53,652 nt of DNA, taken from contig CAYVCD010000002.1 of the NCBI GenBank assembly GCA_964450115.1, positions 1 to 53,652 of the forward strand, written 5' to 3'. The notes under the pieces were generated by a model. That model was not told the DNA's origin. It did not search any database and saw nothing but the letters and a program-made list of their open reading frames with translations. This document shows, piece after piece, positions 1 to 53,652 of this stretch. Position 1 is the stretch's first letter; the number at the start of each line of letters is the position of its first letter. The position numbers and the translations under genes are program-made. Source of the stretch: an uncultured Planctomycetia bacterium. GTDB taxonomy: Bacteria > Omnitrophota > Gorgyraeia > 2-01-FULL-45-10.

Positions 1-26
1 CCGCAAGCTTCGCCGTCTCTGCTGAT

Positions 27-725
27 GTGAAAAATTACAAAGGTTATATGGACGGAATACTCGTAGTCGATAAGCCTCAAGGGTGCACCAGCCACGATAT
101 CGTGGACTTTATCAGAAAGAAATTCGGGCTGAAGAAGGTGGGCCATGCGGGTACGCTCGATCCGATGGCTACCGGCGTGCTTGTCATACTTATAGGTAAG
201 TTCACCAAATTATCCAACTCCTTCCTCGGCGCAGACAAAGAATACGACGCCACATTGACGCTTGGCGGTACCTCGGATACAGGCGACGCGTGGGGCAAGA
301 TCACCCCCGGGGTTTCAACGCCGGGGGTTGAAAATGGTATTATAGAGGATGTTTTTAAGAGATTCATAGGACCTATCGAACAGGTGCCACCGGCGTATTC
401 CGCTGTAAAATTCAAAGGCAGGAAACTTTATGAATTCGCCAGAAAAGGGATTGAAGTCAAGGTTGAGCCGAGAAAGATAGTCATAAAAGAACTAAAAATA
501 TATAAGATAGAAGGACAGGAAGTATCTTTCGTCACTACCTGTTCAAAAGGCACCTATATCAGGCAGCTCTGTATAGATATAGGTAAGGAGCTCGAGTGCG
601 GCGCTTATCTATCGAGGCTTCGCAGGACCAGATCCGGTGATTTTACAATCAAAGAGGCCACTGCTCTGGAAGAATTGAAGGGTATGGATACAGAGACATT
701 AAAAAAGAGGCTAAGATCAGCATGA
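27..725 (+). CDS. truB: tRNA pseudouridine(55) synthase TruB
   Basis: TruB signatures GILVVDKPQGCTSHDIV and KVGHAGTLDPMATGVLVILIG (catalytic Asp in GTLDP). The track start is GTG at 27; ATG at 48 (MDGILVVDKP) is the more typical N-terminus. The stop overlaps the ribF start (ATGA at 722-725). Confidence 0.9.
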   Translation: MKNYKGYMDGILVVDKPQGCTSHDIVDFIRKKFGLKKVGHAGTLDPMATGVLVILIGKFTKLSNSFLGADKEYDATLTLGGTSDTGDAWGKITPGVSTPGVENGIIEDVFKRFIGPIEQVPPAYSAVKFKGRKLYEFARKGIEVKVEPRKIVIKELKIYKIEGQEVSFVTTCSKGTYIRQLCIDIGKELECGAYLSRLRRTRSGDFTIKEATALEELKGMDTETLKKRLRSA

Positions 726-1606
726 AGAAGTCTGTAGTGACGATCGGAGTATTCGACGGCGTCCATATCGGGCATCAGGCCGTCATAAAGAAAGTCGTAA
801 TGAGATCACGAGCGATAGGCGCGAGAGCGATAGCCATTACCTTTGACCCTCATCCTATGAAGTTATTATCGGCCAGCCACTTTGTTCCCAGCCTCATCTC
901 TCTGAAGCACAGGATAAGGCTCATAAAAGAGCTTGGCATAGATAGCGTGACTGTATTGAAGTTCGACAGAAAGATGGCGGATATAACTGCGGAAAAATTT
1001 GTAAAGAATATATTAATAAAAAGATTTAATACAAAAGAAGTATTTGTCGGTGAAGATTTTCGTTTCGGCGCCGGAGCCGAAGCCGACGCGAATATCCTGA
1101 AAGAGATAGGCCGAGCCTACGCTATTAAAGTCAACATAGTAAAAGATGTAAAGAAGGACGGGGCGGTGGTAAGCTCCAGCATTATCAGGCAATTCGTCGT
1201 AAGAGGCGAGATCGATATGGCGTCAGGGCTTTTGGGCAGGTCGTACTCGATACTGGGCACGGTAGTGGGCGGCGCAAAGCTAGCGCGTGTCCTTGGCTAC
1301 CCTACGGCAAATTTAAATCCCCATCATGAAGCAGTTCCTCCTAGCGGCGTCTACGCAGTTAAGATCATATTCAACAAAAAAACTTTCAAGGGCGTTATGA
1401 ATATTGGTGTTAAGCCGACATTCTACGATCATGGCCATGACAAGGAACCTGCTATAGAGGTGCATATATTCAGCTTTCATTCTAGAATATACGGCAAAGA
1501 TCTTGAAGTGCTTTTTGTAAAGAAGCTTAGAGATGAGAAGAAGTTTAAAACTCAAGATGAACTGATATCACAGATCAAGAAAGATGTTAAGTCTTCAAAA
1601 AGCTAG
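722..1606 (+). CDS. ribF: bifunctional riboflavin kinase / FMN adenylyltransferase
   Basis: N-terminal VVTIGVFDGVHIGHQ nucleotidyltransferase motif. C-terminal riboflavin-kinase half (GRSYSILGTVVGGAKLARVLGYPTANL ... EVHIFSF ... YGKDLEV). Coupled to truB by a 4-nt overlap. Confidence 0.9.
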   Translation: MKKSVVTIGVFDGVHIGHQAVIKKVVMRSRAIGARAIAITFDPHPMKLLSASHFVPSLISLKHRIRLIKELGIDSVTVLKFDRKMADITAEKFVKNILIKRFNTKEVFVGEDFRFGAGAEADANILKEIGRAYAIKVNIVKDVKKDGAVVSSSIIRQFVVRGEIDMASGLLGRSYSILGTVVGGAKLARVLGYPTANLNPHHEAVPPSGVYAVKIIFNKKTFKGVMNIGVKPTFYDHGHDKEPAIEVHIFSFHSRIYGKDLEVLFVKKLRDEKKFKTQDELISQIKKDVKSSKS

Positions 1607-1616
1607 CTGTAATCGC

Positions 1617-1644
1617 TTGACAGGACCTTTCGGTATGGTAAACT
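1617..1644 (+). promoter_or_regulatory. candidate sigma-70 promoter with extended -10, directly after the ribF stop
   Basis: TTGACA (1617-1622), 16-nt spacer ending in TGg, TAAACT (1639-1644). Predicted only; a start near 1651 would lie upstream of the hairpin at 1697-1731. Confidence 0.45.
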
Positions 1645-1696
1645 AGTATCACGTCTTTAGTTTTACAGCGTAAATAATTCCGGCGTAAATTTTGAT

Positions 1697-1731
1697 AATG
1701 CTTGGCGGCTTAAAGCCCAAGCATTTTTTTA
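1697..1731 (+). terminator. Rho-independent terminator-like hairpin (ribF terminator and/or attenuator in the giant ORF1 leader)
   Basis: AATGCTTGG (1697-1705) pairs with CCAAGCATT (1717-1725), 11-nt loop, followed by a T-run to about 1730. It ends 48 nt before the ORF1 ATG. Confidence 0.7.
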
Positions 1732-1778
1732 TTTGTAAAAATGTTTAATAACTTCAACTAAACAGGAGAAGATAGATA

Positions 1779-4700
1779 ATGAAAAAGGTAAATCGCATAA
1801 TTTCCGCAATAGTCCTAGCGGCTTTTCTTTGCAACACATTCCTTGTCGACGCATCTTTTGCTCAGGACATCCTTGGTAACAGAAACTCATCTACTCTCGG
1901 CATATCCTTAAAATCCGATGACATGCTTGGTATTGAACGTCAGGATATGCACACCATATCTATGTGGTTCAGGGGGTGTTTGGTTTTAATCGCAAAGAAA
2001 GGATTATCAGTTAACCTCGAGAATTTAAAGAACCCAAAAGTATTGTCAGATGAAGTCCTCGATGGGATGAAAGACTTTAGATTCCTAAGGCATAGCGATA
2101 TTTCGCAGGATCCGATTACCGGTGTTATACAAATAAAGGTACGCAGGCGTGCCGGACTATCGATGAAGACATACTGGGTGGAGTATCTGCCGAGTGGAGA
2201 TCGACTCAGGGTTTATCCGGATGGCGCACAAGTTCCGCCGTTCGCTCCACACAGGCCACCGGCACCAAATGCGCGCGAATTTGACATTCTAGGCAAGGCC
2301 GGAGTAGTAGTCGGAAGGCAGACCAATCGCAGAGTTGCGGAAAATACTGCTGCGGGTCTGGACGAAAGTCAGACAGCGAAAGCGCAAGGCAGGCCCGATG
2401 AAAAGGAAGCCCACAGCAGAACCAGCCGCCTCGAAGGAAGACAGACGAATCCGGGTGCCACGGCAAGATTTATGACCGGCAAAGACCAGCCCGCGGCGGG
2501 GCGCGAAGCGGCAATGACATCTCAAGCTATTATGGATCAATTTCCCGATGTTCTTGGGACGCTGAAAGATCCGCTCGATAAGTTGTTTGACACGGGTGCC
2601 ATAGAACGCGATATTAAGGTATCTCCTTTGCTTAAGAAGGAGATTAACGAAAAAATCAAAAAGATCATCAGGAAGCATCGCACCACCGGCTTCATTGTAT
2701 TATTGGTGTATATGCTTCATAGAATAGAAGAAGCTGATGCCGTAATTAGAAGCAACCATTCCGGTGGCATAGTAGACCATGAGTCATCATTAGTAGATCG
2801 CTGCTGGTTTATTTTTAAACCTTATCAGATAGGTATAATTAATTATGCCATGTATATGACTCCGGCTCGTACAGTCGTTTCTGCGTTGATGGAGGTCCTG
2901 TATCATATAGAAAGAAAGAGCCCGAAACTTAAAGATGCAACACTTCAGGCGCGGGCTTCCATATTGCCGGGAACAGACTTGGGTAGAGCTTTGCTTGGAG
3001 AGCCTCGAGGCCGCACCAAGCCCGGCAAGAGCCCGGAGAACCTGATTAAATTAATAGCATTAAAATATGGCGCTGGCAAAACTCTATCAGCTCCTATGCT
3101 GTTGGAATGGTATGAGGAAAATTATGATAAGTTAGGGTTCGAAAATCCCGCGAAGCACGAATCGGCGCTTACGACTGTTGAGCGCGATCTGTATAAGTTG
3201 GACAATTCCCTGCTAGGACAAAGGCTAGTCGAGCCGTTGCTGGATTCAGAAAAAACATACGATCCTAATAATCCGCAAAGTCAATGGAAGAGGGGTAGCA
3301 AAGGAGAATTTTTATTTAGATTAACCATATCCGGTATCCAAGGAGTGGCTGAAGCAGCTATGCAGCTTTTTGCAAGCATAGCACCGGCGTCGGCAACTAA
3401 GCATGAACTTTCCGTCATGAGCAGTATAACAGAATTGGCGATCAGACCCGACGTTATAAGGATTTTAATGGATAAGTGGGGGCTGATTATCGTAGGAGGC
3501 CTGTCAAGCATTAGCCGTGAAGATTTGAGTTGGACGCCTGGTATTGAGGAGAGCGATGTAAAGAGTATAGAAGGAATTTTAGGCGCCATTGACCTTAATT
3601 TAAGAAAGGTTGATAAAGCGGTACCAGAGATCCGGATAGCGCAGGCCTTGCATGAAGCTCTCGATACCAGCATAAGAGAAGATATCGATTTTAACCATGC
3701 GTATGATCCTGGATGCATAGAGCGTTATATGATGCCTTTGGATATGCCAGCAGCTGCTCAATCCAGAATGTTACATGAAGTTAAAAAATGGCTGAACCAA
3801 AAGAAAAATTCACCAGCAGATGCTATAGGGGCTTTTGATTATAAGCTTGTTGATATTCCGCCGTACGAGCCCGGTGTGATTTTATGGAATGTATATAATA
3901 AAGTCATGGAAAAACCAGAAATCAGTAAACTTGTCGCGAAGGGCAGGACAAGAAACTCGGCTTTTAGAGTTATTGCAGCTATGATGGCAGAGCTTGAAGC
4001 AAGGTATGGGCTGGATAAAAGGCATGTTACAAATACCTACGCTACAGGCGAAAGCCTGACCGGCGGCAAGGAAGAGGTAGCACCCGCGCCTGCGGCAACA
4101 GTAAAAAGAACTAAGGCTATCAACGAGATATGGAAGGGGCTCTCTGGGCAAACAGATATAAGGAAGCCGATAAATTTATTCACCGAATCAATGATTGAAG
4201 ATGACTGGGTAAGGGTAGCGGTTGGATCTTTAGCCGAAGAGATGATCGCGGGAATTGAAGGGTTAAAAATTTACTCGAAGGCCGGGAAGGTCCCTGATGT
4301 TTGGGGGTCTACCGATATCTATACGATATATTTAAAACTCACCTTCAAAGCAAGACTTAATTCGATTAGGGATAGAAATTTATCCGCCCGGAAACTGAAA
4401 GCAGTAAAAGAATGGTTAATTCAGGAAAGCCGGAAGCTGGCAGCTCTGGACACTTCTTTGAATAACACGCTCCTTCCTTTATTGTCTCCTGTCGAAACGA
4501 TGCCGGAAACACCCGCGCCTGCGATAACGTCAGCGCCGACGAAAGCGGATCCTATGCTCAAAGAGATGCAAGCTGCGCTTGCGGAAGGAAAAGATCTAGA
4601 AGTCAGAGGAATGTTTACCAGCGCAGGAGATGCATATTTGACTGGATTGACCATATTCCCGGGAATCAGTGCAAGCAGGCAGGTCATAGGGGTAGCGATA

Positions 4701-7700
4701 GAGTTAAATGAAAGACATGCCAATCTATTAGTTAAATTAGGAGACGCCTCTAATTACCAGCATTACAGAAACCAGGCGCAGGATCTTCGCAAAATATTAG
4801 CTCAGCATAAAGACGGCGGGGAGGATGCGCACTTTTTCGCGGAACGAGTACCTCGTATGACTGCGACAGAGTTGGCGCATTATGTTATGAATAGCAGCAT
4901 AGGATATGTCCAGGCGTGTATTGCGATCAGGGTACTAAGTAATCCTGGACACGAAGCGCTGCTGAAAGGATTTTTGGAAAAATTGTATTCGGAGCTTGGC
5001 ATAAAAAATGCTATTGATACGCATTTGACAAGGATAAAAGTCGATGCGTATATTATAGAACTTAATAGCCAGAAAAAATCTGTTCCCGTGGCAAAGAGTA
5101 TCATCGCAAATCTATCTGCACCTGCGGCAACGCCAGAGCTTACTAATTCGCAAGTCGCATCGCTTACTAAAGATCCGCGGCTTCCATTGTTAGTGCTGAA
5201 GCTGTTTGATGCTTATCTGCCCGGCCATCCTAGATTCCATGTTGCTGCACATATCCGCTTCGACGTTACTACATATGAAGAAATTCGCAGTATAGTCGCA
5301 GAATGTTATCCGGCATTAGGGTCAAAATCATTGGTTAATATGCCATATTGTGAAGCTGAGGCAGAGCTGGAATCAGCCGCAAAACAAGGGCTATTAATTT
5401 CTCCGGATAGAAATATTAAAGCGGATAGCCCTCTCTACAATCTCTATAGTATAACACCAAAAGGTCAAGAAGAGGCAGATGCAATTTTCTCACTCTATAA
5501 GCATCTTTCCACTTCCGGAGTGGAAAGCGGTACAGCCAAACCAGTCGCGCCTGCGGCAACGCCAGCGCCGGCAGCGGAGCCTGATCAGGCAGCCGCGGGC
5601 GCTGTTATTACCGTAGGTGGGGAGACCTTAAAACTACGAGAAACGCCTGAGAGAGAGTTCTTTCCGCGAGGTGTGCGCAATGAGTTGAATCTCCTTCGAG
5701 AGACGATCTTCGGTGTCACGGAGGAAAAGGGCGCCTCTTTTGAGGATATAAAAGCGGCGCTTGCCACTCAATATTTCAAGTTTTTAGATACGGCTACGTT
5801 CACCGATATATCTTCGCTCACCGAAAACAGCCTGAATGCACATTATGAAGGAGGTTATGACGGCGGCACAGAGCTTGTGGGCCGCATAAAATATATGGTC
5901 GTCCTGCGCTATACGACCGGTATCGTTAGGCGCGTTCCCCATACGGCAATCGTCGTGCTTGCGTCAGGTAAGACAACCATCGATATGGCCGCAATAACCA
6001 ATTTTGTGTTGTATAAAGTCATAGACGAAGATTCGATGCCTGCCGCGCAAAGACTGATTATACCGCAGGTCCCTGCCGCCGAACCAGCCGCGGGCGCGGA
6101 GGAAATCTTATCCGCTCAGCGTATTTCCAGCATGACTGCCGATGGATTGGCTGTTTATGTGATGAAGGCGGAGAAGGGCTCGACGTACGTGACTGATATT
6201 TTAAGATTATTCACGCCGACATCATCAACACTTACAGGATTCATCACTTCGTTGTCAAAGAAGCTCGTTTTAGCGAAGCCTGCGGATATTGGATTGACCA
6301 TAAGATCTTTGGCGAGCGCGCTCAGGAAGCTTGCAGAAGTACCTGGATCTGTATCCGCGCAACTAGACCCGTCCATTAGCCCTGGAGAGTGGACAATCGA
6401 AACGAAGCAGATGTTGTTCAAGCGTTATACAAGTTTATTCGAAGGTCAGTCGGGCATTAAAGATGAGTTACGCAATATCATTGATCTGATCTCACGCCCG
6501 GGAGGCCTGAGGCCGTCAGTAAATAAGTTGAATATGGATATACACAATGGCGTTTACGGTGCCGCCTCCCATATATTGCCATCGATCTATTATATGGGAG
6601 CGGGAGATCAGGAATACTATCCTTTGCTTGTAAAAGATGACGCCGGCAACATTATCCCAGTGGTGATCAAGAATAGATTAGTAAGGGCCGGCGGAGAACA
6701 AATAAGGCGGGAGCTCAGTCCCTATATAATATCTAAAATGCCGGACGATGATATTCGCTTCATGATCAAGAATTTGTCGGCAGGCGAGCCCGCATTCGTC
6801 ACGGATTCATGGCTCGATTATCTCGACTTAAGGTACCTTGCGGCATATTGCGGCACGACAGAGGCCAGGCCTGCGGCAACGCCGGCGCCGGCACAAAATG
6901 ACACTCTTCAAGCGCATCTGCGAGATATTGCCGCGAGGATAGTGCCGGCTAACGGCGGTATCTTGGCTGCGGATGAGAGTACGGGCACGGCGGGTAAAAG
7001 GTTAGAATCGGTAGGCCTTCCTAATACTCCGGAGAATCGTCAGACGATGCGCCAGCTTATACTCATGGTGCCTGGGCTGAAAAATGCGGGCGTCAGCGCG
7101 GTTATTCTTTACAGCGAAACTTTTGATAATTTGGGTAAAAATGACGAAAACCTGGTGCAGGAGCATCTGGTGAAGAGAGGTATTCTACCCGGGATAAAAA
7201 CAGATGCGGGCCTTATCGATGATCCGGATAGCCCAGGCGAAAAACTTCCCGATCCAAAAGGCCTTCAAAAGTTACCTGAACTTTTGGCAAAGTATAAGGC
7301 AAAAGGCGCCGTCTTTACCAAGTGGCGCGTGACCCTATCCATCGATACTGTAAAAGGCCTGCCTACCGACGCTAATATCCGCAAGAATGCCGTAGTTTTG
7401 GCAAATTCCGCCAAACAGACGCAAGAAGCGGATTTAGTTCCTATTATTGAACCGGAGGTCTTACTGGACGGCTCTCACGATATTGCCGCCAGCTATAAAG
7501 CAACCACTCGTACTCTTGAGATAGTTTTTGAGGAACTGGCCAAGGCGGGCGTATGGCTGGATGGAGTCGTCTTGAAAACGAGTATGATCCTCTCTGGCAA
7601 TAAAGCCGCCAATCGCGCTGATAGCGAAATGGTGGGGTATCAAACGCTCAAGGGGCTTCTTAAAACGGTCCCCCAAGAAGTACCTGCGATAGTATTTTTA

Positions 7701-10475
7701 TCAGGCGGGCAAGAGGATGATGAGGCTAATAATAATCTGAATGCTGTTACTGTGACAAGCCAGACTAAATTCGAAACCGTCCGGGATGAGGCTGCGGCCG
7801 AATTGAAAGCCGAAGGAAAAACAGATGCCGCAGCAAAACTAAGCCAACTGAAGCAAGTCCCATGGCAGTTATCGTACTCTTTTGGCCGCGGGCTGCAAAG
7901 GTCTGGCTTGAGGGCATGGGCAGGCAAAAGCAAAAACTTCGAAAAGGCTCAAGAAGCTTTGCTAGAGGCAGCGCGCACAACACAAAAGGCGCGACTAGGC
8001 TTATTGCGGGCATGGCCGAGGCCAAGCGAAGTTTCGGAGGATAAGCGCGTAGTAGTGCTTATAAGCGGAGGCGAATCTGCGGGAGTCAACAATTATTTCG
8101 CGCAATTGGCGGTCGGACTTGCAGAACAAGGCTATTCGCTGGAAGTCGTGCGGTTCGGCCTCGACGGCCTGGTGCAACCCAGGGAAGAGTTCGCAAAAAA
8201 TCTAGTTTGGATTGACGAGAAGAGATCATACAGCATAATCAATATGCCGGGCGCAGTGGAGGGGACAGCGAGAGTCAGTTTAAGCGATGAGAAACATCCG
8301 GAATATATGCAAAACGCGGTCGCTAATCTTAAGGGTTATTGTAAAACGGTCATCATGGTGGGCGGCAGCGACCATATGGCCGAGGCGACAAAGATATCCA
8401 ATGAACTGCGCGCTCAGGGCATCAATGATATGGTGGTCATAGCGCTTCCGAAGAGCGTAGATTATGATGCGCCCAATGTCTATATGATAGGGGCCGATAC
8501 CGCGGGTTCTTACGCCAATAAATTTGTTATTCGCGCCGCACCTATGCCGTGGGAGAAGAAGGTGGTTGTGAGCGAAATTATGGGTAGGGATAGCGGTTAT
8601 CTGACAGTTAGCGCGGCAAACATGAATACGGCTGACAGGTCAGGATACACCGAGGCCGAATTGAGAAAGATGAAGGCAATAGCGCCTACTTTGATAGCCC
8701 TTATACCGGAATGGTCAGTGGATGAAAGAGGCGCATCCATCGTATCTCTTGCAGATGTCGTCAATGCGGTGAAACGGCGCATGAATAAATATGGCGCTGC
8801 CACTGTCGTTGTTTCCGAGGGATTCAGAATATCGCCGGATGACGAGTTACTCCGGAGAATACTGGAAAACCCGTTCTTTAAGGACAAATTTACGAATGTG
8901 AAAAAAGATAAACAAGGAAATCTGCTCTTTAACGAGATAGGTATAGGCAATTTCGTTACCGAGGCTCTTTCAATAGCGCTCGGCGAGGAGTTAAAGCTCG
9001 AACGGGAGAAGAACCTTTTGTACGAACTCCCGGGATACAGCTTCCGCTGTGTTCAGCCGGGTGAGATCGATATGGCAGTTGCGGACAGCGCAACGGCAAA
9101 AGCTGCGGATATGATAATCAATAGAAGAGATGAAGTTATTCAAAGGGGCGGCGTATGTATAGCAATAAAGCGCGGCATAAAATCCGCATCCGATATTAAA
9201 GCGGAGGTGCGCGACCTTCCGCAATCAAAAGGGACGGTAAGTCTTAAAGATTTTGTTATATTCACAAAAGACGAGCTGGCAGCTAAGAACGTGCTCGGCC
9301 TTGCCGACGAAAGCGCGCCACTTCCGGACATGGGGTCAGCCGCTTCACTGCCAGCGTTCCGTGAGAAAGACTTATCTCTGCTGGTAGAGGCGATTAATTC
9401 CCAGAGCGAATCAGCGCGTGATATGAGGAGATTGAATATATGCACCATAGCCGGTCAGGATGCCGACATGCTGATATCGCGGGTCGCATCGCACAAACCG
9501 TTGTCCTTAGCCGAGAGCTATGTGCATGAAAGAACGTCCGGCGCTGTCATGTATGTTACAGCGGGCCAATCCGGTGCTTTGTCATTGGGAAGATTGATCG
9601 ACGAGATAAACCAGCGCTATACGGCAAATCAGCATGGGATAAGATTCGCGAATGTGGTGATCTCTGCGAATGTCCTGTTTAAAGAAAACGATGAAACACT
9701 TGTAAGACTGCAAAAAGATAATCCGTCATTTGCAGCTCTTGTGGCGGCAGCCAAAAAAGATGCTGACGGTTTCCTGAATTTCGGCCGTCATATAGCGGAT
9801 GTTGTAACGATGGCGCTATCTATCGATAAAAAGATATCAGGCATAAGAAAGAATGTGCTCGGCGAATCGCTGAATTCTCTGCCGCAGGTCGCGCCTGCGC
9901 CAGCGCCTGAAGTGGCGATAGAAAGCAGCGTATCGGTACTACAGGGTATTATGAAGCTGGTCCAGGCGGAGTGGCTCGATGGTTGGCTGAATTTCGAAGG
10001 GCTTGCCAAGGCTGTGCAGCTGGCTGAGTGTCAGGGGAAGATCATAACAGATGACGATAATTCTACGATGATATTCTCCGAGATATCGACATTCGGAAAA
10101 CGCAATGAGGACGGCACCTATGAAGAGGGCTTAGGCATTATACTGCCAAGCCTCGTGAAGTCGGATATCAGGGTAGCCGTAGTGGCTACAACAAGCCGGC
10201 AGAAGGTGCTGATAGACGAGCTTAACGCAGGCCTGACCGAGGGCCAACAGATCATACATGCCGAAAGCGTTCCGGAGGTAATGGCAAAGATAAAGACGGC
10301 GCGCTACTATTACTTCAAGGTAGCGTCCGAAGCCGATGCCGGAACCGGCGTTACATCGATAACGATCATAGTAAAGAAGATACTCGACGCGATAGGGAAG
10401 GTAGCGGATATCATCAATCCTACAGTGATCGAACAGATGCACGAAGCTGCGCGTCAATTCGCGGCTGCGGCGTAA
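1779..10475 (+). CDS. giant multidomain protein 1 (2,898 aa): signal-peptide-like N-terminus, unknown modules, class I aldolase + PFK-like domains
   Basis: Uninterrupted 8,697-nt frame. AGGAG Shine-Dalgarno about 8 nt upstream of ATG 1779. N-terminus [30 protein letters not shown]. Seven Pro/Ala linkers split it into modules. Aldolase and PFK motifs are listed separately. Confidence 0.9.
   Translation: [2898 protein letters not shown]
5550..5573 (+). repeat. Pro/Ala linker nucleotide motif (copy encoding PAATPAPA)
   Basis: CCTGCGGCAACGCCAGCGCCGGCA is 23/24 identical to 6870-6893. Shorter versions (GCGCCTGCGGCAAC or close variants) occur at 4086-4099, 4515-4528, 5118-5134 and 9891-9911, plus a P/A stretch at 6071-6100. 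Confidence 0.8.
6870..6893 (+). repeat. Pro/Ala linker nucleotide motif (copy immediately upstream of the aldolase domain)
   Basis: CCTGCGGCAACGCCGGCGCCGGCA encodes PAATPAPA; 23/24 identical to 5550-5573. Confidence 0.8.
6900..7990 (+). other. class I fructose-bisphosphate aldolase domain inside giant ORF1
   Basis: [44 protein letters not shown] matches the class I FBA N-terminal signature. Also PIIEPEVL, Schiff-base-type Lys in VVLKTSMIL (AAA at 7575-7577), LSGGQE and SYSFGRGLQ. Confidence 0.85.
8043..9180 (+). other. phosphofructokinase-family (PFK-like, divergent) domain inside giant ORF1
   Basis: [15 protein letters not shown] (cf. SGGDAPGMN), [13 protein letters not shown] (cf. GGDGS), ALPKSVDYD (cf. 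PGTIDND), [10 protein letters not shown] (cf. MGR), PGYSFRC (cf. GHIQRGG). Several substrate-binding positions are substituted, so activity is uncertain. Confidence 0.7.
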
Positions 10476-10497
10476 AGAGAACGAGCTTACTTTAACC

Positions 10498-10525
10498 AGT
10501 AGGGCACCTTTAAAGGTGCCCTACT
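10498..10525 (+). terminator. perfect 28-nt palindrome after giant ORF1 (hairpin without a clear U-tract)
   Basis: AGTAGGGCACCTTT|AAAGGTGCCCTACT, 23 nt after the ORF1 stop. No T-run follows, so it could be a weak or factor-dependent terminator or an RNA-stability hairpin. Confidence 0.4.
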
Positions 10526-10551
10526 CGGTATATATCCCTCGAATAATTCGC

Positions 10552-10580
10552 TTTACAATCAAATACATCTATGATATGAT
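10552..10580 (+). promoter_or_regulatory. candidate rpsO promoter (extended -10)
   Basis: TTTACA (10552-10557), 17-nt spacer ending TGa, TATGAT (10575-10580). AGGAAAGG Shine-Dalgarno precedes ATG 10607. Confidence 0.45.
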
Positions 10581-10606
10581 GCCTCAAACAATAGGAAAGG
10601 TATAAA

Positions 10607-10876
10607 ATGAGTTTAACAAAAGTGAAGAAGACGGAGTTGATAGGCGGCTATAAGGTGCATGAAAAAGACACCGGTTCGCCAGCTGTGCAGGTAGCGCTTT
10701 TAACGGAACGGATAAATTCTCTTTCAGGCCATTTCAAATCGCATAAGAAAGACCACCATTCAAGGCAGGGGTTACTGCGCATGGTCAGTGTCCGTAGAAG
10801 ACTTCTGGAGTATCTAAAGAAGAAGAGCCCGGATGAATATCAGGGCATCATAAAGAAACTGGACTTAAGGAAATAG
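10607..10876 (+). CDS. rpsO: 30S ribosomal protein S15
   Basis: 89 aa. [52 protein letters not shown] is the S15 signature. Canonical position upstream of pnp. Confidence 0.95.
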
Positions 10877-10942
10877 TCCCTTGTTTCTTTATGCATATCA
10901 GCGACACCCCTTACAAATAAACCCCATAACCATAAAGGATAA

Positions 10943-13078
10943 ATGATGCAAAAATTTGAAAGAAATTTAGACCGCGAGAAGATAATCATCGAAACAGGCA
11001 GGATGGCCAAGCAGGCGGACGGCGCGGTCACCGTCCAGCTCGGTGGCACAGTAGTCCTCGTTACAGCTGTCTGTTCAAAGCGTTTAAGACCCGATCTTGA
11101 TTTCTTCCCCATGACATGCGAATACCAGGAGAAGACCTATGCCGCAGGGAAGATCCCGGGAGGTTTCTTCAAACGCGAAGGCCGTCCAACAGAGAAGGAG
11201 ATATTGACCGCCCGCCTGATAGACAGGCCCATAAGGCCGTTATTCGGCAAGGGTTTCATGAATGAGCTTCAGTTGGTGGCCATAGTCATTTCCAGCGACA
11301 GCGAGAACGATTCCGACATACTGGCCATGATAGGCGCATCCACAGCCCTCACGATATCGGATATTCCGTTCAACGGGCCGATAGCCGCGGTAAGAGTGGG
11401 TAGGATCGGCGGAGAGTTCGTATTGAACCCGACATTTAAAGAATTAGAGTCAAGCGACCTGGATCTCGTGGTAGCCGGTAACAGGACGAGCGTTCTTATG
11501 GTAGAGTCCGGAAGCAAAGAGTTGCCGGAAGATACGCTTTTGGATGCCATAAAGTTCGGCCATAAAGAGATGCAGGTCATCATAGACCTACAGGAAGAGA
11601 TGGCGAAGGCCTGCGGAAAGCCGAAGAGAGAGATCGCTCTGCGTGACGTGGACGCGGATCTTTTGAAGAGCGTCAAAAGCGGTTCGGTCGCTAAATTAGA
11701 CGAGGTAAACAGATTAAGCACCAAAGAACAGCGCGAAGAGGCGATGGACCTGCTCCTGAAAGATCTTGTAGAGAAGCTCGTTACGGAGGAGTCCGAGGTT
11801 TCCGAAAAAGATGTCAAATACGCGCTTGAGGAAGTTGAAAAAGAAGAGGTCAGGAAGTTCATCGTAGAGAAGAGAAAGCGCGTTGATGGTAGAAAATTTG
11901 ATGAGATAAGAAAGATCACATGCGAAGTCGGGCTATTGCCCAGGACTCATGGGTCGGGCTTATTCACAAGAGGCCAGACGCAGAGCCTGTCGGTCACCAC
12001 TTTAGGTACAAGCGCTGACGAGCAGATCATAGACGCCCTGGAGGGTGAGTCGCAGAAGGGCTTTATGCTGCACTATAACTTCCCGCCGTTCTCGGTCGGA
12101 GAGGTGAAGCCGATGAGAGGCCCCGGAAGGCGCGAGATAGGACACGGCGCTTTAGCGGAAAGAGCCTTAAGGCCGGTCATGCCGAGCAAAGATGCTTTCC
12201 CTTATACGGTAAGGGTTGTTTCTGATATATTGGAGTCGAACGGTTCGTCAAGCATGGCGACCGTGTGCGCAAGCACTCTTTCGCTTATGGATGCCGGCGT
12301 GCCGGTCTCCGATCCTGTCAGCGGTATAGCGATGGGCCTAATTAAGGAAGATAAAGAGGTCATCATATTGACAGATATAGGCGGAGTCGAGGACCATTAC
12401 GGAGACATGGACTTCAAAGCGGCAGGCACGAAGAATGGAGTCACCGCCCTACAGATGGACTTGAAGATACAGGGGATAAGTTACGAAGTGCTTAAAGAGG
12501 CTCTTGAGTCCGCCAAGAAAGCCCGCCTCGTCATATTGGAAAAGATGATGCAGGTCATAGGCCAGCCGAAGAACGATGTTTCGACATTTGCGCCCAAGAT
12601 AGTGGTCCTGAAAATTAATGTGGAGAAGATCGGCGCGGTCATCGGACCCGGCGGCAAGATAATAAAGAAGATAATACAGGATACGGGCGCCACGGTAGAT
12701 ATAGACGACGACGGCACTGTACAGGTTGCGGGTACCGATCCCAAGGCCATAGAGATGGCGGTAGCCATAATAAAAGGCATAACCGAAGAGCCTGAGGTAG
12801 GCAAGGTATACAGGGCAAAAGTAAAAAAGATCATGAACTTCGGAGTTTTTGTAGAGATACTCCCGGGGAAAGAGGGCCTTGTGCACGTTTCGGAGCTTTC
12901 CAATACATTCGTAAAGAACGTGGAAGAGGTAGCCAAGCTCGGCGATGAATTCGATGTGAAGCTTACGGAGATAGACGCGCAGGGCAGGCTAAATCTTTCG
13001 AAGAAACAGGCGGACCCGAACTACAAGCCCGGCGATGATAAAGGGAAGCCCCAGGACGATTCGCGCCGCCGCAGATAA
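10943..13078 (+). CDS. pnp: polyribonucleotide nucleotidyltransferase (PNPase)
   Basis: 711 aa. IETGRMAKQADGAV start, two RNase PH-like halves (FPPFSVGE, GRREIGHGALAERAL), a KH segment (GPGGKIIKKI) and an S1 domain (GKVYRAKVKKIMNFGVFVEILPGKEGLVHVSEL). Confidence 0.95.
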   Translation: MMQKFERNLDREKIIIETGRMAKQADGAVTVQLGGTVVLVTAVCSKRLRPDLDFFPMTCEYQEKTYAAGKIPGGFFKREGRPTEKEILTARLIDRPIRPLFGKGFMNELQLVAIVISSDSENDSDILAMIGASTALTISDIPFNGPIAAVRVGRIGGEFVLNPTFKELESSDLDLVVAGNRTSVLMVESGSKELPEDTLLDAIKFGHKEMQVIIDLQEEMAKACGKPKREIALRDVDADLLKSVKSGSVAKLDEVNRLSTKEQREEAMDLLLKDLVEKLVTEESEVSEKDVKYALEEVEKEEVRKFIVEKRKRVDGRKFDEIRKITCEVGLLPRTHGSGLFTRGQTQSLSVTTLGTSADEQIIDALEGESQKGFMLHYNFPPFSVGEVKPMRGPGRREIGHGALAERALRPVMPSKDAFPYTVRVVSDILESNGSSSMATVCASTLSLMDAGVPVSDPVSGIAMGLIKEDKEVIILTDIGGVEDHYGDMDFKAAGTKNGVTALQMDLKIQGISYEVLKEALESAKKARLVILEKMMQVIGQPKNDVSTFAPKIVVLKINVEKIGAVIGPGGKIIKKIIQDTGATVDIDDDGTVQVAGTDPKAIEMAVAIIKGITEEPEVGKVYRAKVKKIMNFGVFVEILPGKEGLVHVSELSNTFVKNVEEVAKLGDEFDVKLTEIDAQGRLNLSKKQADPNYKPGDDKGKPQDDSRRRR

Positions 13079-13109
13079 AAATTATTCACAATAAGTATCA
13101 CAGGCTTAA

Positions 13110-13559
13110 GTGAAGAGCGTAAAAATACTCCTCAAGAAGAAGGAAGGCTGTCAGGACCTGCCCGTTCCGAGGTATGCGACTTCCGGATCAAGCGGGGTGG
13201 ATCTTTACGCGGACGTTAACGAAGACGTAATATTATTGCCAGGCGATATTAAGCTTATATCGGCTGGCATTTATATTAGTATCCCGGAAGGCTATGAGGC
13301 CGAAGTACGCCCCAGGAGCGGGTTGGCCTTAAAACACGGTATAAGCCTTGTCAATACTCCCGGCACGATCGACTCCGATTATCGCGGGCTGGTGAACCTG
13401 ATAATGATAAATCACGGCAAGGAACCGTTCACTATACGCAGGGCAGACAGGGTCGCGCAGATGATCATAAAGGAGGTCGTGAGGGCAGATATAGAAGTGA
13501 CAGAGAACCTCGACGACACAGTCCGTTCCCATGGTGGATTCGGACATACCGGAAAATAG
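13110..13559 (+). CDS. dut: dUTP diphosphatase
   Basis: GSSGVDLYA, RPRSGLALKHGI, NTPGTIDSDYRG and C-terminal RSHGGFGHTG motifs. GTG start at 13110. Confidence 0.9.
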   Translation: MKSVKILLKKKEGCQDLPVPRYATSGSSGVDLYADVNEDVILLPGDIKLISAGIYISIPEGYEAEVRPRSGLALKHGISLVNTPGTIDSDYRGLVNLIMINHGKEPFTIRRADRVAQMIIKEVVRADIEVTENLDDTVRSHGGFGHTGK

Positions 13560-13562
13560 TAG

Positions 13563-14333
13563 ATGACTATAATCCAGGCGGTTACTTCAGGGATAGTCCA
13601 GGGCATTACAGAATTCTTCCCCATATCGAGTTCCGGACATCTTGTACTTCTACATACCGTATTTGGTTTTAAAGAAGAGATGTTGGCCTTCGATCTATTC
13701 CTGCATTTTGGAACGATAGTTTCAGTAGTGGTATTTTTCCGCAAAGATATATCCCAGATGCTTCAGAAGGACAGCCGGCTGCTTAAATTCATCGTAATAG
13801 CCTCTATACCTACTTTCATAATAGGATTGCTGCTCAAGGATGCTGCGGAAACTTTCTTCGCGATGCCTTTGGTCGTGGGATCCTCACTTATCATAACGGG
13901 CCTATTTCTTTTATTCACGAGCATCTCTGCCATATATTGGAAGATCGTCAGGCGGCCGAGGCCGCTGGGTATGAAAAATTCCATAGCCATAGGTATAGCG
14001 CAGGGTATCGCGGTCCTGCCCGGCATATCACGAAGCGGAGCTACGATAGGGACAGCGCTGATAATGGGGATGGATGAGGTCGAAGCGCTTAAATTTTCTT
14101 TCCTGCTTTCTATCCCCGCGGTTTTAGGGGCAAATGTATTGAAGGTGCGCCAGATTTGTGGTAATCTTATATCTGGCGATACCGTAGCTTTCCTGGCAGG
14201 AGCCATAGCTGCCGCGATCACGGGCTTTCTTGTGATAAAGGTGCTGTACGGTATCATGAAGAAGAATCTGTTATTCCTTTTCGGCATATATTGTATGTTG
14301 ATAGGCGCTGCGGTCGTGATATTATCTAAATAG
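13563..14333 (+). CDS. uppP: undecaprenyl-diphosphate phosphatase
   Basis: GIVQGITEFFPISSSGHL N-terminal signature and PGISRSGATI motif. Polytopic hydrophobic 256-aa protein. Confidence 0.9.
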   Translation: MTIIQAVTSGIVQGITEFFPISSSGHLVLLHTVFGFKEEMLAFDLFLHFGTIVSVVVFFRKDISQMLQKDSRLLKFIVIASIPTFIIGLLLKDAAETFFAMPLVVGSSLIITGLFLLFTSISAIYWKIVRRPRPLGMKNSIAIGIAQGIAVLPGISRSGATIGTALIMGMDEVEALKFSFLLSIPAVLGANVLKVRQICGNLISGDTVAFLAGAIAAAITGFLVIKVLYGIMKKNLLFLFGIYCMLIGAAVVILSK

Positions 14334-14345
14334 GTATAGGGGCCG

Positions 14346-16571
14346 ATGGATAAGAGTAAATGGAACGAGATACAGGCGATACTATTATTTGCCATAGCCA
14401 TACTTATATTCATAAGTTTCATAACTTTCGATTTTTCTGATCTGCAATTATTCACTTCAAAGGTAAACCATCCTGTAAAGAACTTCGCAGGGCTTTTCGG
14501 CGCGTATCTTGGGGCCATCATGTTCTTCGTGATGGGGATGAGCGCCTATTGTCTACCCATACTTATATTGATATGGGCGATCGCGCGGTTTTCCGGCATC
14601 ACTCCGCAGAAGCTCTATTTTAAGGTCTTCGGCACATTCTTCCTCATATTGGCGTCGAGCGCCATGTTCTCTATAATAGGGCAGGGCGATAACAGCTTTC
14701 GTTTTTCACTCGGTGGTATCGTAGGGCTGGTCTTTTCAGACTTTCTTATAAGGTATTTAGGGTCAATGGGCGCCATCATTGTAATAATAGTCCTATTCCT
14801 GCTTTCAGTCCTTTTGGCGACAGAATTTTTGCTCATACCATTCCTGACGGCCCTTGCGCAAAAGAGCAGGGATTTTGTCTCCGGCTTGAGAGATAAAGGC
14901 AGCGTTATTCGCAAGAAGGAGTCTACCGCCCCTGTATTGAATAGGCCGGCGCCAGCTGTAATGCCGGTGAGAGAGAAAGAGCCCCCCAGAGCTATGCCCG
15001 GCGTGAACGTACCGGCCAACGTTGTGCTGCGTAATACCCCGCCATCCACCTCGAGACCCGTTCAGGCTTCGACTAATGTTAAGAAAGAAGAGCCTTCGGT
15101 CGAGGAAAGAAAAGTTACCCTTGCCGTTCAGAGAGATTTTACGCTTCCCAGCCTCGACCTTCTCGATTCGCCGCCGCCGTTGGAGCAGAGAAAGATAGAC
15201 GATGACTTTGAGGCGAACACTAAGATACTGGAAGAGACGCTCGCGGATTTTGATATAGAGGCCAAGGTCGTGGCATTCAATAAAGGTCCGGTCATAACCA
15301 GATACGAGCTTGAACCGGTTGCGGGAGTAAAGATACACAGGATAACATCTTTAAGCGACAATATAGCTCTCGCCATGAAGGCCCAGAGCGTCAGGATAGT
15401 TGCCCCCATACCGGGCAAGGGTACGATAGGTGTCGAGGTACCTAACTCTTCGAGCGCCATAGTCTATCTGAAGGAGGTCCTTGACTCTAAAGAATATAAG
15501 TCATCAAAGTCAAAACTTAAACTTGCTCTCGGCAAAGATATCGCGGGAGCTCCCGTGATAGCGGATCTCGCCACCATGCCGCATCTCTTGATAGCCGGAG
15601 CGACTGGTTCGGGCAAGACAGTATGCATAAACAGCCTGATAATGTCGATGCTATTCAATGCGACGCCCGAAGACGTGAAGTTCATAATGATAGATCCCAA
15701 GAGAGTCGAGCTGGCCGTATTCAATGACATGCCACATCTTTTGGCTCCGGTAGTTACCGACCATAAGAAGGTAGCTAGCACTCTCGACTGGGTCGTGAAT
15801 GAAATGGATTCGCGTTATGAGCTCCTTGCGAAGTCCGGAGTTAGGAACATAGACCTCTACAACGAAAAGTTCGGTAATAAACAGAATACGGAAGACGGAA
15901 CGCCGCCCAAAAAACTACCATATATAGTACTCATCATAGATGAGCTCGCGGACCTTATGATGATAGCTCAGAACGAGGTCGAGAGCGCGATAACGAGACT
16001 TGCGCAGTTATCGAGAGCCGTGGGTATACACATATTGCTGGCTACACAACGCCCGTCCGTAGATGTCATAACGGGTGTAATAAAGGCTAACTTCCCGGCG
16101 AGAATATCGTTTAAAGTTGCTTCCAAAGTGGACTCAAGAACGGTGCTCGATATTAATGGTGCGGATAAGCTGCTTGGCAGGGGAGATATGTTATTTATAG
16201 AGCCCGGAGCGTCGAGGCCTGTAAGGGCTCAGTGCAGTCTCATATCCGATAAAGAGATAGAGAAGATAACAGATTTTATAAAAGCTCAAAGAGCTCCCGA
16301 ATACATAGAAGAGATACTCGAGGTGCACAAGAAGACCGCCTTCAAGAAGTTCGATAAGGATGAGCTCTACGAGGAAGCGGTGAGGACGGTCCTGGAGACA
16401 GGGCAGGCTTCTGTATCCATGCTGCAGAGAAGGCTGGGATTAGGGTATGCGCGCGCGGCCAGGATCATCGATACAATGGAAGCCGAGGGGATAGTGGGGC
16501 AGTTCCAGGGGTCGAAACCAAGAGATATTCTTGTCAGCCTGCAGGATTACCGGGCCAAAAGTGGAAAATAA
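14346..16571 (+). CDS. ftsK: DNA translocase FtsK
   Basis: N-terminal TM helices, Pro-rich linker, motor domain with Walker A LIAGATGSGKTVCIN and Walker B IVLIIDELADLMM, C-terminal gamma winged helix (SVSMLQRRLGLGYARAARIIDTME). Confidence 0.93.
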   Translation: MDKSKWNEIQAILLFAIAILIFISFITFDFSDLQLFTSKVNHPVKNFAGLFGAYLGAIMFFVMGMSAYCLPILILIWAIARFSGITPQKLYFKVFGTFFLILASSAMFSIIGQGDNSFRFSLGGIVGLVFSDFLIRYLGSMGAIIVIIVLFLLSVLLATEFLLIPFLTALAQKSRDFVSGLRDKGSVIRKKESTAPVLNRPAPAVMPVREKEPPRAMPGVNVPANVVLRNTPPSTSRPVQASTNVKKEEPSVEERKVTLAVQRDFTLPSLDLLDSPPPLEQRKIDDDFEANTKILEETLADFDIEAKVVAFNKGPVITRYELEPVAGVKIHRITSLSDNIALAMKAQSVRIVAPIPGKGTIGVEVPNSSSAIVYLKEVLDSKEYKSSKSKLKLALGKDIAGAPVIADLATMPHLLIAGATGSGKTVCINSLIMSMLFNATPEDVKFIMIDPKRVELAVFNDMPHLLAPVVTDHKKVASTLDWVVNEMDSRYELLAKSGVRNIDLYNEKFGNKQNTEDGTPPKKLPYIVLIIDELADLMMIAQNEVESAITRLAQLSRAVGIHILLATQRPSVDVITGVIKANFPARISFKVASKVDSRTVLDINGADKLLGRGDMLFIEPGASRPVRAQCSLISDKEIEKITDFIKAQRAPEYIEEILEVHKKTAFKKFDKDELYEEAVRTVLETGQASVSMLQRRLGLGYARAARIIDTMEAEGIVGQFQGSKPRDILVSLQDYRAKSGK

Positions 16572-17376
16572 TAAGAGAGAGTCAAGGTCATCGGCTGTTT
16601 CCGTAGGCAAAAGATTGAGAGAGGCCAGAGAGAAGAGGTCTCTTACAATAGAGCAGGTACAGAAACAGACCAAGATACATTCTAGTGTCCTGATCGGGCT
16701 GGAAGAAGGCAGACCAAGCGATACACTGACCGATACATATATAAGAAGCTTCTTGAAGAAGTATGCGCAGTTCCTGGATATAAATTCGGTAGAGCTGTTA
16801 AAGGAATATTTTCCCACACATTCGGAAGCCCCCCCTAAGCCCAGCGCTCCTATACAGGAGAGCGTTCTGCCGAAAGAGGTCCAAAGTCCGCCGAAATTCC
16901 TGTATATAACAGGATTGGTAGTAGCGGCGATCATATCTCTAATGCTCCTTCTGTTCATTATCGGTAAAGTCTCGACCGCCTTTAATAAGGCGAGGCTTAA
17001 CCATAAAAAAAGTTCTGCTGTTGCAGCAAAGAAGAAGTCCTCCGCAGTAAGCGCAAAAACTGTTAAAAATAAGAAACCAGCTGTAAAGGCCAAATCCGAA
17101 ACAAAAGAGATCGTTCCTAAAAATTCCCGCTTAGTGCTTGAGATAAAGGTGAAAGAGGCGGTCCTCGTGACTCTGAAAAAAGACGGCATACTCTTCTTTG
17201 ACAGGGTCCTGCCCGCGGGTCTTGTCGAGAAGACGGAAGCCAATACATCTATAGAGCTCAATATCGCTAAGGCCGGAAGCCTTGATCTGAGCCTCAACGG
17301 AAGACCTATAGTCCTGCAGACCAGTGGCGTCATAAAAGGCCTCGAGATAACAAGAAAAGGCATAAGAATAAAATAG
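16531..17376 (+). CDS. rodZ: RodZ-like protein (XRE-type HTH + TM helix + DUF4115-like C-terminus)
   Basis: VGKRLREAREKRSLTIEQVQKQTKIHSSVLIGLEEG HTH, one TM (FLYITGLVVAAIISLMLLLFIIG), Lys-rich linker, beta-rich C-terminus. Start uncertain: TTG 16531 (track) or GTG 16561; both overlap the ftsK end. Confidence 0.65.
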   Translation: MSACRITGPKVENNKRESRSSAVSVGKRLREAREKRSLTIEQVQKQTKIHSSVLIGLEEGRPSDTLTDTYIRSFLKKYAQFLDINSVELLKEYFPTHSEAPPKPSAPIQESVLPKEVQSPPKFLYITGLVVAAIISLMLLLFIIGKVSTAFNKARLNHKKSSAVAAKKKSSAVSAKTVKNKKPAVKAKSETKEIVPKNSRLVLEIKVKEAVLVTLKKDGILFFDRVLPAGLVEKTEANTSIELNIAKAGSLDLSLNGRPIVLQTSGVIKGLEITRKGIRIK

Positions 17377-17386
17377 AAACTATTAA

Positions 17387-18724
17387 ATGACAAAGATCGG
17401 GATCGTAAGCCTTGGGTGTCCGCGCAATCTGGTAGATTCCGAGGTAATGCTCGGCTCTCTAAAAGAAGAGGGTTATGAGATAGCGGATGAAGTAGGCCTC
17501 GGGGTAGATCTCTTCATAATCAATACCTGCTCTTTTGTACAATCCGCGCGTGAAGAGTCGATCGACACCATAATAGAGGCCGCCCAACTCAAAAAAGACG
17601 GCAAGATCAAGCATCTCATGGTCTGCGGATGCCTGCCGCAATTGTACAGCAGTAAACTCTTAAAGAACCTTCCTGAAGTAGACTCGATTGTTGGAACGAG
17701 CGATCTGCCAAAGATAAAGAGCATCGTTAAGTCTCTGCTCAAAGATATACCGATGTCGTCCGTATCAAAAAAGCTGAACTATCTCTATAACGAAAATTCC
17801 CCGCGACTATCGCTTACGCCGCCGCATTTTACTTATTTAAAGATCTCCGAGGGGTGCGATAATCTCTGCAGCTACTGCATAATACCGCGTTTGCGCGGAA
17901 GATTCAGAAGCAGGCCTATAGAGTCTGTGATAGATGAGGCAATAAAGCTGTCTCTATCCGGCAAAATAAAGGAGATCAATATCATAGGCCAGGATACTAC
18001 GCTTTTCGGCAAGGATATATACGGCAGACAAAGACTTCCGGAGTTATTGAAAAAATTAGCCTCCCTAAAGAGCAGTGTTGAATGGATCAGGCTTCTTTAC
18101 ACGCATCCCGCGCATTACAGCGACAAGCTTATCAATACTTTGCGCGATGAGAAGAAGATATGCAGATACCTTGACCTGCCGATCCAGCATATCAGCGATA
18201 AGATATTAAAGAAGATGAACAGACATACTACGAAAATTGAGATAAAAGGCCTGATAGAAAAATTGAGAAAGAATATTCCCGGCCTCACCTTAAGGACTTC
18301 TGTTATCATCGGATTCCCGGGGGAGACGGATAAGGAGTTCGGAGAACTTCTGGAGTTCCTTGAAGATACGAGGTTTGAAAAGCTCGGGGCGTTCATATAT
18401 TCCGCTGAAGAGGGTTCTATGGCCTGTAAGTTCGAAGGGCAGGTACCGGAAAGAATAAAGAACCAGCGGTTCGATGAGGTGATGAAATTACAGCAGAAGA
18501 TATCGGCGGATATCAACAGGTCATATATGGATAAGACGGTAAGAGTTCTTATAGACGAGAAGCTAGAGGGTGAGAAGGATGAGTTCGCGGGCCGCACGGA
18601 GGGCGACGCGCCGGAAGTAGACGGATGCGTTTATGTCTCCGGGCGCAGTGTCAAAGCGGGCGAATTCTGCAAAGTCAAGATCACCGATAGCCTGGAGTAC
18701 GATCTCGTCGGGGAGGCCGGATGA
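17387..18724 (+). CDS. rimO: ribosomal protein S12 methylthiotransferase RimO
   Basis: KIGIVSLGCPRNLVDSEVMLG N-terminal MTTase cluster, radical-SAM CDNLCSYC motif, C-terminal TRAM domain (FCKVKITDSLEYDLVGE). Confidence 0.85.
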   Translation: MTKIGIVSLGCPRNLVDSEVMLGSLKEEGYEIADEVGLGVDLFIINTCSFVQSAREESIDTIIEAAQLKKDGKIKHLMVCGCLPQLYSSKLLKNLPEVDSIVGTSDLPKIKSIVKSLLKDIPMSSVSKKLNYLYNENSPRLSLTPPHFTYLKISEGCDNLCSYCIIPRLRGRFRSRPIESVIDEAIKLSLSGKIKEINIIGQDTTLFGKDIYGRQRLPELLKKLASLKSSVEWIRLLYTHPAHYSDKLINTLRDEKKICRYLDLPIQHISDKILKKMNRHTTKIEIKGLIEKLRKNIPGLTLRTSVIIGFPGETDKEFGELLEFLEDTRFEKLGAFIYSAEEGSMACKFEGQVPERIKNQRFDEVMKLQQKISADINRSYMDKTVRVLIDEKLEGEKDEFAGRTEGDAPEVDGCVYVSGRSVKAGEFCKVKITDSLEYDLVGEAG

Positions 18725-19311
18725 ACCTACCGAATAAACTGACGGTGCTGCGCATAATCCTCGTAGCCATCTTCATGTTCTTTCTCTTCTCAAAGGGCGT
18801 ATTGATGAAATCCCTGGCGCTCGCCACTTTCGTCATCGCGTCATTCACGGATATACTGGATGGTTATATCGCGAAGAAGTATAATATGGTGACCGATTTT
18901 GGCAGGCTGATGGACCCCATAGCGGACAAGATACTGGTCCTGTCGGCATTTTTAGCATTCGTCGAAATGGAGTTGATACCCGCTTGGATGGTTGTTATAA
19001 TAATATTCAGGGACGTGGCGGTCACGGGCCTAAGGATGTCGGCGCTCACCAAAGGCAAGGTTATATCCGCTGATGAAGGCGGAAAACATAAGATGGTGTC
19101 CCAGGTCTTCGCGATACTGGCCATACTATTCTTCTTGATATTCAGAGAGGCGGGGATGAAGGTATTTGATTTTTGGAACGCTTCCACCGAACGTATTTAC
19201 AGGGACGCCATATTCGTTTTGATGTCTATCACAACTCTCTTGACATTGATAAGCGGATTGTCGTATCTTATAAGGAATAAGGGAGTGTACTTCAATGCGA
19301 AGGGTCATTAA
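18721..19311 (+). CDS. pgsA: CDP-diacylglycerol--glycerol-3-phosphate 3-phosphatidyltransferase
   Basis: NLPNKLTVLRI start and CDP-alcohol phosphatidyltransferase motif DILDGYIAKK...GRLMDPIADK. ATGA overlap with rimO. Confidence 0.88.
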   Translation: MNLPNKLTVLRIILVAIFMFFLFSKGVLMKSLALATFVIASFTDILDGYIAKKYNMVTDFGRLMDPIADKILVLSAFLAFVEMELIPAWMVVIIIFRDVAVTGLRMSALTKGKVISADEGGKHKMVSQVFAILAILFFLIFREAGMKVFDFWNASTERIYRDAIFVLMSITTLLTLISGLSYLIRNKGVYFNAKGH

Positions 19312-19753
19312 GTTCACTACAAGCTTCTTTTATCTGGGACACTCGCCGTTCATGCCCGGCACGCTTGGCAGTCTAGCAGGACTTCTCATATATTTCGTCG
19401 TTAAAGATAAACTGCCGATATATATTTTTTCTGTGCTTTTTTTATTTGCTCTGGGAATACTCTTTGCATCCGAAGCGGAGAGGATCTACAAGAGAAAAGA
19501 CGCCCAGATGATAGTAATAGACGAGGCGTGCGGCATGATGCTGTCATTGTTCCTGGTGCCGTACAGTTTTTGGATAATGGTGCTTGCCTTCGCGTTATTC
19601 AGGACATTCGATATCTTAAAGCCGCCGCCTGCCAAAGCGATAGAGAAATTCTCCGGGTCATTCGGCATAATGTTCGACGACATTATTGCCGCTATCTACA
19701 CAAATTTTATTCTTCAGATCATCTGCTTTATATTTCCGCGCATAGCAAGTTAA
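19295..19753 (+). CDS. pgpA: phosphatidylglycerophosphatase A
   Basis: LGHSPFMPGTLGSLAG and FRTFDILKPPPA motifs typical of PgpA. Overlaps the pgsA end by 17 nt. Confidence 0.85.
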   Translation: MRRVIKFTTSFFYLGHSPFMPGTLGSLAGLLIYFVVKDKLPIYIFSVLFLFALGILFASEAERIYKRKDAQMIVIDEACGMMLSLFLVPYSFWIMVLAFALFRTFDILKPPPAKAIEKFSGSFGIMFDDIIAAIYTNFILQIICFIFPRIAS

Positions 19754-19778
19754 GACATAAAAAAGATAGAATATAAAC

Positions 19779-19806
19779 TTGCCTTGGCCATACCACATGG
19801 TATAAT
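19779..19806 (+). promoter_or_regulatory. candidate sigma-70 promoter with extended -10 upstream of giant ORF2/ORF3
   Basis: TTGCCT (19779-19784), 16-nt spacer ending TGg, consensus TATAAT (19801-19806). This implies a roughly 180-nt leader before ATG 19991. Confidence 0.5.
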
Positions 19807-19918
19807 CTACATAATATATTATTCTAGGATCCCCACTGTATTAACTCGGGGGAGTTGAGGGTCTTTAGAAAATTGATGGCGATATTTATAATATCGAAGG
19901 TTCGCACCATCTAAAAAG

Positions 19919-19961
19919 ACCAGATAGCCTAGAACATGAAGCTTGGCAATCTGGTTTTTTT
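19919..19961 (+). terminator. intrinsic-terminator-like hairpin inside the ORF2 leader (possible attenuator)
   Basis: ACCAGAT-a-GCC (19919-19929) pairs with GGC-a-ATCTGGT (19945-19955), 15-nt loop, then a T7 run (19955-19961). An A-run sits upstream. It ends 30 nt before ATG 19991. Confidence 0.55.
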
Positions 19962-19990
19962 ATTTAACAATTGTTAAGAGAACAAATTAT

Positions 19991-22900
19991 ATGAAACTTA
20001 GGTTCAATAAAACATATAGGATCATAGCCGCAATGCTTCTTGTGGCTTTCCTCGCCCAAGACATCTCTTGGGCTTATCCAAGTCAAGCTTCTAATAGCAA
20101 TCTTGCTGTGCCGGGCTTGCAAAATGCGAGTGTATTAAGCAGACTGAAGAAGGTTCTTGCAAACAAACTTTTCAAGAAGAAGGGCAAGAGCTTCAATAAT
20201 TCCGCAATAGATACTACTATCAAAAAGGATCCAATTCCGCAAAACCATCTTTCTGCAAATATAGTCCTTCCGCCAGACATATCGGCTGCGCTAAAAGATA
20301 TCGATGAAAAGAATGCAAAGCATATAATCGATATGATCCGCCGTATATATAGTCATGAAAAAATAGGCATCATGCGCCAGAACCACTGGCTGGAATATAT
20401 CACAGGGCTTTTAAGAGACCCAAGAACGCAATACAAGATCGTTGCGTCAAAGGCAGCGGCTTTAATATTTGAAGATTCTTATCATCTGGATAAGATGGAT
20501 GAGGGGTCTTTGAGAAAGGCCGAAGAGGCATTGCTCGCAGCGCTTAACGATACCAATTTGCAGGTTCGTCTGGCCGTGATATCTGCTATGCATAAACTAG
20601 TTGAGTCCAGGTATGATGTAAGGGTCTATACGTTGAAGCAGATGGCCGGGCGCTTTGATGAGCTGATCAGAAAATATCATAAGGTAGATGCTACTCTTGA
20701 AGATGCTGCGCTGCGTGCGATGATGGCTTTATCAAGCGAAAGAGATATTGAGTTGAGCAGTGCATACGCGGTCAGGGCGTTCGATGAGAGCCTTAAAGCG
20801 CAGGCGAAGACGCTTGGAAAGAATATCCGGACCTTCCTGAAGGAAGAGAGGCGTTCCGACTTCAGGATGAGGGGCTTAAGCCGCGTTCTGGATAGGTGCG
20901 TCGCGGATTCAGGGATGGGGCTTACTGCTTATATAAGAAGCGTCTATTTCATGAAATTCATAGAGAGTCTTTTCAGCGACGAAAAAACTGATATCGCAAA
21001 AATAAAAGAATATGTGCTAAAGCTGCCGCGCGGCTCCAGTAATATTGATGGGCGGATAATTGTCTATGATCCTATCTTAAAATTGGCGGATAAAGAATTA
21101 TCGGAGATGTATTTTACTTCCGGGCAGGATGTCAGGTCATTATTGTCGTGGCGGAAGGATTCAGAGCCCGTCCAAGCCTTCGATTTCTACGGAGAAGTAT
21201 TTATGACGCAAAGCCGAGTGAGATTTCTTGAGATGGCAGATAAAGGACTCGTCTATTACGATGCAAACCAGAAGCGGTTTGTCACAAACCCCGCCACATT
21301 CATAGATGTGGCCTCGGGAGAAACCTCCATGCCGGATTCCGACCGGATAACGGATGGCGATGCCCTATCTATGTATATAGCTGAGTTAGAGGCTATGGAA
21401 TGCTATATAATGTCAGACGCAAAAAGCCATGAAAAAAACTTCTTGAGGCCACTTTTCGAGCTTCTATTCAATAGGCTCGAGAAGGACTTTGAAGGTTCGG
21501 AAGATTTTATAACATATTGCAGAGAATTGATAAGAAGATGGCCCGAGGGTTCATATGAGATAAGAAAGGCCATGAACGATGAAGAGGCTATTCTGCTGGA
21601 AAAGTTCGGGAAGATAAAAAACTCTTACGCGACAAGGAATGCTTCCATACAGCTTTACGGAATTCTGCTCTTCTATCTGACCCTGAAGCCGCAGCCCTAC
21701 CTGGGGCATCTCTATGATGAGTATATGAAGAACAGTCCGCCGCATAATCTGTCTCTATATAGAACGGGCATATCCTATCATACCAGAGGGGATAATGTGA
21801 TCTATTTCTTCCCGAAGAATCTTTTATTTAATGGAACGAATGCCGATGCGCTTGGAAAGCAAAGGAGGGGCGAGGCGCCTTTTGAGGACGCCAGGAAATC
21901 CGAAAACGCCGCAAAGATACTGGAGGCGGTGAAGATATGGCGCCGCGAATGTCCTAACCTCGAAAACAGGATAAAGCGCTTTGAGAATAATAGCACCGTT
22001 TCCGAGCTTATAATGAAGACATCGCTCATATTTTCGGATCCTGTGCACAACGTCATCAGAGTAGTCCATGCCGGACGGGGGAGGCGTCTCTTGTTTCTAC
22101 CGAAAAATTATCTCGACAGCCTGAGAGTTGACAGCGAATACGATATGAAGGAGCTTGCCGTATGGCTTAATTTTGCCCAGCGTTATCTGGATATACATGA
22201 TCACATGTCCGGCAGGAAGGTGGCGGCGCATCAGGTTCAAAAGGTCCTTTCCGAGCTGGTCAGAAGGTCTTTTGAAAAAGAGGATACGCATCTTGTCGAG
22301 CCGGAGATACTTAAATACAGAATGTCGCAGTTGATGAAGCAGGACGAGCTTATAAAATATAAGGATGTCTTAATTTCGCTTGCCCTTGAAGAGGCCGAAG
22401 TGCAGGTAATGGAAAAAATATCGCGTCCGACCAAGGACGAGCTCATGATTCTTGAAAACGCATATGGCCGCATCGCGCATGGCTATGAAGTGCTTGGCAT
22501 GAAATCGAGATCTGAAAGAGCATACAATGGTATGGCGGACATAATAACCAAGATCCAGTCCACGGACCCATGGGCGCTGCCTTATGAATTGCAGGTAGAT
22601 CTCATACTTACTGCATTGAGGTTCGGGCGATGGGAAGATTTTATCAATGAGCTAAAGATACTTCTAACCGGCAAGGGGTATCCGAGGGACATAAGATGGA
22701 CCGAACTCTCTTACATTATGAAAGAGATAATTACACCGGCGTCGATGGGCCCCAGAAGCCTGGAGAGCACTATCATGCGCGCATTGGCGGCTCAGATAGC
22801 GGCGGCTGATCCCAGATCGGCCGAAGTTATTAAAGAAACGGCTGACCAGGCCAACGGGATGTTAAGTAAATATTTCAAAAATCCATTCGGCAACCTGGGT

Positions 22901-25900
22901 ATGGACGACATAACCGGGTGTCCGAGCCCAGAGGCTCTAGAAAGGCTAAAGAAAGGCGAAGACAATCCGAACAGTTTGATTGATGTAGAAAATAGACTGG
23001 TAAGAAAAGTTGCGGGCTTTGAGAGCTGCACCGATATAGGAAGGATGGATCCCTACTCCATCAGCATGACCACGAGGACCGCCAATACCCTGGAAGGAAT
23101 GGGGTATATACTTAATGAGTTCAGAAAGCCCGTAGGCGATGCAGGCATCTCTGATGCCGAAGTTGCGCTAATAAATAAAAGCGCGGTTGTAGTGAACATG
23201 ATGGATAAGAATGGGCATGAACAAAGCTGTCTTTTAAAGATCCTAAGTAGAGAAGATCCTGTTGAGAAAGCGGTGGAAAATTTCTTAAGAAACGACCTGA
23301 GCGTATACGAGGGTTTAGCGAAAAATAACGGTTGCAAAAATATAATATTGGTTCTTGGTAAAAAACATCCATCCTATCCGACAAATATAATAGTGCCTTC
23401 AGAGCGGGGAGAAGACATTCTTATAGTAAGCTATGGATCCGGTGAACAGCCCGAGCATATAAACGCAGCTTCGGCTGGAGATGCTGTCAAGAAGTCAGGG
23501 ATATCGGATCCTGATGCGCTAGAGGCTTTCTTAAAGATACAGAAAGAGGCTAGTCTGCAAAGCGTATATAAAGCCGCGGAATACTTTATAGGGATAGGCA
23601 CACCGGGAGCCGAAAGGTTATTGAAGATGGCCGTAACTAAGAAGGGCCATTTCCAAGAAGAATTTTTAGGCGAATTTATTGAAGCCAGGGCAGTAGAAGA
23701 CAATATAAGATATTCGAGAGTGATAGAGTTGGGCATGGAAAGGTTCGGAGCGGAAGTGGATTTTGTATTGGAGGTCGATAGGTCAAAATACCAGTCTAAT
23801 ACAAAAGGCGGCTTTGAGCTGGAAGATGGAGTTTATCTTGGCGAGTCTAAAACGTCAGATAAGTCCAACTCTCTTGAAAGGGTAATTGAGGGCGCGGTCT
23901 CGGATAAAGTGGAAAGATACCTGCGCGTCGCGCTGAATAAGCGGAAATCCGAATCCGGAAATCCGAACGCTCCTTTAATAAAGGGCATAATATTTGCCAT
24001 TGGCGGCGAAACAGTTCGGTCGGAGGGCGTTGTAGATTTTACTATTACCCGCCTAGAAGAAGGCGATAACCTGCGTTCCGATGGCATCGGAACATTCCTG
24101 GCGCTCATTCCCGATACGATAGTAGCCAGAGGGAGGGACAGATTAACATTCAAAGAGAGGTCTTTTATTTCCGATCTGCTTTCAGATTTAAAAGCGCGCG
24201 GAATGTTGGATAGCGCGCGCATCTCCTCTCTTGTCCCGATCTTGAAAGCCGCGCTGATGGAATACGGCCTTAGCCGCACACAGTTTATGATATCCGATGC
24301 TATAAAAGAAGCCGGTGCAGATCCGTATATAGGACAAACGCAGAATAAGGAGATATGGAACAGCGTATTTCGCGCTCTTGGCGCCAGGACAGGCATATCG
24401 CTTAATATGGATTTCCAGAGCCAGAAATTTCTCATTGACCGCGAAGCTTCGGTAAACGGCAGGACCGATCTTGAAATAAGCTACTGGCAATCCGGTTTGA
24501 GCGAATTCAAGAATACGAGGGGCAGAGCAAGATGTGAGTTCGAGATAGCCGGCCTGCCGGGCAGGTGGGTTCCGTTAATAGATGAGCATGATCAAGTAGT
24601 CATAGCGCATATATCCGACAGCGGTAGCCAAAAAGCCCTCAATGATTATTTTGTTTTCCGCCCTGATGTGACTTCAAAAGATTTATTGATAGACAAAGAG
24701 TTGGAGAGATTAGCCCTCGGGTCAGAGAGGCTGTTGTATTATGCGCGCAGCGGAGCAGATCCTGTGCCTGTGCGCATTCCGGTAACGGTGTCTTATGACG
24801 AAAAGCTTACTTCGAATGTTTTGATAGGGTATATAAAGGCTGCTATAGGCGGAAGCAGACTTTTATATTATTTTGGGCAGCAGATCATGAAGAGCCCGGC
24901 GCGTTGGGAGGCTTGGGGACTCGAGCCGGAATTAGGTAGTGCCGGCGCCATAAAGGCTGTGGCCAGGCCGTTTGGTATCTTAGGCGACAAAGACGAAGGC
25001 TCGTTGGTATTTGACAGGCATGAAAAAATGGCCAGGGTTTCGGATATCGTCGTTCTTGACAATAAGGGCAAATTCGGGATCGTGGCGGAGTTTGGTTTTC
25101 ATGATATGTTCCAATTGTACCATAAATATGCAAATAGCTTCATCTTCATGGCGCAGCATGGCAGTAAGATATCCGGTCAAAGCTCGCGTTTGCCGCAGAG
25201 CGTATTGTTGTACGCTGATGACATAGCTATAGGCGGTAAGAAAGCGGCCCGTGAGAGTCAGGGTATCTCCGCAAGGAAATTAATTCTTGAAAGACTCGAG
25301 CAAATACTTGATCGCGCATCAAGCTCTTACCAAAAAGAGCCAAATATGCTCATGCCTAGAACGGTCTATTTTATGCTGGGCGGCGCTCTTACCGCAGATA
25401 GGCCCGCTTATTTTAAACTTCCAGTAATAGCACAATTCCGATGGCACAAAAAAGAAGGCAAGTATATCCCGGTGAAGAGCGGCCTGAAGATACTGGAGGG
25501 TGAGGATAATCTGGAAGGCTTGTTCCAGGCAGCCTACTCTTATATCAAGCGTGCGGAAGGCTTAATTCCAGGGCCTCTTGCCAAGCCCGAAGCTACAGTT
25601 GCTCCTTCATTAGAAATACCGGGATCAGCGGATATATTATCAGCGGCATTGGTGCTGGGGTTGCGCATTGCGGATTCTGTACCAGGCACCGCCAATGCTA
25701 TCGATGACGTCGTTAATAGCAAGGCATTGGTGCTATTTGCAGATGATATTTTGGAGCGTGGTACAGCTGCCGACCTTGCCTATACATTAAGAGAGTCTTC
25801 GACTCTGAATAATTCCACGATCGTCCTGTACGGAAAGAGGCCGGGCAGAGCGGAATTGCTGGAGAAGATCATAAGCTCATCAGCTCAAGATAAGGGCATA

Positions 25901-26335
25901 AAGGTCGTGAAGATAGCTCCGGAGGACCTGCAATCTTTAAATGGCGGGAAAGATATAAATGTCGAATTCGCCGATGAGACAAAAGAGCTGGAGCTTCTCT
26001 TGAGGCACGTAAACTCTCGCTACCAAATAAATAACGGCATGCTCATGGGAGTCATTAAAGGCAGGACCGATGCTTTGTATGAATCCGGTATAAAGAACCT
26101 GGCCAAAGAAAAACATGTTCCTATAGTCTCCTTCGAGCATATAGAGTCCAACGATGTGGATAAGGAGATATACTCATTCAGAGAAGCCTTGTCGTTATTG
26201 ATCTCTATAACGAACGATACAACTCCCCTTAAAGACAGAGAGTGGTTTAAGCTGTTAAGGCCGATAGAAAAAGAAGATATCGATAGGATATATCAGGATT
26301 ACAGGCGTGCTCTAGAGGTGGCTATAAATGCGTAA
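19991..26335 (+). CDS. giant protein 2 (2,114 aa from ATG 19991), signal-peptide-like N-terminus, otherwise uncharacterised
   Basis: Uninterrupted frame. ATG 19991 gives MKLRFNKTYRIIAAMLLVAFLAQDISWA|YP. The track's TTG at 19943 lies inside the leader hairpin and is less likely. Only a HEAT-like repeat was recognised by eye (LLAALNDTNLQVRLAVISAMHKL, about 20521-20610). The stop overlaps the ORF3 start. Confidence 0.85.
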   Translation: MKLRFNKTYRIIAAMLLVAFLAQDISWAYPSQASNSNLAVPGLQNASVLSRLKKVLANKLFKKKGKSFNNSAIDTTIKKDPIPQNHLSANIVLPPDISAALKDIDEKNAKHIIDMIRRIYSHEKIGIMRQNHWLEYITGLLRDPRTQYKIVASKAAALIFEDSYHLDKMDEGSLRKAEEALLAALNDTNLQVRLAVISAMHKLVESRYDVRVYTLKQMAGRFDELIRKYHKVDATLEDAALRAMMALSSERDIELSSAYAVRAFDESLKAQAKTLGKNIRTFLKEERRSDFRMRGLSRVLDRCVADSGMGLTAYIRSVYFMKFIESLFSDEKTDIAKIKEYVLKLPRGSSNIDGRIIVYDPILKLADKELSEMYFTSGQDVRSLLSWRKDSEPVQAFDFYGEVFMTQSRVRFLEMADKGLVYYDANQKRFVTNPATFIDVASGETSMPDSDRITDGDALSMYIAELEAMECYIMSDAKSHEKNFLRPLFELLFNRLEKDFEGSEDFITYCRELIRRWPEGSYEIRKAMNDEEAILLEKFGKIKNSYATRNASIQLYGILLFYLTLKPQPYLGHLYDEYMKNSPPHNLSLYRTGISYHTRGDNVIYFFPKNLLFNGTNADALGKQRRGEAPFEDARKSENAAKILEAVKIWRRECPNLENRIKRFENNSTVSELIMKTSLIFSDPVHNVIRVVHAGRGRRLLFLPKNYLDSLRVDSEYDMKELAVWLNFAQRYLDIHDHMSGRKVAAHQVQKVLSELVRRSFEKEDTHLVEPEILKYRMSQLMKQDELIKYKDVLISLALEEAEVQVMEKISRPTKDELMILENAYGRIAHGYEVLGMKSRSERAYNGMADIITKIQSTDPWALPYELQVDLILTALRFGRWEDFINELKILLTGKGYPRDIRWTELSYIMKEIITPASMGPRSLESTIMRALAAQIAAADPRSAEVIKETADQANGMLSKYFKNPFGNLGMDDITGCPSPEALERLKKGEDNPNSLIDVENRLVRKVAGFESCTDIGRMDPYSISMTTRTANTLEGMGYILNEFRKPVGDAGISDAEVALINKSAVVVNMMDKNGHEQSCLLKILSREDPVEKAVENFLRNDLSVYEGLAKNNGCKNIILVLGKKHPSYPTNIIVPSERGEDILIVSYGSGEQPEHINAASAGDAVKKSGISDPDALEAFLKIQKEASLQSVYKAAEYFIGIGTPGAERLLKMAVTKKGHFQEEFLGEFIEARAVEDNIRYSRVIELGMERFGAEVDFVLEVDRSKYQSNTKGGFELEDGVYLGESKTSDKSNSLERVIEGAVSDKVERYLRVALNKRKSESGNPNAPLIKGIIFAIGGETVRSEGVVDFTITRLEEGDNLRSDGIGTFLALIPDTIVARGRDRLTFKERSFISDLLSDLKARGMLDSARISSLVPILKAALMEYGLSRTQFMISDAIKEAGADPYIGQTQNKEIWNSVFRALGARTGISLNMDFQSQKFLIDREASVNGRTDLEISYWQSGLSEFKNTRGRARCEFEIAGLPGRWVPLIDEHDQVVIAHISDSGSQKALNDYFVFRPDVTSKDLLIDKELERLALGSERLLYYARSGADPVPVRIPVTVSYDEKLTSNVLIGYIKAAIGGSRLLYYFGQQIMKSPARWEAWGLEPELGSAGAIKAVARPFGILGDKDEGSLVFDRHEKMARVSDIVVLDNKGKFGIVAEFGFHDMFQLYHKYANSFIFMAQHGSKISGQSSRLPQSVLLYADDIAIGGKKAARESQGISARKLILERLEQILDRASSSYQKEPNMLMPRTVYFMLGGALTADRPAYFKLPVIAQFRWHKKEGKYIPVKSGLKILEGEDNLEGLFQAAYSYIKRAEGLIPGPLAKPEATVAPSLEIPGSADILSAALVLGLRIADSVPGTANAIDDVVNSKALVLFADDILERGTAADLAYTLRESSTLNNSTIVLYGKRPGRAELLEKIISSSAQDKGIKVVKIAPEDLQSLNGGKDINVEFADETKELELLLRHVNSRYQINNGMLMGVIKGRTDALYESGIKNLAKEKHVPIVSFEHIESNDVDKEIYSFREALSLLISITNDTTPLKDREWFKLLRPIEKEDIDRIYQDYRRALEVAINA

Positions 26336-29300
26336 TAAATATTTAAGTTTAAAGCCCGGGCTAAATGGGTTGAGGGAAGCTTCCCCCCGAGTAGCGACTC
26401 TTATCCCAACCCGGGCTTTTCTAATGAAGATAATGGCAACGATCTTGATCGCGGCGTTCATCGCGCAGGATATCGCGTGGGCGAATCCCGAGATAGGCCA
26501 GGGTGTGCCTTCAAAGAGCTCGCTGCAGATACCGCTGATGTTGGGTCCGATGCGCGCCGGTGATGTCGGCATGCTTATGGAAGCGAAGGTCCAGCAGATA
26601 ATACGCTCGATACCGTTAGAGGAGCTTAAAGAGCGCAAATATAAATTGCCGATCGAAGAGAGGGGCATAAGATTTCAAATAACCTTCAGCGTAGATTCGA
26701 GCGAAAGGCTTGTGGCGAACTGCACGGCACCTGGAAAAAATCCGGTCAAACGAAAGTTTGTCATTAAAGACGACCTCACGTTCGCCACTGAGAACGAAGA
26801 GACGCCGAAAGAAGCATCATCGCTTCCGAAGTTCAGCGAAGCGCTTGCGAAGATGGATGCGCACATGAGGGAGAGCGCTTTTGAAAGGGCTAGGAGCGAT
26901 AACTATGAATATCATTTTGATGAAAATTCGCCTCAATTCCTGCTTCATGCCATCTTCATATATTTCGGAGACACTCCAGTCAATGACTTAAGCGCTATAG
27001 ATATATACCTGACCGTTATGGCCGGACAGAGTGACCAAAAGGTGAACCTTGCTCAGTCTTTTAATTTATTAAGGGGCATTATCCGCACCATACATAAGGA
27101 TGGCGAACTCTTACCTCCGCGTGAAACATTCAATAAAATGAGCCCTGAATCAATCAATGCCGTAATTGAAAAGATGCTCGCATTAAGAGAGAGCCATCTT
27201 AAGATCATCGATGAGTCGGAATCCAAATTTAAGGAGCTCATCCCTGACGTAGAATTTGCGTACGATTATCTGGACTATTTCAGAGGTCGTGTTGTCGAAT
27301 TTTATGATGAGCTCGCGGCAAGATACGCGGCGCTACTTGCGGCGAAGCACGCCAAAAAGGGGAAATCGGGCAAAAGCGAATATCTAGGCATGCTCGGAGC
27401 GGGGTTATTGCAAAAGCTATATGATAAGGTCGCCGATCACTTAATAACGCGATATGTAATTTATCTTCTCAGATGGCAGTTAAGCTCACCCTTGATAGCT
27501 CCTCTCGTAATATATTTTGGCGGGGGTTTTGCAGCTGTTGTATTGACCAATATAATAGGCGGTATTGTATTCTTCTGGCTCGATAAACTTATATTGAAGG
27601 AGCCGGGCAAATTATTCTCCGGCTGGAAAGATTTTGCCGGGGAATATCTTTTATATCTGGCAAGGTGGCAGCTGACTACTCCACTGATATGGATATTTAC
27701 ATATTATATGGGCACGGGCCTGTCATCAGCCATATATGCCAATATAATAGGTGGACTGATATTCTTCTGGGTCGATAGACGGATCTTGCGTCCTTCAGAG
27801 AGTTCGAAAAAGAGAGAAGACAGTCTACGAAGATCCGGCTCAGGATCTGTTCACGAACGCCATCTCTCCGATGTGCCGACCCCCGGAGCAGAGCCGATAT
27901 CCGATAGCCCCGCGGAATTGCTCAGGTACAAGCTCGACCAGGAAGCGCTGTGGAAGAGCGTGAATGATCCGCTTGCCGAAAGGAAGCGCGGCCCGCCTGA
28001 TAGGCGCGTCAATCTTGGCGGACCTGCAAAAAAATCTTCACATCCTACGATCACGCCGGTAATGCGCAAACGCGGTCAATTGATACGTAAGGTCAAGACA
28101 AGGCTGCATCTTTTAGGCCTAAGGCCTCTTGCTGTAAATGTTGTAGACGAGATCGCACGGATGGCGTCTAAGGACCCTTCCATAGAGAAGCTTAGTTTTT
28201 ATATGGTAATTAATGCCGCAAAAGCCAACCATATCAAATTGCAGTCCAGAACAATAGATAAGGACAAAAGGATTGCCGAGATAATAAGGCTGGCCAGAGT
28301 ATTTTACAGAGATAACGGGAGAAAGCCCACAGCCAGAGAGACTGTCGCCCTTATTAACAAAGAGGATCCTTACGCTGGCTGTACTTATTACAATTTTATG
28401 AAGTGGGTGGAAAAGAATGCTATAGCATACGATAAACTCGGGGTGTTTAAGCAGCATGCCGGATTGGGTGGTTTCGTGGACGAGGCCATTAAAAAGGCAA
28501 AAGAGATAGCCGGACAGACCGGTAGTAAAAAAATAAGACTGGCCGATCTGAGAGAAAAGCTTAAATTAAAACCGCCGGCGTTTGCAAACCGCGTAAGAAG
28601 TTTGAAAGAAAGTAGCGGTGTGGATTTATACGACGAGCTCAGTAAGGCCGGGTTCGAAATCATGCGAGGAGCATCCGCCAGCACGCCTCCGGCAAAGGAT
28701 GCAGGCAGGCCATCCACGCGTTCCGCTAAGCGTCCCGACAAAAATAAACCCCTGTATATTCCGATAGCGGTAGTCAAGACCCTGATCAGGCGTGCGCTTA
28801 GAAACGACGTCGTTCCCGATCAGTACCGCGCTACGATGTCAGCCGGCCCGAAAGGGCTTGACCGTCAGCGGGTAGAAAATTCTATAAAAGAATACGAAGC
28901 TCTTATGGATTTTAAGAGCGCAGATCACAGCCGGATAGATGCGGCAATAGATACCTTAAATGCGCTTAGCAGGATGGATTCTAAATATTATACATTGAGT
29001 TTATTGAGAAGAGCGGCCAGCGTTCTGGATTATGAAGATAAATATAGATTAAAGGCTATGAAGAACGCCGCGAGGCGACTATTCGGATCCATCCCTGATA
29101 ACCTCGTATTTATTTCCTCATCACCAGCAATTAACAGCAAGAAAAACGGCTCAGAGCCGGAAAGTGAAAAAATAATATCGGATCAGGTCGGGAGACTGAT
29201 CAATACCGCGGGCCAGTTCCCCAGGCTGACTGCGATCGGTGAGGTGAAATTGAGCGTCCTGTACGGGTTGGGTGACAAAAGTGCGGGAGATACGCTGGCG

Positions 29301-32300
29301 ACATCCAATTTACGTCTGGTGATCTCAATAGCTAAGAAACATAGAGGGCCGCGCCTTCAGTTCCAGGATCTTATACAGGAAGGGAATATAGGCTTATTAA
29401 CGGCTGTCAGCAGGTTCAAGCCTCAGAAAGGATACAAATTTTCCACATATGCGACATACTGGATCAGGCAGGCGATACAGAGATATGTTGAAGATAATAA
29501 GAATCATATAAGAATACCATCCTTTAGATATGACAGGGTGAATAAATTCCGCAAAATTTGTGAAAAAAAGCAGATAGATCCTTTTGATAAGAAAATGGAT
29601 CCGTCACAAATAGCTAAGGCGATCGGGTGGAAGGTGACCGAAGTAAAAAGAATGTTAGAAATATTATCGCTTATGTCAACAGCGTCTTTAGACTCTGCTC
29701 CCGATGGTAAAAATAAGCATGACATAGAATTTTCCTACGCAGCCAATACCGTTCAAAATGATCAAGGTCCTGGTATTCTTGAGCGGCAGGATGTGATCGA
29801 TGCCATTGTAAAGAATACTATAGAGCTGATAAGACAGAGGTCCAGGGAGAATAAAGAAAGAGATGCATCGGTATTTATATTGAGGATTCTCCCGGTCTTA
29901 TTGGGTACCGGCAAGAGCGTGCCGACCCTGAAAGAGATGAGCATGCGTTTTAAAATTTCGAAAGAGAGGGTTCGCCAGATTGTTAATAAATGCCAAACTG
30001 CTCTTGAGGATGCGTTGGCCTACATGGGCTTAAAAGTAGAAGATCTCGGTATGACCAAGAGACGTTCTGTAGCGAGCGACAAGGGTGAGCCGAAAGAATA
30101 TCACGGGCCGAGTGCCGGAAGAACGTCACCGATACGTTTACGCAGTCGCAATCTTCCCAGTGCTCCGGCTCGAGTGAAGCCGCGATTCAAAGGGTCGCCC
30201 TATGCCGTATTTCTTAATCTTAAAAAAGGTTCAGCATCGGTAGAGGAACTGCTCGGGATGATAAGCGGCGGAATAAAGAGCGCCCAGACGATAGAAGATG
30301 ACTTGAGAATATTACGCAGGGCCGGCGTAGTGGCTTCGTTAAGAGTAAAGTCGAGAGGCCCTGTCTTTAGAATATACGGGAAAATCGGTAAAACAAAGTT
30401 GGCAAGCATAGAATCGTTGCTGGAAGGATCTTACAGTCCGGGTAATATTACAAAAAATAGCCGCGGGACAGGCAGACAATTTGTAATAAGAAAATTACGC
30501 GAAATAGTCCTTTTTGATCCCGCAAGAACCGCCAGACAGTCGCCTGAGGAAATAGGCCGGGAAGCAAGAACGCTCCTGCTCAAGGAAAGCCTTGAGAGCC
30601 TCGAGGCCACTATCATGGCGTCTATGGTAGATGGCAAGGAAAGAACGGACCTTGTAAAGCTGATACGCGCTCGTATAAAAGGGGTCATTTCAGGACCATC
30701 TCCGGCCCGGGCCGAATGGGATGAAACAAGATGGACCGGTTCGGACACGCTCCCCAAGCGCCATTCGCTCGCCATACCCGGCGCGGAAGATGATATTATT
30801 AATACTTTTACGATAGGAAAGGGGCCGAGAAGATTAGCTGAGGGCGGAGCTATCCACTGTAATTATCTCTTCGCATACGATCCTGCGTCAAAGATAGGCG
30901 CTGCGGCGCATATCAGTTTAATAGATATGGACCCATTAAATGATAAAGATGTGGAGAGCGTTTCTAAAGGTATCAGAACTTTGGTAGAGACATTACAGCA
31001 TGCGGGAGCTAACGCGGCAGAACTGCGATTCACCATAGTGAGAAAAAAGGACGTCGCTCCTATCGAAGAGCTGTCTTTGCGGACCGAGGCTATGCTGGTC
31101 AATGCTTTTGGTAAGCTTGGGTTAATAAATTTTAATAGATCCCTAGTCGATAATGACTCGATGGTATTTTTGGATCTCGCAACCGGGGGCATATCACAAG
31201 AGGATAGGTCAGTAACCAATACCAAAATATCTGCTGATATTCTCAAGGCTATCGAATCGGATATCGCCGGTTTCGGATTGCGCACCTGTCTTGCCAAATC
31301 AGCGTTGCTTATATATATTTTGCGATCTTTAGGTGAAGAGGCAACGCTCATCGGCATGTTTCGCAAGGATGAAGACATGCCTTTTCAGTATTTGGTGCGT
31401 ACCGTTAGATGGGGGGACAGGGATATATCTCCTTTTGGTGGGGAGGCCGATGATTACGAGCGTACGGTCCCGGTACCTGAAACAGATTACGAAAGAGGCT
31501 TGTCATCTTTAAGAGAAGGAGGGTATCTTGCAAGAGCCGACCTGGAAATTTTAAACGCTTATAAAAAGGTGGTCCCAAATGCATTTGACATAGATGATGG
31601 CACGCTGATCTATGCTTTTGATTATGACGGAACTCTAGCGGATGCCACCGGACGCATGCAGGATGAAATTTCCGCGAGCTTGATCGCGCGCCTTAAGGCG
31701 GGTAAGAAGGTGGTTATGATAACAGGCAGGAACACCGCTTCACTGCATCATTATTTCTCATCCTATATACCTTTAGAGACACTTAAGCGGTACCATAAAA
31801 ATATTATATTTATGGCGGAATTGGGAACCGAAGTCGGGCGCTTCAACGAAGATGGAGAGCTATATGTAGACCGGAAGAACAGTATGCCTCTCGATAGCGC
31901 GAAAAAACGCCAAATAGACGCGGTCTGTTATGAGGTGCTCCAGAAGCGCGGGCTGCACAATATAGGTGGAATAAATACAAGGATACTCCCTCATACCAAT
32001 CCGGGAGAATATCCCAAAGGCAAATCTATTGAAATAGGTTTGGAAAAATACGGGACTGTCACCATCCGGTTCTGGGAAGAGTCTTTAATGCATCATATGC
32101 CCGGGGTCGTCGAGGACCTGAGGCAGGGGTTAGTAGATATCGGATTTTATGTTGCGGCATCAAATGCAGCTATAGATATATCACCGATCGACAAGGCCGA
32201 CGCTGTGAAGAAGCTATTATCGATTATTAAAGACGAAGATGGCGAAGATATACCGCTTTCGAGTGTAGCAGTGTGTGGTGATAGCCAAAACGATTACGCT

Positions 32301-35300
32301 ATGCTGGGTATGAGTGTTGTCAAAGCAATATATGTAGGAAATAAAGAAAAGAAGGACCTGCCTGCCGCCGTTGCGGCAAACGTGCATATTCCTGCGAAGC
32401 GCGGTCCGGACGGGGTATTGGAGATATTAAGGAGTGGGTCGTTCTCTGCGCCCACGCAGGGTGGCGAACCCGCCGCCATGTCGAAGCCGGAGCCGGAAGC
32501 GCAGATCGCGCGCGGCGTCAATACGACAAAATTGTCCGAAGAACTTGTTGCCGAACGGAAGTTGATCTACGATATCCATAGCCGATGGCCGGCGGCGGTC
32601 ACGGTATTCGGGAGCGCGAGGATCCCGGAGAGCGATCCGTCATTCGTTAAGGCAAAGGAGCTGGGAGTCGCATTATACCGGGCAGGCCTTTCGATAAGGA
32701 CAGGCGCCGGTCCGTCTATGATGGAAGCGCCTTTCATGGGCTATCTCGAAGAACGGGAAAGATCCGGCGCGGCCAAGGAGCTATGGAACACGACCCAGGG
32801 CATACGCATAGAAGGCCTGCAGATCGAGCAGCATACGACCAAGTTTGTTGAGGATAACTACAGCTTTGATCATTTTGTCACAAGAAAGATGGGCCTTTAT
32901 AATAACTGCCGCGGCATAGTGGTGTTTCCCGGGGGATTCGGAACGGTGGACGAACTTATTGAAGTATGGTTCAGGAAGATACCGATGGTATTGATCGGCA
33001 AGAGTTACTGGCAGCCTATCATAGACGCCATTTACCGAAGCTGGGCGGCAAAAGGATGGATGGAGTTGATCGAAGAGAAGCCGCTGATCACGGATTCGAT
33101 CGAAGAGGCAGTGGCTCATATCCGTTCGTCCAAAAAAGATCTTATGATAGAGTCAAGGGAAGATATGGAAGCGGCGAATGAGGATATAAGGTCCTCTCTT
33201 GTGACCCTCGAAACCTGGCAGCCGGCTGTTACCGTTATGGGTCAATCGGAGCTCTTAGATAATGTAGAAGCGGACGTGTTGACCGAGATGACGAAAGAAC
33301 TGCTCGCAAAAGGGATACCTGTGCGCTCGGCGACCGCGAACCATTACCTGAAAGTGACTCTGGAGAATGCCGCAGGGGACAAAAAAGATATGCTCCAGGC
33401 AGTACTGGCCGTTCCAAAGGAGAGCGCGCTAGTCCCGGGGCCGAATCGCATAGTTACCCATAATCTATCTAATCATCACGTTCTGGTAACCGAGAATTCG
33501 CGCGCTTTCGTCATTCTGCCCGGCCGCGCGAAGACACTCAGCCGTCTCTTTGACCTGGTAACGGTGATGCAGACAAAAAAAGTCAAGACCAGGCCCATCA
33601 TATTAGTAGGCAGTAAATTTTGGCAGCCGATAAAAGACGCGATCAAGGATGCGGCTCTCGAATATCCCTCAGGGCAGCTCATAAATCCGGAAGACGCTGA
33701 TTTGCTTCAAATAGTCGACACCGCCGAAGAAGCTCTTCGGATCATCAACATTGTAGATGCAGGTAGCATAGTTAGGGATGCGACCCGAATCGCGCGCCCT
33801 GGCGACATGCCGCCCGGCCCGAGAAATCCACGCGACAGATTCTTTAAACAGCCGCCGGATGAAGTATCGGAAGCGGCTACCAATAAGACGTATAAACCCG
33901 TGTCGCCTATCGGTGAAGACGATATTGTTACAGCGTTTAAGAAGGGATGGGAATACATCTGGATGCGCAGCACCAGAAAGGCAAAAGGCCGGTTCCTGCG
34001 GGAGGCCGCCAAAGCGCTGAAAAGAGAGCCGGGAGTATTAATAGTTAATGATTTAACATATGGGCTAAAGCGGATATGGGGGCACTCTGCGAGCGGGCTT
34101 ATAATATGGACAATGAAAAAATTCCGTATTAAGAATCCGACGGCTGCAATGAAGGCATTAAAGCGATATGTCGGTATAAAGGCAGTGCCGTGGACTAGAT
34201 ACGGGCAGCCTATCGGTGAAGACGATATTGTTACGGCGTTTAAGAAGAGATGGAAACACATCTGGGTGCGCAGCACCAGAAAGGCAAAAGGCCGGTTCCT
34301 GCGGGAGGCCGCCAAAGCGCTGAAAAAAGAGCCTGGAGCATTGACTGAACCCGATTTAAGGAATGGATTAAAGCGTGCATGGGGACGCTCTGCGAATGGG
34401 CTCACCAATTGGGCGAGAGAAGAATTTGATGTTCGGAGTTCAAAAGCGATTATGGAAGAATTGATGCGGTATGCCGGTATAGAACCAACGTCTCAGTCTA
34501 GACGTGTGATTGTAGAAGATATCACAGAAAAGACAATTTTACAGCATCTTAAGAAAAGGACCCGGAATATATGGTTAAGAAGCAACAGAGATGCCAAGAG
34601 AATGGCAGTCCTTTTACTTGCCAGAGAGCGGAACAAAGAGCCCAGAAAATTAAATGCGAAAGATTTTATTACTCCGATCCCATTATTTGGAAATCGTAGT
34701 ATAGGCGGAATTATACATTGGGCGCGCCACCACTTAGGTGTACAGGCGGGTGCTATGAGCAGTTATTTGCAAGCTATCCTTGACCTTAAAGAGTACCTTG
34801 GGATAGAAGATACTATTGTGCCGAAGAAGAGATGGGAAGCCAAGGTGGAGGCAGACTGGGGTGAGGTATGCGTCATACTGGATAAGTATGAGCATCTGAA
34901 AACCACGGAAGCAAATGTCCGCACGATCCTTAAAGGATGCCGTTTTAATAATAAGGAAACCGATCTGGCTATGGGACGGGAAGTTCAAAGAGGGAATCCA
35001 GCCGCTAGGGAAGCCATGATGATAGTTTATGAGACCGCCCTCGACTATCCGGCGGCAGGATTCAATAGAAGATATCCCGATATCAGTGTCGATGAATTCA
35101 AGTCCGCCGGCAGGATCGCTCTTGCCGGATGCGTTGAGCGCTATGATCCGGAAAGGGGTTTCGTATTCATAACGTTCATAGGCTACAGGAGCGACAGTAA
35201 GCGCGTCTTCGGACGCATCTCGGGTGCGATGGTCGATCTTGTCAGGAAAGTCCATGGCACCAGGCGAAAGGGGAAGGTGCGCGAAGTCCAGGGCGGAGCC

Positions 35301-38300
35301 CTTAAAGACTCTAAAGGTAAGGATGTGCCCTATATGGGCGAGGTCGCGGAAGGTGATGTCGCCAGAAGAAAACGTACCGAAAAAATGGCGGAACTATCCC
35401 AGGGGATCGCCGACCAAATAGGGGCAATACTTTCTAAGTCGCTTAAAAGTAGAAATAAGGAAAGAAATATAGAAATATTTATAGCAAATATTTCCGGTAA
35501 GCCACAATGGGAAATAGCGCGGCAATTTAATTTGACTGATTCCCGCGTTAGTCAGATCGTGAGCCAGTGCCGCCAGATCCTGCGAAACTCCAAAGATATA
35601 TTAGCTTCGAATGTTGTAGCATCCGGCGAGAGGATCGCGCGCCCTGGCGATATGCCGCCCGGCCCGAGAAATCCACGCGACAGATTCTTTAAACAGTCGC
35701 CGGATGAATACGGAGTGCCTTCAGCTAGAATGACCCCAGATAAGGATACCTGGCAGAATACGGATCCGCATCGCGAATACAGCCCGGCATTCAGCGAGAG
35801 CATCGTCTTGGCATTCGATAATTTGAAGCGGGACGGGGCGATACAAGAGACGCCTCTTATCTACATGCCGGCTCTAAGCAGGATGGCCGGGAAGAAGGTT
35901 TATCTGAAGGATGAATCACATCAACACGGCGGCTCGTTCAAGATACGAGGCGTGGCGTGGAGGATAAACGAGGCGATAGCGGAGCATATTAAAGGAATGG
36001 TCGAAGACCCGTCACTATGCGAAAAGCCGTTTTATATCGTTACGCAGACCGACGGAAATCACGGTGTCGCCACTATTGAGGCCACCAGGCTTTTGATAGA
36101 AAAATATAAAATGATCTATCCGGGTATCGCATCCGGCATTAATAAGATAGAGCCGATAGTATTCGGTATTAAGAATATGCCGGAAGTAAAAAAAGAGCTC
36201 ATGGCGAAAGCCCTCTCGGCTTACCGCAAGAGCGTTGGGCTTGCCGACCGGGGCATGGAGGACCTTGAATTTGCGAATTATGCCAAAGCCAAAGAAGCAA
36301 GGGAAGCATTTATCGCCGTAAATAAAGAGAGGTCCGCATACATAGAGCATGGAGGCGAAAGGATAATGGCGGGTCATGCAACGGCGGGTCTAGAGATAGA
36401 CGGGCAGCTTAAGATGCTCGGAATAGGCGACGACCGGAAGGTGGCGGTGCTCGTACCCGTCGGCGAAGGCGGCCCGGTGGGAATAGGCGCAGGAATAAAA
36501 TTAAATAGAAAGAATGCCAAAGCAGTGATAGTGCAGACGAGCGCATACCCGGCATTTGTGCGCACATTGCAAACAGGGGAGCTGGTATCCAATGAGCCCA
36601 ACCCGGCTCCGACAATTGTTTTAAAAGGTAAAAATATCGTATTTGAGGACGGCATAGCGGTCGATAAGCCCGCACCGGAAGCGGTCTCTGTAGCAGGGTC
36701 CGTCATAGACGCGGCCGTAGTTGTCGACTCAAGGTCCAGCCTTGACAGGGCCGCTCCTATATTATTGCGCGATCTGCGCGAGGCTACAAAAAATAATACG
36801 GCCGTAATAGGCGGCACCACATCAGCGACAGCAGAGGCGCTTATCCAATATCATGAGAGCCTGGCCGCGCTTAAAGAGGCGGATGTCATTGTGCTCTTTG
36901 GCACTGAAGGCAATGTCGATCCCGATCTTGTCGAATACATAGAATCGCGCATGAGAGAATCAGGGCCGTCACCGTATATGGAAAAGAATCATGATGCGTT
37001 AGCAAACGTCCAGATCATTCCGGCCAAAGAGAGTAAATATAAGACTTTCATTTTTGATCTTGGTAATGTGTTGCGCCTTTTTGATAATTCACGTATGGCG
37101 GCCGGTCTTAAGCCATATACGCATTTTAGCGAAGCGCAGATTCTAGAGAGACTTAAATCGTCCGAGGCAAAGCGCTTGTCCAGTATAGGCAGGATAGGTA
37201 ATGCAGATTTTATCAAGGCAATCAAAGAAGACCTTCAACTTAAAGACATAGACGATGAGACTTTCGTCAGGATCTATAATGATATTTACACTGATATCCC
37301 CCAGATGTTTGAACTCCTAAAGAAGCTTAAAACCGCCGGATACAGGATCGCGATACTTTCAGATATTACAAAAATACATTACGAATATACGCTGGCTACT
37401 TTGCCTGTAAGGCAGTATCTGGACGGATTCTTTGCATCATGCGAGCTCGGCGTTACCAAGCCGAACAGGGAAGCGTATTTGAAAGTCCTGTCCGCGCTTG
37501 ATGTAAGGCCCGAAGAGACGGTATTTATAGATGATACGCCTGCCAATGCTGATGGCGCAAAAAAACTCAATATTGCGGGAGTGCGGTTTGAAAACTTTAA
37601 AGTTCTGCTAGATGAATTATTTAAATTGGGTATTGCCAGCGATATGAAGGCGATTAAGTTGCGAAAATTGGCAGTGACAGGGGACGATCCAGAAGGTGCC
37701 GCCCCGCAAGCTCAAAACGATGAGGTGTCCCCAAATGGACCGTCCCCGGATACGGATGCTTCCAGCGCTACGGATAGGATGACAAAAGAGAGCAAGGTCC
37801 CTGAGAGGCACAGGCCGTCTTTTGGTCATCTGGTCTGGCTTAGAATAAGAAATATTTTTGAAAGAATCAAAGGCAGAAAGATAAACTATGTATCCGTATT
37901 AAAGGGCCTGCGAAAGTATGGCCCTAAGCATATTTTACTAATTACCGATTTTCGTGATGAGAAGAGAAGGATCGGAGATCTGATTCTATTTTATACCACG
38001 TTTGTGAAAGTTCTGCTTGGCCTCTATCCGGATTCAGACGTTACTATTGTGACAAGTCAGCCTGAGCTCTGGAGCAAGACTAATGGTAGGTTGAAGATTA
38101 TTCCGCAGGAAATGCTTATCAATATTGCGAGAAAAGATTCAGCTGGCATGCAGGCCGAATTGAAAAAGGTTAAGGAAGGGTTAGGGATAGATTTAATGAT
38201 AAACCTTGATAGGCATGACATGCCTGCTTTCAGGCAGGCAGCAAAAGAGGTCTTTCCGATAAGTTTCTTTGCCAATGCTGGCAAAGGGGCTTTGTTGAAT

Positions 38301-41300
38301 ACTCCGGATTTTGAAGAAGATTTGCCTCTCTTGCCATGGACGGACACATTTTGTAAGCAACTTAATATTGCCGGACAGGGACTTGATTTTGAAAGAGAAG
38401 CATTGGGATCGCATCAGTCAGACAAAAGAGATATATTATTCGATGTTACGCCCAAGGACAGGGAATGGCTGCGTTCGATTTTAGGCTTAGGCAATAATCC
38501 CATTCTATTACTTAATATATTCTCTATGAGGGAATGGAAGGACTGGCGGAACGCCGATGAAATAGCATATTTTATAACGACGCTTGTCAAAGAAAAGAAG
38601 ATGAAGGTTGTTATGCCGGCTCCCAGAAGCGCCGAACAACAGCAGCTTCTTATAAAAATATCCAAGCTGATACCGGCCGAGTTCAAAAAAGGTTTAATAA
38701 TCCCGGATCGCGGTTCACTGCAAACCTTGAAACTTATGATCGATGCGTCCGACTACGTGGTGACCGTCGATACGGGAGTAAGCCATCTCGCGGCCGCTTT
38801 AGGAAAAGAGCCGATAGTCCTATATTACCGCAGTTTTCGCAACAGGACATATTTTATTACGCTTCCGTGGCTGCCGTTTGCCACAAAAAAAAGCAAGTCC
38901 TATCTGACTTCAGCGATCCCTTCGGCATATCCGGCGGGAAAGATACTGGAGAAGATAGATTCGCAAATGCTTCGAAAGCAGGCTGTGAAGGAAGCGGTCA
39001 TGGTAAATGGCTGTGAAGTCATAACTAATGGCAAGAGTGAAGACCTTAAGTTAGAAATAAAAGGAGCGCTTGGCCTTAGAATAGAATATGACAGCGTTAG
39101 TGACGCGCTTGCGATAACGCGATCAGGACAAGTTCCATATTCAATTATTTTAAATGTCAAACCCGCGATCGATCAGAAAGAAAAAGGCGAAAGATTGTGG
39201 GCATATCATAGGACGAAGACAAAAAACTTTTCTTATCTTGACGAGAATAAGTCTAATGTGGAATTTTCCGATAGAGCATATGATAATCTCGTATTTGCTG
39301 AATCCGGGTCAGTATATTTGCATGCAGTTGCCGGCCTAAGCGTCATAAAGACCAAAGACGGCATTAAGATATACGGCGGGAACTATTTTAACGAGGCTGC
39401 GGACAGGATAACTGATCTACTGAAAGGTAAACAGCTCATCTATAGGAGGCCGGCGCATATATTGGAAAGGGTAAGAGAAAAGACCACCGAAAACGGCGTA
39501 AGGGATATTGTGGCCCGCTATTACGGTTTTGAAATATTGAGAGTGAGCGAAATTACAGGAGGCAGGGCGCAGGGTACGGTATTTCTCATAGAGACAAAAG
39601 ATTCGCGCAAGTATGTTTTCAAATTTTTAGGCAGAGATATAAAAGCTGCCGAAAGGCTTGTCCAAATATCGGGCAGTCTTAAAGAGTTCTTCCCGGCTCC
39701 CATAAAGGTAGCTATGCGTGATGAGCGCATTGTGAATGATGTTTTAATAAATGTAAACGGTGAGTTTGCCGCATTGGAGGAATATATCGAATCGCAGCGA
39801 ACAGGATCATACGATAGAGAATATTATTACAGCCTGGGCAGGAGGATGGCGGAATTCCATGAGCGCGGGAAGGCCTTGATCGATATGATCGGACCCGGTA
39901 GCGGCGGCTCTCTGCGGGGTTCCAATGCTATTTCAGCAGCCATGGTAAAGATGGAGCTTGTCATAGCCAGAAACAGCCTTTTGGTCAAAGCAGGCTTATT
40001 GAATAAGCCTGAGGAATATTTCCTTAAGATAAGTGATTCTCTGATAAATGAGTCGGAAAATATGTTGAATATAGATATAGAAAAGATCTTGCAAAATTCA
40101 CCACACAGACTTTTACACAACGATCTGTCAAGGGCAAATGTTTTGAAGGATGATTCCGGCAAATTGCGCTTCATCGATCTTGAAACATCAGGCGTTGGCA
40201 ATCGCGTACTTGATTTTACTCTGGCAATAATTGGCAACGCCGCATATAAGCCCCTAGAGTACGTGCCCGGAAGCCTTCAAGAGCTCATCACGGGGTATAA
40301 TTCGTACTCCGACGTACCGCTGACGGAAGATGAGGTTTTGGCGATAAAATGGCATATTATTCACAGGTTCCTTCTACAATTTATGGTAGATACAATTAAG
40401 AATCCGATAGAAAGAGACGGTCATCTTGACAAATTGTACAATGCATTTAAATCATACTGCGAGGAGTGTCCAATAAGCAAAGCAGGCGGTTCAAAAGTCC
40501 GTAAAGAAGGCATGATGCTGGATGCTGATGCGTCTTTGCAAAAGTTCGGCAATGATGATCAGCTTACTGAAGTACCGCCTAAAAGGGTGCCATTTGCCGT
40601 GAATTATCCCTTGGATATTTTTGAGGAAGAGACACCGGTAGGCTTGTCGGTATTTGATAATCAGGATGTGCTAAAACAGAGACTCAATGATAATATATAT
40701 TATTCTCAGGCACCACCCGACAGAAGAGAGAGGATATTTCAACGCATATTATTCCTGAAGAATGTTCTGCCATCCATCAATAAGTATTTCGCCGCAAATC
40801 ACCCCGAGCTTGAGATAATAAACATATCACTTTTTGGTTCATATGGCTATGCAGACGACGATGCTTCTCCTTCCGATATCGATTTTCTTGTCACTGTGCG
40901 CGGAAACATATTTGCGTTGGAGGAGATACAGATAGACCCTCAGCGGGATGACTTTTCAAAGTATCTTCCCTCATCAGTTAAGTCATTGGGATTCTCTATA
41001 AAGGGGGACGAGAACTTGCGCACCGGCGCTATAGATAAAACCACGTCGGTCAGGCCGCAGATGCAAAGGATCGTGCTGGACCGCACCGTTACAACATTGC
41101 GCGCGCGCCATATCGTTATATCAGGGCCAAATTTCAGGGAAGGACGGGACCTGATAAAGAGGAATGGATTATCGCATGTATCTGACTTGCTGTTTAATGC
41201 GTATATACGCCTGTTCGCAATAGATACTTTAAGAGGCGGATCGGAGGCGCAACGTCTGCGTAAGGTGCTTGCAAGGCTTTATGACGCGGCCATATATATG

Positions 41301-44300
41301 GCATATTTATATCCTTCTGAAAACGTAGATCCGGAGAGGATATATCAATTGAGAGTAAAGTTCGTAAATGGTAAAGCCGGGCAGGAAGAAGTTATCAATG
41401 AATGGGAAGCCGTTAAGTCCATTTTTGACAAGATCCATACAGAGTCGAGTGTCGTATCGGATAATTCCGGAGTGGCAGGGCGCATAGGCACCGGACATCC
41501 TAAGCAGTTATTTGCGTTCGATTATGACGGAACACTTGCGACTCCGGGTGGGCGCCTGAGCCATAATATGCTCGAACAGCTTGCGTATATACTTCTGGCC
41601 GGGCATGGAGTTGCGATAATAACAGCAAGGAATAAGGGGTGGTTCAGCGAAAACAATATATCTGTGGCCGCGTCTGTAATGGAGACCATCTTCCGATTGC
41701 GCCCAGCTATAACAGAATCTGAGCTAAACAGATGCATGGAAAAGATGTTTATGTTTACGGCGCGCGGAACTGAAAAATATTATTATCAATTTGCAGGCGG
41801 CACCTTAAATGAAAAGCTGGACATGAATTATTCGGCGTCATTCAGCAGCGATGATATTGCAAAGATAATGGATATAATACGAGCCATACTTCGAGATAAA
41901 GGCATTGAGGAAGATCTTGCAGAAAAAGAAGTTGTTGCCGTAAACAGGGAGCTTTCGGGAGCAATAAATATTCGCATATCGTTTAAAGCCGGAAGCAAGG
42001 GCATGATCTTAAAGGATGAAGTCGCCAATGAAATTAAAGAAGCTTTTAATAAAGAAAAGAGCTTATCGTCAGCTGCGGTAGAGATTTTTAGTAGAGGCAT
42101 AGGCATTAACCCCAAGGATAAGGCGGATGCTCTACGGCATTTAATGAAAAACATGGGATATAGCGGCATTGAATATTTTGGGAATGACCGTGATTCGGGT
42201 GATAAGAGCGCCTTTGAATTGGCGCAATCATGCAGAACGGGATTATTAGTATGTACCGAGGTGCCCGGGCCGGAAAGGATGCTGGAATTTATTAAATCTT
42301 ATAGAGGTAGGTCGCCTCCGCTACTTCCACTAAAAATACTCAAAAACAAAAAGACTAAGGATTTTGTCTTAAGGCGTCTAGGCCAATATTGGACTTTGAC
42401 GGAATTCCCGGTTGAATGGCTTGGTGAAATAATCGAACAGCTTGATAATTACTCCGATAACGAAGAGGTGGCGCTCAGGGTAGTACAGGAGAAGTTTCCA
42501 GAGCTGATAGATAAAGATTCGATGTTTAACAAAAAACTGAGGGCATTCAGGAAGATAAAGGTAAAGAATCTGGCCCAACGCGTTTCCTCATTTGTTAGTG
42601 GCCCTGTATTTATGGATTTTGGTGGCAGGGTGACTGATTTTGCGCGGGAGATTCTTCAGCAAAATACGTCTATGCAAAAAGTGGTTGTTACGGATATCCT
42701 GCCGCTTGACAAGCAGCCAGATGACCCACGAATAGAATTTGTGACACAACCGGAGTTATTCTCGACTTCGATGCCCCCTTCCTCCGTTGACACAATATTT
42801 GTATCGATGGTGCTTCATCATATGGACTATCTTACAAGACAGCGAACATTTAACCATCTGTATGACATATTGAAACCGGGAGGCCGCCTCATAATAGTAG
42901 AAGATAGTTATCCGCAGAACGATGGCGCAGCGAAGCAGGAAGACATTTTAATGAAGGAATTTTTGTCTTTCTCCGCACAGGAAAAATTCGAGCTTCTATG
43001 TTTCTTTGACTGGTTCGGAAATTGTCTTACCAGAAACCGGTCTAAAGCGATGTTAACCTATGCCTATGAACCGATGGAATATTGGGAGGGCCTGCTTTAT
43101 GGGCTTGGCATGAAAAAGATCGAATCGCAGTTTATCAATATCAATTTAGACCGTATCGACCTAGTGCCTCCGAAAGCATTGTTTGTATTTGAAAAGAATA
43201 CGGTAGGTCTATTGCCCAAACCGGAGTCGCCAGACATGGAGAAGGACGAGTCGCGGGGGAAGGATAGTTTATTAATGGATAAATTACCCGAACCTGATCA
43301 TAATCCTGATGAAGAAGGTGCCATGCCAGAAAGCGCCAACCCAGTCGCCAGTTCGGACGATGAAAAGCCTGCAAGTGATCCGCGCTACAAAACTTTGCTC
43401 GCACCGGAGCCCGGTAGTCCGGAAGAGGCGTACCAACGCCAGGTGAATCTGCCGGGGATCGGTGCGCCGTCAAGGCATAGTTTAAGATTCCGTCAGAGTG
43501 ATGATGTGAGCGAGCCGAAACCGCCGACGAAGATGGCGGGGGAAGAAAAGCTGGGAGTTTTAGTACGGGACGAATCCCATGCAAACGTGGCCGCAACCGG
43601 AAAGCACCGCGTAATAATATTGACTCCACGTCCTAATAGCGGGCGACATGAGCGAGAGATGAAATTAAATAGAATAAAGCATTCCCGTCAGCTTGACAGT
43701 GCTATAGGTGGGTTTTTTGAGGAGATATTGCCTCGGGCGCCACAGGGAACCGTAATGCGCCGTGAAATTAGCTGGCAGGAAAGGATAGGCACCGCTTTAG
43801 AAAACCCGAAGCTCGATGGAAACAAAAAAATCAAGGGTTTGAGTAGCGGGATAACCTCAATAATCGATCCGGGTACTCATAAGATCAAAGATATCAATGC
43901 GCTGCTTACACTAAACGCGAATTTTTACTTAGCAAACGGGCTTGGAGATATATTCGCATATTTCCAACATATTTCGCAGAATAGGCATGAATACGGATTT
44001 GATATCCCAAGAGAGGTAAGCCTTCCGGCTTATATCCTGTATTATTTTGGATTTGTATGGAAAAATCCGAAAGATCCGGAAGACGATGTATGGAAACGAT
44101 ATCTTAGGACGATAGTCAGGCCTGTAACGTACCCTTCTGCAGACCAGAGGCGGGAATTCAGAAGTAAATTGACAGCAAGCCTTAGTGAGGCAGGCAGCCT
44201 CAACCCGCTCGGAAAGATCAAAGACTTTGACGCTTTCACGCGTGTTGATAGCGTAGATTTCCTTATGAGTAACGGATCTAGCAGCGTATATCGTAGCTTC

Positions 44301-47300
44301 AAAACAGCGAGGCATGGCGGAAAGATCCAACCTACCATGTGGCTTAACGGGTGGGACGGCCTTGTGCTATATATTTTTGAAGAACTCGGATTTATCGGGC
44401 TTAAGGAATGGATAAAATGGTTAAAACAGGCATTTATGAGCGGAGATTTTATGGCCGCGGATGATATTATTATGAGGCTCGAGGCCATTTTTAGCAGATC
44501 GGCGGATAGTCTCGACAGAGAAGAGGCTGCCGTAGATGCGATAAGAAGAGAGATGTCGCAGATAAGGCTAGGAGAGGCTACAAGATTAGACGATTTGTTC
44601 GAGAAGTCAAACGATCCCAGGAAAGCTATCCCTGGCCACATAAAGAGATTGCAGCATTATATTTCCGCCGCGCAATTATCGCTTTCAAATAGGCGTACAA
44701 CGCCCGAACAGTGCGGCCGGCTCCTGGACAAAGCTGGATACAATCGCAAAATTCTGGCGCGATTGGAAGAGAAGGTCAAGACGCTGGAAGAGATCAGAAA
44801 AGAAATTATCGCCAGGTTCGGCGGAGAAGTAAAGAGCGAAAATATTTGGAACCCGAATCATACTGCTATCCTCATAGGGCAAAGACGCACCCTTCAGAAC
44901 CTGAAGAAACAACTGCCTGCAGTGGTGCGTGGCTTAAGGAAAATGGCCAAGGGGCTACCTGAGCCTGTTTATAAGAGGTCCGAAAGAGAAATTCTAGGTA
45001 TTAGCTATCTGCGAAGCAGGGCATTGCTGACGAGGCTATTGTCCAGGCTTCCTCCTGGTGTGCCTGCCAGATCGGATACTCTTGCCGCTGTAACAATAGG
45101 AGACAGGGAAGAAGTCAGTCCGGGCATGGTCGCAGAAGCTATAAAGATGTGCGGCGGCATACCGGGCATAAATAACGATGTTCTGGCAAGAGGTGTCTCG
45201 ACGCAGGTGGCCATTACTTTTGAACGCGCCAGATTGTTCCAGAAGCGCCTTGAGGAGTGGAATCCCGAGGATCATGAATTCGTAACAGACCCGGAGATAA
45301 GGGACCTCGAGGCGACGATAAATGAACTGGAGAGGCACTTCATGCCATATTTTACGAGGTCTATAAAAGTTCTAGAGTCGAGGCAAAAGGGCGCGTTTAA
45401 TGAAAGAATAGATATTTTAAAAAAGCAAAGAAGAGAAGCATCGAAGTTTATCCCTGACTTAAAACGCTTGCTCGCCCTGCAAGCCGGAGATGCGCAGCTG
45501 CCGGCAAATTCGCTTGCCCAGCAAGCAGCCATGACAAGAAATAGTCCGTCCGTAAATAATACGGCCATCCCTAGGAGCGCTGAGCGAATAATCGCAGATA
45601 TTAATACGCGTATCGAGAATATTGTCGAGGATGACGATCTCGGAAATATGGCCAAAGAGATGCTGCAGCTGCACTTATTAGCAGAAGTAAAAACAATCGT
45701 CGATATGCTTGATAATTTGAAGCCGTTTGATCAAGATGGCAGGTTGCAAGAAGGCCTGTTATCCAGGCTTGCCACTGCAGTTCGCGATCGCGGCTTCGAT
45801 CCTGTCGAATTTTTAACTTCAGAGGACAAAATGACTCCCGCAGACAGGAAAATACTGGCCGCCATAGGCTACTTAAAAGAAAAGAGAGCCCGCATATCCC
45901 AAAAAGCCATAGCCCGCAGAGCGGGCCTTAATGAAAATACCATAACAAGGCGCATGAGAGCCAATCCTAAAATAGATAAAGCTGTAAAAGAATTGCTGCC
46001 AGGCTCTGTCGATAAAAGGATATTAGATGCCATAGATAGATTACTTAAAAGGGGCGGCCGTATAATCAAAAAAACTATAGCCCTTGAAGCAGGCCTCGAC
46101 AGGTACACCATAACTAAACGCATGAAGATCAGTCCTAAAATAGATAGAGCTATAAAAGACGCATTGCTGGCTTCTATATATAGAATAATACGAGACGCCA
46201 TAGGCCACTTAAAGATTAAAAATGTCCCCATAAACAAAGAAGCGATAGCCCTTGAAGCAAAACTCGGTGTGAGTTATATGGCTAAACTTATGAAATCCAA
46301 TCCTGAAATAGATAAGGCTGTAAATGATGCGTTACCGGATTCCACAGATGATAAAATACTGGCCGCCATAGGCTACTTAAAAGAAAGAAGAGTTCAAGTA
46401 TCCCAAAACGCCATAGCCCGCAGAGCTGGCCTTAACAATAAAACCATAGCAAAACGCATGAGAGCCAATCCGAAAATAGATAAAGCTGTAACAGAGGTAT
46501 TACCTGATTCTACCGATGAGAAAATACTGGCTGCTATAGACCGTTTGAGAGAAAATGGGATCCCGCTTACCAGAATATCTGTATCGCAAAAGTCAGGTAT
46601 TAGTAAGACTACCATATCATACCGCACCAAGGCCAACGTTGAGATAGGGCAAGCACTCTTTGAAGCGAGACATCCTGACGCAAAGTCGCAGCAAGCCGCG
46701 CCTGCCACATCAGGCGGCGCAGAGAGGCCGGCAGGTGATTCGCACTACATGATGTTGCTGCCACCGGAGCCCGGCAGTCTGGAAGAGGCGCTCGATTGGG
46801 TTCTGAAACGCGAGCCAGCGGGAATCGGCCTTCCGTCAAGACATAGTCTAAGATTCCGCCAGAGCGATGATGTGGGCGAGCCGAATGACGATGGGGTGTC
46901 CCAGAATGGAACGTCCCCGAAGGCAAGTGTTCTCCGGAAAGTAGCGAAAATGCGCACTCTGACCGAAAGATTGATCGCATTGCGGGAAGAGAAAAAATTG
47001 AGTACGGCAGAATTGGCAAACAGATCCGGCATATCGGAGCAGGCCATAAAAAAGATAGAGGCAGGCAAAGTGCGCTGGAATATTAGTATAGCATTCATCG
47101 AAAAGCTTGCGGACGGCTTGGGGGTAGAGGCAGATATTCTGGATTTAAGGGGGATATCGCCCATACCAAAGAAGATTCTTAAGAAGGCAAGGAAATTGCC
47201 GACAGTTGGAGAACGCATACGATTGTTACGAGAGTACAAAGGCTGGAGTTTACAATACCTTGCAAAAGTGTCGGGCATATCAAAGATGTATATCTTTATC

Positions 47301-50300
47301 GTAGAAAAAAACAAACGAGACACGAAACCGTCGCGTGACATTCTCAGAAAACTTGCCAGGGCTCTGTGTGTAAGCGTTAAGGTTCTGGAAGCAGGAAGCC
47401 AAAGACGAAAGAAACTGACCAAAAAGTTTATCGCTGAAGTTAAAACGATGCCTACCATAGGGAATAGGTTGAGGGCATTAAGAGAATATATGGGTTGGAG
47501 CATATCGGAACTTTCGCGCAGGACAGCCGCGGCCGATAAGCGAGCTATACACCCATCCTATATATGGGCTATTGAGAAGGGCAAGGCGAAGATCGGTTCG
47601 GTTCCACGTCCGAAAACACTTAATAGACTCGCCCATGCTTTTGGATTAAGCGCGACGATATTCAAAATAAATAAGCTCAAAAGCATTCCTTCGGAGACGC
47701 TGAAAAATATAAGAGCCCTTCCTACGAGAGGGGCACGGCTTAAAGCCGCAAGGCATTATATGGAATTGACCCAGGAAGCCTTGGCTAAAAAAGCGGGCTT
47801 TAATAGAACCACTGTGCAGCGTGTTGAAAAGGATGATGGAGAGAGTAAAACGCCGGCACATACTATTGAAAGCCTTGCCCGGGCCTTAAATATTGATGCG
47901 GAGGTACTCGCGGGGCCCAAGATAATGCCCGCCCATATAATAGCGAAAGTAATGGCGGAATATCCCACAAGGGGCGGCCGCATGAAAGCATTCAGGAAGT
48001 ATAGAAGGTATTCTCAGGACGACACAGCTGCTAAGACGGGTATTGCGCCATTTACATATAAGAAAATAGAGAACGATCTTGTACCAATACCTCGCGGCAT
48101 GACAATTGTGAGGATCGCGTTCGCCGTAGGGATATACCGCAATGTATTTAATGTATTCCCGGGCGAGGCGTCGCAGCCGTCCGTTTCGAAGAATACAAAA
48201 GCCGACTTGATGAAATATGAGTTTGCTACAGCTAATGAGGAGGATATAGCAGATGTAAGAAGACGGCTTATCACTAAATTGTTGGATTCGTCAAGCGAAA
48301 GACTTGCCAAAAGCACGATATGCGCGATGATGCAGGATGCCGGTGATGTAGAGATAACGCCGGCCGATGTGATGCAGGCCATGGAAGAAGATTCCTATCT
48401 TACTTCGCATAAGAACTTTTCTGGCAACGGTAACGGGAATGGATCAGCTGATCCGGCGGCATTGGCTATGACTAATACTTTAATAAGCGCGGAGTCTCAT
48501 ATAGAGAGGGCCGCAAAGGAACTCCGGGAGCGTAAGTATATTCTTGCAAAGAGGGAATATGAGCAAGCTCTTTTACTTGTCCGAACGGAAAAACAGCTCG
48601 TAGTAAAGGCCGCGCAGATGATCGAACGGGCGTCCAAAGGCATGGCTGACTGCGAAGAAGCCGTATCTCGTTTCGTAAGGATGAGATTTGTCGATGAAAA
48701 AGAAGCGATACGGAAGATGCAATTTATTCTGGACCAGATGGTTGAGGTAACAAGAGACCGTATCAGGCAGGAATCGAATGAGGCCACGGAACCGGAATAT
48801 TATGAGAGAATAACGTCCGATCTCATGCGTTATAGTGGCTCCTTGATGACGGAGATGTTCAAGGACACGTCTGCTGTGGAGAGAAGGCTATTTGCCGCAT
48901 CTATCGATAACATAAGAAACGAAATACAATCATATATAGTGGCTATTATCAGAGGGTTAAAAGAGGAACAGACGGGGAGTTATTTACGGCCCGCGCCGCC
49001 AGCCACCGGCCCGGCCGGGGAGCGGTCTACAGCCGATCCGCACTACAAGACATTGCCCGCACCGGAGCCCGGTAGTCCGGAAGAGGCGTACCAACGCCAG
49101 GTGAATCTGCCGGGGATCGGTACGCCGTCAAGGCATAGCTTAAGATTCCGTCAGAGCGATGAGAATATGGGCAAGCCGAAGACGCCAACCGTCGCGCAGG
49201 GCGCTGAATCCGCCGATTTTAGAAAATATTTCAACAAGGTGGTTGAAACGATCTGGCAGGCGGATCCGGCAGAGAGAGAGGCGGCAGCCGTTTATTTCCA
49301 GAAACTTGCCTCGACCTCAAATAAGGCAAGGGAAGAGATCTTTGCCGGGCTCAGGGCGAGACTGAATTTCCAGGACCCCTCTGAAAAAGCAAAAGCAGAA
49401 AATATGGCTATCTTTTATATTGTTTCCCAAATATCCCCCGGTGGGAAAAAAGGCATCAGAAATGCCATGATCAAAGCCAAGATGAAGTTTTTAACTGAAG
49501 CTCTCCCTCTGGCGGGAAGGGAGTTTTTTGAAATGCTTCCGGATGTGCTGGTATTTAAGCCTGAATCTAACGTTGATGAGCAGATGGAAAATCTGGGGAA
49601 TATGGATGGCATTACCTCCGCTAGTTTGAAGCACCATTTACTTACGCCACTTGGCGAAATAAAATTCGGAGTTCTAAGGGGGTATGAAGGATTGAGCGAT
49701 ATGGCAATAGACAATCTTGTAAAAAATAACCAGCGGCTTAGCCTTAGCAGGGCAATGATCTTTTATTATATGGATGATTGCGTCATTCCGCTGAATGAGT
49801 TAATGGCGTGGTGTAATAAAGTCCTGGTGCATGCGGCGAAAAAATGGGACCCTTGCCGCGGAATACGGTTTTCCACTTATGCGTACGAAGCCATTAACAG
49901 GACAACATCAAGGCTCCGTAGAAAAGAAAAAGATAGGAGAGAGAAGGAGGTTGTTCTATCGGATGATGTTTGGGGAGTTCCTGACTATTGGCCGACAGAC
50001 GTCGCTCAGGAAGTCGAGGATTTCGAAGAGATAACCTTACTGCGTCAAGCTTTGGCGGCCTTGCCGGAAACAGAAAGAACTATAATGGAGTGGTATTACG
50101 GGATCAACCTGCCTGCGGATCTTTCGGTAAAAGGCGGCGGCGGAATGACCATCGAACAGATCGGCGAGCGTTTGGGATTGACCTACGCGCAGGTAAAGAA
50201 GCGCAGGACGGTCGTTGAAAAAGGGTTAAAGGAACTCTTCGAACGCAAACCCCGGCCGCAGCAACTGGTTTGGTTAGATAAAAGATTTGTGGATAAGAAT

Positions 50301-51566
50301 AATATTACGGCGCCAGCAGAAACAGCCGAGTCAGATTTAAAAGCACCGCTAAAGATAAGCCTGCCATATGAGCAAATGAAGTATAAATCTATCGGTGCGG
50401 ATAGCCAGGTTTACCGATGGCAGCACGACGGCGAGGATAGGGTGATCAAGGTTTACGGACAGGCAACTCCCGAGCAGATCCGTACCTACCAGGACGTAAC
50501 TTTGCTGGCAAAAAATATTATGGAAAAAGAGACTAGTGATACGGTAAAGATACGCGGCAAAGAATACGCCGTAATTTACGAGGTTGTCCCTATTGACAAT
50601 ATATTTATCGATCAGAAAGGCGTAACCGTAGGAGAGAGCCGTTTTGTGGATGGCCGGTCTCTTATGTGGCTTCGAGACACTGATGCCAGTACGGCGATAA
50701 CAGAATTACTGAAGAAGAGGAATAAAGAGTTTTTCAGGCAAACGGGATGGGGCGGGGTCGTCTTGTTTCAGTCGTGCAATGTTATGATAGATATTTCGCC
50801 TCAAGAGAAGAAGGTGCGGCTGGCCATTACCGATGTATGCCCATCGATAAGCGCATTATCCAATGTCAAGGTAACGACGGCTCCGGAAGGCGGGAGCCTT
50901 TCAGTTGAGCCGGAGCAGTTCTTGCGGAATATTGTTAATACAAAAGAGCTTTCGCAAAACATGATAGAGGGAATACTCTCGGCGCTCTTCTCTAATAAAG
51001 AAGTTACATTTGCTTTCAATAAGAAGCTCAAGGGATTAGAATCGGCTCAGTTAAGGGCATTGGTAAGACAGTTGATCGCCTGGAAGGATGCGACAGGCCA
51101 GAAGAATCCCAGGATGAAGGCATTGCTGGCCAGATTCAATGTTTTCGAATACAACGATCTTAAAAAAGAGCTCGATAGCCGTGGCATAGATGTGAATGCC
51201 GGAAACGGCCTGATATTCGATTATGCTCCAAAACCACAGGACGGATCGGCAAATGCATTCGGTTCCGCGGTGAGGCCGGTCTATATAGTTGAAGAGGGCG
51301 ATTCGTTCCCCGAGAACTACTATTATCCATTACTGGAGATGGTGACTATCTCTGTCGCGAAAGAATTACTGCAGTGGAATGAGAGAGAGCTACGTGAAGC
51401 TCTTGCCGCTTCAAATATCACCGCGGACACATTCGGCATAGATGCGGCTATCGATGAGAAGCTCGGCATCCTCATATTCAAAGTCCTGCCCAAGATGGAG
51501 CGGTACGATAACGGTGATAGAATTGACCGCTACACCCGCCTCCTGCAATTCCTGCATTCAGCTTAA
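26328..51566 (+). CDS. giant multidomain protein 3 (8,412 aa): concatenated sigma factors, HTH arrays and small-molecule enzymes
   Basis: Uninterrupted 25,239-nt frame. GAGGTG Shine-Dalgarno at 26315-26320, 7 nt before ATG 26328, which overlaps the ORF2 stop (ATGCGTAA). The alternative ATG 26424 gives [22 protein letters not shown]. Domain motifs are listed as separate features. Confidence 0.9.
   Translation: [8412 protein letters not shown]
27444..27795 (+). other. duplicated transmembrane hairpin (2 x 66 aa, about four TM helices) in ORF3
   Basis: [49 protein letters not shown] and [49 protein letters not shown], period 198 nt. The layout resembles small 4-TM GtrA-like proteins, but this is unverified. 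Confidence 0.6.
29211..30030 (+). other. complete sigma-70 family module #1 (regions 2-4, RpoD/RpoS-like) embedded in ORF3
   Basis: [62 protein letters not shown] (regions 2.1-2.4), [15 protein letters not shown] (region 3-like), [28 protein letters not shown] (region 4.2 HTH). Confidence 0.88.
31606..32430 (+). other. HAD-IIB (Cof / sugar-phosphate phosphatase-like) domain #1 in ORF3
   Basis: Motif I FDYDGTL, motif II [8 protein letters not shown], motif [13 protein letters not shown]. Confidence 0.8.
32562..33135 (+). other. LOG-family (TIGR00730 / 'lysine decarboxylase-like' nucleotide hydrolase) domain in ORF3
   Basis: [14 protein letters not shown] ... [10 protein letters not shown] ... 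[17 protein letters not shown] (PGGxGTxxE motif at about 32928-32955). Confidence 0.8.
33215..33755 (+). other. second, degenerate LOG-like domain in ORF3
   Basis: Same layout as the preceding domain (AVTVMGQSE ... [20 protein letters not shown] ... [15 protein letters not shown]), but the PGGxGTxxE motif is replaced by PGRAKTLSR. Confidence 0.55.
33789..33863 (+). repeat. junction repeat A, copy 1 ([25 protein letters not shown])
   Basis: 75 nt, 73/75 identical to 35634-35708 and in the same reading frame. Confidence 0.95.
33906..34810 (+). repeat. three tandem ~101-aa coding repeats (period 303 nt)
   Basis: Copies starting at 33906 and 34209 share a ~130-nt near-identical stretch ([35 protein letters not shown].EPG). 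The third copy (from about 34501) is divergent ([34 protein letters not shown]...). Confidence 0.85.
34971..35597 (+). other. sigma-70-like module #2 (divergent region 2 + region 4 HTH) in ORF3
   Basis: [33 protein letters not shown] parallels [32 protein letters not shown] of module #1. Region 4-like [42 protein letters not shown]. Confidence 0.6.
35634..35708 (+). repeat. junction repeat A, copy 2 ([25 protein letters not shown])
   Basis: 73/75 identical to 33789-33863. Together the two copies bracket the 3x101-aa repeat + sigma #2 block. Confidence 0.95.
35847..36955 (+). other. PLP-dependent fold-type II enzyme domain (threonine/serine dehydratase-like) in ORF3
   Basis: [39 protein letters not shown] (PLP-lysine motif SFKIRG at 35935-35952), [16 protein letters not shown], Gly-rich loop [15 protein letters not shown]. 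Confidence 0.8.
37041..37634 (+). other. HAD-IA-type phosphatase domain in ORF3
   Basis: Motif I [9 protein letters not shown], motif [10 protein letters not shown], motif III [10 protein letters not shown], motif [14 protein letters not shown]. Confidence 0.75.
37926..38960 (+). other. glycosyltransferase family 9 (heptosyltransferase-like) domain in ORF3
   Basis: [40 protein letters not shown] (N-terminal GT9 pattern) and [27 protein letters not shown] (C-terminal D(S/T)G..HLAAA.G.P motif). Confidence 0.78.
39513..40470 (+). other. aminoglycoside/choline-kinase-like (APH family) phosphotransferase domain in ORF3
   Basis: [23 protein letters not shown] (nucleotide-binding lobe), catalytic [10 protein letters not shown] (from 40116) and FIDLETSG metal-binding motif. 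Confidence 0.78.
40732..41310 (+). other. Pol-beta-superfamily nucleotidyltransferase domain in ORF3
   Basis: [25 protein letters not shown] (GS ... DxD motif, 40808-40900). Confidence 0.7.
41505..42300 (+). other. HAD-IIB-like phosphatase domain #2 in ORF3
   Basis: [14 protein letters not shown] (same DYDGTL motif I as domain #1), VAIITARN motif II, [14 protein letters not shown] as a divergent motif IV. Confidence 0.65.
42606..43195 (+). other. class I SAM-dependent methyltransferase domain in ORF3
   Basis: [13 protein letters not shown] (motif I-like), VVVTDIL (acidic post-I), [28 protein letters not shown]. Confidence 0.7.
43377..43502 (+). repeat. junction repeat B, copy 1 ([42 protein letters not shown])
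   Basis: 126 nt. A 64-nt core (GCACCGGAGCCCGGTAGTCCGGAAGAGGCGTACCAACGCCAGGTGAATCTGCCGGGGATCGGT) is identical in copy 3 (49035-49160). Confidence 0.95.
45849..46688 (+). repeat. five tandem 168-nt (56-aa) coding repeats, HTH-like units
   Basis: Unit [12 protein letters not shown]..(I/V)SQ.[26 protein letters not shown].S.D. Unit starts AAAATACTG recur at 45849, 46353 and 46521 (multiples of 168). Units 1 and 4 are the most similar at DNA level. Confidence 0.85.
46737..46868 (+). repeat. junction repeat B, copy 2 (divergent: [44 protein letters not shown])
   Basis: Same frame and same flanking logic as copies 1 and 3. PEPGS.EEA and [12 protein letters not shown] are conserved; the middle differs and has two extra codons. 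Confidence 0.85.
46953..48160 (+). repeat. array of five XRE/Cro-type HTH domains in tandem within ORF3
   Basis: Five units of the form (I/V/R)G.R(L/I/M)..(L/A)R.....(S/T)...LA...G(I/F).......(I/V)E.....: [95 protein letters not shown]..., [72 protein letters not shown]. Confidence 0.8.
49035..49160 (+). repeat. junction repeat B, copy 3 ([42 protein letters not shown])
   Basis: Near-identical to copy 1 at nucleotide level (64-nt perfect core, a few substitutions outside it). Confidence 0.95.
49681..50250 (+). other. sigma-70-like module #3 (region 2 + region 4) in ORF3
   Basis: [32 protein letters not shown] (region 2 pattern FD...G..FSTYA) and [15 protein letters not shown]...[32 protein letters not shown] (region 4). 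Confidence 0.68.
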
Positions 51567-52115
51567 GCGCGCCTCGTGAAGTTTTGTGTATGTGGGGCCT
51601 TTTGGAGAGAGCTTGCTTTCGAATAGAACGACAGAAACGACGGAATGGGATTTAGTGATCGGCAACTGACAGTTGCCGATCTTTTCTTTTAGGACTTCTT
51701 TATTCTTCGGTGAGCGGACTCTGCCTATGGTTAAGTGTGGCGCGAATGGCCGAGGCTCCTTCTGAAATCCGATCTTCAATAGCTCTTCAACAATATTTTC
51801 CGCAAATGCTTTAGATTCAGCTGTACCCTTATCCAGTCCGACCCAGATCACTCTGGGATAATTGATATTAGGGAAGGCCCCGATATCTTTTATAGAGATC
51901 TCAAATGGTTTGGTCGAGCCGGATATTGCATCTAGTATTGATCTTATTTTGGCGCATTTTTCTTCAGTTATATCGCCCAGGAACTTCAATGTAAGATGGA
52001 TATTGCCCGTCTCGATCCACTTAACATCGGCTTCGGAATATTTTAAATGAGATTGTATCTGGGAGAGAGAGTCATTGATCTCGGGGGAGAGCTCTATTGC
52101 TATGAATGCGCGCAT
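51558..52115 (-). CDS. thpR: RNA 2',3'-cyclic phosphodiesterase (2H family, LigT/ThpR)
   Basis: MRAFIAIEL start and two H-x-T-x motifs (HLTLKFLG, HLTIGRV). The 3' end overlaps the ORF3 3' end by 9 nt (convergent). Confidence 0.85.
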   Translation of the reverse strand: MRAFIAIELSPEINDSLSQIQSHLKYSEADVKWIETGNIHLTLKFLGDITEEKCAKIRSILDAISGSTKPFEISIKDIGAFPNINYPRVIWVGLDKGTAESKAFAENIVEELLKIGFQKEPRPFAPHLTIGRVRSPKNKEVLKEKIGNCQLPITKSHSVVSVVLFESKLSPKGPTYTKLHEARLS

Positions 52116-52585
52116 ATCAAATCCAGTGCCGCTTGCGATGCCTGTAATTTAATATCTTTACGGGAGCCTTTAAATTTAAATTTCTTCACTATTCTATTCT
52201 TATTTGTGACGAGCGCTATATAGACCAAGCCGACCGGTTTTGATCTAGTTCCGCCGGTGGGTCCGGCAATACCGGTTACGCCTATGCCGATATCAGTATT
52301 GGCCAGAAGCCGCACGCCTTTAGCCATTTCAAGCGCAACCTCTTTCGATACCGCGCCGTGTTTCTGCAGTGATCTGGGGGAGACTCCGAGGAGGCTCTCT
52401 TTGATCTCATTGGAATAGGCGACTACGCCCATTTTGAAATACTTAGAGCTACCACCGACATTGGTGATCCGGTTTGAGATAATCCCACCGGTACATGATT
52501 CGGCCACCGCCATCGTTATCTGCCTTTTTCTTAGCATTCTTCCAACCTCAGCCTCAATCTCCATAAGTCTCATTATATATTGCAT
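52100..52585 (-). CDS. pncC: CinA C-terminal-domain protein / nicotinamide-nucleotide amidohydrolase
   Basis: MAVAESCTGGIISNRITNVGGSSKYFKMGVVAYSNEIKESLLGV and GIGVTGIAGPTGG motifs. Start could be a downstream in-frame Met. Overlaps the thpR start by 16 nt. Confidence 0.8.
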   Translation of the reverse strand: MQYIMRLMEIEAEVGRMLRKRQITMAVAESCTGGIISNRITNVGGSSKYFKMGVVAYSNEIKESLLGVSPRSLQKHGAVSKEVALEMAKGVRLLANTDIGIGVTGIAGPTGGTRSKPVGLVYIALVTNKNRIVKKFKFKGSRKDIKLQASQAALDLICAHS

Positions 52586-52727
52586 TTACGCATTTCGCCA
52601 CAAATTATTTTAAAATAGTTTGCAACAATTTGACCGGTTTTTCCGTCTTATAGTATATGGGGTCGAAAAGTCATTGGGAATTCTTGAGATGCCAATTTGG
52701 CGCCTCAAGTGGGGGGAGAGATGGAAA

Positions 52728-52750
52728 GGATGTCACAAATTGTGACATCC
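52728..52750. promoter_or_regulatory. perfect 23-bp palindrome (operator-like) 25 nt upstream of the ORF6N gene start
   Basis: GGATGTCACAA-A-TTGTGACATCC. Core GTCACA-AAT-TGTGAC recurs at 52967-52993. No flanking U-tract, so it is not terminator-like. Confidence 0.55.
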
Positions 52751-52774
52751 TTATAAAAAAACTAGGAGGGGAGC

Positions 52775-53284
52775 ATGGATAAATTAGTGCCAACAGAGAA
52801 GATCGAGAACAAAATTTTTCAAATTAGAGGGAAAAATATAATGTTGGATATGGATCTGGCCAGACTTTATCAAGTACCGACTAAGGTGCTCAACCAAGCG
52901 GTAAAAAGGAATGCGAAGCGTTTTCCGAGCGACTTTATGTTTAAATTGACAGAAACGGAAACGAAAGAGGTGGTCACAGATTGTGACCACCTCGGCTCTC
53001 TAAAATTCTCACCTTATTTTCCATATGCTTTTACCGAACAGGGCGTAGCTATGTTATCAAGCGTACTAAACAGCGAACGTGCCGTATTAGTGAATGTTCA
53101 GATTATGCGCGCATTTGTAAGCATTAGAAGACTGGCTACAACATATAGTGGGTTAAAACGTAAAATCGATGAAATGGAGGATAAGTATGATGCGCAATTT
53201 GGAGTAGTTTTTGAGGCTATTAAAAAGCTTTTAGAGCCCCCTCCAGAACCGCCGAAGCGCAGGATAGGGTTCCATCATGATTAA
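52775..53284 (+). CDS. ORF6N-domain (KilA-N-related) DNA-binding protein
   Basis: IENKIFQIRGKNIMLDMDLARLYQVPTKVLNQAVKRNAKRFPSDFMFKLT matches the ORF6N family pattern. AGGAGG Shine-Dalgarno upstream of ATG 52775. Confidence 0.8.
   Translation: MDKLVPTEKIENKIFQIRGKNIMLDMDLARLYQVPTKVLNQAVKRNAKRFPSDFMFKLTETETKEVVTDCDHLGSLKFSPYFPYAFTEQGVAMLSSVLNSERAVLVNVQIMRAFVSIRRLATTYSGLKRKIDEMEDKYDAQFGVVFEAIKKLLEPPPEPPKRRIGFHHD
52967..52993. promoter_or_regulatory. perfect 27-bp palindrome inside the ORF6N CDS sharing the upstream operator core
   Basis: GAGGTGGTCACA-GAT-TGTGACCACCTC. Core GTCACA-GAT-TGTGAC differs by 1 nt from the core at 52728-52750. Confidence 0.5.
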
Positions 53285-53296
53285 GCCGAAAATCGC

Positions 53297-53326
53297 TTTA
53301 CAGGAAGGAGGATACGCATGTATAAT
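53297..53326 (+). promoter_or_regulatory. candidate recA promoter
   Basis: TTTACA (53297-53302), 18-nt spacer, TATAAT (53321-53326) preceded by TG. Prediction only. Confidence 0.4.
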
Positions 53327-53395
53327 ATAGTGCTTCAAATAGCATAATTATAGTATATAGAGCTTTGTGAACAGTCTAAAATAAGGAGAGGCGAA

Positions 53396-53652
53396 ATGGC
53401 AAAGTTTAAGACAAAAGATAAGGAAGAGGTAAGAGTAGAGATAAGGGAACGCAAAGATATTACGCAGGAGCAGAAGACAAAGGCGCTCGATGCTGCTTTG
53501 GAGCATATAGAAAAGCAGTTCGGCAAGGGGGCCATAATGACACTGGGACAGGATTTCAAGGTGGACGTGCCTACCATACCGACAGGTTCGATCGCGATAG
53601 ATCTGGCTCTCGGGGTGGGTGGAGTGCCGCGCGGCAGGGTCATAGAGATATT
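53396..53652 (+). CDS. recA: recombinase RecA (5' partial, runs off the window)
   Basis: Translating from ATG 53396 (AAGGAGAG Shine-Dalgarno upstream) gives [11 protein letters not shown]...[59 protein letters not shown], the canonical RecA N-terminus. Absent from the ORF track because no stop falls in the window. Confidence 0.92.

Follow-up and report, generated by a model that had tools for sequence, protein, structure and literature searches.

What are a class I fructose-bisphosphate aldolase (FBA) and a phosphofructokinase (PFK)-like domain doing side by side in a large protein with an N-terminal signal peptide, and do they work there as enzymes? The window (the whole stretch of DNA analysed) is 53,652 nucleotides long; positions below are window positions and all features lie on the forward strand. 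Pfam and NCBIfam scans place a class I FBA followed by a PFK-family domain on one open reading frame, as a sequence-only reading of this DNA had described. Rule-based inspection agrees with that reading that the fusion sits in a large protein with a signal peptide at its N-terminus.

The protein, here called GIANT1, is encoded by a single open reading frame of 2,898 aa (1779..10475; open reading frame list and translation) that is unbroken across 8.7 kb, and contains a single hydrophobic segment and two Pfam domains. GIANT1 is its own transcription unit, with a promoter-like TTGACA-17-TAAACT element and an AGGAGA ribosome-binding site on its 5' side and a terminator-like hairpin (10493-10530) directly 3' of its stop codon. 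tRNA and Rfam scans of the window gave zero matches. All named best matches of the neighbouring PNPase are Omnitrophota MAGs, at up to 98% identity, placing the host genome in that phylum. Because ribF and rpsO are contiguous in relatives without GIANT1, the gene is an insertion between the two. The insertion is lineage-specific; GIANT1 is absent at the ribF/rpsO locus in relatives with 82-94% identical PNPase. The dN/dS of GIANT1 is approximately 0.25, about 10-fold that of its housekeeping neighbours (pnp, 0.027), with values of 0.26 for the FBA, 0.23 for the PFK core and 0.41-0.90 for the spacer modules, showing that selection on GIANT1 is purifying but relaxed. Since relatives have the locus without the gene and dN/dS is raised about 10-fold, we regard GIANT1 as accessory cargo rather than core glycolysis.

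The N-terminus of GIANT1, MKKVNRIISAIVLAAFLCNTFLVDASFA followed by QD, has n-, h- and c-regions as in a Sec signal peptide (aa 1-29; 1779..1865; rule-based check), with cleavage predicted between ASFA and QD, which would leave QDILG... as the mature N-terminus. This leader is the sole hydrophobic segment of the protein. It consists of a +3 n-region (MKKVNR), an h-region of approximately 12 aa (IISAIVLAAFLC) and a small-x-small site ending in ASFA before Q. Judged by simple rules, it satisfies the Sec (SPase I) pattern of a positive n-region, an h-region of 7-15 residues and small residues at -3 and -1. The same leader pattern is present in 52 family proteins, and 94% of long Omnitrophota proteins have been reported to carry a signal peptide or transmembrane helix (10.64898/2026.06.07.730766). 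GIANT1 is thus probably exported across the inner membrane. Against export we count two observations. The sigma-70, HTH, LOG, PALP and methyltransferase domains of the sister giants in the window are hard to place in the periplasm. Furthermore, the metabolites concerned, fructose-1,6-bisphosphate (FBP), F6P, triose phosphates and PPi, belong to the cytoplasm, and we know of no source for them beyond the membrane.

Downstream of the leader, the modules of GIANT1 are separated by short Pro/Ala linkers, several of which belong to a repeated DNA motif. These are EVAPAPAATV (4074..4103; DNA repeat family D3), ETPAPAITSAPT (4506..4541; D1-D3), SAPAATPE (5115..5138; D1), PVAPAATPAPAAEPDQAAAGA (5541..5603), PQVPAAEPAAGAEE (6063..6104), RPAATPAPAQ (6867..6896) and QVAPAPAPEVA (9885..9917; D2). 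The last two form the upstream and downstream borders of the enzyme block. The block does start at the PAATPAPA linker previously pointed out (aa 1698-1705; 6870-6893), which lies within RPAATPAPAQ, and linkers flank it at both ends. In relatives, the border motif is RSE[VLAM]R. The linkers could tether the modules flexibly, serve as joints for recombination or be sites of processing.

The first enzyme of the block is a class I FBA (aa 1709-2075; 6903..8003), identified by Pfam, NCBIfam and its catalytic residues. Pfam Glycolytic (PF00274) matches aa 1714-1996 and a second stretch (E=2.1e-88; 296.9 bits against a cut-off of 22.2), and the NCBIfam equivalog FrucBisAld_I (NF033379) scores 322.9 bits against a cut-off of 250. 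The family motifs are ILAADES (6960-6980), IIEPEV (7443-7460), VVLKTS (7566-7583), FLSGGQ (7695-7712) and SFGRGL (7878-7895). K1933, in VVLKTS, is the Schiff-base lysine, equivalent to rabbit Lys229. Identity to solved class I FBAs, including rabbit muscle aldolase A and the Plasmodium falciparum enzyme (1a5c), is approximately 40%, and on alignment the complete catalytic set is retained (D33, E34, S35, K107, D109, K146, R148, E187, E189, K229, S271 and R303), so the earlier description of an intact FBA holds. The same residues are kept in 14 clade members of 53-93% identity, with two exceptions: Thr takes the place of S35 in P0020, and P0016 is truncated and stops short of R303.

The GIANT1 FBA differs from canonical class I FBAs in three respects. 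Alignment with the 14 clade members identifies a clade-specific insertion of 33 aa (SQTKFETVRDEAAAELKAEGKTDAAAKLSQLKQ; 7758..7856), helical and located between the equivalents of rabbit residues 283 and 296, that is present in GIANT1 and all 14 members and missing from canonical FBAs. Unlike canonical enzymes, the domain sits inside a multidomain protein predicted to be secreted; the clade members are likewise multidomain proteins or fragments, and every one with an intact N-terminus has a signal peptide. Finally, in contrast to animal FBAs, it has no C-terminal Tyr363 tail, and its C-terminal helix runs on into the PFK-like cassette. Tyr363 is the proton shuttle of the animal enzymes and is not universal in the FBA family; we count the absence of an equivalent against a catalytic reading. 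The retained residues nevertheless suggest that the FBA is probably competent to interconvert FBP with DHAP and GAP.

The second enzyme-like part of the block is more divergent. It is a cassette of approximately 630 aa in which a PFK-like core with PPi-type signatures (aa 2078-2480; 8010..9218) and an extension (aa 2481-2702; 9219..9884), which packs with the core in the structural model, are conserved together in at least 17 representative proteins. Pfam PFK (PF00365) matches aa 2090-2446 (E=3.5e-23; 82.8 bits against a gathering score of 30.9), and a family profile matches PFKs in the PDB at E=1e-17. All NCBIfam PFK models score far under their cut-offs (PRK14072, 61.7 bits against 273; TIGR02477, 18.7 against 588; PFKA_PPi_Ttgales, 57.1 against 550). 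The AF2 model of the cassette (pLDDT 89.9, pTM 0.91) has the two-Rossmann PFK fold, and Foldseek matches it to the PPi-PFK 9mea at E=7e-17 and, with the highest target TM-score (0.85), to 6pfk. Motifs of the core are SGGESAGVN (8064-8090), GGSDH (8361-8375), PKSVDYD (8448-8468), MGRDSG (8580-8597) and GYSFRC (9033-9050); GTAR, MGR, SEG and GYSFR are all present.

The sequence-only reading had taken the GGSDH, SVDYD and GYSFRC substitutions to mean that this part may bind rather than phosphorylate. That argument finds no support as it was made. Described signatures of PPi-PFKs are an Asp as the fourth residue of GGxD and a Lys in PKxxDxD (PMC12203962), and GIANT1 has both, as Asp104 in GGSDH and Lys124 in PKSVDYD; across the subfamily, K124 matches the signature and D104 mostly does. 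The degeneracy was also overstated. In the 14-member family alignment, the base Asp127, which is D2228 in GIANT1, together with Asp129, Arg72, Arg171, Glu222 and Arg252 is invariant, and T125 is Thr or Ser. These signatures point to PPi as the putative phosphoryl donor. Where canonical PFKs have the Mg-binding Asp103, GIANT1 has Ser, and relatives read GG[N/G][D/N/Q]H. Since a similarly shifted acid occurs in PRK14072-type PPi-PFKs (GGGDS in 3k2q and 3hno, GGNDS in database relatives), the loss of Asp103 is ambiguous as to activity. Asn128, Arg243 and His249 are changed as well, and with Asp103 and the low model scores we count them against our main reading. The His249 column is Tyr or another residue in several aligned PFK-family relatives of canonical length.

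Compared to the PRK14072-type enzymes 3hno (N. multiformis) and 3k2q (M. aquaeolei), and to 9dqm (T. vaginalis) and 1kzh (B. burgdorferi), the cassette shares the two-Rossmann fold, the GGxD and PKxxDxD residues, the shifted acid and the six invariant positions. However, identity to PPi-PFKs is only 17-19%, S105 is replaced by His and N128 by Tyr or Arg, R243 is lost, every curated PFK cut-off is missed, and roughly 230 aa are added with a duplicated half-domain. The duplication lies within the extension, where positions 9579-9821 encode a copy of the core segment around Glu222 (hhalign probability 97.2%, E=3e-11); one copy of the Glu222 segment has decayed to SAN. Mammalian and yeast PFK-1 also arose by duplication of PFK within the chain, with a second copy that lacks catalytic residues (PMC12203962). 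In the cassette, by contrast, the duplication can be recognised over only about 80 aa of the second Rossmann domain, and superposition on eukaryotic PFKs is poor (rmsd approximately 20 Å). The duplication is independent of the eukaryotic event, and the cassette is an undescribed branch of the PFK superfamily with its own partial internal duplication.

No Pro/Ala linker marks the join between the two enzymes, in contrast to seven other module borders of GIANT1. A spacing of about 17 aa between the domains, as first described, is present, but it is not a free linker. It contains WPxPxxxxPEKR, a lead-in to the cassette that is also conserved in stand-alone relatives of the cassette, and the C-terminal helix of the FBA therefore leads straight into the cassette. 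The junction and the rpsO-adjacent C-terminus recur on two contigs of an Omnitrophota MAG from Lac Pavin (GCA_026387135.1) at 93% identity. The same junction in this independent MAG rules out a stand-alone gene mis-joined by assembly. A stand-alone FBA-PFK didomain was not found in a search of 5.8 billion proteins, nor among the best-scoring matches listed from an exhaustive search of 1.84 billion representatives.

Unlike PPi-PFKs, close relatives of the cassette were recovered only within long multidomain proteins (700-5,400 aa), most of them with signal peptides, and six of seven genome loci are from Omnitrophota. Some PFK-like proteins adjoin gap-pgk-tpi and an ABC transporter, or a conserved cluster in which sugar oxidoreductase genes are accompanied by an isomerase-like gene, an ABC permease gene and GH130. 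In P0084, a candidate class II FBA beside the cassette, which would have made a convergent PFK and aldolase pair, was rejected (no Pfam support; best E=0.6 in a PDB search). The FBA clade of GIANT1 is fused to a GlpX FBPase in P0002, P0003 and P0012, and GlpX FBPase, like PFK, acts on FBP. The sequence-only reading had offered either a channelled module or displayed or decoy domains; that the two enzymes meet without a linker, and that members of this FBA clade are repeatedly paired with FBP-using enzymes, favours functional coupling. Consecutive steps on one polypeptide are familiar from the bifunctional FBP aldolase/phosphatase and from TPI-PGK of Thermotoga. GIANT1 likewise joins consecutive FBP/triose-phosphate steps, but those proteins are cytoplasmic housekeeping enzymes. 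Natural glycolytic fusions are not known to include an FBA joined to a PFK downstream of a signal peptide.

GIANT1 ends in an alpha/beta module (9918..10472; AF2 pLDDT 82.7, pTM 0.80) that has a Rossmann-like fold in the AF2 model and terminates in ...QFAAAA. Its one structural match is weak, to the HAD-superfamily phosphatase MDP-1 (E=7e-4, TM approximately 0.4), and the HAD nucleophile motif is missing. NCBIfam scans of the N- and C-termini of the three giants gave zero matches, and we rejected a known sorting domain as the identity of this module. A single C-terminal domain common to the family was likewise rejected: jackhmmer recovered two relatives within the set, and the large database added two fragments. 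The only homologues recovered are P0116, P0137, P0230 and P0231, and the C-terminal modules of the family are therefore heterogeneous; the C-termini are alike in their ...AA or ...SA ends.

GIANT1 has large neighbours, the largest of 8,412 aa. One of them, GIANT3, contains sigma-70, LOG, HAD, PALP, GT9, methyltransferase and HTH domains. BLASTP found no protein-level internal repeats in the giants, except a short match between the N-terminal leaders of GIANT2 and GIANT3. With its N-terminal leader and unrelated cytosolic-type enzyme domains on one chain, GIANT1 resembles the "Archaeovorin" or "multi-enzyme metabolic cluster" proteins, which are also from Omnitrophota, have an N-terminal signal or anchor and cytosolic-type domains predicted to be extracytoplasmic, and occupy variable loci. 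At 2,898 aa it is shorter than the proteins surveyed (at least 10,000 aa in 2026, at least 30,000 aa in 2023), but these length limits are survey criteria and not a biological boundary. Omnitrophota giants carry the sugar-metabolism domains FBA, FBPase, TPI, GPI, PGM and PPDK (10.1101/2023.11.21.568195; 10.64898/2026.06.07.730766). The word "phosphofructokinase" has 0 occurrences in either preprint, and the sole mention of PFK is a genome-wide pfkA call in a KEGG panel (10.64898/2026.06.07.730766). The FBA clade with the insertion, the border motifs (Pro/Ala or RSExR) and the ...AA C-termini are described in neither. Glycolytic domains in Omnitrophota giants, FBA included, have thus already been reported; the PFK-like cassette has not, in these two preprints.

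Several other explanations have to be weighed. The enzymes might remain in the cytoplasm as a membrane-tethered metabolon, the hydrophobic segment serving only as an anchor, and supply or boost the cell's own upper glycolysis or gluconeogenesis. Their substrates and the PPi or ATP donors are to be found there, and the DNA-binding and sigma domains of the sister giants fit such a location. It has also been pointed out that the domains of giant proteins could have been assigned to the wrong side of the membrane if a transmembrane segment was overlooked (West-Roberts et al. 2023, 10.1101/2023.11.21.568195). Furthermore, pfkA was detected in 176 of 176 complete genomes, at a relaxed threshold only (10.64898/2026.06.07.730766), so that divergent PFKs may be usual across the phylum. 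We nevertheless consider a metabolon unlikely. The h-region of about 12 aa, the positive n-region, the acidic or neutral downstream flank and the small-x-small site are what is expected of a signal peptide that is cleaved, its N-terminus inside and the body of the protein outside, and neither the relatives that have the locus without GIANT1 nor its dN/dS fits housekeeping metabolism. An exported carrier could instead display the glycolytic folds as binding, adhesive or decoy surfaces, with the PFK-like part a pseudo-enzyme. Surface FBAs acting as adhesins are established, as are the moonlighting surface aldolases of pathogens. The lost Asp103, the changes at Asn128, His249 and Arg243, the SAN copy and the missing Tyr363 tail would all suit this explanation, and raised dN/dS is usual in surface proteins. 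We judge it quite unlikely, because the FBA catalytic residues persist in 14 diverged relatives (P0020 and the truncated member excepted) and most PFK catalytic residues persist across 14 others, the PFK residues that differ are mostly in known PPi-type states, and repeated pairing with GlpX is hard to square with a mere adhesin.

It might also be proposed that GIANT1 is a prey-directed effector polyprotein, delivered whole or as linker-cut fragments into the cytoplasm of attached prey, where it would rewire sugar-phosphate metabolism. This would explain why enzymes whose substrates are cytoplasmic follow a secretion signal, and would accommodate the cytoplasmic domains, sigma and HTH among them, that the neighbouring giants carry. 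It would also suit an accessory, inserted and fast-evolving gene. Omnitrophota like V. archaeovorus are epibiotic predators, giant genes adjoin T2SS/T4P-like secretion loci, and the border motifs could be processing sites. However, the idea is purely inferential, a delivery apparatus, protease or translocation domain is absent from GIANT1 and the window, and such metabolic-enzyme effectors have no known experimental precedent in bacterial predators; we hold it to be improbable. Chimeric assembly, or read-through of separate fba and pfk genes, has negligible probability in our estimation. Nothing but the unusual architecture suggests it, and it is contradicted by the intact frame, by the two Lac Pavin contigs and by the presence of the cassette in many other long proteins.

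The reading that we prefer, with a probability of roughly 0.5, is that GIANT1 is an accessory, Sec-exported Omnitrophota "multi-enzyme" protein in which aa 1709-2702 form one FBP-centred module. At the start of this module, the FBA would convert FBP to DHAP and GAP or the reverse. The PPi-type cassette fused to it would most likely interconvert F6P and FBP, or at least bind both. Ordinary PFKs depend on a partner subunit; the duplicated half-domain may replace it, so that the cassette could work as a single module on a long chain. Catalysis and export, taken together, would mean that sugar phosphates are processed in the periplasm, on the cell surface or where the cell meets its prey. A bolder version, possible but on the doubtful side, is that an active FBA and PPi-type PFK (FBA and GlpX in sister proteins) are truly exported through Sec and carry out some steps of glycolysis or gluconeogenesis beyond the predator's own cytoplasm. 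The site could be an enlarged periplasm, the cell coat, a prey contact zone or, if the enzymes are delivered, the cytoplasm of the prey.

Omnitrophota are widespread, ultra-small bacteria, many of them probably predatory or host-dependent, that spend a large share of their coding capacity on huge proteins without an explanation. GIANT1 is a small and tractable specimen of these, with one signal peptide, linker-bounded modules and a two-enzyme block of approximately 1,000 aa. Cloning, assays and localisation are feasible for this block, but not for giants of 40,000-147,000 aa. With GIANT1 it becomes testable whether the "metabolic" domains are real enzymes, which donor the PFK-like part uses and on which side of the membrane they act. 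If the bolder version is true, Omnitrophota would have a sugar-phosphate pathway that is extracytoplasmic or trans-cellular and is put together from shuffled enzyme modules, with repeated linker cassettes as the joints.

The long genes on this piece of bacterial chromosome all lie on the + strand, in the order truB, ribF, GIANT1 (1779-10475, an ORF of 2,898 aa), rpsO, pnp, dut, uppP, ftsK, rodZ-like, miaB/rimO-like, pgsA and pgpA, followed by two further giant ORFs, GIANT2 (19943-26335, 2,130 aa) and GIANT3 (26328-51566, 8,412 aa). By sequence matches, the host phylum is Omnitrophota. The named best matches to the window PNPase are Omnitrophota MAGs throughout (top one 98% identical), and the top match to the finding described here is 'fructose-bisphosphate aldolase class I, partial [Candidatus Omnitrophica bacterium]' (93% identity) from the Lac Pavin MAG GCA_026387135.1. 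In the relatives L011, L014/L015 and L012 (PNPase 94%, 93% and 82% identical), ribF is directly followed by rpsO, and among the loci compared the giant gene fills this gap in the window and the Lac Pavin MAG alone, so GIANT1 is a lineage-specific insertion between ribF and rpsO. GIANT1 has its own promoter-like site and ribosome-binding site upstream, and a terminator hairpin of its own.

As the sequence-only reading had proposed, GIANT1 was scanned with HMMs. Pfam returned exactly two families, Glycolytic (class I fructose-bisphosphate aldolase, FBA; E=2.1e-88) and PFK (E=3.5e-23, exceeding the gathering score), bearing out the claim that both domains lie in one signal-bearing ORF; the motifs quoted for each were all found where that reading had placed them. 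In NCBIfam the FBA is an equivalog (322.9 bits, cut-off 250), and every PFK model scored far under its cut-off. The FBA-PFK fusion is real. The reading frame is uninterrupted for 8.7 kb, the same FBA-to-PFK junction recurs in the Lac Pavin MAG (contig JAPLMH010000066), and contig JAPLMH010000078 of that MAG encodes the equivalent of the C-terminal 415 aa (93% identity) directly upstream of rpsO-pnp. No stand-alone FBA-PFK didomain gene was found in a word-indexed search of 5.8 billion proteins, or among the best matches listed from an exhaustive search of 1.84 billion representatives. These results dispose of the idea that a common stand-alone gene was mis-joined by assembly and, with junction and C-terminus recurring on two contigs, make an artefact extremely improbable.

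Solved class I FBAs of the eukaryote type share ~40% identity with the GIANT1 FBA. Residues were numbered by alignment with rabbit aldolase A, whose numbered residues land on the expected letters. D33, E34, S35, K107, D109, K146, R148, E187, E189, K229 (= K1933), S271 and R303 are kept, so the Schiff-base lysine is not lost and the domain is intact, as first supposed; in this alignment the C-terminal Tyr363 tail is absent. The same set is kept in 14 relatives (53-93% identity), apart from Ser35->Thr in P0020 and the C-terminally truncated P0016. A 33-aa insertion (7758-7856) sets apart a distinct FBA clade, whose members here are all multidomain proteins or their fragments, with a signal peptide wherever the N-terminus is intact.

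An exhaustive HMMER search with the PFK-like part gave 266 matches. The best 24 (E<1e-30) come without exception from proteins 700-5,448 aa long or from fragments, while ordinary PFKs (300-450 aa) appear only at E ~1e-9 to 1e-5. The conserved unit, common to at least 17 representative proteins, is a ~630-aa cassette of PFK core plus ~230-aa extension. Its AF2 model is confident (pLDDT 89.9, pTM 0.91) and best matches T. vaginalis PPi-PFK, T. brucei PFK and bacterial PPi- and ATP-PFKs (target TM-score at most 0.85). Since these matches span only ~45% of the model, the extension resembles no solved PFK. Within it, aa 2601-2681 duplicate the stretch of the core that surrounds Glu222 (aa ~2322-2398; hhalign probability 97.2%, E=3e-11), with SEG degenerated to SAN in this second copy.

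The cassette keeps Arg72 (GTAR), Arg171 (MGR), Glu222 (SEG) and Arg252; GGD (Asp12) is conservatively changed to GGE, GHIQRGG reads GYSFR (His249->Tyr), and Arg243 is lost. GGDGS/GGDDS reads GGSDH (GG[S/N/G][D/N/Q]H in the family), with Asp103 lost and Asp104 mostly kept, and PGTIDND reads PKSVDYD, with Lys124 of the PPi type, Thr/Ser125, Asp127 and Asp129 kept and Asn128 changed. From GGSDH, SVDYD and GYSFRC it had been suggested that the domain may bind rather than phosphorylate. However, PPi-dependent PFKs are marked by Asp in GGDD and by Lys in PKTIDxD (PMC12203962, a PFK-superfamily review), and the solved PPi-PFKs 3k2q and 3hno have GGGDS, and their database relatives GGNDS, where the cassette has GGSDH. 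An acid moved to position 104 is thus not by itself a mark of inactivity, and the suggestion is not supported on those grounds. Within the PFK superfamily the cassette forms an undescribed branch; we read its sequence as that of a deeply diverged PPi-PFK-type subfamily, constrained in its own way rather than decaying, and with putative phosphate transfer.

The ~17 aa reported between the domains are present (LLRAWPRPSEVSEDKR), but they are not a separate spacer: stand-alone relatives (P0007 and P0011, for example) have them as the conserved lead-in of the cassette, so the FBA is joined directly to it. Seven other GIANT1 module borders, in contrast, have Pro/Ala linkers, among them the borders of the enzyme block upstream (RPAATPAPAQ, 6867-6896), where it had been said to start, and downstream (QVAPAPAPEVA, 9885-9917). 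The linkers are also alike in DNA (repeat families D1-D3, 63-83% identity, core GCGCCTGCGGCAACGCCAGCGCC; 4076-4099, 4505-4545, 5110-5141, 5537-5577, 6857-6897, 9891-9915) and would suit recombination joints for module shuffling. In one sub-lineage (P0002, P0003, P0004, P0005, P0012), RSE[V/L/A/M]R or RAE[V/A]R brackets the enzyme domains, with 16 occurrences across the five (a density of 2.6 per 1,000 aa; the rest of the set has 0.12), several within a few residues of FBA domain ends. These may be processing sites; the window's giants have none, and have Pro/Ala linkers in their place.

In other members of the FBA insertion clade, the FBA is fused to GlpX-type FBPase (P0002, P0003, P0012) or to malate synthase/isocitrate lyase (P0004, P0008), and at L002 it adjoins a giant with PPDK, PGK and TIM domains. 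An enzyme making or using fructose-1,6-bisphosphate (FBP) thus recurs beside the FBA, and in this lineage the pairing is FBA plus PFK-like. PFK-like proteins adjoin gap-pgk-tpi and an ABC transporter, and also a conserved cluster in which sugar oxidoreductases accompany an isomerase-like gene, an ABC permease and GH130.

Compared with the Lac Pavin MAG, the window gives a dN/dS of 0.26 for the FBA, 0.23 for the PFK-like core, 0.30 for its extension, 0.13 for the C-terminal module and 0.41-0.90 for the spacer modules, compared to 0.027 for pnp and 0 for rpsO and dut. The enzyme domains are more constrained than the spacers, the PFK-like domain to the same degree as the FBA. GIANT1 modules evolve ~10x faster than their housekeeping neighbours, which suggests that accessory, possibly surface-exposed cargo fits better than core glycolysis. 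The C-terminal module (9918-10472) was modelled as a Rossmann-like alpha/beta domain, whose sole PDB resemblance, to MDP-1 (a cap-less HAD phosphatase), is weak; the HAD DxD nucleophile position reads FSE, whereas the C-terminal modules of P0086 and P0089 have GID(T/S)DIG, apparently an intact HAD motif I.

The GIANT1 N-terminus, MKKVNRIISAIVLAAFLCNTFLVDASFA followed by QD, contains the sole hydrophobic segment of the protein and has the predicted build of a cleaved Sec signal. So do 52 long family proteins, with mean net charge +2.5 ahead of an h-region of ~12 residues and -0.3 past it, and a small-x-small site in 48. This agrees with a 2026 preprint in which signal peptides or TM helices are reported for 94% of long Omnitrophota proteins and 'metabolic' content is predicted outside the cytoplasm (10.64898/2026.06.07.730766); West-Roberts et al. 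also predicted extracytoplasmic placement, yet doubted it (10.1101/2023.11.21.568195). The placement paradox persists, given cytoplasmic substrates and sister giants in the window with sigma-70, HTH, LOG, PALP, HAD and methyltransferase domains.

Leaders were compared among the three window giants and P0085, P0126, P0007, P0011, P0089, P0100, P0116 and P0137. Those of GIANT2 and GIANT3 (19991-20130, 26328-26500) both contain ...AAF(L/I)AQDI(S/A)WA; GIANT1 (1779-1950), P0085 and P0126 have M.K.N+IIS.I.L..FL in common; and many family members have a box (D/N)(T/N)LA(T/P/V)(P/S) ~8-15 aa past the predicted cleavage site. This likeness, beyond that of generic signal peptides, may reflect a lineage-specific sorting or processing signal. 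At the other end, an [A/S/T]A C-terminus, mostly Ala-Ala, occurs in 35 of the 86 long proteins of the family, the remainder including many truncated ones (window, P0002-P0012 and P0083-P0139 compared), and in just 3 of 72 ordinary short PFK-family matches. GIANT1 ends ...QFAAAA (10458-10472), GIANT2 ...INA and GIANT3 ...HSA; a PDZ-type tail-specific protease ligand or degron is speculation.

The observation made from the sequence is confirmed and its interpretation in part supported. We give a probability of about 0.5 to the reading that GIANT1 is an accessory protein, probably exported by Sec, whose FBA and PPi-PFK-like block would work as an FBP module. A cytoplasmic tethered metabolon would keep the enzymes with cytoplasmic substrates and, set against the predicted Sec leader, is doubtful. 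Somewhat less likely, with the FBA residues and most PFK catalytic residues kept, is display of the domains without catalysis, and delivery of an exported GIANT1 into prey as an effector is a long shot.

GIANT2 and GIANT3 (19943-51566, 31.6 kb) sit between pgpA and minus-strand ORFs of 185 and 161 aa (51558-52585), which, judged on size, order and strand, look like ligT-cinA of L011, where pgpA directly adjoins ligT/cinA. In the comparison, which drew on L011, L012 and L014, relatives have other giants at the pgpA spot, with very different domain sets (HATPase/methyltransferase; HEAT/GT5/GT1; Metallophos/PPDK_N/His_Phos_1), so this seems to be a hot spot where the giant genes vary. GIANT2 has a signal-like leader and zero Pfam matches. 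GIANT3 has a signal-like leader and two more hydrophobic segments (aa 400-482), and carries Sigma70 r2 and r4, many Cro/C1-type and winged HTH, LOG (Lysine_decarbox), HAD/S6PP-type phosphatases, a PLP-dependent enzyme (PALP), GT9, methyltransferase and an APH-type kinase, placing DNA-binding and sigma domains inside a predicted-exported protein. Six of seven cassette loci are from Omnitrophota; the other, L007 (CAZYZC010000089.1), is labelled 'uncultured Planctomycetia bacterium', perhaps because the contig is mis-binned or because the cassette occurs, rarely, outside the phylum.

The general phenomenon, FBA included, is already known from preprints only: both report Omnitrophota giants, predicted extracellular and classed as 'multi-enzyme metabolic clusters', with TPI, GPI, FBPase, PGM/PMM, FBA and PPDK homologues (10.1101/2023.11.21.568195; 10.64898/2026.06.07.730766). 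The text of neither describes a PFK-family domain within giants or its partly duplicated cassette, the FBA clade with the insertion, an FBA joined directly to a PFK-like domain, the motifs at linkers and borders, or an example of GIANT1's small, assayable size. GIANT1 opens no new category; it is a compact, testable handle on the role of the enzyme domains of Omnitrophota giants and the side of the membrane on which they act.

Follow-up and report, generated by a model that had tools for sequence, protein, structure and literature searches.

The stretch of DNA analysed here, called the window (53,652 nucleotides), belongs to a Candidatus Omnitrophota genome and carries three giant ORFs on the plus strand: ORF1 (1779..10475, 2898 aa), ORF2 (19991..26335, 2114 aa) and ORF3 (26424..51566, 8380 aa when counted from the ATG at 26424). 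An earlier note on this DNA had pointed out that all three begin with a signal-peptide-like leader in conflict with cargo of cytoplasmic type. The question raised by the locus is where such proteins go.

Translation reproduced exactly the N-termini that had been given for the three ORFs. ORF1 starts with MKKVNRIISAIVLAAFLCNTFLVDASFA, then QD (1779..1862, +), ORF2 with MKLRFNKTYRIIAAMLLVAFLAQDISWA, then YP (19991..20074, +), and ORF3 with MKIMATILIAAFIAQDIAWA, then NP (26424..26483, +). The likeness of the ORF2 and ORF3 leaders was confirmed, with aa 10-41 of ORF2 aligning to aa 2-37 of ORF3, and no HSP beyond this one was found: similarity detectable between the three proteins is N-terminal only. 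The gene caller starts ORF3 at the ATG at 26328, where a good Shine-Dalgarno sequence is present; this start adds 32 residues before the leader (8412 aa). The extension is not conserved, because in L001, the closest relative, the homologous ATG is preceded by a stop at a distance of 5 codons. An assembly artefact was rejected for ORF3, since the identical 8412-aa product was assembled in two samples.

The leader is a conserved sequence of about 28 residues and not a generic one. It has a basic n-region whose last residue is R/K, a hydrophobic core of 12 residues and the pattern [QY]-D-I-[ASV]-W-A, followed after the predicted cleavage site by [YNH]-P-[DE]. The ORF2 leader is composed of the n-region MKLRFNKTYR, the h-region IIAAMLLVAFLA and the c-region QDISWA before YP; that of ORF3 reads MK-IMATILIAAFIA-QDIAWA before NP. 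ORF1 (MKKVNR-IISAIVLAAFLCNTFLV-DASFA) is a divergent member, with a 4-residue insertion that makes its core 17 residues long and with F in place of W; P0006 and P0080 are relatives sharing its N-terminus. Leader length has a median of 30 aa. When the invariant Asp is numbered 0, R/K occupies position -14 in 112/115 sequences, and the core had 12 residues in 17 of the first 19 sequences examined, ORF2 and ORF3 included.

A 60-column profile of the leader was used in an unindexed search of cluster representatives, and 114 of them matched at E<=1e-3 among 1.84 billion proteins. All 114 matches are N-terminal, starting within residues 1-46; no match exceeds 6042 aa, and ORF3 itself is absent from the matches. 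The length of members with both the leader and the C-terminal tail ranges over 606-8380 aa, with a median of 2561 aa, and all named members are from Omnitrophota. No Pfam or NCBIfam model matched the leader when the N-terminal 200 aa were searched. Word-indexed searching found little: a short N-terminal profile recovered the fragment P0003 only, with an index that is insensitive to short motifs, and the first 340 aa of ORF3 had no match at E<=1e-3. A 23-column core alignment proved suited to the locus scan. When the window and five loci, about 190 kb in all, were scanned in six frames, the leader motif was confined to the starts of giant ORFs. Ordinary small proteins carrying it were not found; the short matches either come from short contigs or bear the flag "partial".

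Across 116 sequences, from contigs of 35-52% GC, about ten leader positions hold 3-4 bits each. In the leader DNA of ORF2 and ORF3 nearly all synonymous codon positions differ and the amino acids are retained, so the similarity reflects selection at the protein level and not a recent DNA duplication. A true start 3' of the hydrophobic segment is contradicted by the conservation of that segment at the protein level in more than 100 clusters. The proposal that a family of giant proteins shares one tag for export or sorting is well supported: the tag is a conserved, family-specific N-terminal module of large Omnitrophota proteins only.

The basic n-region, the hydrophobic core and the small residues at -3 and -1 are present across the family. 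At the predicted cleavage site, position -1 is A in 114 members and S in 2, position -3 is A47/S32/V29/T4/L3, and position -2 is a bulky W. The predicted +1 residue is Y/N/H/Q and never Pro, and Pro at +2 is nearly invariant. The N-flank is more positively charged than the C-flank in 114/114 members (means +3.6 vs -1.4), and the C-terminal side is therefore predicted to be the translocated one. Charge polarity and the substitutions at -1 and -3 fit an N-in/C-out signal cut by signal peptidase I. The leaders have what a Sec/signal peptidase I substrate needs by sequence, namely a charged n-region, an h-region within about 7-15 residues (17 in ORF1) and a c-region following the rules. Other signal classes were rejected. 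A lipoprotein signal for signal peptidase II would need a lipobox with +1 Cys, and Cys stands there in two members only. For a Tat signal, S/T-R-R-x-F-L-K is absent and no RR occurs in the three leaders or in the consensus. A type IV prepilin-like leader (G|F-[ST]-L-[IL]-E) does not fit the consensus ...F-P-x-x-I-R-I-I-S-A-I-L, which has no Gly-Phe and no Glu at position 5. In published DeepTMHMM surveys, 48% of long Omnitrophota proteins were called as having a signal peptide, a figure that does not refer to these sequences in particular.

A second motif, S-[ST]-L-[QG]-I-[PS], follows the leader junction throughout the family. It is SSTLGISL in ORF1 (1887..1910, +; "S-T-L-Q/G-I-P/S" flavour), SNSNLAVPGLQN in ORF2 (20090..20125, +; "NLAVTGLQN" flavour) and SKSSLQIPLMLG in ORF3 (26511..26546, +; "STLQIPSFF" flavour). 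The further similarity suggested between ORF1 and ORF3 therefore holds as far as this motif goes, but the "MLG" element is confined to the closest relatives.

At the other end, the family has an alpha/beta C-terminal domain with an invariant C-terminal alanine. In ORF1 the tail (10353..10472, +) ends in ...ARQFAAAA-COOH and agrees with the Ala-terminated tail of the family. ORF2 ends with a type-2 domain (25721..26332, +; ...ALEVAINA-COOH) that aligns with the C-terminal ends of 12 further members of the family and is predicted by AlphaFold2 as a three-layer, Rossmann-like alpha/beta fold (pLDDT 84). The type-3 domain of ORF3 (50940..51563, +; ...LLQFLHSA-COOH; alpha/beta, AlphaFold2 pLDDT 66) matches the extreme C-termini of P0040, P0029, P0076, P0087, P0038, P0065, P0049 and P0059. 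The shared terminal motif alone suggests homology of the two types, and hhalign gave no link between them. Pfam and NCBIfam had no meaningful match for the C-terminal domains, a PDB sequence search with the domain profile had none, and Foldseek with the type-2 model returned no specific PDB match, only generic Rossmann folds at TM<=0.42. The predicted Rossmann-like fold is typical of cytoplasmic proteins and is not a known translocator; an autotransporter or T9SS-type C-terminal domain was rejected because the predicted alpha/beta fold is the wrong one. Read from N to C, a member of the family has four parts: the leader (about 30 aa), a short conserved motif that opens the predicted mature chain, the hypervariable cargo and the conserved alpha/beta domain with its Ala-COOH end.

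The conflict between leader and cargo is real and systematic. The cargo was surveyed in the three window ORFs, 30 members and five related loci (L006, L010, L015, L017, L018), and between the conserved ends it is hypervariable and consists exclusively of cytoplasm-type modules: sigma-70, HTH, J-domain, GGDEF, kinases, GNAT, PLP enzymes, PFK, aldolase and radical-SAM-like modules. No classic adhesin, Ig-like, dockerin or beta-barrel domains were found in this set. ORF1 includes a class-I fructose-bisphosphate aldolase module (6915..8003, +; Pfam E=2e-88) and a phosphofructokinase module (8046..9116, +; PF00365, E=3.5e-23). The aldolase retains every catalytic residue in the alignment to 1a5c (AADES, KWR, EPE, LKTSM, LSGG, GRGLQ) and contains zero cysteines. 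ORF2 has no Pfam domains. ORF3 carries two LOG modules, a PLP enzyme, several HAD modules, a GT9 glycosyltransferase, a kinase and a methyltransferase, and as regulators three sigma-70-like modules, winged-helix repeats and five XRE helix-turn-helix domains. Cysteine makes up 0.42% of the giant proteins vs 0.91% of the housekeeping proteins on the same contig, about half (p=1.7e-5); low cysteine is also known in proteins that have to cross membranes unfolded. An argument that Fe-S domains of radical-SAM type could not be loaded after Sec export was dropped, as the surveyed members have no CxxxCxxC.

Hydrophobic segments besides the leader are absent in ORF1, in ORF2 and in 20/64 long members. 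ORF3 has a duplicated membrane unit of about 64 aa (27453..27791, +), each copy with one strong hydrophobic segment (aa 368-390; aa 432-450) after a weaker one, and its sole database match is a weak one to DUF2512. These would make 2 or 4 predicted helices, an even number in both cases, as had been supposed. Where members have isolated hydrophobic hairpins, the loops are poor and the outer flanks rich in K/R (0.087 vs 0.170, p=2.8e-5), which is as expected with the flanking bulk in the cytoplasm, and equally for spontaneous insertion from the side of the bulk. No hidden helix was found between the leader and the first hairpin in members with hairpins. A TopPred-like parity count on whole proteins, a noisy method, gave 26 vs 20 proteins.

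The giant genes lie among the housekeeping genes ribF, pnp, pgpA, thpR, cinA and recA (an exact look-up of pgpA had no match). No secretion genes flank the giant-gene loci in the window and the related loci inspected, and no immunity-gene candidate was found 3' of the giant ORFs. At the syntenic slot in related genomes the cargo is hypervariable, with complete turnover between syntenic loci, and in strains 90% identical the cargo and even the C-terminal domain have been exchanged. The dN/dS of giant genes is 0.19-0.43 vs 0.03-0.13 for neighbouring genes. Cargo variability and raised dN/dS therefore fit interaction or effector genes better than housekeeping metabolism. Recombination is suggested by a dS that is reduced in the giant genes relative to those flanking them.

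The shared N-terminus is best explained as a dedicated, conserved Sec-type signal peptide of a large modular protein family specific to Omnitrophota, and we put the probability of this at about 0.5. Because a signal-peptide-like leader marks a whole family of more than 100 large proteins, these giant proteins are probably exported, and perhaps into a host cell. The layout of an N-terminal signal peptide with a conserved C-terminal domain is the usual one of secreted and surface proteins, which by analogy would support export. The sequences themselves establish the tag, the family, its charge polarity and cleavage-site pattern and the make-up of the cargo; targeting route, cleavage, export and destination we infer as follows. 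Through its basic n-region and its very hydrophobic core of 12 residues, the leader would direct the nascent chain to SecYEG, probably co-translationally via SRP and with a cytoplasmic N-terminus, and signal peptidase I would cleave after W-A. The cargo would leave the cytoplasm of the producer threaded and unfolded. Since it needs ATP, SAM, PLP, acetyl-CoA, RNA polymerase, DNA or Hsp70, it would be active only in the cytoplasm of another cell; the alternative would be a non-catalytic role at the surface. Conservation goes beyond the needs of Sec at F-4, D0, W+3, P+6 and D/E+7, in the second motif and in the C-terminal domain, and a later step of sorting or delivery may recognise these features.

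Against export count the cytoplasm-type cargo, the Rossmann-like C-terminal domain, the hairpin polarity with its K/R-rich, cytoplasm-like flanks and the lack of flanking secretion genes. The same points speak for a leader that serves as a membrane tether or targeting device while the bulk stays in the producer's cytoplasm, so that the proteins would be membrane-associated multi-enzyme or regulatory scaffolds of a nanobacterium. The dependence of the cargo on cofactors and the aldolase with its apparently intact catalytic residues agree with this, and West-Roberts et al. too suspected wrong extracellular calls for glycolytic domains. Such a tether needs an N-out/C-in orientation or no translocation at all, contrary to the charge polarity of every member, and near-invariant R/K(-14), D0 and D/E(+7) go against the required orientation. 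Known bacterial N-out anchors, for example ZipA and TatA, have the charge pattern opposite to that of the leader. ORF1, ORF2 and the 20/64 long members have no second hydrophobic segment to return the chain, and full turnover of cargo between syntenic loci would be odd for housekeeping scaffolds. We consider this reading doubtful; the uncleaved anchor with cytoplasmic bulk, which had been offered as a way out of the paradox, is disfavoured by the charge polarity together with the -1/-3 substitution pattern.

An uncleaved type II signal anchor with its N-terminus in the cytoplasm would show the same polarity as a cleaved signal. The bulk would then be translocated and remain tethered in the inner membrane, forming a periplasmic or surface layer, and a partner protein in the membrane would bind to the conserved face of the helix. 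The 19 residues from R/K(-14) to A(+4), then a helix-breaking Pro, are compatible with it; I-12, L-8, F-4, D0 and A+4 form an i/i+4 stripe on one helix face, and W and Y are placed as in an interfacial aromatic belt. However, the unbroken core has just 12 residues and a full span would bury Q and D, while A/S/V at -3 and A at -1 are what signal peptidase I selects, and the cofactor problem of the cargo is unchanged from that of the cleaved signal peptide. We regard such an anchor as unlikely. That the conserved ends have no targeting role, being recombination handles for cassettes or showing mere generic likeness to signal peptides, seems very improbable to us. The exchange of cargo and C-terminal domain between 90%-identical strains and the lowered dS would suit handles, but saturated synonymous sites with kept residues in the ORF2 and ORF3 leaders indicate selection on the peptide and not on the DNA; the information content is far above generic signal-peptide similarity, and the strictly N-terminal profile matches oppose it as well.

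Omnitrophota giant proteins with predicted signal peptides have been described (West-Roberts et al. 2023, bioRxiv 10.1101/2023.11.21.568195) and sorted into "SP-only" and "SP+TM" classes (bioRxiv 10.64898/2026.06.07.730766), and both papers noted the paradox of extracytoplasmic predictions. The published giants are alike in phylum, in very long modular ORFs, in N-terminal signal-peptide calls and in methyltransferase, HATPase, GNAT, HAD and glycolytic modules predicted to be extracytoplasmic. They differ in that the papers give predictor calls and no conserved leader sequence; the text of bioRxiv 10.64898/2026.06.07.730766 never uses "leader" or "motif". The family defined by its conserved leader, cargo and C-terminal domain appears to be new, whereas the general paradox of giant proteins is already published. 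Archaeovorins exceed 30 kaa and have many TM helices, a divergent SecA_DEAD domain and adjacent T2SS-like loci with pilZ (West-Roberts 2023). The window proteins, in contrast, have 2.1-8.4 kaa and 0 to 2-4 TM helices, lie between housekeeping genes and gave no Pfam match to SecA at E<=0.01. Dockerin, discoidin and laminin-G domains, as in dockerin-type Omnitrophota giants, had no Pfam match in ORF1-3 or the 30 members.

Among other giant proteins, MARTX toxins are the closest model for such cargo making sense outside its producer. They are secreted polypeptides of 3.5-5.3 kaa with conserved ends and a variable string of cytoplasm-type effector enzymes that are active in the target-cell cytosol. 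MARTX toxins have a C-terminal T1SS signal, glycine-rich A/B/C repeats and an internal cysteine protease domain (CPD), and no N-terminal signal peptide, whereas the window proteins have a signal-like leader and no Pfam matches to RTX or CPD. Signal-peptide motifs beyond generic Sec needs are known as ESPR (type V autotransporters, TpsA) and YSIRK/GS (Gram-positive surface proteins), both limited to large exported proteins and usually paired with a conserved C-terminal sorting or translocation domain. The leader differs from them in its motif and in the position of that motif, its conserved residues being found in the h-region, in the c-region and on both sides of the predicted cleavage site. 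In addition, the C-terminal domain is predicted as alpha/beta Rossmann-like and not beta-barrel or LPXTG, and enzymes and regulators make up the cargo in place of adhesin repeats. Type V autotransporters end in a beta-barrel with a terminal aromatic residue, and here the three-layer model ends in Ala. Polymorphic toxins (CdiA, Rhs, MafB and others) combine a conserved N-terminal trafficking module with rapidly exchanged cargo, in several paralogues per genome. In our family, however, the variable part is central and the C-terminus conserved, with no recognisable toxin domains and, after the ORFs, no candidate immunity gene.

The location and function of Omnitrophota giant proteins have so far rested on topology predictions that are distrusted by their own authors. 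As the leader is the only hydrophobic segment of ORF1, ORF2 and about one third of the long members, localisation here reduces to what one conserved 30-residue peptide does. The leader family therefore offers clean test cases, in which a short leader and a fixed terminal residue are directly testable. If export is true, sigma factors, J-domains and ATP-dependent enzymes leave the cell, which would suggest that they are delivered to a host cell; should it prove false, predictors would be misled for an entire protein class by a textbook signal-peptide signature. We also speculate, as an improbable extension, that leader, mature motif and Ala-terminated domain define an undescribed Omnitrophota pathway shipping strings of enzymes and transcription factors into host or prey cytoplasm. 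In that case the pgpA-thpR slot would be a hypervariable effector cassette, and an ultra-small episymbiont would carry out a MARTX-like "metabolic and transcriptional hijacking" with sigma-70 modules, XRE regulators, J-domains, kinases, acetyltransferases and glycolytic enzymes.

On the + strand of the window (a 53.6 kb stretch of bacterial chromosome, 46.9% GC), truB and ribF are followed by giant ORF1 (1779-10475, 2898 aa), then by pnp, uppP, ftsK, rodZ, a miaB-like gene, pgsA and pgpA, and then by giant ORF2 (19991-26335, 2114 aa) and giant ORF3 (26424-51566, 8380 aa, or 8412 aa from an upstream start). The minus strand carries a thpR-like gene as well as a short cinA. A protein identical to the ORF2 product is encoded on a 71-kb ENA contig (ERZ27248961:k141_86793), and the 8412-aa ORF3 product was identically assembled from a second sample. 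The nearest genome, L001, is a Candidatus Omnitrophota MAG from Lac Pavin with 89-94% nucleotide identity to the window.

Translation agreed exactly with the three N-terminal sequences of the earlier note, and similarity among the three giants is confined to this end, a signal-peptide-like leader of about 28-30 aa. By KD hydropathy, the leader is the sole strongly hydrophobic segment of ORF2. ORF3 has two additional hydrophobic segments within a duplicated 64-aa unit (aa 344-456), and ORF1 has one extra stretch at threshold (aa 1760), which is part of the aldolase barrel and no membrane segment. The ORF2 start (ATG 19991) is the one annotated in its relative P0002. For ORF3 the gene caller used ATG 26328, a start backed by a good Shine-Dalgarno sequence. 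The L001 homologue begins with MNTRIIKTIAVILLAAFIAQDIAWANP and has a stop codon 5 codons ahead of its ATG, so the hydrophobic leader is the conserved N-terminus of ORF3, and the 32-residue extension is strain-specific at best. At the head of the extension (26328-26423), the in-frame ATG, which is served by a strong Shine-Dalgarno sequence (GAGGTGG), overlaps the ORF2 stop codon (ATGCGTAATAA), and the homologous stretch of L001 is broken by stop codons. In the window strain ORF2 and ORF3 could be translationally coupled.

Thirteen confirmed loci (GC 35-52%) came from scanning metagenome contigs with the degenerate leader motif [AS]F[LI]A[QY]D[IV][AS]W. The motif was 6-14 codons downstream of an ORF-initial ATG in all 13, and 12 of these ORFs were truncated by the contig end, the longest being at least 3368 aa and at least 2146 aa. 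At E<=1e-3 a 60-column profile matched 114 proteins among 1.84 billion cluster representatives, always at the N-terminus, and all named family members belong to Omnitrophota. Family lengths were skewed upwards (at least 1000 aa in 64/116, at least 4000 aa in 16/116), and the short matches were on short contigs or flagged "partial". The longest match from this representative library, in which ORF3 itself was not matched, had 6042 aa. With the invariant Asp as 0, the logo reads R/K(-14) I I [SA] x [IV] L [IV] x [ATS] F(-4) [LIF] A [QY] D(0) I [ASV] W(+3) A(+4) [YNH] P(+6) [DE], with about 10 positions at 3-4 bits, somewhat inflated because the sequences were selected by the profile. No Pfam or NCBIfam model matches the leader, and no description of it was found in the Omnitrophota literature searched. 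By its sequence, the leader is family-specific and distinct from a generic signal peptide.

Beyond the leader, after 8-20 residues, comes a second motif in three flavours: NNKLAPxSFF, NLAVTGLQN (ORF2 type) and STLQIPSFF (ORF3 type). The earlier note proposed that ORF1 and ORF3 may remain alike beyond the leader; this is partly right, as ORF1 carries a related SSTLGISL, and the "MLG" of the proposed likeness is confined to the closest relatives.

The other end is also conserved. Twelve family members match the final 200-240 residues of ORF2 with their own extreme C-termini, and 8 others match those of ORF3, which gives two domain types (ORF2 25721-26332; ORF3 50940-51563) that hhalign did not link; the ORF1 tail is at 10353-10472. 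Both types are predicted as alpha/beta (AlphaFold2 pLDDT 84 for ORF2, 66 for ORF3) and close with a strand, then L-x-P and a helix, before a terminal Ala that is invariant. Among members of at least 600 aa, 57/76 end in Ala (background frequency 8.4%), with the tail consensus L(-4) [IAV] [ASN] A-COOH. Domain type co-varies with second-motif flavour. Pfam and PDB sequence searches returned nothing for the domain, and Foldseek returned generic Rossmann-like folds only. Members with both conserved ends range from 606 to 8380 aa (median 2561), ORF3 being the longest. Tails such as LVAA, LAAA and LIAA look like degrons of the ssrA/ClpX kind or like the apolar C-terminal ones of the Prc/Tsp type.

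Between the two ends the cargo differs. In Pfam, ORF1 has a class-I aldolase, with all catalytic residues kept, and a phosphofructokinase; ORF2 has no match. ORF3 has three sigma-70, two LOG, a PLP-dependent enzyme, several HAD modules, a GT9 glycosyltransferase, an APH-type kinase, a methyltransferase, winged-helix repeats and five XRE helix-turn-helix domains. The ORF1 aldolase (6915-8003) is closest to eukaryote-type class-I aldolases of Plasmodium, plant and muscle (E ~1e-64). DNA-binding modules are unusually concentrated in the single ORF3 polypeptide: sigma-70-like modules are at about aa 873-1290, 2900-3142 and 7688-7990, and aa 6418-7260 (45675-48203) hold about four tandem winged-helix-like units of ~55 aa, then the five XRE-type domains. 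Some of the linkers between its modules are near-identical, proline- and charge-rich. "...PEPGSPEEAYQRQVNLPGIGxPSRHSLRFRQSD" occurs three times (43308-43523, 46680-46883, 48966-49181) and "IARPGDMPPGPRNPRDRFFKQ" twice (33684-33893, 35529-35735), and neither was found in the other family members searched. Module duplication may have left them behind, or they may serve as processing sites. Two Pfam surveys of 30 further members identified HATPase_c, sigma-70, Ser/Thr kinases, GGDEF, NDK, cytidylate kinase, GNAT, PALP, ATP-grasp, DnaJ, Fis-type HTH, CheB, MTHFS, PTA, UDPGP, ribulose-phosphate epimerase, glycosyltransferases, TPR and HEAT; the only typically extracytoplasmic domains were a few glycoside hydrolases and one ILEI domain.

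The leader is best read as a dedicated Sec-type signal peptide, and it is probably cleaved; the family it marks has the layout "leader - cargo - C-terminal domain". The N-flank carried more positive charge than the C-flank in 114/114 members and the uninterrupted hydrophobic core is 12 residues, both pointing to an N-in/C-out signal. Counted from a cut after W-A, -1 is A or S, -3 is A/S/V/T/L and +1 is never Pro, which is exactly the tolerance of signal peptidase I. Cysteine was 0.42% in the giant proteins vs 0.91% in 24 housekeeping proteins of the same contig (p=1.7e-5), and absent from the ORF1 aldolase module; we count the low content toward adaptation to export. Against export, the cargo needs cytoplasmic cofactors, the C-terminal domain is Rossmann-like and no secretion genes were identified near the loci.

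The leader could instead be a membrane tether with the bulk staying cytoplasmic, which we consider rather unlikely. In 33 isolated hydrophobic hairpins, K/R was 0.087 in loops vs 0.170 in outer flanks (p=2.8e-5), and no hidden helix was found between the leader and the first hairpin. This polarity is the one expected of cytoplasmic flanks, which would speak against export, and is equally expected of hairpins that enter the membrane from whichever side holds the bulk. We put export of the bulk from the producer's cytoplasm, cleaved or anchored, at about 0.65.

Two other Omnitrophota genomes, L017 and L018, share the gene order ribF-rpsO-pnp-dut-uppP-ftsK-rodZ-miaB-pgsA-pgpA-giant(s). No equivalent of ORF1, which lies between ribF and rpsO, occurs in either. 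The interval 3' of pgpA (window 19754-51566; L017 9738-33679; L018 9629-24528) always holds one or two leader-bearing giants. L017 has a 6042-aa leader protein with unrelated cargo, then a second one within which the record stops; L018 has a 4816-aa leader protein, likewise of unrelated cargo. In L018 and the window, thpR bounds the interval and is followed by cinA. Across related Omnitrophota genomes the interval forms a hypervariable slot. The window cinA encodes 161 aa (PncC-like C-terminal domain alone) vs 430 aa in L018 (window 52100-53284; L018 25112-27599). An ORF6N (antirepressor-type) gene between cinA and recA, absent from L018, may be a small insertion.

L001 has a different sequence in place of the C-terminal third of ORF2, C-terminal domain included, and differs from the window by large indels in ORF3 (differing segments 23436-26451, 28025-28908 and 31246-32482). 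dN/dS against L001 was 0.19-0.43 for the giant genes and 0.03-0.13 for neighbours; dS was 0.14-0.24, lower than the 0.35-0.54 of flanking housekeeping genes. The replacement and indels together with the lower dS suggest recent recombination of giant-gene segments. The giant genes are real, constrained and fast-evolving, and are probably recombining.

That signal-peptide and TM calls place metabolic domains outside the cell is a paradox already published for Omnitrophota giants (bioRxiv 10.1101/2023.11.21.568195; bioRxiv 10.64898/2026.06.07.730766). The giants of the window belong to neither the Archaeovorin type nor the Dockerin type. Within the databases and literature searched, four things are new as far as shown: the leader with its conserved sequence, the second motif behind it, the C-terminal domain ending in Ala and the hypervariable pgpA-thpR slot. 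If export is true, the cargo could be active only within the cytoplasm of another cell, a logic similar to MARTX; delivery into a host would be a purely speculative step. A predatory or episymbiotic lifestyle has been proposed for Omnitrophota, and exported cargo active in another cell would fit it.

Follow-up and report, generated by a model that had tools for sequence, protein, structure and literature searches.

Why would a bacterium string enzymes and transcription factors of cytoplasmic type along one polypeptide that begins with a secretion signal? Giant open reading frames (ORFs) are common in Omnitrophota (PMC10066038), of which they are a hallmark, and the paradox of cytoplasmic-type modules behind a secretion signal is already present in the literature. 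It is sharpened by the gene analyzed here, in which the modules include a complete sigma factor. The gene lies in a 53,652-nucleotide stretch of DNA (the window), to which all coordinates refer, and every feature given with coordinates is on the plus strand. We call the gene product the giant.

A giant gene in a housekeeping neighborhood

The window comes from a housekeeping region in the chromosome of an Omnitrophota bacterium and is syntenic with a Candidatus Omnitrophota MAG from Lac Pavin (L001), in which the gene order is the same and the proteins, including the N-terminal part of the giant, are 79 to 95% identical. Upstream lie truB, ribF, pnp, uppP, ftsK, rodZ, miaB, pgsA, and pgpA, and downstream lie ligT, cinA, and an ORF6N gene. 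Among the genes that flank the giant within the window, none is of T2SS, pilus, glycoside hydrolase, or mobile-element type, and PADLOC returned only matches of generic sigma, HTH, and methyltransferase type. The gap after pgpA holds a promoter-like site (TTGCCT, 16 nt, TG-TATAAT; 19779 to 19806) that, by consensus match only, is of sigma-70 type (10 of 12 matches and an extended -10). It is a candidate promoter for a putative two-gene unit comprising the giant and an upstream 2,130-aa ORF (p2130; 19943 to 26335, with the likely start M17 at 19991). No Pfam family matched p2130, which carries a signal peptide of the same type as that of the giant (…LLVAFLAQDISWA|YP), and a large ORF with mosaic conservation occupies its position in three of three related loci (L001, L004, and L005). 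An intrinsic-terminator-like hairpin of 11 pairs with a T run (51657 to 51681) lies 90 nt after the stop codon of the giant.

The maximal ORF of 8,412 codons (26328 to 51566) reported by the first-pass annotation was confirmed by an ORF scan, and the longest ORF in the other frames of that interval is 252 aa. By our own arithmetic (47% G+C, with about 5% of random codons being stops), the chance of such an open frame is about 10^-190. Translation most likely starts at M33 (26424), which predicts a product of 8,380 aa, because the first 32 codons coincide with a hairpin that is conserved between the genes and because a stop codon closes this stretch in L001, where the frame is closed upstream and begins at ATG 9989 (MNTRIIKTIAV…). 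The hairpin is a GC-rich element (GCCCGGGCUAAAUGGG…CCCAACCCGGGC; 26349 to 26422; z-scores of -3.4 and -3.7) between p2130 and the likely start of the giant, and a hairpin is found at the equivalent place in L001, L004, and L005. Comparison of these three loci revealed no compensatory changes, and there was no Rfam match. The ORF is, with good support, a single real gene belonging to an Omnitrophota bacterium; for aa 2500 to 8185, the case is based on the open frame and the domain matches.

Head, cargo, linkers, and tail

The giant opens with a predicted Sec-type signal peptide (MKIMATILIAAFIAQDIAWA|NP; 26424 to 26483). A signal- or anchor-like N-terminus had been noticed earlier, and it was borne out by a hydropathy scan, by the n/h/c layout (a basic n-region and an h-region of about 12 residues), and by an A-x-A site, here A-W-A|N. 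The end of the signal is unusually conserved in the family (AF[LI]AQDIxWA|NP), and likewise in the window's other two large ORFs; an n-h-c signal ending in A/S-x-A is common to the family and to all three of these ORFs. There follows a family-specific head domain of one helix and a five-stranded sheet (26556 to 26792; AF2 pLDDT of about 93), which is common to the N-termini of P0004, P0005, P0007, P0091, and P0111 and for which a search of the PDB by fold and sequence gave no match. Next is an all-alpha domain X (26832 to 27440; AF2 pLDDT of 85 to 96), also without a PDB match, with the pattern YGxEF…TFERA…FLLxAIxIYxGDTPxNDL…YYRxRVxEFFxEL. Domain X recurs in many proteins of 1,400 to 5,300 aa, in several of which hydrophobic TM-like stretches, seen by eye, then follow.

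In the giant, domain X leads into two tandem TM hairpins with four helices (27444 to 27797; hydropathy scan and repeat search), and the duplication proposed in the first-pass annotation thus held, at aa 376 to 424 and 440 to 488. The signal and this one block are the only TM regions, such that the number of helices after the signal is even. The hairpins are 100% conserved in L001, the closest relative (omega of 0.10), have flanks rich in Lys/Arg on both sides, and are homologous to more than 100 small membrane proteins (55 to 240 aa) that match no Pfam family. Some of the small hairpin-pair homologues (P0003 and P0017) end in a four-Cys zinc ribbon.

Cargo modules were searched for with Pfam and NCBIfam HMMs, one scan being of ten overlapping 1,000-aa segments at E ≤ 0.1. 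Overall, the cargo comprises some 12 enzyme modules, three modules that resemble sigma factors, and 10 or more DNA-binding modules; at least 12 distinct families tile the giant and none dominates, the most repeated being HTH (10 units) and HAD (3). Nearly all of the modules that had been named by eye were recovered, most of them above curated cutoffs or at strong E-values and two of them (the second sigma-like module and the Pol-beta nucleotidyltransferase) weakly, and a kinase-like remnant proposed at about 50376 to 50850 had no HMM match. Sigma module 1 (29208 to 30047; HMM and structure alignment) is a complete, group 1/2-like sigma-70 with regions 1.2 to 4.2, as had been claimed. Regions 2, 3, and 4 occur in order, with the helices for core binding and for -10/-35 recognition, DLIQEGNIGL, YATYWIRQAI, and KERVRQIV are visible, Sigma70_r2 scores 70 to 74 bits at aa 990 to 1058, and the module aligns to SigA/RpoD/RpoS structures (E of 7e-33), matching SigA residues 117 to 373 of 390. 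It is a sigma-70 family member and not RpoD itself, as RpoD_Cterm scored 150 bits, below the equivalog cutoff of 354, and a housekeeping sigma is excluded by a mere 65% identity to the L001 copy.

The remaining modules were found by HMM unless otherwise stated. HAD-IIB 1 (31593 to 32447; Hydrolase_3/S6PP) is followed by a LOG module and a degenerate LOG copy (LOG1 and LOG2; 32529 to 33767), recovered as Lysine_decarbox in two stretches (96 bits) and as an internal repeat, and by three repeats of about 101 aa (33885 to 34877; internal repeat search). Sigma-like module 2 (34905 to 35612) shows similarity but falls below curated cutoffs (TIGR02937, 32 bits; Sigma70_r4, E of 0.002). Next come a PLP fold-type II enzyme that is Ser/Thr dehydratase or racemase-like with the SFKIRG lysine (35805 to 36947; PALP, 97 to 99 bits), an HAD-IA phosphatase (37020 to 37637; 78 to 80 bits) with glucose-1-phosphatase YihX as its best named match, a GT9, heptosyltransferase-like glycosyltransferase (37845 to 38972; 35 to 37 bits), and an APH/CotS-like small-molecule kinase with HxDxxxxN and D-L-E motifs (39498 to 40487; APH, 27 bits; CotS family, E of 1e-7). 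The Pol-beta-type nucleotidyltransferase (40665 to 41447) has a visible G-S-x-G...D-x-D signature but HMM support of only E 0.014 to 0.019, and it precedes HAD-IIB 2 (41490 to 42317; 24 bits) and a class I SAM methyltransferase (42345 to 43202; 27 to 29 bits). Inspection by eye showed intact catalytic motifs in HAD-IIB 1, HAD-IA (YihX-type DLGNV), LOG1, PALP, APH, and the nucleotidyltransferase. The long stretch that had been reported as about 780 aa of unmatched sequence came out as about 760 aa (43548 to 45827) with no match among HMM families, the PDB, or the relatives.

Five 56-aa winged-HTH-like units (45828 to 46682; HTH_24 type, 168-nt spacing) and five XRE-type HTH units (46908 to 48197; HTH_31, five stretches, 145 bits) were each found by HMM and repeat search, and sigma module 3 (49218 to 50282), with regions 2 and 4, scored 51.6 bits for TIGR02937 against a cutoff of 42.9. 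In agreement with the first-pass annotation, no NRPS/PKS, Ig, cadherin, or RTX match and no peptidase family was found in the giant at E ≤ 0.1. A CheD-like Cys/His stretch (aa 1480 to 1650), picked by eye as a peptidase candidate, gained no support from a further check. The C-terminal domain that had been proposed is a conserved alpha/beta tail of about 225 aa ending in …DRYTRLLQFLHSA (50883 to 51563; AF2 pLDDT of 72, pTM of 0.77). It is common to P0004, P0007, P0111, and five JGI fragments, and the PDB, searched by fold and sequence, gave no match to it.

Short motifs recur between modules. Motif B (RIARPGDMPPGPRNPRDRFFKQ) occurs twice in the giant (33789 to 33863 and 35634 to 35708; 97% nucleotide identity), and motif J (…DPxYKTLxAPEPGSPEE…PSRHSLRFRQSDD) occurs three times (43341 to 43504, about 46734 to 46874, and 48999 to 49162; repeat search), with copies 1 and 2 differing only synonymously within PSRHSLRFRQSDDV. 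KPFAPDMAK occurs seven times in P0004, with codons varying synonymously, and at least two copies, at aa 1569 and 2008, bracket LOG1 and LOG2 when compared with the Pfam stretches. RSE[VMIA]R occurs 18 times in P0039, and P0005 is 88% identical to P0004 up to one linker motif and unrelated beyond it. Modules are separated by short, protein-specific motifs that are conserved in protein sequence although codons change synonymously. The motif sequences differ between family members, and some module junctions in the giant have no recognizable motif.

Fixed ends and turnover of cargo

A search for syntenic homologues, which the first-pass annotation had called for, found the same locus in the L001, L004, and L005 assemblies. 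P0004 (3,141 aa) has the context RodZ-MiaB-PgsA-PgpA-[about 1,900-aa ORF]-X-LigT-CinA, as in the window, and has in common with the giant only the head (43% identity), the tail (64%), and a single piece of cargo, LOG1 and LOG2 (52%). P0007 (598 aa) abuts LigT and consists of head and tail with about 250 aa between them, and P0111 (2,941 aa) has the same ends around PPDK_N and TPR cargo. L001 lacks two segments of the giant, both in frame: aa 567 to 840 (28026 to 28847, approximately), part of which resembles the C-terminus of P0091, and aa 1642 to 2047 (31251 to 32468), which holds the whole of HAD-IIB 1. Thus, a family plan of Sec-type signal, head of about 100 aa, interchangeable cargo, and tail of about 225 aa is well supported. 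Equally well supported is that the family occupies a fixed chromosomal locus at which cargo is inserted, lost, and swapped in frame via recombination between lineages.

Rates of change are consistent with this turnover. Sigma module 1 is 65% identical between genomes in which MiaB is 87% identical, and it is absent from P0004 and P0007; the cargo is therefore accessory. Compared with L001, omega is 0.10 to 0.42 over 1,433 aligned codons and 0.03 to 0.17 in flanking housekeeping genes, and the aligned parts are, by this codon-based estimate, under purifying selection. The dS values against L001 are mosaic, at 0.05 to 0.13 in some segments, 0.35 to 0.54 in neighboring housekeeping genes, and 0.5 to 0.6 in sigma module 1, which points to recombination. 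Composition also varies from module to module, with GC3 between 0.38 and 0.61. Published catalogues record the domain content of proteins longer than 10,000 aa that are too divergent for comparison. The present locus is a tractable series with the same ends and position, cargo of 250, 2,800, and 7,900 aa, and a close relative differing by entire modules, and it shows growth by in-frame addition of modules between fixed ends. It also offers testable objects: a 20-aa signal, a 100-aa head, a 225-aa tail whose fold has no PDB match, and candidate cleavage or docking motifs. Together, the shared head and tail, the size versions at one locus, the gain and loss of modules, and the linker motifs make a modular cargo carrier more likely and a fixed multi-enzyme pathway less so.

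Our best explanation of the whole, at a probability of roughly 0.45, is that the giant belongs to a fixed-end family with swappable cargo and acts as an exported, host-directed multi-effector carrier. The signal peptide would route the chain into Sec translocation, both TM hairpins would stitch it to the membrane without changing its side, and the carrier would present or deliver its array of accessory modules to the cell on which the host-dependent bacterium lives. Delivered modules would be small-molecule-modifying enzymes, sigma-like factors, and HTH DNA binders, and the sigma and XRE modules might work on a bacterial host's transcription machinery. Within each protein, the conserved linker motifs may be points of module cleavage or recognition. 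Peptides of one giant ORF were up three-fold in host-attached cells (PMC10066038), and giants with a signal peptide, TM helices, and enzyme Pfams have been interpreted as exported (10.64898/2026.06.07.730766). Several findings count against export, however. The Lys/Arg-rich hairpin flanks and the zinc ribbons of homologues would place the flanks on the cytoplasmic side, and with them the bulk of 7,900 aa. Moreover, the cargo depends on what only a cytoplasm supplies: ATP, SAM, PLP, or nucleotide sugars for the enzymes, and DNA and RNA polymerase for the sigma and HTH modules. The absence of peptidases (E ≤ 0.1) and of flanking secretion genes also weighs against export and release, and a single shared protease cannot account for linker motifs that differ between members. 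A complete sigma factor and at least 10 DNA-binding units have no conceivable role outside a cytoplasm, and thus either the modules are delivered into another cell or the topology call is wrong. We consider improbable a bolder form of the carrier reading, in which head, tail, and protein-specific linkers make up an export-and-release platform. On such a platform, any cytoplasmic protein could be loaded onto one chain, whole sigma factors and XRE repressor arrays among them; the chain would be delivered into a bacterial host and cut there at the linkers, and the sigma and HTH modules would seize host transcription. If true, it would be a cellular, MARTX-like counterpart of phage transcription takeover and the first time that one bacterium is seen to inject another with sigma factors.

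The first-pass annotation had offered a processed polyprotein, a multi-enzyme/regulator scaffold, or a delivered effector array, and all three are still live. The topology evidence is conflicting, and a tether at the cytoplasmic face is a serious rival, possible if on the unlikely side. Here, the N-terminal helix and the hairpins would anchor the chain to the inner membrane and leave the soluble modules in the producer's cytoplasm. As a membrane hub, the protein would co-localize accessory enzymes and keep its sigma/HTH modules, and through these also DNA or RNA polymerase, at the ultra-small cell's membrane. Indeed, the hairpin flanks obey the positive-inside rule, the C-terminal zinc ribbons of the small homologues suggest cytoplasmic termini, every cargo module is cytoplasmic in type and dependent on cytoplasmic cofactors or DNA, and the neighboring gene rodZ is itself an XRE-HTH membrane tether. 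The N-terminus nonetheless resembles a cleavable Sec signal that would put the next domain outside, and the even helix number after it does not favor a tether. The same signal is found on the TM-less P0007, p2130, and p2898 (a 2,898-aa ORF of the window), and cargo turnover at one locus, over a range of 250 to 7,900 aa and with strain-level loss of modules, would be unusual for a housekeeping scaffold.

Distinctly improbable is a polyprotein for self-use, in effect an operon in one frame, cut at the linkers into the producer's own enzymes, alternative sigma factors, and repressors. A protease domain was found neither in the giant (E ≤ 0.1) nor elsewhere in the window, each set of motifs at the same locus would require its own protease specificity, the junctions that lack a motif would go unexplained, and a cytoplasmic precursor needs neither signal peptide nor TM hairpins. 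The idea nevertheless draws on the protein-level conservation of the recurrent motifs, some of which lie between mapped modules here and in relatives, on the completeness of sigma module 1, which could function once freed, and on a proposal by West-Roberts et al. that Omnitrophota giants are proteolytically processed (10.1101/2023.11.21.568195). Finally, it is scarcely credible that there is no functional single gene and that the ORF is an assembly chimera or a decaying heap of captured gene fragments, open by chance. Module composition does vary (GC3 of 0.38 to 0.61), several modules are degenerate (LOG2, sigma module 2, and a kinase-like stretch near the C-terminus), and five short fragments of the tail were all that word-indexed protein searches matched. 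Without selection, however, an open frame of 8,412 codons cannot last, omega is below 0.45 wherever measurable, and both ends and the flanks recur in independent assemblies. A misjoin mediated by repeats is unlikely, given how short and diverged the repeated DNA within the ORF is (no more than 164 nt at 86% and 75 nt at 97%), and there is no excess of promoter-like or terminator-like sites inside the ORF.

Comparison with known giant and modular proteins

Bacterial proteins longer than 5,000 aa are mainly NRPS/PKS and surface adhesins (PMC11573180), and the earlier claim that the giant is not of the usual make-up stands with respect to these. Unlike megasynthases, it lacks condensation, adenylation, KS, AT, and carrier domains. 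It is not unprecedented, however, as Omnitrophota giants that associate with the membrane and are tiled by domains of methyltransferase, HAD, GNAT, kinase, and glycolytic-enzyme type have been described (10.1101/2023.11.21.568195; 10.64898/2026.06.07.730766). We regard the giant as a fast-remodeled cargo carrier of the kind recently noticed in Omnitrophota in these 2023 and 2026 preprints. The family has not been described as such, and its new features are the linker motifs, cargo rich in sigma and HTH modules, and a head and tail that stay fixed.

Outside Omnitrophota, the overall logic of an exported carrier resembles that of MARTX toxins, with fixed ends, a swappable effector middle, and presumptive release between modules. 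Accounts of MARTX describe conserved ends that flank a strain-variable modular effector array from which domains are released (PMC5218395, PMC6731672, PMC6315884). The giant, however, lacks RTX/hemolysin-type repeats and an InsP6-activated cysteine protease domain, has an N-terminal Sec signal instead of a C-terminal type I signal, and carries bacterial-type enzymes and transcription factors instead of eukaryote-directed effectors; the likeness is one of logic, an analogy and not homology. Polyvalent proteins, as portrayed by Iyer et al. (2017; PMC5512222), likewise combine 2 to 15 unrelated enzymatic or binding domains per polypeptide, shuffle them rapidly, and have a proposed conflict role in delivery into another cell. 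They belong to phages, plasmids, and conjugative elements, whereas the giant is far longer, has its own head and tail, and sits at a stable chromosomal locus kept in three other assemblies. Viral-type polyproteins also have one long ORF with short motifs recurring between functional units, but the giant is cellular, has a signal peptide and TM hairpins, lacks an identified protease, and has motifs that vary among related proteins.

Closest are two groups from Omnitrophota. Like the giant, the class 1 "multi-enzyme metabolic clusters" of Nielsen and Lui (2026; 10.64898/2026.06.07.730766) are on Omnitrophota contigs, are tiled by many Pfam families of which none dominates, bear a signal peptide as well as TM helices (predicted for the giant by hydropathy and n/h/c layout), and persist in architecture while being poorly conserved in sequence. 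Content overlaps with their "module 1" (methyltransferase and HAD, with GNAT and HATPase_c in relatives of the giant). At 8,412 aa at most, the giant is below the 10,000-aa cutoff of that catalogue, has 4 TM helices against a class mean of 22, and is flanked by housekeeping genes instead of secretion/pilus, GH2, and transposase genes. Sigma-70/HTH content is absent from the main text and one supplement of that study, which likewise describe neither a conserved head and tail nor a size series at one locus nor motifs in the linkers. Archaeovorins (West-Roberts et al., 2023; 10.1101/2023.11.21.568195) are likewise giant membrane-associated proteins of Omnitrophota, some of which hold glycolytic and other cytoplasmic-type enzyme domains predicted to be outside the membrane and for which processing into smaller products has been proposed. 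The giant differs in lacking SecA DEAD-like, HEAT, GT5/GT1, and C39/S8 peptidase matches (E ≤ 0.1, ten segments), in having only the signal and four helices where they have numerous TM regions, and in being several-fold shorter (the type Archaeovorin has 39,678 aa). A T2SS/T4P-like locus upstream and pilZ downstream accompany Archaeovorins, and neither flanks the giant. We note that Archaeovorin content is echoed elsewhere in the window, as p2898 contains an aldolase and a PFK.

The open frame and its modules

The giant frame (26328-51566, forward strand) is indeed uninterrupted over 8,412 codons, as the first-pass annotation had claimed, and other frames in the span are no longer than 252 aa. 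The ORF is even in base composition and skews, and internal promoters and terminators showed no convincing excess within it. Translation most likely begins at M33 (26424) rather than at codon 1 of the maximal ORF, from which residues are numbered here, because codons 1 to 32 form a GC-rich hairpin that is conserved in four assemblies. Moreover, in L001, the contig of the closest relative, a stop closes the frame just upstream, and the orthologue of the giant begins MNTRIIKTIAVILLAAFIAQDIAWANP. The hairpin element (about 65 nt, 26349-26422; GCCCGGGCUAAAUGGG…CCCAACCCGGGC) overlies those codons and has counterparts at 9844-9906 of L001 and, on two contigs carrying related loci, at 9845-9906 of L004 and 1329-1390 of L005, each between an upstream ORF of ~2,000 aa and the head-cargo-tail gene. 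Conservation is nearly base for base in the four assemblies, with proteins only 50-90% identical; compensatory changes are absent across the four, as is any Rfam match. The element may serve in attenuation, in RNA processing or as a DNA site.

The translation was compared with Pfam in two halves and then in ten overlapping 1,000-aa pieces, and most of the families that had been named by eye were recovered: Sigma70_r2, Sigma70_r4, Hydrolase_3 / S6PP, two Lysine_decarbox (LOG) domains, PALP, HAD (Hydrolase, HAD_2), Glyco_transf_9, APH, a second Hydrolase_3, SAM methyltransferases, HTH_24-type units, five XRE units, and a third sigma region 2 with region 4. NCBIfam concurred, naming a YihX-like glucose-1-phosphatase, a Ser/Thr dehydratase-like PLP enzyme, a heptosyltransferase-like GT9 and a CotS/APH-like kinase. 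Catalytic motifs are, by eye, mostly kept in the enzyme modules. Sigma module 1 aligns with the solved SigA, RpoD and RpoS chains over regions 1.2 to 4.2 (E 7e-33) and is one complete sigma factor. Sigma modules 1, 2 and 3 scored 83, 32 and 52 bits against the NCBIfam sigma-70 superfamily (cut-off 42.9); for the second, the proposed likeness was found as a sigma-70 match, but its scores lie under the cut-offs. Support for the proposed Pol-beta nucleotidyltransferase was weak (E about 0.015), and the supposed kinase-like remnant had no HMM match at all. Self-comparison bore out the duplicated TM hairpin, the LOG duplication, the 101-aa repeats, the five 56-aa units and the XRE array. The absences that had been claimed also held among the Pfam matches across the giant, which include no NRPS/PKS, adhesin-repeat or RTX families and no peptidase that might process the product. 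A CheD-type Cys/His hydrolase, suggested by eye at aa 1480-1650, was dropped when phmmer against the relatives came back empty and Pfam gave no match. Membership in a defense system was likewise set aside, as PADLOC yielded only generic matches of sigma (MzaA), HTH and methyltransferase type.

A family with fixed ends and changing cargo

Neither aa 1-5000 nor aa 33-560 retrieved a match in word-indexed protein searches, and the exact PNPase sequence of the window had no existing record. In metagenome scans the C-terminal 5,000 aa found nothing, and the N-terminal alignment found only an unrelated LOG-like match. Relatives emerged when aa 33-560 were searched exhaustively with HMMER against 1.84 billion representatives, and the 242 hits split the N-terminal region into four parts. 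First, the signal peptide and a head of ~100 aa stand at the N-termini of P0004 (3,141 aa), P0005, P0007 (598 aa), P0091 and P0111 (2,941 aa). An all-alpha domain X occurs in many proteins of 1,400-5,300 aa and in several of these is followed, by eye, by hydrophobic TM-like stretches. The TM hairpin unit (27444-27797) has homologues in over 100 small membrane proteins (55-240 aa; P0002, P0003, P0008 and P0017 among them) that carry one or two units of the form …RWQLxxPL…NxIGGxxFFWxD[RK]…, match no Pfam family and in some cases end in a four-Cys zinc ribbon. The linker that follows the TM region is common to a 6,042-aa protein.

At the other end, the last ~225 aa of the giant, ending DRYT[KR]LLQFL[RH]SA, are common to P0004, P0007 and P0111, and this type of tail is also found in five JGI fragments. 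We note that one tail fragment from JGI, P0155, bears the source name [quoted passage not shown] for which our analysis saw no support. Homology between tail types A2 and A3 may exist and is weakly supported (probability 66%). AF2 models of the ends were confident (head with domain X, pLDDT 80.5; tail, pLDDT 72 and pTM 0.77). In the PDB, Foldseek matched neither the tail (best E 0.06) nor the head with domain X (best E 0.075) significantly, and profile searches of PDB sequences with both were empty.

Syntenic homologues in other assemblies, which the first-pass annotation had proposed looking for, are present in L001 and at the P0004 and P0007 loci. The 45-kb contig of P0004 (L004; P0004 at 10001-19426) reads ftsK-rodZ-miaB-pgsA-pgpA-[1,902-aa ORF]-P0004-ligT-cinA-recA, and P0007 likewise adjoins ligT. 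Synteny and similarity together suggest that P0004, P0007 and P0111 come from Omnitrophota. Housekeeping proteins of the window and the P0004 contig are 50-82% identical, and P0004 and the giant share only the head (43%), the two LOG copies (52%) and the tail (64%); the remaining cargo of P0004 comprises three methyltransferases, a GNAT and HATPase_c domains. Protein length at this locus thus spans a fourteen-fold range (598, 3,141 and 8,412 aa). The cargo is accessory, because sigma module 1 is only 65% identical between the window and L001, versus 87% for MiaB, and is missing from shorter versions. Sigma or HTH cargo was not found by phmmer in the 17 large relatives fetched. We conclude that the family has a fixed head and tail, and that cargo turns over fast and in frame at a fixed locus.

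Selection, exchange and linker peptides

L001, recovered by scanning one genome per species, belongs to a Lac Pavin MAG of Candidatus Omnitrophota. Its order matches that of the window, rodZ-miaB-pgsA-pgpA-[1,954-aa ORF]-giant, and the contig stops 1,446 codons into the giant. By Nei-Gojobori estimates between the two, the flanking housekeeping genes have dS of 0.35-0.54 and omega of 0.03-0.17. The corresponding values are 0.23 and 0.10 for the TM hairpin region, 0.5-0.6 and 0.4 for sigma module 1, and 0.05-0.30 and 0.10-0.39 for the other aligned parts of the giant. Along the giant, dS runs from 0.05 to 0.62. Because silent-site divergence in several segments falls far below that of the neighboring housekeeping genes, recent exchange between lineages is indicated. 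Moreover, L001 lacks two blocks of the giant, both in frame (aa 567-840 and aa 1642-2047), the second of which holds the complete first HAD-IIB module, and GC3 varies from 0.38 to 0.61 among the giant's modules. Assembly error through repeats is unlikely, since the internal DNA repeats of the giant are short and diverged. We conclude that the giant is a real gene under selection and of Omnitrophota origin. Comparative support covers the head, the TM region, aa 830-1641, the LOG pair and the tail, and the evidence for aa 2500-8185 consists of the open frame and the domain matches.

Linkers rich in proline and charged residues connect the modules. A motif of ~45 aa, …DPxYKTLxAPEPGSPEE…PSRHSLRFRQSDD, occurs three times in the giant and RIARPGDMPPGPRNPRDRFFKQ twice, and two copies of the ~45-aa motif differ solely by synonymous changes across PSRHSLRFRQSDDV. 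Each large relative repeats a short motif of its own along the chain. KPFAPDMAK occurs seven times in P0004 with varied codons and unrelated flanks, and at least its copies at aa 1569 and 2008 bracket the two LOG copies when set against the Pfam stretches; RSE[VMIA]R occurs 18 times in P0039. Such synonymous or varied codons under a kept protein sequence show that linker motifs are selected as peptides. P0005 is 88% identical to P0004 for 1,028 aa, and the similarity ends directly after one linker motif, so that in at least this case a linker motif coincides with an exchange breakpoint. The motifs are candidate cleavage sites, docking sites or both. An RH[SRL][LPS] core, a pattern picked post hoc, occurs 6 times versus 0.43 expected, and its excess is a lead only.

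Proposed export and the surrounding locus

The giant, the 2,130-aa ORF directly upstream (p2130), a 2,898-aa ORF elsewhere in the window (p2898) and the rest of the family all start with a textbook Sec signal, the end of which is unusually conserved. By the heuristic signal and topology calls made for the giant, the TM hairpins would add an even number of helices and so leave the bulk of the protein on the same side as the head, outside. Giants of Omnitrophota with a signal and TM segments have been read as exported (bioRxiv 10.64898/2026.06.07.730766), and one giant protein was enriched in host-attached cells by proteomics (PMC10066038). Because of the Sec signal, the even helix count, these published readings and the host-attached proteomics, we favor a carrier of MARTX-like logic, exported and directed at a host, in which we infer the direction of action. 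Alternatively, the giant might be a tether whose hairpin flanks and bulk lie in the producer's cytoplasm. Every cargo module requires cytoplasm, strongly basic residues flank the hairpins, and some small hairpin-pair homologues carry zinc ribbons, the latter two of which would place the flanks inside. Such a tether conflicts with the side on which the Sec signal and the even helix count would put the bulk, and it is a less likely but serious rival.

The closest described kind to this putative exported carrier is the "Multi-enzyme" class of Omnitrophota long proteins (2026 preprint). Enzyme-bearing Archaeovorins (2023 preprint) are related, but their defining features, namely, a SecA-like domain, HEAT, a C39 peptidase, many TM helices and secretion-system flanks, are missing from the giant. 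Sigma factors, helix-turn-helix domains and a head and tail in common go unmentioned in the text of both preprints. MARTX toxins and polyvalent proteins offer functional analogies only.

The genes around the giant are ordinary bacterial housekeeping genes, with truB, ribF, rpsO, pnp, dut, uppP, ftsK, rodZ, miaB, pgsA and pgpA upstream and ligT, cinA and an ORF6N gene downstream; the window holds no tRNAs or Rfam families. Between ribF and rpsO/pnp, p2898 (1779-10475, forward strand) starts with a Sec-type signal peptide; 1,700 aa of unknown sequence separate this signal from two enzymes of the same chain, a class I fructose-bisphosphate aldolase and a phosphofructokinase. It poses the same paradox as the giant, with glycolytic enzymes behind a secretion signal. 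p2130 (19943-26335, forward strand) matches no known family. Over the first 1,165 aa it shares 91% identity with L001, with dS often near zero and below that of the flanking housekeeping genes; its C-terminal third is replaced (29% identity), and it is alignable with L004 over aa 470-985 only (36%). The idea that p2130 and p2898 carry the family tail was dropped at an hhalign probability of 0.2%.

Downstream, the last 9 nt of the giant lie within the ligT ORF (51558-52115, reverse strand), and the called genes show this kind of overlap in L004 and L005 too. A strong terminator-like hairpin after the giant (51657-51681, forward strand) lies inside the ligT coding region. Finally, the ORF6N-domain gene (52775-53284, forward strand) at the right edge of the window contains a 12-pair hairpin with a T run (52967-52993, reverse strand), and its position is occupied by recA in L004.

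Follow-up and report, generated by a model that had tools for sequence, protein, structure and literature searches.

The g3 locus and its products

The window (the whole 53,652-nt stretch of DNA that was analysed), which comes from an uncultured Omnitrophota bacterium, contains an uninterrupted giant ORF, g3 (26328..51566), which encodes 8,412 aa, and directly upstream of it a partner gene, g2 (19991..26335), which encodes ~2,114 aa with a leader of the same type; all features given here are on the + strand. The ATG of g3 at 26328 overlaps the g2 stop codon and has a GAGGTGG Shine-Dalgarno sequence 7 nt upstream, and comparison across the family points to Met33 (nt 26424) as another candidate start. 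A sigma-70-type promoter-like site (19779..19806; TTGCCT-16-TATAAT with a TG extension) is found upstream of g2, and none is found in the interval between g2 and g3. The gene layout shows a predicted co-transcription and translational coupling of g3 with g2, a second leader-bearing giant. A Pfam search with the g2 protein gave no match; its positional orthologue in a related genome (L162) has 1,902 aa and shares 36% identity over ~520 aa. Codon usage of g3 is similar to that of host genes. No protease, secretion system or translocation machinery was found within the window, and the genes flanking the g3 locus include no secretion or pilus genes.

The g3 protein carries a family-conserved leader and N-domain (aa 33-160, 26424..26807; signal-like MKIMATILIAAFIAQDIAWA before NPE, then SLQIPLM), which align with more than 35 family members. 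The signal-like N-terminus (aa 33-52, ending in IAAFIAQDIAWA before NPE) has an n-region, an h-region and a (V/A)-W-A site before N, and is a predicted Sec-type export signal. The only other hydrophobic segments of g3 are two tandem helical hairpins (aa ~375-486, 27450..27785; RWQL[ST][ST]PLI...NIIGG[IL][VI]FFW[LV]D). With a leader and an even count of TM helices, the cargo would be expected on the outside; a strongly basic stretch past the last hairpin, RRILRPSESSKKREDSLRR, is compatible with cytoplasmic cargo under the positive-inside rule, and the topology, as read from these segments, appears ambiguous.

Three sigma modules among linkers, HTH arrays and enzymes

Module M1 (aa ~950-1235, nt 29175..30032) is RpoD-like and covers regions 1.2, 2.1-2.4, 3 and 4.1-4.2. 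It scores 72.7 bits against Pfam Sigma70_r2 (cut-off 24), 86.7 against TIGR02937 (cut-off 42.9) and 154.6 bits against NCBIfam RpoD_Cterm (model positions 3-224 of 238), the last being below the RpoD equivalog cut-off of 354 bits, and solved SigA/RpoD structures match it over its full length (121 bits to 7l7b_F). In region 2.2 each of the four core-binding residues is kept (DLIQEGN), and the melting/-10 residues (FSTYATxWIRQ) and -35 residues (KERVRQ; ERVRQI) are essentially intact, as is the IRIP motif. These strong HMM scores bear out the canonical regions 2.1-2.4 and region 4.2 described in the initial annotation, whose quoted 37-letter string is present; it had also considered that the modules might score below the sigma-70 thresholds or might all have lost the core-binding residues, and M1 lies above the former and retains the latter. 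Because M1 shares only ~38% identity with any RpoD and is missing region 1.1, its sequence marks it as a putative diverged paralogue-like module, not the primary sigma. Among NCBIfam models MzaA (NF041931, 162.5 bits) gives M1 its best E-value, with a score far under the 800-bit cut-off and no better than those of generic RpoD models.

Module M2 (aa ~2876-3095, 34953..35612) has a FliA-like arrangement of sigma2, short linker and sigma4. With a TIGR02937 score of 35.6 (E 6.5e-9; under the cut-off of 42.9), a region 4 score of 20.5 (under the cut-off of 24.1) and a region 2.2 motif that is not conserved (EFKSAGRIAL), M2 is a diverged FliA-like two-domain member of the sigma-70 family; it shares the xMxDxxR and SRVSQI motifs with FliA (group 3). 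Three ~100-aa repeats precede it (33885..34817), and P0135 has the same repeats in collinear order. The M2 cassette is kept in P0135 (38%) and P0175 (35%), and identity among the three proteins is concentrated in the sigma-functional segments.

The third module, M3 (aa ~7771-7985), follows a pre-sigma region (together aa ~7640-7985, 49245..50282) and scores 54.6 against TIGR02937 (cut-off 42.9) and 30.3 for region 4 (cut-off 24.1) but only 18.6 against Pfam region 2, under the cut-off of 24. Regions 2.2-2.4 are diverged (ELMAWCNKVL; the WWIRQ motif is gone) and the melting aromatic residues are lost; M3 is a sigma2-sigma4 module more diverged than M2. Internal segments of P0163, P0266, P0231, P0203, P0208 and P0237 match its pre-sigma plus sigma2 unit. 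M2 and M3 were earlier said to retain the region 2 core pattern; this is correct for the fold and for the motif DPxRGxxF(S/I)T and incorrect for the core-binding residues. AF2 and Foldseek also identify the modules as sigma factors, with AF2 models that rest on sigma-factor alignments and are biased to that fold. Profile matches and hydrophobic segments together confirm that a single chain of 8,412 aa combines three sigma-70 modules with a signal-like N-terminus and TM hairpins.

Two types of linkers bracket M2 and M3, giving units of 615 and 805 aa. Linker A has two copies (33786..33866, RIARPGDMPPGPRNPRDRFFKQPPDE; 35631..35711, RIARPGDMPPGPRNPRDRFFKQSPDE) and is private to g3; linker B has three (43362..43508, ending in PEPGSPEEAYQRQVNLPGIGAPSRHSLRFRQSDD; 46722..46874; 49020..49166), and linker B-like elements are also found in P0127 and P0132. 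Copies of the 12-aa linker core differ by 5 synonymous and 0 non-synonymous changes, and relatives do not keep the F[RK]Q[SP] linker tail (FHHSD instead). Proteolytic release, one of the options raised initially, is weakened by this partial conservation and by the lack of any protease domain among the domain matches of g3.

The rest of the chain includes an array of five winged-HTH repeats (45825..46697), an array of five XRE-type HTH domains (46950..48152; HTH_31 150 bits, HTH_3 127.5 bits), mixed enzyme cargo (HAD x3, LOG x2, PALP, GT9, APH, NTase, MTase) and the family-defining C-terminal domain (CTD; aa 8187-8412, 50886..51563; 246.8 bits to a local CTD HMM). Before the CTD lies a domain of unknown function (aa ~8011-8178, 50358..50861) with relatives in P0183, P0190, P0202, P0206, P0207 and P0210. 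Inspection by eye suggests, in this domain, a G-rich loop that may be kinase-like and a VIKV motif.

An extracellular giant that degrades cell walls or serves in adhesion, as in the Archaeovorin or Dockerin type, is already disfavoured and very improbable, the cargo being sigma factors, HTH arrays and enzymes of the cytoplasm type: g3 was searched for dockerin, TSP3, lectin, CAZyme, SecA_DEAD, C39 and S8 domains and none was found, and its locus has no secretion or pilus gene flanks. What g3 shares with such giants is the phylum, the signal-like leader and the reading that the literature gives for many giants.

Conserved ends and exchanged cargo

An exhaustive family search gave 359 hits, with cargo lengths of 0.2-7 kaa across the family. 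The CTD is found in 101 proteins, in 98 of which its end is no more than 3 aa from the C-terminus; no model in Pfam, NCBIfam or PDB matches either terminus of g3. The gene occupies a chromosomal slot (pgpA-[g2]-[g3]-thpR-cinA-recA) in which two related genomes, L162 and L163, carry the same termini. In this comparison the flanking genes are 66-82% identical and the CTDs 64-75%, the g3 N-domain shares 43% identity with its positional orthologue P0128, one LOG x2 block shares 52%, and all other cargo is unrelated. Gene gain or loss is also seen among near relatives (g1 is missing from L001).

Sigma modules recur in this variable middle: P0163 and P0266 have two each, P0231 (6,375 aa), P0121 and P0175 also have sigma cargo, P0139 consists of leader, sigma and CTD, and P0135 of leader, M2-type cassette and CTD, its M2-type sigma being directly followed by a TM hairpin. 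Many sigma modules embedded in other giants keep near-canonical motifs. Sigma modules are thus shown to be recurrent cargo, both within the family and in other large proteins with a leader, and g3 is a family member, not a singleton. Their recurrence in a swappable middle suggests that transcription factors are carried as cargo. We hold with high confidence, as one joint statement, that all three modules are genuine sigma-70-family domains and that g3 belongs to an uncharacterised Omnitrophota family with a Sec-type leader and N-domain, hypervariable cargo that turns over, and a ~225-aa CTD.

It is unlikely that the giant is a fusion sink accreting ordinary gene copies, with sigmas that have no transcription role or serve as RNAP-binding decoys or spacers. 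A stop-free 25-kb ORF needs selection, every functional position checked in M1 is essentially intact, three proteins keep the M2-type cassette with its identity in sigma-functional segments, and the near-canonical motifs in other giants and the synonymous-only differences in the linker core also argue against it. The points in its favour are the core-binding residues lost from M2 and M3 and the melting aromatics lost from M3, the scores of M2 under curated cut-offs, the heterogeneous enzymes, the host-like codon usage (consistent with local gene capture), and the 80% share of sequence singletons among Omnitrophota giants (10.64898/2026.06.07.730766).

Possible sites of action and comparison with known systems

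Since a sigma factor needs bacterial core RNA polymerase, the cargo has to function in a cytoplasm, and the sigma modules are most likely interchangeable cargo on a conserved export/anchoring scaffold, acting in a cytoplasm. Whose cytoplasm is a closer call. We tentatively favour, short of even confidence, an exported, MARTX-like multi-effector protein that would deliver its sigma cargo; it is ranked slightly above a membrane-tethered pro-sigma because the leader predicts export, the cargo turns over as effector arrays do in MARTX or polymorphic toxins and the phylum is host-dependent, and delivery into another cell is indirectly supported by conserved ends around variable cargo at a fixed locus. 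Omnitrophota giants mostly bear signal peptides or TM segments and are flanked by secretion genes, and their lifestyle is host-dependent (10.64898/2026.06.07.730766; 10.1101/2023.11.21.568195); MARTX toxins have conserved ends and variable effectors with gene exchange (PMC5218395, PMC5555677).

In such a delivery the conserved ends would form an export, anchoring or delivery device for a middle of shuffled cytoplasm-type enzymes and transcription regulators. The polypeptide would be exported via its leader, the hairpins would engage the membrane of a partner bacterium (host or prey), and the modules would act in the partner cytoplasm, possibly once cleaved at the conserved linkers; M1 may compete for or capture partner core RNAP, and M2, M3 and the two HTH arrays may redirect or block partner transcription. 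Several points count against delivery. In the window there is neither translocation machinery nor a secretion system nor a protease, the topology is ambiguous with a basic stretch that fits cytoplasmic cargo, and the housekeeping-type promoter-recognition residues of M1 alone would not reprogram a target. The sole cultured relative is reported as a predator of an archaeon, prey in which sigma-70 modules would be useless. The cleavage sites are putative, the F[RK]Q[SP] tail not being kept in relatives and linker A being private to g3.

A self-directed device is a possible reading, which we consider less probable, in which leader and hairpins sit in the producer's inner membrane with cytoplasmic cargo. 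The modules would be held inactive or membrane-localised, following the logic of pro-sigmaK, RIP and ECF sigmas with TM extensions, and be released by regulated proteolysis at the linkers; or the giant would be a membrane scaffold recruiting RNAP, and DNA via its HTH arrays. The producer's RNAP is the one surely compatible partner, M1 has canonical -10/-35 recognition residues and the promoter-like site of the operon is canonical, the enzymes in the cargo depend on ATP, SAM or PLP, and the basic cluster past the last TM, the TM hairpin directly after the M2-type sigma in P0135 and the linker-bracketed M2 and M3 units fit as well; membrane-linked sigmas have precedents (PMC6242693; ECF263, 10.1101/2019.12.11.873521). 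The family-conserved leader with its AxA-type site and even TM count predicts the opposite sidedness, however, a self-regulatory device would not usually have its cargo replaced wholesale at a fixed locus, a search in and beside g3 found neither a site-1 nor a site-2 nor any other protease, and the linker tail is not conserved.

Compared with known pro-sigmas and membrane-linked sigmas (B. subtilis pro-sigmaK/SpoIVFB, PMC6242693; ECF263, 10.1101/2019.12.11.873521), g3 likewise couples a sigma-70-family domain to a membrane or pro-sequence, with activity presumably gated by release. Those are single, normal-sized proteins with a short pro-sequence or one extension, whereas g3 has three sigma types within ~8,000 residues of unrelated enzymes, an export-type leader and no cognate protease. 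RpoD/RpoS-type (group 1/2) sigmas resemble M1 in regions 1.2-4.2 and in DLIQEGN, FSTYATxWIRQ, IRIP and ERVRQI; M1 differs in having no region 1.1, and none of the three modules is free-standing. MzaA, a sigma-70-family protein of MZA anti-phage systems, likewise combines a sigma-70 C-terminal half with a large non-sigma N-terminal part, but its alignment with M1 is confined to the sigma part (model positions 475-697) and g3 has no defence-system context.

MARTX proteins (Vibrio RtxA; PMC5218395, PMC4453568, PMC5555677) are, like g3, very large single polypeptides with conserved N- and C-terminal regions around an array of unrelated modules that vary among strains via gene exchange. Their modules act in the target cytoplasm after processing, whereas delivery is only proposed for g3, which is missing the RTX glycine-rich repeats, the cysteine protease domain and the type I secretion signal and genes, and differs in its Sec-type leader, proposed prokaryotic targets, and sigma factors and HTH arrays as cargo. 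Similar in composition are the Omnitrophota 'multi-enzyme metabolic cluster' giants (Nielsen & Lui 2026; West-Roberts et al. 2023), in which many Pfam families tile one chain, including methyltransferase, HAD, kinase-type and glycosyltransferase modules as in g3; they also carry a signal peptide along with TM helices, are mostly sequence-unique, and cleavage has been suggested, not shown, for them. At 8,412 aa g3 is under their 10-kaa catalogue threshold, and it has no secretion, pilus or CAZyme flanks. Both preprints describe giant multi-enzyme Omnitrophota proteins and neither mentions sigma-70, HTH or transcription content, a leader/N-domain and CTD that are conserved, or the exchange of cargo at a fixed housekeeping locus; what g3 adds to them is the sigma cargo, the conserved ends and the turnover of cargo within a constant slot.

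Sigma-70-family modules within a giant reading frame

The giant gene g3 lies at 26328..51566 (+), where the contig as assembled holds one uninterrupted ORF of 8,412 codons (Met33 could be an alternative start). A genetic-code artefact was rejected, as a frame without stops in code 11 stays open whichever stop codons are reassigned. According to a Pfam scan of overlapping pieces, the product is a mosaic of modules from at least 12 distinct Pfam families, including Sigma70_r2, three HAD-type hydrolases, two LOG (Lysine_decarbox) domains, a PLP-dependent (PALP) enzyme, a GT9 glycosyltransferase, an APH-type kinase, a methyltransferase, a weakly matching nucleotidyltransferase, five winged-HTH repeats (45825-46697, +) and five XRE-type HTH domains (46950-48152, +). 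The two HTH arrays occupy separate linker-delimited segments; XRE arrays are also present in two related proteins, P0175 (together with a sigma module) and P0126. No protease or any other domain was found in the ~4,100 aa of unannotated g3 sequence. The initial annotation had placed three sigma modules in this single chain, and so they are: the ORF is uninterrupted, and sigma-70-family matches are found at M1 (aa ~950-1235), M2 (aa ~2876-3095) and M3 (aa ~7771-7985).

M1 is the best preserved in the housekeeping sense. It scores 72.7 bits with PF04542 (Sigma70_r2; cut-off 24), 86.7 bits with the superfamily model TIGR02937 (cut-off 42.9) and 154.6 bits with RpoD_Cterm (over positions 3-224 of the 238 in the model). 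It can be aligned along its whole length, regions 1.2 through 4.2, to primary sigma factors of solved structure. Its PF04545 score (16.8 bits) is under the Pfam cut-off of 24.1; the alignments to RpoD_Cterm and to PDB entries run end to end and include region 4 (SKERVRQI). When M1 is aligned with RpoD proteins, region 2.2 reads DLIQEGN and keeps the core-binding residues (4/4), equivalent to D403, Q406, E407 and N409 of E. coli sigma70, and a further 18-residue stretch is retained; the IRIP motif is present. In the E. coli numbering, Y425, F427, Y430, W434, R436 and Q437 are kept (W433 is replaced by Y and T440 by Q), as are E585, R586, R588 and Q589 of region 4.2 (R584 is replaced by K). Because DLIQEGN, the melting/-10 residues and SKERVRQI are retained, M1 appears able to bind core RNAP and to recognise -10/-35 elements of the housekeeping type. 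The earlier description of this module as carrying a canonical sigma-70 region 2 and a region 4.2 HTH is borne out by PF04542, TIGR02937, DLIQEGN and SKERVRQI. Loss of HMM signal or of core-binding residues in all three modules, which had been named as counter-evidence, was not seen, as M1 is far above the cut-offs of these two models and keeps 4/4 of the region 2.2 residues.

M1 was rejected as the housekeeping (primary, group 1) sigma factor RpoD: its TIGR02393 score, 154.6, falls short of the cut-off (354), no RpoD is more than 38% identical, the alignment begins at region 1.2 and lacks region 1.1, and the module is embedded at aa 950-1235 of 8,412. Its closest relatives are free-standing RpoD proteins with only ~38% identity, and no orthologue was found by a metagenome scan and a protein search, which returned ordinary rpoD only (identity 38% or less). 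By its sequence, M1 is a diverged RpoD-like module other than the primary sigma.

M2 resembles FliA/sigma28. Its TIGR02937 match (35.6 bits against 42.9, E 6.5e-9) is significant and sub-threshold, PF04542 gave no match, and PF04545 gave 20.5 bits (cut-off 24.1); the sigma assignment is backed by a conserved cassette and by Foldseek. FliA-type RISGAMVDLVR and TDSRVSQI are found in M2, and the region 2.2 position reads EFKSAGRIAL (core-binding residues 0-1/4). M3 passes TIGR02937 (54.6 bits against 42.9) and PF04545 (Sigma70_r4; 30.3 bits against 24.1) and stays under the PF04542 cut-off (Sigma70_r2; 18.6 bits against 24); its region 2.2, ELMAWCNKVL, keeps N with D replaced by E, and WWIRQ is lost. 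Region 3 is missing from both. The AlphaFold models contain confident sigma2 and sigma4 blocks with a disordered linker between them (mean pLDDT 64.6 for M2 and 75.0 for M3), and Foldseek with these models returned essentially only sigma factors, which is supportive only, since the models were built on sigma-factor alignments and are biased to that fold. The claim that both modules keep the region 2 pattern and a region 4 HTH therefore stands for region 4 (30.3 bits in M3, TDSRVSQI in M2) and, in region 2, for the fold and DPxRGxxF(S/I)T, the core-binding residues excepted: region 2.2 has diverged in both and M3 is without WWIRQ. Results were likewise split for the HMM alignments and core-binding residues proposed as checks: M1 (r2, TIGR02937) and M3 (TIGR02937, r4) pass, M2 and the r2 of M3 remain sub-threshold, and the core-binding residues are complete in M1, largely gone in M2 and reduced to N, with D replaced by E, in M3. 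We consider it improbable that the sigma modules are passengers or decoys.

A family with conserved ends and variable cargo

We searched for relatives by exhaustive HMMER with g3 aa 7608-8412 as the query. The last ~225 residues were found as a domain in 101 of the best 150 matches; this C-terminal domain (CTD; g3 aa 8187-8412, 50886-51563, +) ends at most 3 residues from the C-terminus in 98/101, in proteins that span 239 to 7,288 aa, and the g3 copy scores 246.8 bits with our local CTD HMM. Most full-length members also share a conserved N-terminus, MK..IIA..LIAAF.AQD[IV].WANP[DE]I...[ST]LQ[IV]PS, followed by ~60 more alignable residues; g3 aa 33-75 can be aligned with more than 35 members, and the g3 N-terminus is 43% identical to that of the relative P0128 over 129 aa. 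Both family termini are present in g3, and the other two large ORFs of the window, g1 and g2, have a weaker leader only and no CTD. Neither terminus has a known model in Pfam, NCBIfam or PDB sequences: NCBIfam matched nothing on the leader, the hairpins, the aa 8011-8178 domain or the CTD, and the CTD profile had no match among PDB sequences. The traceable family members are Omnitrophota or environmental sequences. In the CTD alignment (A6), S38, S42, Y152-Y153-P154, E157, K165 and R221 (first-row numbering) are near-invariant, and the domain nearly always terminates in ...[FL][IL]x[SA]A-COOH; its secondary-structure patterns point to a fold of the alpha/beta type.

Using a local sigma HMM and Pfam, we identified sigma modules in other large proteins. 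Two modules each are found in P0163 (2,744 aa) and P0266 (2,795 aa, with HATPase_c), and one in P0231 (6,375 aa; 194 bits); others lie inside P0172, P0188, P0203, P0208 and P0237. P0139 (4,599 aa) contains the leader, radical SAM, methyltransferase and sigma domains and the CTD; P0135 (7,288 aa) the leader, an M2-type cassette and the CTD; P0175 (835 aa) an M2-type sigma, three XRE HTH domains and the CTD; and P0121 (1,668 aa, partial; Omnitrophota entry MDP3791023.1) nitroreductase, GNAT and sigma r2-r3-r4 domains and a CTD 74% identical to that of g3. Among the proteins retrieved by their CTD, at least 5-6 of 101 contain a sigma module; the sigma-bearing proteins without a CTD are an enriched sample, because the query contained M3. 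Near-canonical NLRLVxSIAK, DLxxEGNxGL, FSTYATWWIRQ, IRIPVH and TRERVRQIE are kept in many of these modules. The M2-type cassette is kept in three proteins with identity concentrated in the sigma-functional segments, and a block of ~1,100 aa of P0135 is collinear with g3 aa 2500-3600; in P0135 a TM hairpin directly follows the cassette. P0139 bears the IMG name 'RNA polymerase sigma factor' and its locus lies among pyr and pur genes. On its contig (L161; JGI 3300038439, Ga0394675_011649) it occupies 4651-22986, between two genes with carbamoyl-phosphate-synthase large-subunit domains, an arrangement suggestive of insertion of the giant into carB or between its parts. Four sigma-bearing proteins without a CTD (P0163, P0203, P0236 and P0266) open with another signal-like leader, ending in ...A[LY][AG]LAPWL[SA]SQ, which suggests a second leader class tied to sigma cargo.

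Judged only by hydropathy, which stands in crudely for topology prediction, g3 has no hydrophobic segments besides the leader (aa 33-52) and a tandem pair of hairpins (aa ~375-486). The hairpins (27450-27785, +) are a tandem duplication with the motif Y[LV][IL]YL[LA]RWQL[ST][ST]PLI ... NIIGG[IL][VI]FFW[LV]D[KR]; a similar hairpin end (FLDFWYFRKI) in P0132 is directly followed by an element like linker B. Fragment-wise self-comparison of g3 revealed two repeated linkers: linker A (aa 2487-2513 and 3102-3128), which brackets three repeats and M2, and linker B (aa ~5679-5727, 6799-6849 and 7565-7613), whose last copy opens the terminal segment with M3. Both close with F[RK]Q[SP]; 0.14 occurrences of this motif would be expected, and there are 5. 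Between the three copies of linker B, the invariant core of 12 residues shows 5 synonymous and 0 non-synonymous differences, a possible sign that the peptide is under selection. Linker A is confined to g3, and linker B-like elements are found in the family members P0127 and P0132, where the tail is FHHSD/FHHGG. A linker B profile had no match among 5.8 billion proteins in a word-indexed search, a type of search that missed distant relatives; that it missed distant copies here is clear from the diverged linker B later seen in P0127 and P0132. Cleavage at the linkers is hypothesized, and no protease domain was detected in g3 or its neighbour genes. The specific claim of a Gln|Ser 3C-like site at F[RK]Q[SP] was dropped, given the FHHSD/FHHGG of the relatives and the restriction of linker A to g3.

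A fixed locus with swapped cargo

The g3 slot, between pgpA and thpR-cinA-recA, is shared with two contigs of relatives. In the first (L162) the order is ftsK-rodZ-miaB-pgsA-pgpA, a 1,902-aa protein without a Pfam match, P0128 (3,141 aa) and thpR-cinA-recA; the second (L163) starts in the slot, so that only its downstream side is visible (P0121, phd/parE, thpR-cinA-recA). Compared with these contigs, the window shows identities of 66-82% for flanking genes, 64-75% for the CTD (g3 against P0128 and P0121) and 43% for the N-domain (which together with the leader spans aa 33-160), and one block of two LOG domains is 52% identical between g3 and P0128. This LOG pair (32400-33800, +; aa ~2068-2498) is the sole cargo block common to these two proteins. 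All the remaining cargo, including all sigma modules, shows no detectable similarity between the window and the two contigs. In these comparisons the ends match housekeeping genes in their degree of conservation, and what lies between them has been exchanged. We are highly confident that the sigma modules are real and that they are recurrent cargo of a leader-cargo-CTD family with cargo turnover at a fixed locus.

The giants are flanked by bacterial housekeeping genes (truB, ribF, rpsO, pnp, uppP, ftsK, rodZ, miaB, pgsA and pgpA, then thpR and cinA on the opposite strand). The window's PNPase shares 92% identity with its counterpart in an Omnitrophota MAG and 63-64% with those of other Omnitrophota; neither it nor g2 has an exact database match. 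A mobile-element origin is unsupported, as the window is without tRNA, integrase or transposase, and codon usage of the giant is like that of host genes (a weak test, since out-of-frame controls correlate too). Small accessory genes collect at the junction between giant and cinA-recA: in the window an ORF6N-domain gene at 52775-53284 (+) stands where L162 has recA, and in L163 (5064-5608, 6783-7151) the genes are a toxin-antitoxin pair, phd/parE, and one of 23S_rRNA_IVP type.

A similar signal-peptide-like segment opens all three giants. g2 (19991-26335, +; ~2,114 aa) has a family-type leader, no Pfam match and no CTD, and shares only ~520 aa (36% identity) with its positional orthologue in L162 (1,902 aa). 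Translational coupling links g2 to g3: the ATG of g3 overlaps the stop codon of g2 and has GAGGTGG 7 nt upstream. A promoter-like TTGCCT-16-TATAAT with a TG extension precedes g2, and no promoter-like site was found between the two genes. g2 may be a partner or chaperone of g3. g1 (1779-10475, +; 2,898 aa) fills the ribF-rpsO spacer; after its signal-like leader and ~1,700 aa without a Pfam match, Pro/Ala-rich linkers join class-I fructose-bisphosphate aldolase (299.8 bits) and phosphofructokinase (PFK) domains. In a relative whose rpsO DNA is ~93% identical (L001), the spacer is without g1, so giant genes are gained and lost between near relatives. Both g1 junctions (1640-1700 and 10500-10560) carry a similar T[AC]G[CT]TTTACA, the -35-like box of the L001 rpsO promoter; the pair may reflect duplication either of the promoter or of an insertion target site.

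Readings of function and comparison with known systems

The sidedness paradox of the sigma modules recurs in g1, where glycolytic enzymes stand behind an export-type leader. We know of no conceivable role for a sigma factor outside a cytoplasm with bacterial RNA polymerase. Sigma factors work only with bacterial core RNAP, which places the action of the cargo in a cytoplasm, and recurrent sigma/HTH cargo behind an export-type leader therefore implies either a tethered polyprotein with unexported cargo or delivery into another bacterium. We rank delivery slightly ahead, as a serious possibility that falls short of an even chance: g3 would be a MARTX-like multi-effector delivered into a partner bacterium, as suggested by the family-conserved export-type leader, the hydrophobic hairpins, the conserved ends with a variable middle, and the host-dependent phylum. 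A self-directed, membrane-tethered polyprotein or pro-sigma device is a reading that we hold only a little less probable; for it one can cite basic residues clustered past the last hairpin, the cofactors that the cargo enzymes require, the certain compatibility of the producer's own RNAP, and the precedents of pro-sigmaK and ECF sigmas with TM extensions. In pro-sigma factors activated by intramembrane proteolysis, a dedicated membrane protease of the regulon cuts a defined pro-sequence; the window is without a protease gene.

Delivery to a partner can be taken further, to giants as export 'cargo trains' of host-dependent Omnitrophota, whose interchangeable wagons, including complete sigma factors and multi-HTH DNA-binding arrays, would reach the cytoplasm of a partner bacterium and take over or shut down its RNAP; we consider this version rather unlikely. 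If true, it would be the first case of sigma factors as inter-bacterial effectors, the cellular counterpart of sigma factors encoded by phages and of the polymerase that N4 injects, and delivery would depend on the leader and CTD by a route not recognised before. Should the modules bind RNAP, sigma biology would reach a new architectural, and possibly inter-cellular, context. The leader and the CTD are two sequence handles, convertible into HMMs, for cataloguing the family and its cargo, and the fixed locus with swapped cargo is a natural experiment in domain shuffling.

Omnitrophota giants are a recognised puzzle, and present hypotheses centre on extracellular cell-wall attack. West-Roberts et al. 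2023 (10.1101/2023.11.21.568195) described the Archaeovorin and Dockerin giants, proposed extracellular attack and speculated on cleavage; Nielsen & Lui 2026 (10.64898/2026.06.07.730766) added a 'multi-enzyme metabolic cluster' class, reported SP or TM segments in 94% of giants and 80% sequence singletons, and kept four hypotheses open. 'Sigma', 'HTH', 'transcription' and conserved termini are absent from both preprints. MARTX toxins and g3 have only design logic in common: the RTX glycine-rich repeats at both ends, the inositol-phosphate-activated cysteine protease and type I secretion are missing, with no Pfam match in g3 and no T1SS genes in the window. The Archaeovorin/Dockerin features (Dockerin/TSP3 repeats, SecA_DEAD, C39/S8 peptidase and many TM helices) are likewise undetected in g3. 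With 8,412 aa, g3 is below the 10-kaa threshold of Nielsen & Lui, which is operational and not biological, and with at least 12 Pfam families and, by hydropathy, an SP-like segment and TM hairpins, it may belong with their multi-enzyme giants.

What the first reader, a model, noticed from the sequence alone, without database searches (positions are those of the whole stretch)
33789..35708. Junction repeat A: 75-nt direct repeats (73/75 identical) bracketing a repeat + sigma cassette
Seen: IARPGDMPPGPRNPRDRFFKQ(P/S)PDE is encoded at 33789-33863 and again at 35634-35708, in frame and with only two substitutions. The bracketed 1.77-kb segment holds three ~101-aa tandem repeats and sigma-like module #2. 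Directly outside lie the degenerate LOG domain (upstream) and the PLP enzyme (downstream). Inference: this is the footprint of an in-frame cassette insertion or duplication via the repeat, or a second class of boundary/processing motif.
Basis: partly seen in the sequence, partly recalled or inferred. Interest (0 to 1): 0.72.

Follow-up and report, generated by a model that had tools for sequence, protein, structure and literature searches.

The report
Twin linker repeats flanking sigma module
Two almost identical 75-base stretches sit exactly at the two edges of a self-contained "helical repeat + sigma factor" module inside an 8,412-residue mosaic bacterial gene; they record a DNA-level copying event at module junctions and hint at how such giant genes are built and reshuffled.

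Summary
Window 33789-33863 and 35634-35708 are 73/75 identical, in frame in one 8,412-aa ORF, with sharp edges. An independent assembly has both copies.

They bracket a 590-aa module: three ~100-aa all-alpha repeats plus a sigma-70-family domain. The same module recurs in other giant proteins, those with names being Candidatus Omnitrophota. Homology to it stops just inside both copies. Homology to the downstream PLP-enzyme module starts right after copy 2. So the repeat is an inter-module spacer.

Codon identity (23/25 against 9.9 expected) shows DNA-level copying, not protein-level conservation. The motif was found in no other protein or contig searched.

The phenomenon is general, though. 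A second linker family occurs three times in the same ORF. Related giants carry their own isolated, near-identical junction repeats. In one of them a 93-nt repeat (90/93) brackets a CheR module.

Best reading: footprint and substrate of linker-mediated module rearrangement in a modular giant gene. A functional boundary or cleavage motif is not excluded. No cassette-less variant and no protease were found.

The parts
26328..51566 (+). Giant ORF (8,412 aa). It is a mosaic of N-terminal hydrophobic segments, 3 sigma-like modules, 2 LOG, PALP, HAD x3, GT9, APH-type kinase, nucleotidyltransferase, methyltransferase, HTH_24 x4 and HTH_31 x5, plus a family-conserved C-terminal domain.
32586..33737 (+). 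Tandem LOG / Lysine_decarbox domains (aa ~2087-2470), the module upstream of copy 1.
   Evidence: Pfam PF03641, 2 stretches; internal duplication 2087-2235 vs 2297-2439
33789..33863 (+). Junction repeat A, copy 1 (aa 2488-2512), in a low-hydrophobicity linker.
33906..34832 (+). Three tandem ~100-aa all-alpha repeats (aa 2527-2627, 2628-2727, 2731-2835). This is an uncharacterised domain that also repeats in related giant proteins (those with names are Candidatus Omnitrophota).
   Evidence: AF2 pLDDT 90.7; no PDB fold match
34833..35606 (+). Sigma-70-family module #2 (aa ~2836-3093). The sigma2 and sigma4 domains are confident; the region between them is disordered.
35634..35708 (+). Junction repeat A, copy 2 (aa 3103-3127).
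35712..36950 (+). PLP-dependent enzyme (PALP) module. Homology to the PALP module of P0003 begins at aa 3129, two residues after copy 2 ends.
43377..43517 (+). Junction repeat B, copy 1 (aa 5684-5730).
46737..46883 (+). Junction repeat B, copy 2 (aa 6804-6852). It is the older, more diverged copy, and its core GIGxPSRHSLRFRQSDD is retained.
49035..49160 (+). Junction repeat B, copy 3 (aa 7570-7611), immediately upstream of sigma-like module #3.

Best explanation
The two 75-nt copies are one inter-module spacer of a giant modular gene, present on both sides of a discrete module (three helical repeats plus a sigma-70-family domain). One copy was made from the other at the DNA level, either by a duplication tied to insertion or relocation of the module, or by ectopic gene conversion. 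The event is much younger than the modules themselves. The spacer is not a conserved peptide motif. It is a lineage-private sequence at the exact seams between family-conserved modules. Because both copies are in the same frame and share a 45-nt perfect block, homologous recombination between them would delete the sigma module precisely and in frame, leaving LOG-A-PALP. The excised circle (module plus one A) could re-enter at another A copy. Such short seam repeats are therefore both the footprint and the substrate of module gain, loss and shuffling in these genes. Shown: the repeat, its seam position, DNA-level copying, module conservation, non-conserved module order, and the same pattern in other giants. 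Inferred: the direction and mechanism of the event, and that excision or reinsertion actually happens.
For: The repeat is exact with sharp edges. 23 of 25 shared residues use the same codon against 9.9 expected, P about 1e-8. There is no residual homology in the flanks. Family homologs of the bracketed module align only between the two copies. PALP homology to P0003 starts at aa 3129, right after copy 2. Module order differs in P0003: PALP at aa 141-566, cassette at 2277-2901, with the same N- and C-terminal domains. GC3 is LOG 0.59, A 0.62 and PALP 0.55, against 0.49 for the cassette. A second linker family B in the same ORF has 35/39 identical codons between B1 and B3, P about 1e-13, plus an older copy B2. 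Isolated near-identical short repeats occur in related giants P0003, P0014, P0017, P0020 and P0026; some of them are transmembrane helices rather than linkers, which argues for a DNA-level process rather than one peptide function. In P0026 the DNA could be read: a 93-nt repeat, 90/93 identical, 29/29 identical codons, sharp edges, bracketing a CheR module. No RNA family, RNA structure, promoter or terminator signal is present in or around the repeats.
Against: No genome or contig with a single A copy and no cassette was found. All three assemblies carry the cassette, and no close relative is in the collections searched. No donor copy of the cassette or of A exists elsewhere in the window. Two 75-nt direct repeats 1.8 kb apart should be deletion-prone, yet the arrangement is fixed in the consensus of three assemblies; this implies selection for the module and possibly for the linkers. 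B2 keeps its peptide core while diverging at synonymous sites, which points to some protein-level constraint on at least the B linker. The databases never returned the window's own giant, so near-identical relatives may have been withheld.
Confidence: 0.5

Rival explanations
1. Functional boundary motif. A (and B) are short linear peptides needed at module seams, for example cleavage sites of a polyprotein that releases sigma factors and enzymes from a membrane-anchored precursor, docking peptides, or PPG-type translational pause sites. On this view they are kept identical because one partner reads all copies, and gene conversion helps keep them uniform.
For: A and B lie only in low-hydrophobicity inter-domain linkers, exactly between modules. 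B occurs three times, and B2 keeps GIGxPSRHSLRFRQSDD despite synonymous divergence. An extra RHSL lies in another linker at aa 1478. The closest cassette homolog, P0002, ends in a B-like 'DPHYRT' right after its sigma module. Other giants each have their own repeated seam peptide preceding different modules, for example P0003 'LAQWSPFDDMSITTSGG.NLGTPE'. Three sigma modules embedded in a protein with N-terminal hydrophobic segments would need release to act as sigma factors (inference). The literature states that cleavage of the giant proteins of Omnitrophota, the likely source phylum, is an open question and that cleavage points are unknown.
Against: No peptidase domain was detected in the giant or in the two neighbouring large ORFs. 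Motif A is not conserved in any homolog and is absent from all searched collections. Only 5 of about 15 low-hydrophobicity linker segments found in the giant carry A or B. Near-identity at synonymous sites is not explained by peptide function. In other giants the repeated seam elements include transmembrane helices. A family 'PPGS-box' profile does not score A or B.
Confidence: 0.28
2. Tandem duplication followed by deletion. An ancestral cassette-A unit duplicated in tandem, and the first cassette copy was then lost, leaving A on both sides with no insertion from elsewhere.
For: Tandem duplication is active inside this gene: the 101-aa repeats r1/r2 are 85% nt identical over 195 nt, and HTH_24 and HTH_31 form arrays. 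The region after sigma module 1 aligns weakly with the region after A2, so a tail following sigma modules may be ancestral.
Against: It needs a second, precise 1.77-kb in-frame deletion. No remnant of a first cassette copy lies between LOG and A1.
Confidence: 0.1
3. Artefact or selfish element. The repeat would be an assembly chimera, or the target-site duplication of a transposon, or the border of an intein-like element.
For: Direct repeats flanking an insert resemble target-site duplications.
Against: Independent assemblies are collinear. The repeat is shorter than the assembly k-mer. There are no terminal inverted repeats. No transposase, Hint/intein or integrase domain is present in the cassette. 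The insert is a family-conserved module in frame. There are no viral relatives.
Confidence: 0.03

Closest known systems
Omnitrophota giant 'multi-enzyme metabolic cluster' proteins (class 1 of Nielsen & Lui, bioRxiv 10.64898/2026.06.07.730766; giant genes of West-Roberts et al., bioRxiv 10.1101/2023.11.21.568195)
   Same: One ORF is tiled by many unrelated Pfam domains (HAD, methyltransferase, kinases, glycosyltransferase) with membrane-anchoring segments. Homologs that carry names are Candidatus Omnitrophota.
   Different: At 8.4 kAA it is below their 10-kAA catalogue threshold. It carries three sigma-70-family modules and HTH arrays. Neither paper's text contains the words linker, direct repeat or gene conversion; the 2026 preprint analysed tandem nucleotide repeats only. 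The taxon of the window itself was not determined.
Module shuffling and concerted evolution in modular PKS/NRPS genes (own knowledge, not checked in papers here)
   Same: These are giant modular ORFs in which recombination or gene conversion at conserved inter-module segments duplicates, deletes or swaps whole modules in frame, leaving near-identical DNA tracts.
   Different: There the recombining tracts lie in homologous domains or docking linkers shared by all modules. Here the modules on either side are unrelated, and only a private 75-nt spacer is shared.
RecA-dependent deletion between short direct repeats (minimal processing segment about 25-30 bp in E. coli; own knowledge)
   Same: A 45-nt perfect block within 73/75 identity, 1.8 kb apart and in the same frame, is a competent substrate for precise excision.
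   Different: No deletion or circle product was observed. The consensus of three assemblies keeps the module.
Polyproteins with repeated protease-recognition junctions (viral polyproteins; own knowledge)
   Same: Unrelated functional units sit in one ORF, separated by short repeated peptides in flexible linkers.
   Different: No protease was found. The motif is present at only some junctions and is not conserved among homologs. Cleavage is untested.
Group-3 (sigma28/FliA-like) sigma-70-family factors
   Same: Module #2 has confident sigma2 and sigma4 domains. The family profile hits FliA and RpoS structures (E 1e-41 to 1e-25), and Foldseek top hits are all sigma factors.
   Different: It is embedded mid-protein behind three novel helical repeats. 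The region between sigma2 and sigma4 is disordered. Pfam region 2 is not detected, and region 4 is below the gathering score when the module is scanned alone.

Membership tests
Omnitrophota class-1 giant multi-enzyme protein | Many distinct Pfam families tile one polypeptide, none dominating | tested here: met
   More than 12 unrelated families lie along 8,412 aa.
Omnitrophota class-1 giant multi-enzyme protein | Transmembrane helix or signal anchor | tested here: met
   A hydropathy scan finds three hydrophobic segments at aa 25-43, 387-405 and 464-482. This was a simple Kyte-Doolittle scan, not a dedicated predictor.
Omnitrophota class-1 giant multi-enzyme protein | Length >= 10,000 aa (catalogue threshold of the 2026 preprint) | tested here: not met
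   The ORF encodes 8,412 aa.
Omnitrophota class-1 giant multi-enzyme protein | Encoded by an Omnitrophota genome | tested here: inconclusive
   The only named homologs are Candidatus Omnitrophota MAG proteins. The window's own taxon could not be determined, and there is no close relative among GTDB species representatives.
Sigma-70 family sigma factor (module #2) | Sigma2 and sigma4 domains | tested here: met
   The AF2 model has both domains at pLDDT >90. Foldseek top hits are all sigma factors at prob 1.0. phmmer matches small sigma-like proteins at E about 1e-12. Pfam r4 scores only 20.6-29.3 bits and r2 is not detected.
Sigma-70 family sigma factor (module #2) | Free protein that binds core RNA polymerase and directs promoter recognition | not testable with these tools
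   The module sits at aa ~2836-3093 of an 8,412-aa ORF. Release or activity is unknown.
Protease-processed polyprotein | Protease domain in cis or in the operon | tested here: not met
   No peptidase family appears in the giant or in the 2,898-aa and 2,114-aa neighbours.
Protease-processed polyprotein | Recognition motif recurring at the junctions and conserved among homologs | tested here: not met
   A lies at 2 and B at 3 of about 15 linker segments. A and B are absent from homologs and from all collections searched. B-like 'DPHYRT' occurs only in P0002.
Protease-processed polyprotein | Cleavage products observed | not testable with these tools
   This needs proteomics or expression.
Transposon/IS insertion with target-site duplication, or intein | Transposase, terminal inverted repeats, or Hint domain inside the bracketed segment | tested here: not met
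Intragenic segmental duplication / gene-conversion tract | Identity at synonymous sites beyond that expected from protein conservation, with discrete tract edges | tested here: met
   23/25 same codons against 9.9 expected, P about 1e-8. The edges are sharp.
Intragenic segmental duplication / gene-conversion tract | Polarity of the event, or presence/absence polymorphism among relatives | not testable with these tools
   No close relatives or reads are available.

The most novel reading that the evidence does not exclude
The lineage-private seam peptides (A twice and B three times here, with analogous private repeats in other giants of this family, whose named members are Candidatus Omnitrophota) are the long-sought processing points of bacterial giant 'polyproteins'. 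A membrane-anchored 8,412-aa precursor would be cut at these seams to release sigma factors, HTH regulators and enzymes. The seams would co-evolve with a still unrecognised protease and would double as recombination sites that let modules be swapped in frame.
Probability: 0.12. Interest if true: 0.85.

Novelty: new variant of a known kind. Interest (0 to 1): 0.5.

Why it matters
Giant mosaic genes of Omnitrophota, the phylum this gene most likely belongs to, are described, but two basic questions are open. One is how dozens of unrelated modules get joined in frame. The other is whether the product is cut into pieces. Near-identical, lineage-private repeats sitting exactly at module seams give a concrete handle on both. 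They mark where recent rearrangement happened, and they predict a precise, testable in-frame excision product (LOG-A-PALP). They are also the first specific candidates for cleavage or docking points that proteomics could check. If the pattern holds across the phylum, it would describe a recombination-based 'cassette' grammar for building giant proteins. If not, this is simply a well-documented intragenic duplication.

Tried and rejected
- RNA element: the repeat folds no better than shuffles (z = 0.05). There is no Rfam hit in 33000-36500 at E <= 1.
- Internal promoter or terminator: counts are at or below the shuffle expectation.
- Transposon or intein: there are no terminal inverted repeats and no such domains.
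- Motif A elsewhere: it is absent from the rest of the window. The six JGI metagenome matches to DMPPGPRNP are unrelated proteins. There are none in viral contigs. No protein in the 5.8-billion-cluster set shares three 5-mers with A or B.
- First protein search with the cassette: it found nothing. The exhaustive HMMER search was needed.
- Orthologs lacking the cassette: the genome-contig scan found only one distant LOG hit, in an Ignavibacteria MAG. The exact giant is not in the collection.
- 'A is a vestigial PPGS box of the family's winged-helix module': a profile of 13 family boxes picks only aa 1288-1295 and neither A nor B, so I dropped this idea.
- P0002 as a stand-alone repeat-plus-sigma gene: it is a fragment of a 1.45-kb contig cut at both ends.
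- Identity of the ~100-aa repeat: no Pfam hit, no PDB sequence hit and no PDB fold match.
- A CheD-like impression at aa ~1500-1560: Pfam gives no support.
- DNA of P0020: not retrievable. P0003, P0014 and P0017 exceed the 5,000-aa look-up limit, so their seam repeats were checked at the protein level only.
Full report
**1. The observation**

Window 33789-33863 and 35634-35708 are 73/75 identical. Both copies lie in frame 0 of a single ORF, 26328-51566, which encodes 8,412 aa. They encode IARPGDMPPGPRNPRDRFFKQ(P/S)PDE at aa 2488-2512 and 3103-3127.

The two differences are a synonymous GAC/GAT and a CCG/TCG (Pro/Ser) change. Identity falls to background at both edges. An Arg precedes both copies but is coded differently. 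No third copy exists in the window at the DNA or peptide level. Chance cannot produce this.

It is not an assembly artefact either:
- An independent ENA assembly (ERZ27248937, L003) matches window 9991-36335 with 9 mismatches, no indel and no difference in the repeat or the segment between the copies.
- A second ENA assembly also carries an 8,412-aa product.
- The window differs from both assemblies by a few SNPs, so it is a third source.

**2. The setting**

The locus is a bacterial chromosome segment carrying S15, PNPase, dUTPase, BacA, FtsK, MiaB, PgsA and PgpA. Three large ORFs follow.

The giant ORF is a mosaic:
- Sigma70_r2 at aa 990-1058
- HAD/S6PP at 1763-2011
- two LOG (Lysine_decarbox) domains at about 2087-2470
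- the bracketed segment
- PALP at 3171-3523
- HAD at 3571-3750
- GT9 at 4056-4174
- an APH-type kinase at about 4584-4634
- a nucleotidyltransferase at about 4818-4869
- a second Hydrolase_3 at about 5062-5104
- a methyltransferase at about 5400-5530
- four HTH_24 and five HTH_31 units
- a third sigma region 4 at 7908-7959

A hydropathy scan finds three hydrophobic segments near the N-terminus and a series of low-hydrophobicity linkers. Both A copies fall in such linkers.

**3. What is bracketed**

The 590 aa between the copies have two parts.
- Three tandem ~100-aa units at aa 2527-2627, 2628-2727 and 2731-2835. The unit has no Pfam hit and no PDB sequence hit. It folds confidently as an all-alpha domain (pLDDT 90.7) with no structural match in the PDB (best E = 2).
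- A sigma-70-family module. phmmer links it to small sigma-like proteins at E about 1e-12. A family profile hits FliA/sigma28 and RpoS structures. The AF2 model of the window's own sequence has sigma2 and sigma4 domains above pLDDT 90, separated by a disordered stretch. Its Foldseek top hits are all sigma factors at probability 1.0. Pfam alone is weak: region 4 scores 20.6-29.3 bits and region 2 is not detected.

**4. The segment is a family-conserved module, and the repeats sit on its seams**

An exhaustive HMMER search of 1.84 billion representatives gave 58 hits. The best are other giant proteins: P0001 (6,142 aa), P0003 (7,288 aa), P0014 (6,667 aa) and P0017 (6,836 aa). The hits that carry names are Candidatus Omnitrophota MAG proteins.

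The alignments start at query positions 85-98 and end at 648-654. Copy 1 occupies 49-73 and copy 2 occupies 664-688. Homology therefore covers the module but neither copy.

P0003 shares the window giant's N-terminus (31%), its extreme C-terminal domain (44%) and its PALP module (45%). The PALP alignment begins at window aa 3129, two residues after copy 2 ends. In P0003, however, PALP lies at aa 141-566 and the repeat-plus-sigma module at 2277-2901.

So the modules are conserved, their order is not, and repeat A is exactly an inter-module spacer.

**5. The nature of the repeat**

Of the 25 residues shared by the two copies (including the preceding Arg), 23 use the same codon. The gene's codon usage predicts 9.9, giving P about 1e-8. 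Protein-level selection cannot explain this, so one copy was recently templated on the other. "Recently" is relative. The 2/75 divergence far exceeds the roughly 3e-4 divergence between the assemblies. It is far below the divergence between the paralogous modules.

The flanks share no older homology. The tract is therefore a discrete copy, not a conversion patch inside a longer paralogous region.

Other signals are absent:
- no RNA structure (z = 0.05)
- no Rfam family
- no promoter or terminator enrichment
- no terminal inverted repeats

The motif was found nowhere else:
- the JGI metagenome matches to DMPPGPRNP are unrelated proteins
- viral contigs hold none
- no protein cluster shares three 5-mers with it

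One caveat applies. No database search returned the window's own giant, so near-identical relatives appear to be withheld. "Absent elsewhere" therefore means absent from other lineages.

GC3 is higher in LOG (0.59), A (0.62) and PALP (0.55) than in the cassette (0.49). This mildly fits a module set between two compositionally similar neighbours.

**6. The same pattern elsewhere**

The same ORF has a second seam family, B, with three copies.
- B1 and B3 share 35 of 39 codons, P about 1e-13.
- B2 is older (81-84% nt identity) but keeps the core GIGxPSRHSLRFRQSDD, which is a sign of some peptide-level constraint.

Related giants carry their own isolated near-identical repeats:

| Protein | Repeat length | Identity | Nature or spacing |
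|---|---|---|---|
| P0003 | 24 aa | 23/24 | copies 2,664 aa apart; one copy ends about 30 aa before its repeat-plus-sigma module |
| P0017 | 31 aa | 30/31 | linker peptide |
| P0017 | 54 aa | 54/54 | hydrophobic segment |
| P0020 | 22 aa | 21/22 | linker peptide |
| P0014 | 34 aa | 32/34 | hydrophobic segment |
| P0026 | 31 aa | 29/31 | hydrophobic segment |

P0026 is the one case where DNA could be read (L013). There the repeat is 90/93 nt identical, 29/29 codons are the same, the edges are sharp, and it brackets a CheR methyltransferase module. The two other large ORFs of the window have no such repeats.

Seam repeats are thus a recurrent trait of this gene family, with lineage-private sequences. 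They include both linkers and hydrophobic (likely transmembrane) segments.

**7. Mechanism**

My best-supported reading (confidence about 0.5) is a DNA-level event at module seams. The spacer was duplicated, or converted, in connection with placing the repeat-plus-sigma module between LOG and PALP.

The result is a module flanked by in-frame direct repeats with a 45-nt perfect block. That is a competent substrate for precise in-frame excision and for re-entry at another copy (inference from general recombination knowledge). Applied repeatedly, this would give the shuffled module orders seen in the family.

The main rival (about 0.28) is that A and B are functional seam peptides, such as cleavage, docking or pause sites. 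In its favour:
- the seam positions of A and B
- the constraint on B2
- a B-like "DPHYRT" right after the sigma module of the closest homolog, P0002
- the logic that sigma modules in an anchored giant would need release

Against it:
- no protease domain
- no cross-lineage conservation of A
- presence at only some linkers
- the codon-level identity

The two readings are not exclusive.

A duplication-then-deletion route (about 0.1) needs an extra precise deletion. Artefact, transposon or intein origins are effectively excluded.

**8. Comparison with what is known**

The gene matches the "multi-enzyme metabolic cluster" class of Omnitrophota giant proteins. It is below that catalogue's 10-kAA cut-off, and the window's own taxon is inferred only from homologs.

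West-Roberts et al. state that whether such proteins are cleaved is open and that cleavage points are unknown. Neither preprint's text contains the words linker, direct repeat or gene conversion. The 2026 preprint analysed tandem nucleotide repeats only.

Mechanistically the nearest analogue is module recombination and concerted evolution in PKS/NRPS genes (own knowledge). The difference here is that the flanking modules are unrelated and only a private spacer is shared.

I rate this a new variant of a known kind and of moderate interest.

**9. Limits**

- No reads and no close relatives were available.
- Three giants with seam repeats are too long for the DNA look-up.
- Hence the polarity of the event, any presence/absence polymorphism, and any processing remain untested.
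- The decisive experiments are listed separately.

Noticed in passing
window 43377-43517, 46737-46883, 49035-49160: A second seam-repeat family (B: ...DP(H/R)YKTL.APEPGSPEEAYQRQVNLPGIG.PSRHSLRFRQSD) occurs three times in the giant ORF. B1 and B3 share 35/39 codons and a 60-nt perfect core. B2 is older but keeps the peptide core. 'RHSL' also occurs in another linker at aa 1478 (window ~30759).
   Followed up: partly
window 33906-34832; also P0001, P0003, P0007, P0014 and others: The ~100-aa all-alpha repeat that precedes sigma-like modules is an uncharacterised domain with up to 18 copies in P0001. It has no Pfam hit, no PDB sequence hit and no PDB fold match, despite a confident AF2 model (pLDDT 90.7).
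   Followed up: yes
window 1779-10475: A 2,898-aa ORF fuses a class-I fructose-bisphosphate aldolase (aa 1714-1996) and a phosphofructokinase (aa 2090-2446) behind about 1,700 aa with no Pfam hit. It is another enzyme-fusion giant in the same locus.
   Followed up: no
window 19991-26335: A 2,114-aa ORF has no Pfam hit at all. Its stop overlaps the start of the 8,412-aa ORF by 8 nt, which suggests translational coupling. The identical protein is also on a Logan contig from SRR8437217.
   Followed up: no
L013 7799-7891 and 9029-9121 (JGI 3300035659, Ga0373628_0000236): In the distant giant P0026, a 93-nt repeat (90/93 identical, all shared residues with identical codons, sharp edges) encodes a hydrophobic helix. 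It brackets a CheR methyltransferase module (aa 2663-2835).
   Followed up: yes
P0003 aa 2224-2247 and 4888-4911 (plus a degenerate copy near aa 1800): The closest full-length relative has its own private seam peptide, LAQWSPFDDMSITTSGG(Y/H)NLGTPE. It precedes three different modules, including its repeat-plus-sigma module. The DNA was not retrievable because the protein exceeds 5,000 aa.
   Followed up: partly
window 26328-51566, by module: GC3 varies between modules of the one ORF, from 0.46 to 0.59, with LOG and PALP highest. This is consistent with a mosaic origin of the modules.
   Followed up: partly
window 45838-46540 and ~46900-48100: Arrays of DNA-binding units sit inside the giant: four HTH_24 units with a 168-nt period (62-79% nt identity) and five HTH_31/HTH_3 units. 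Together with three sigma-like modules, this is an unusual load of transcription-factor domains for a protein with N-terminal hydrophobic anchors.
   Followed up: no
all database searches: No search returned the window's own giant protein, although two ENA assemblies encode an 8,412-aa product. Self or near-self entries seem to be withheld, so negative results apply only to other lineages.
   Followed up: no
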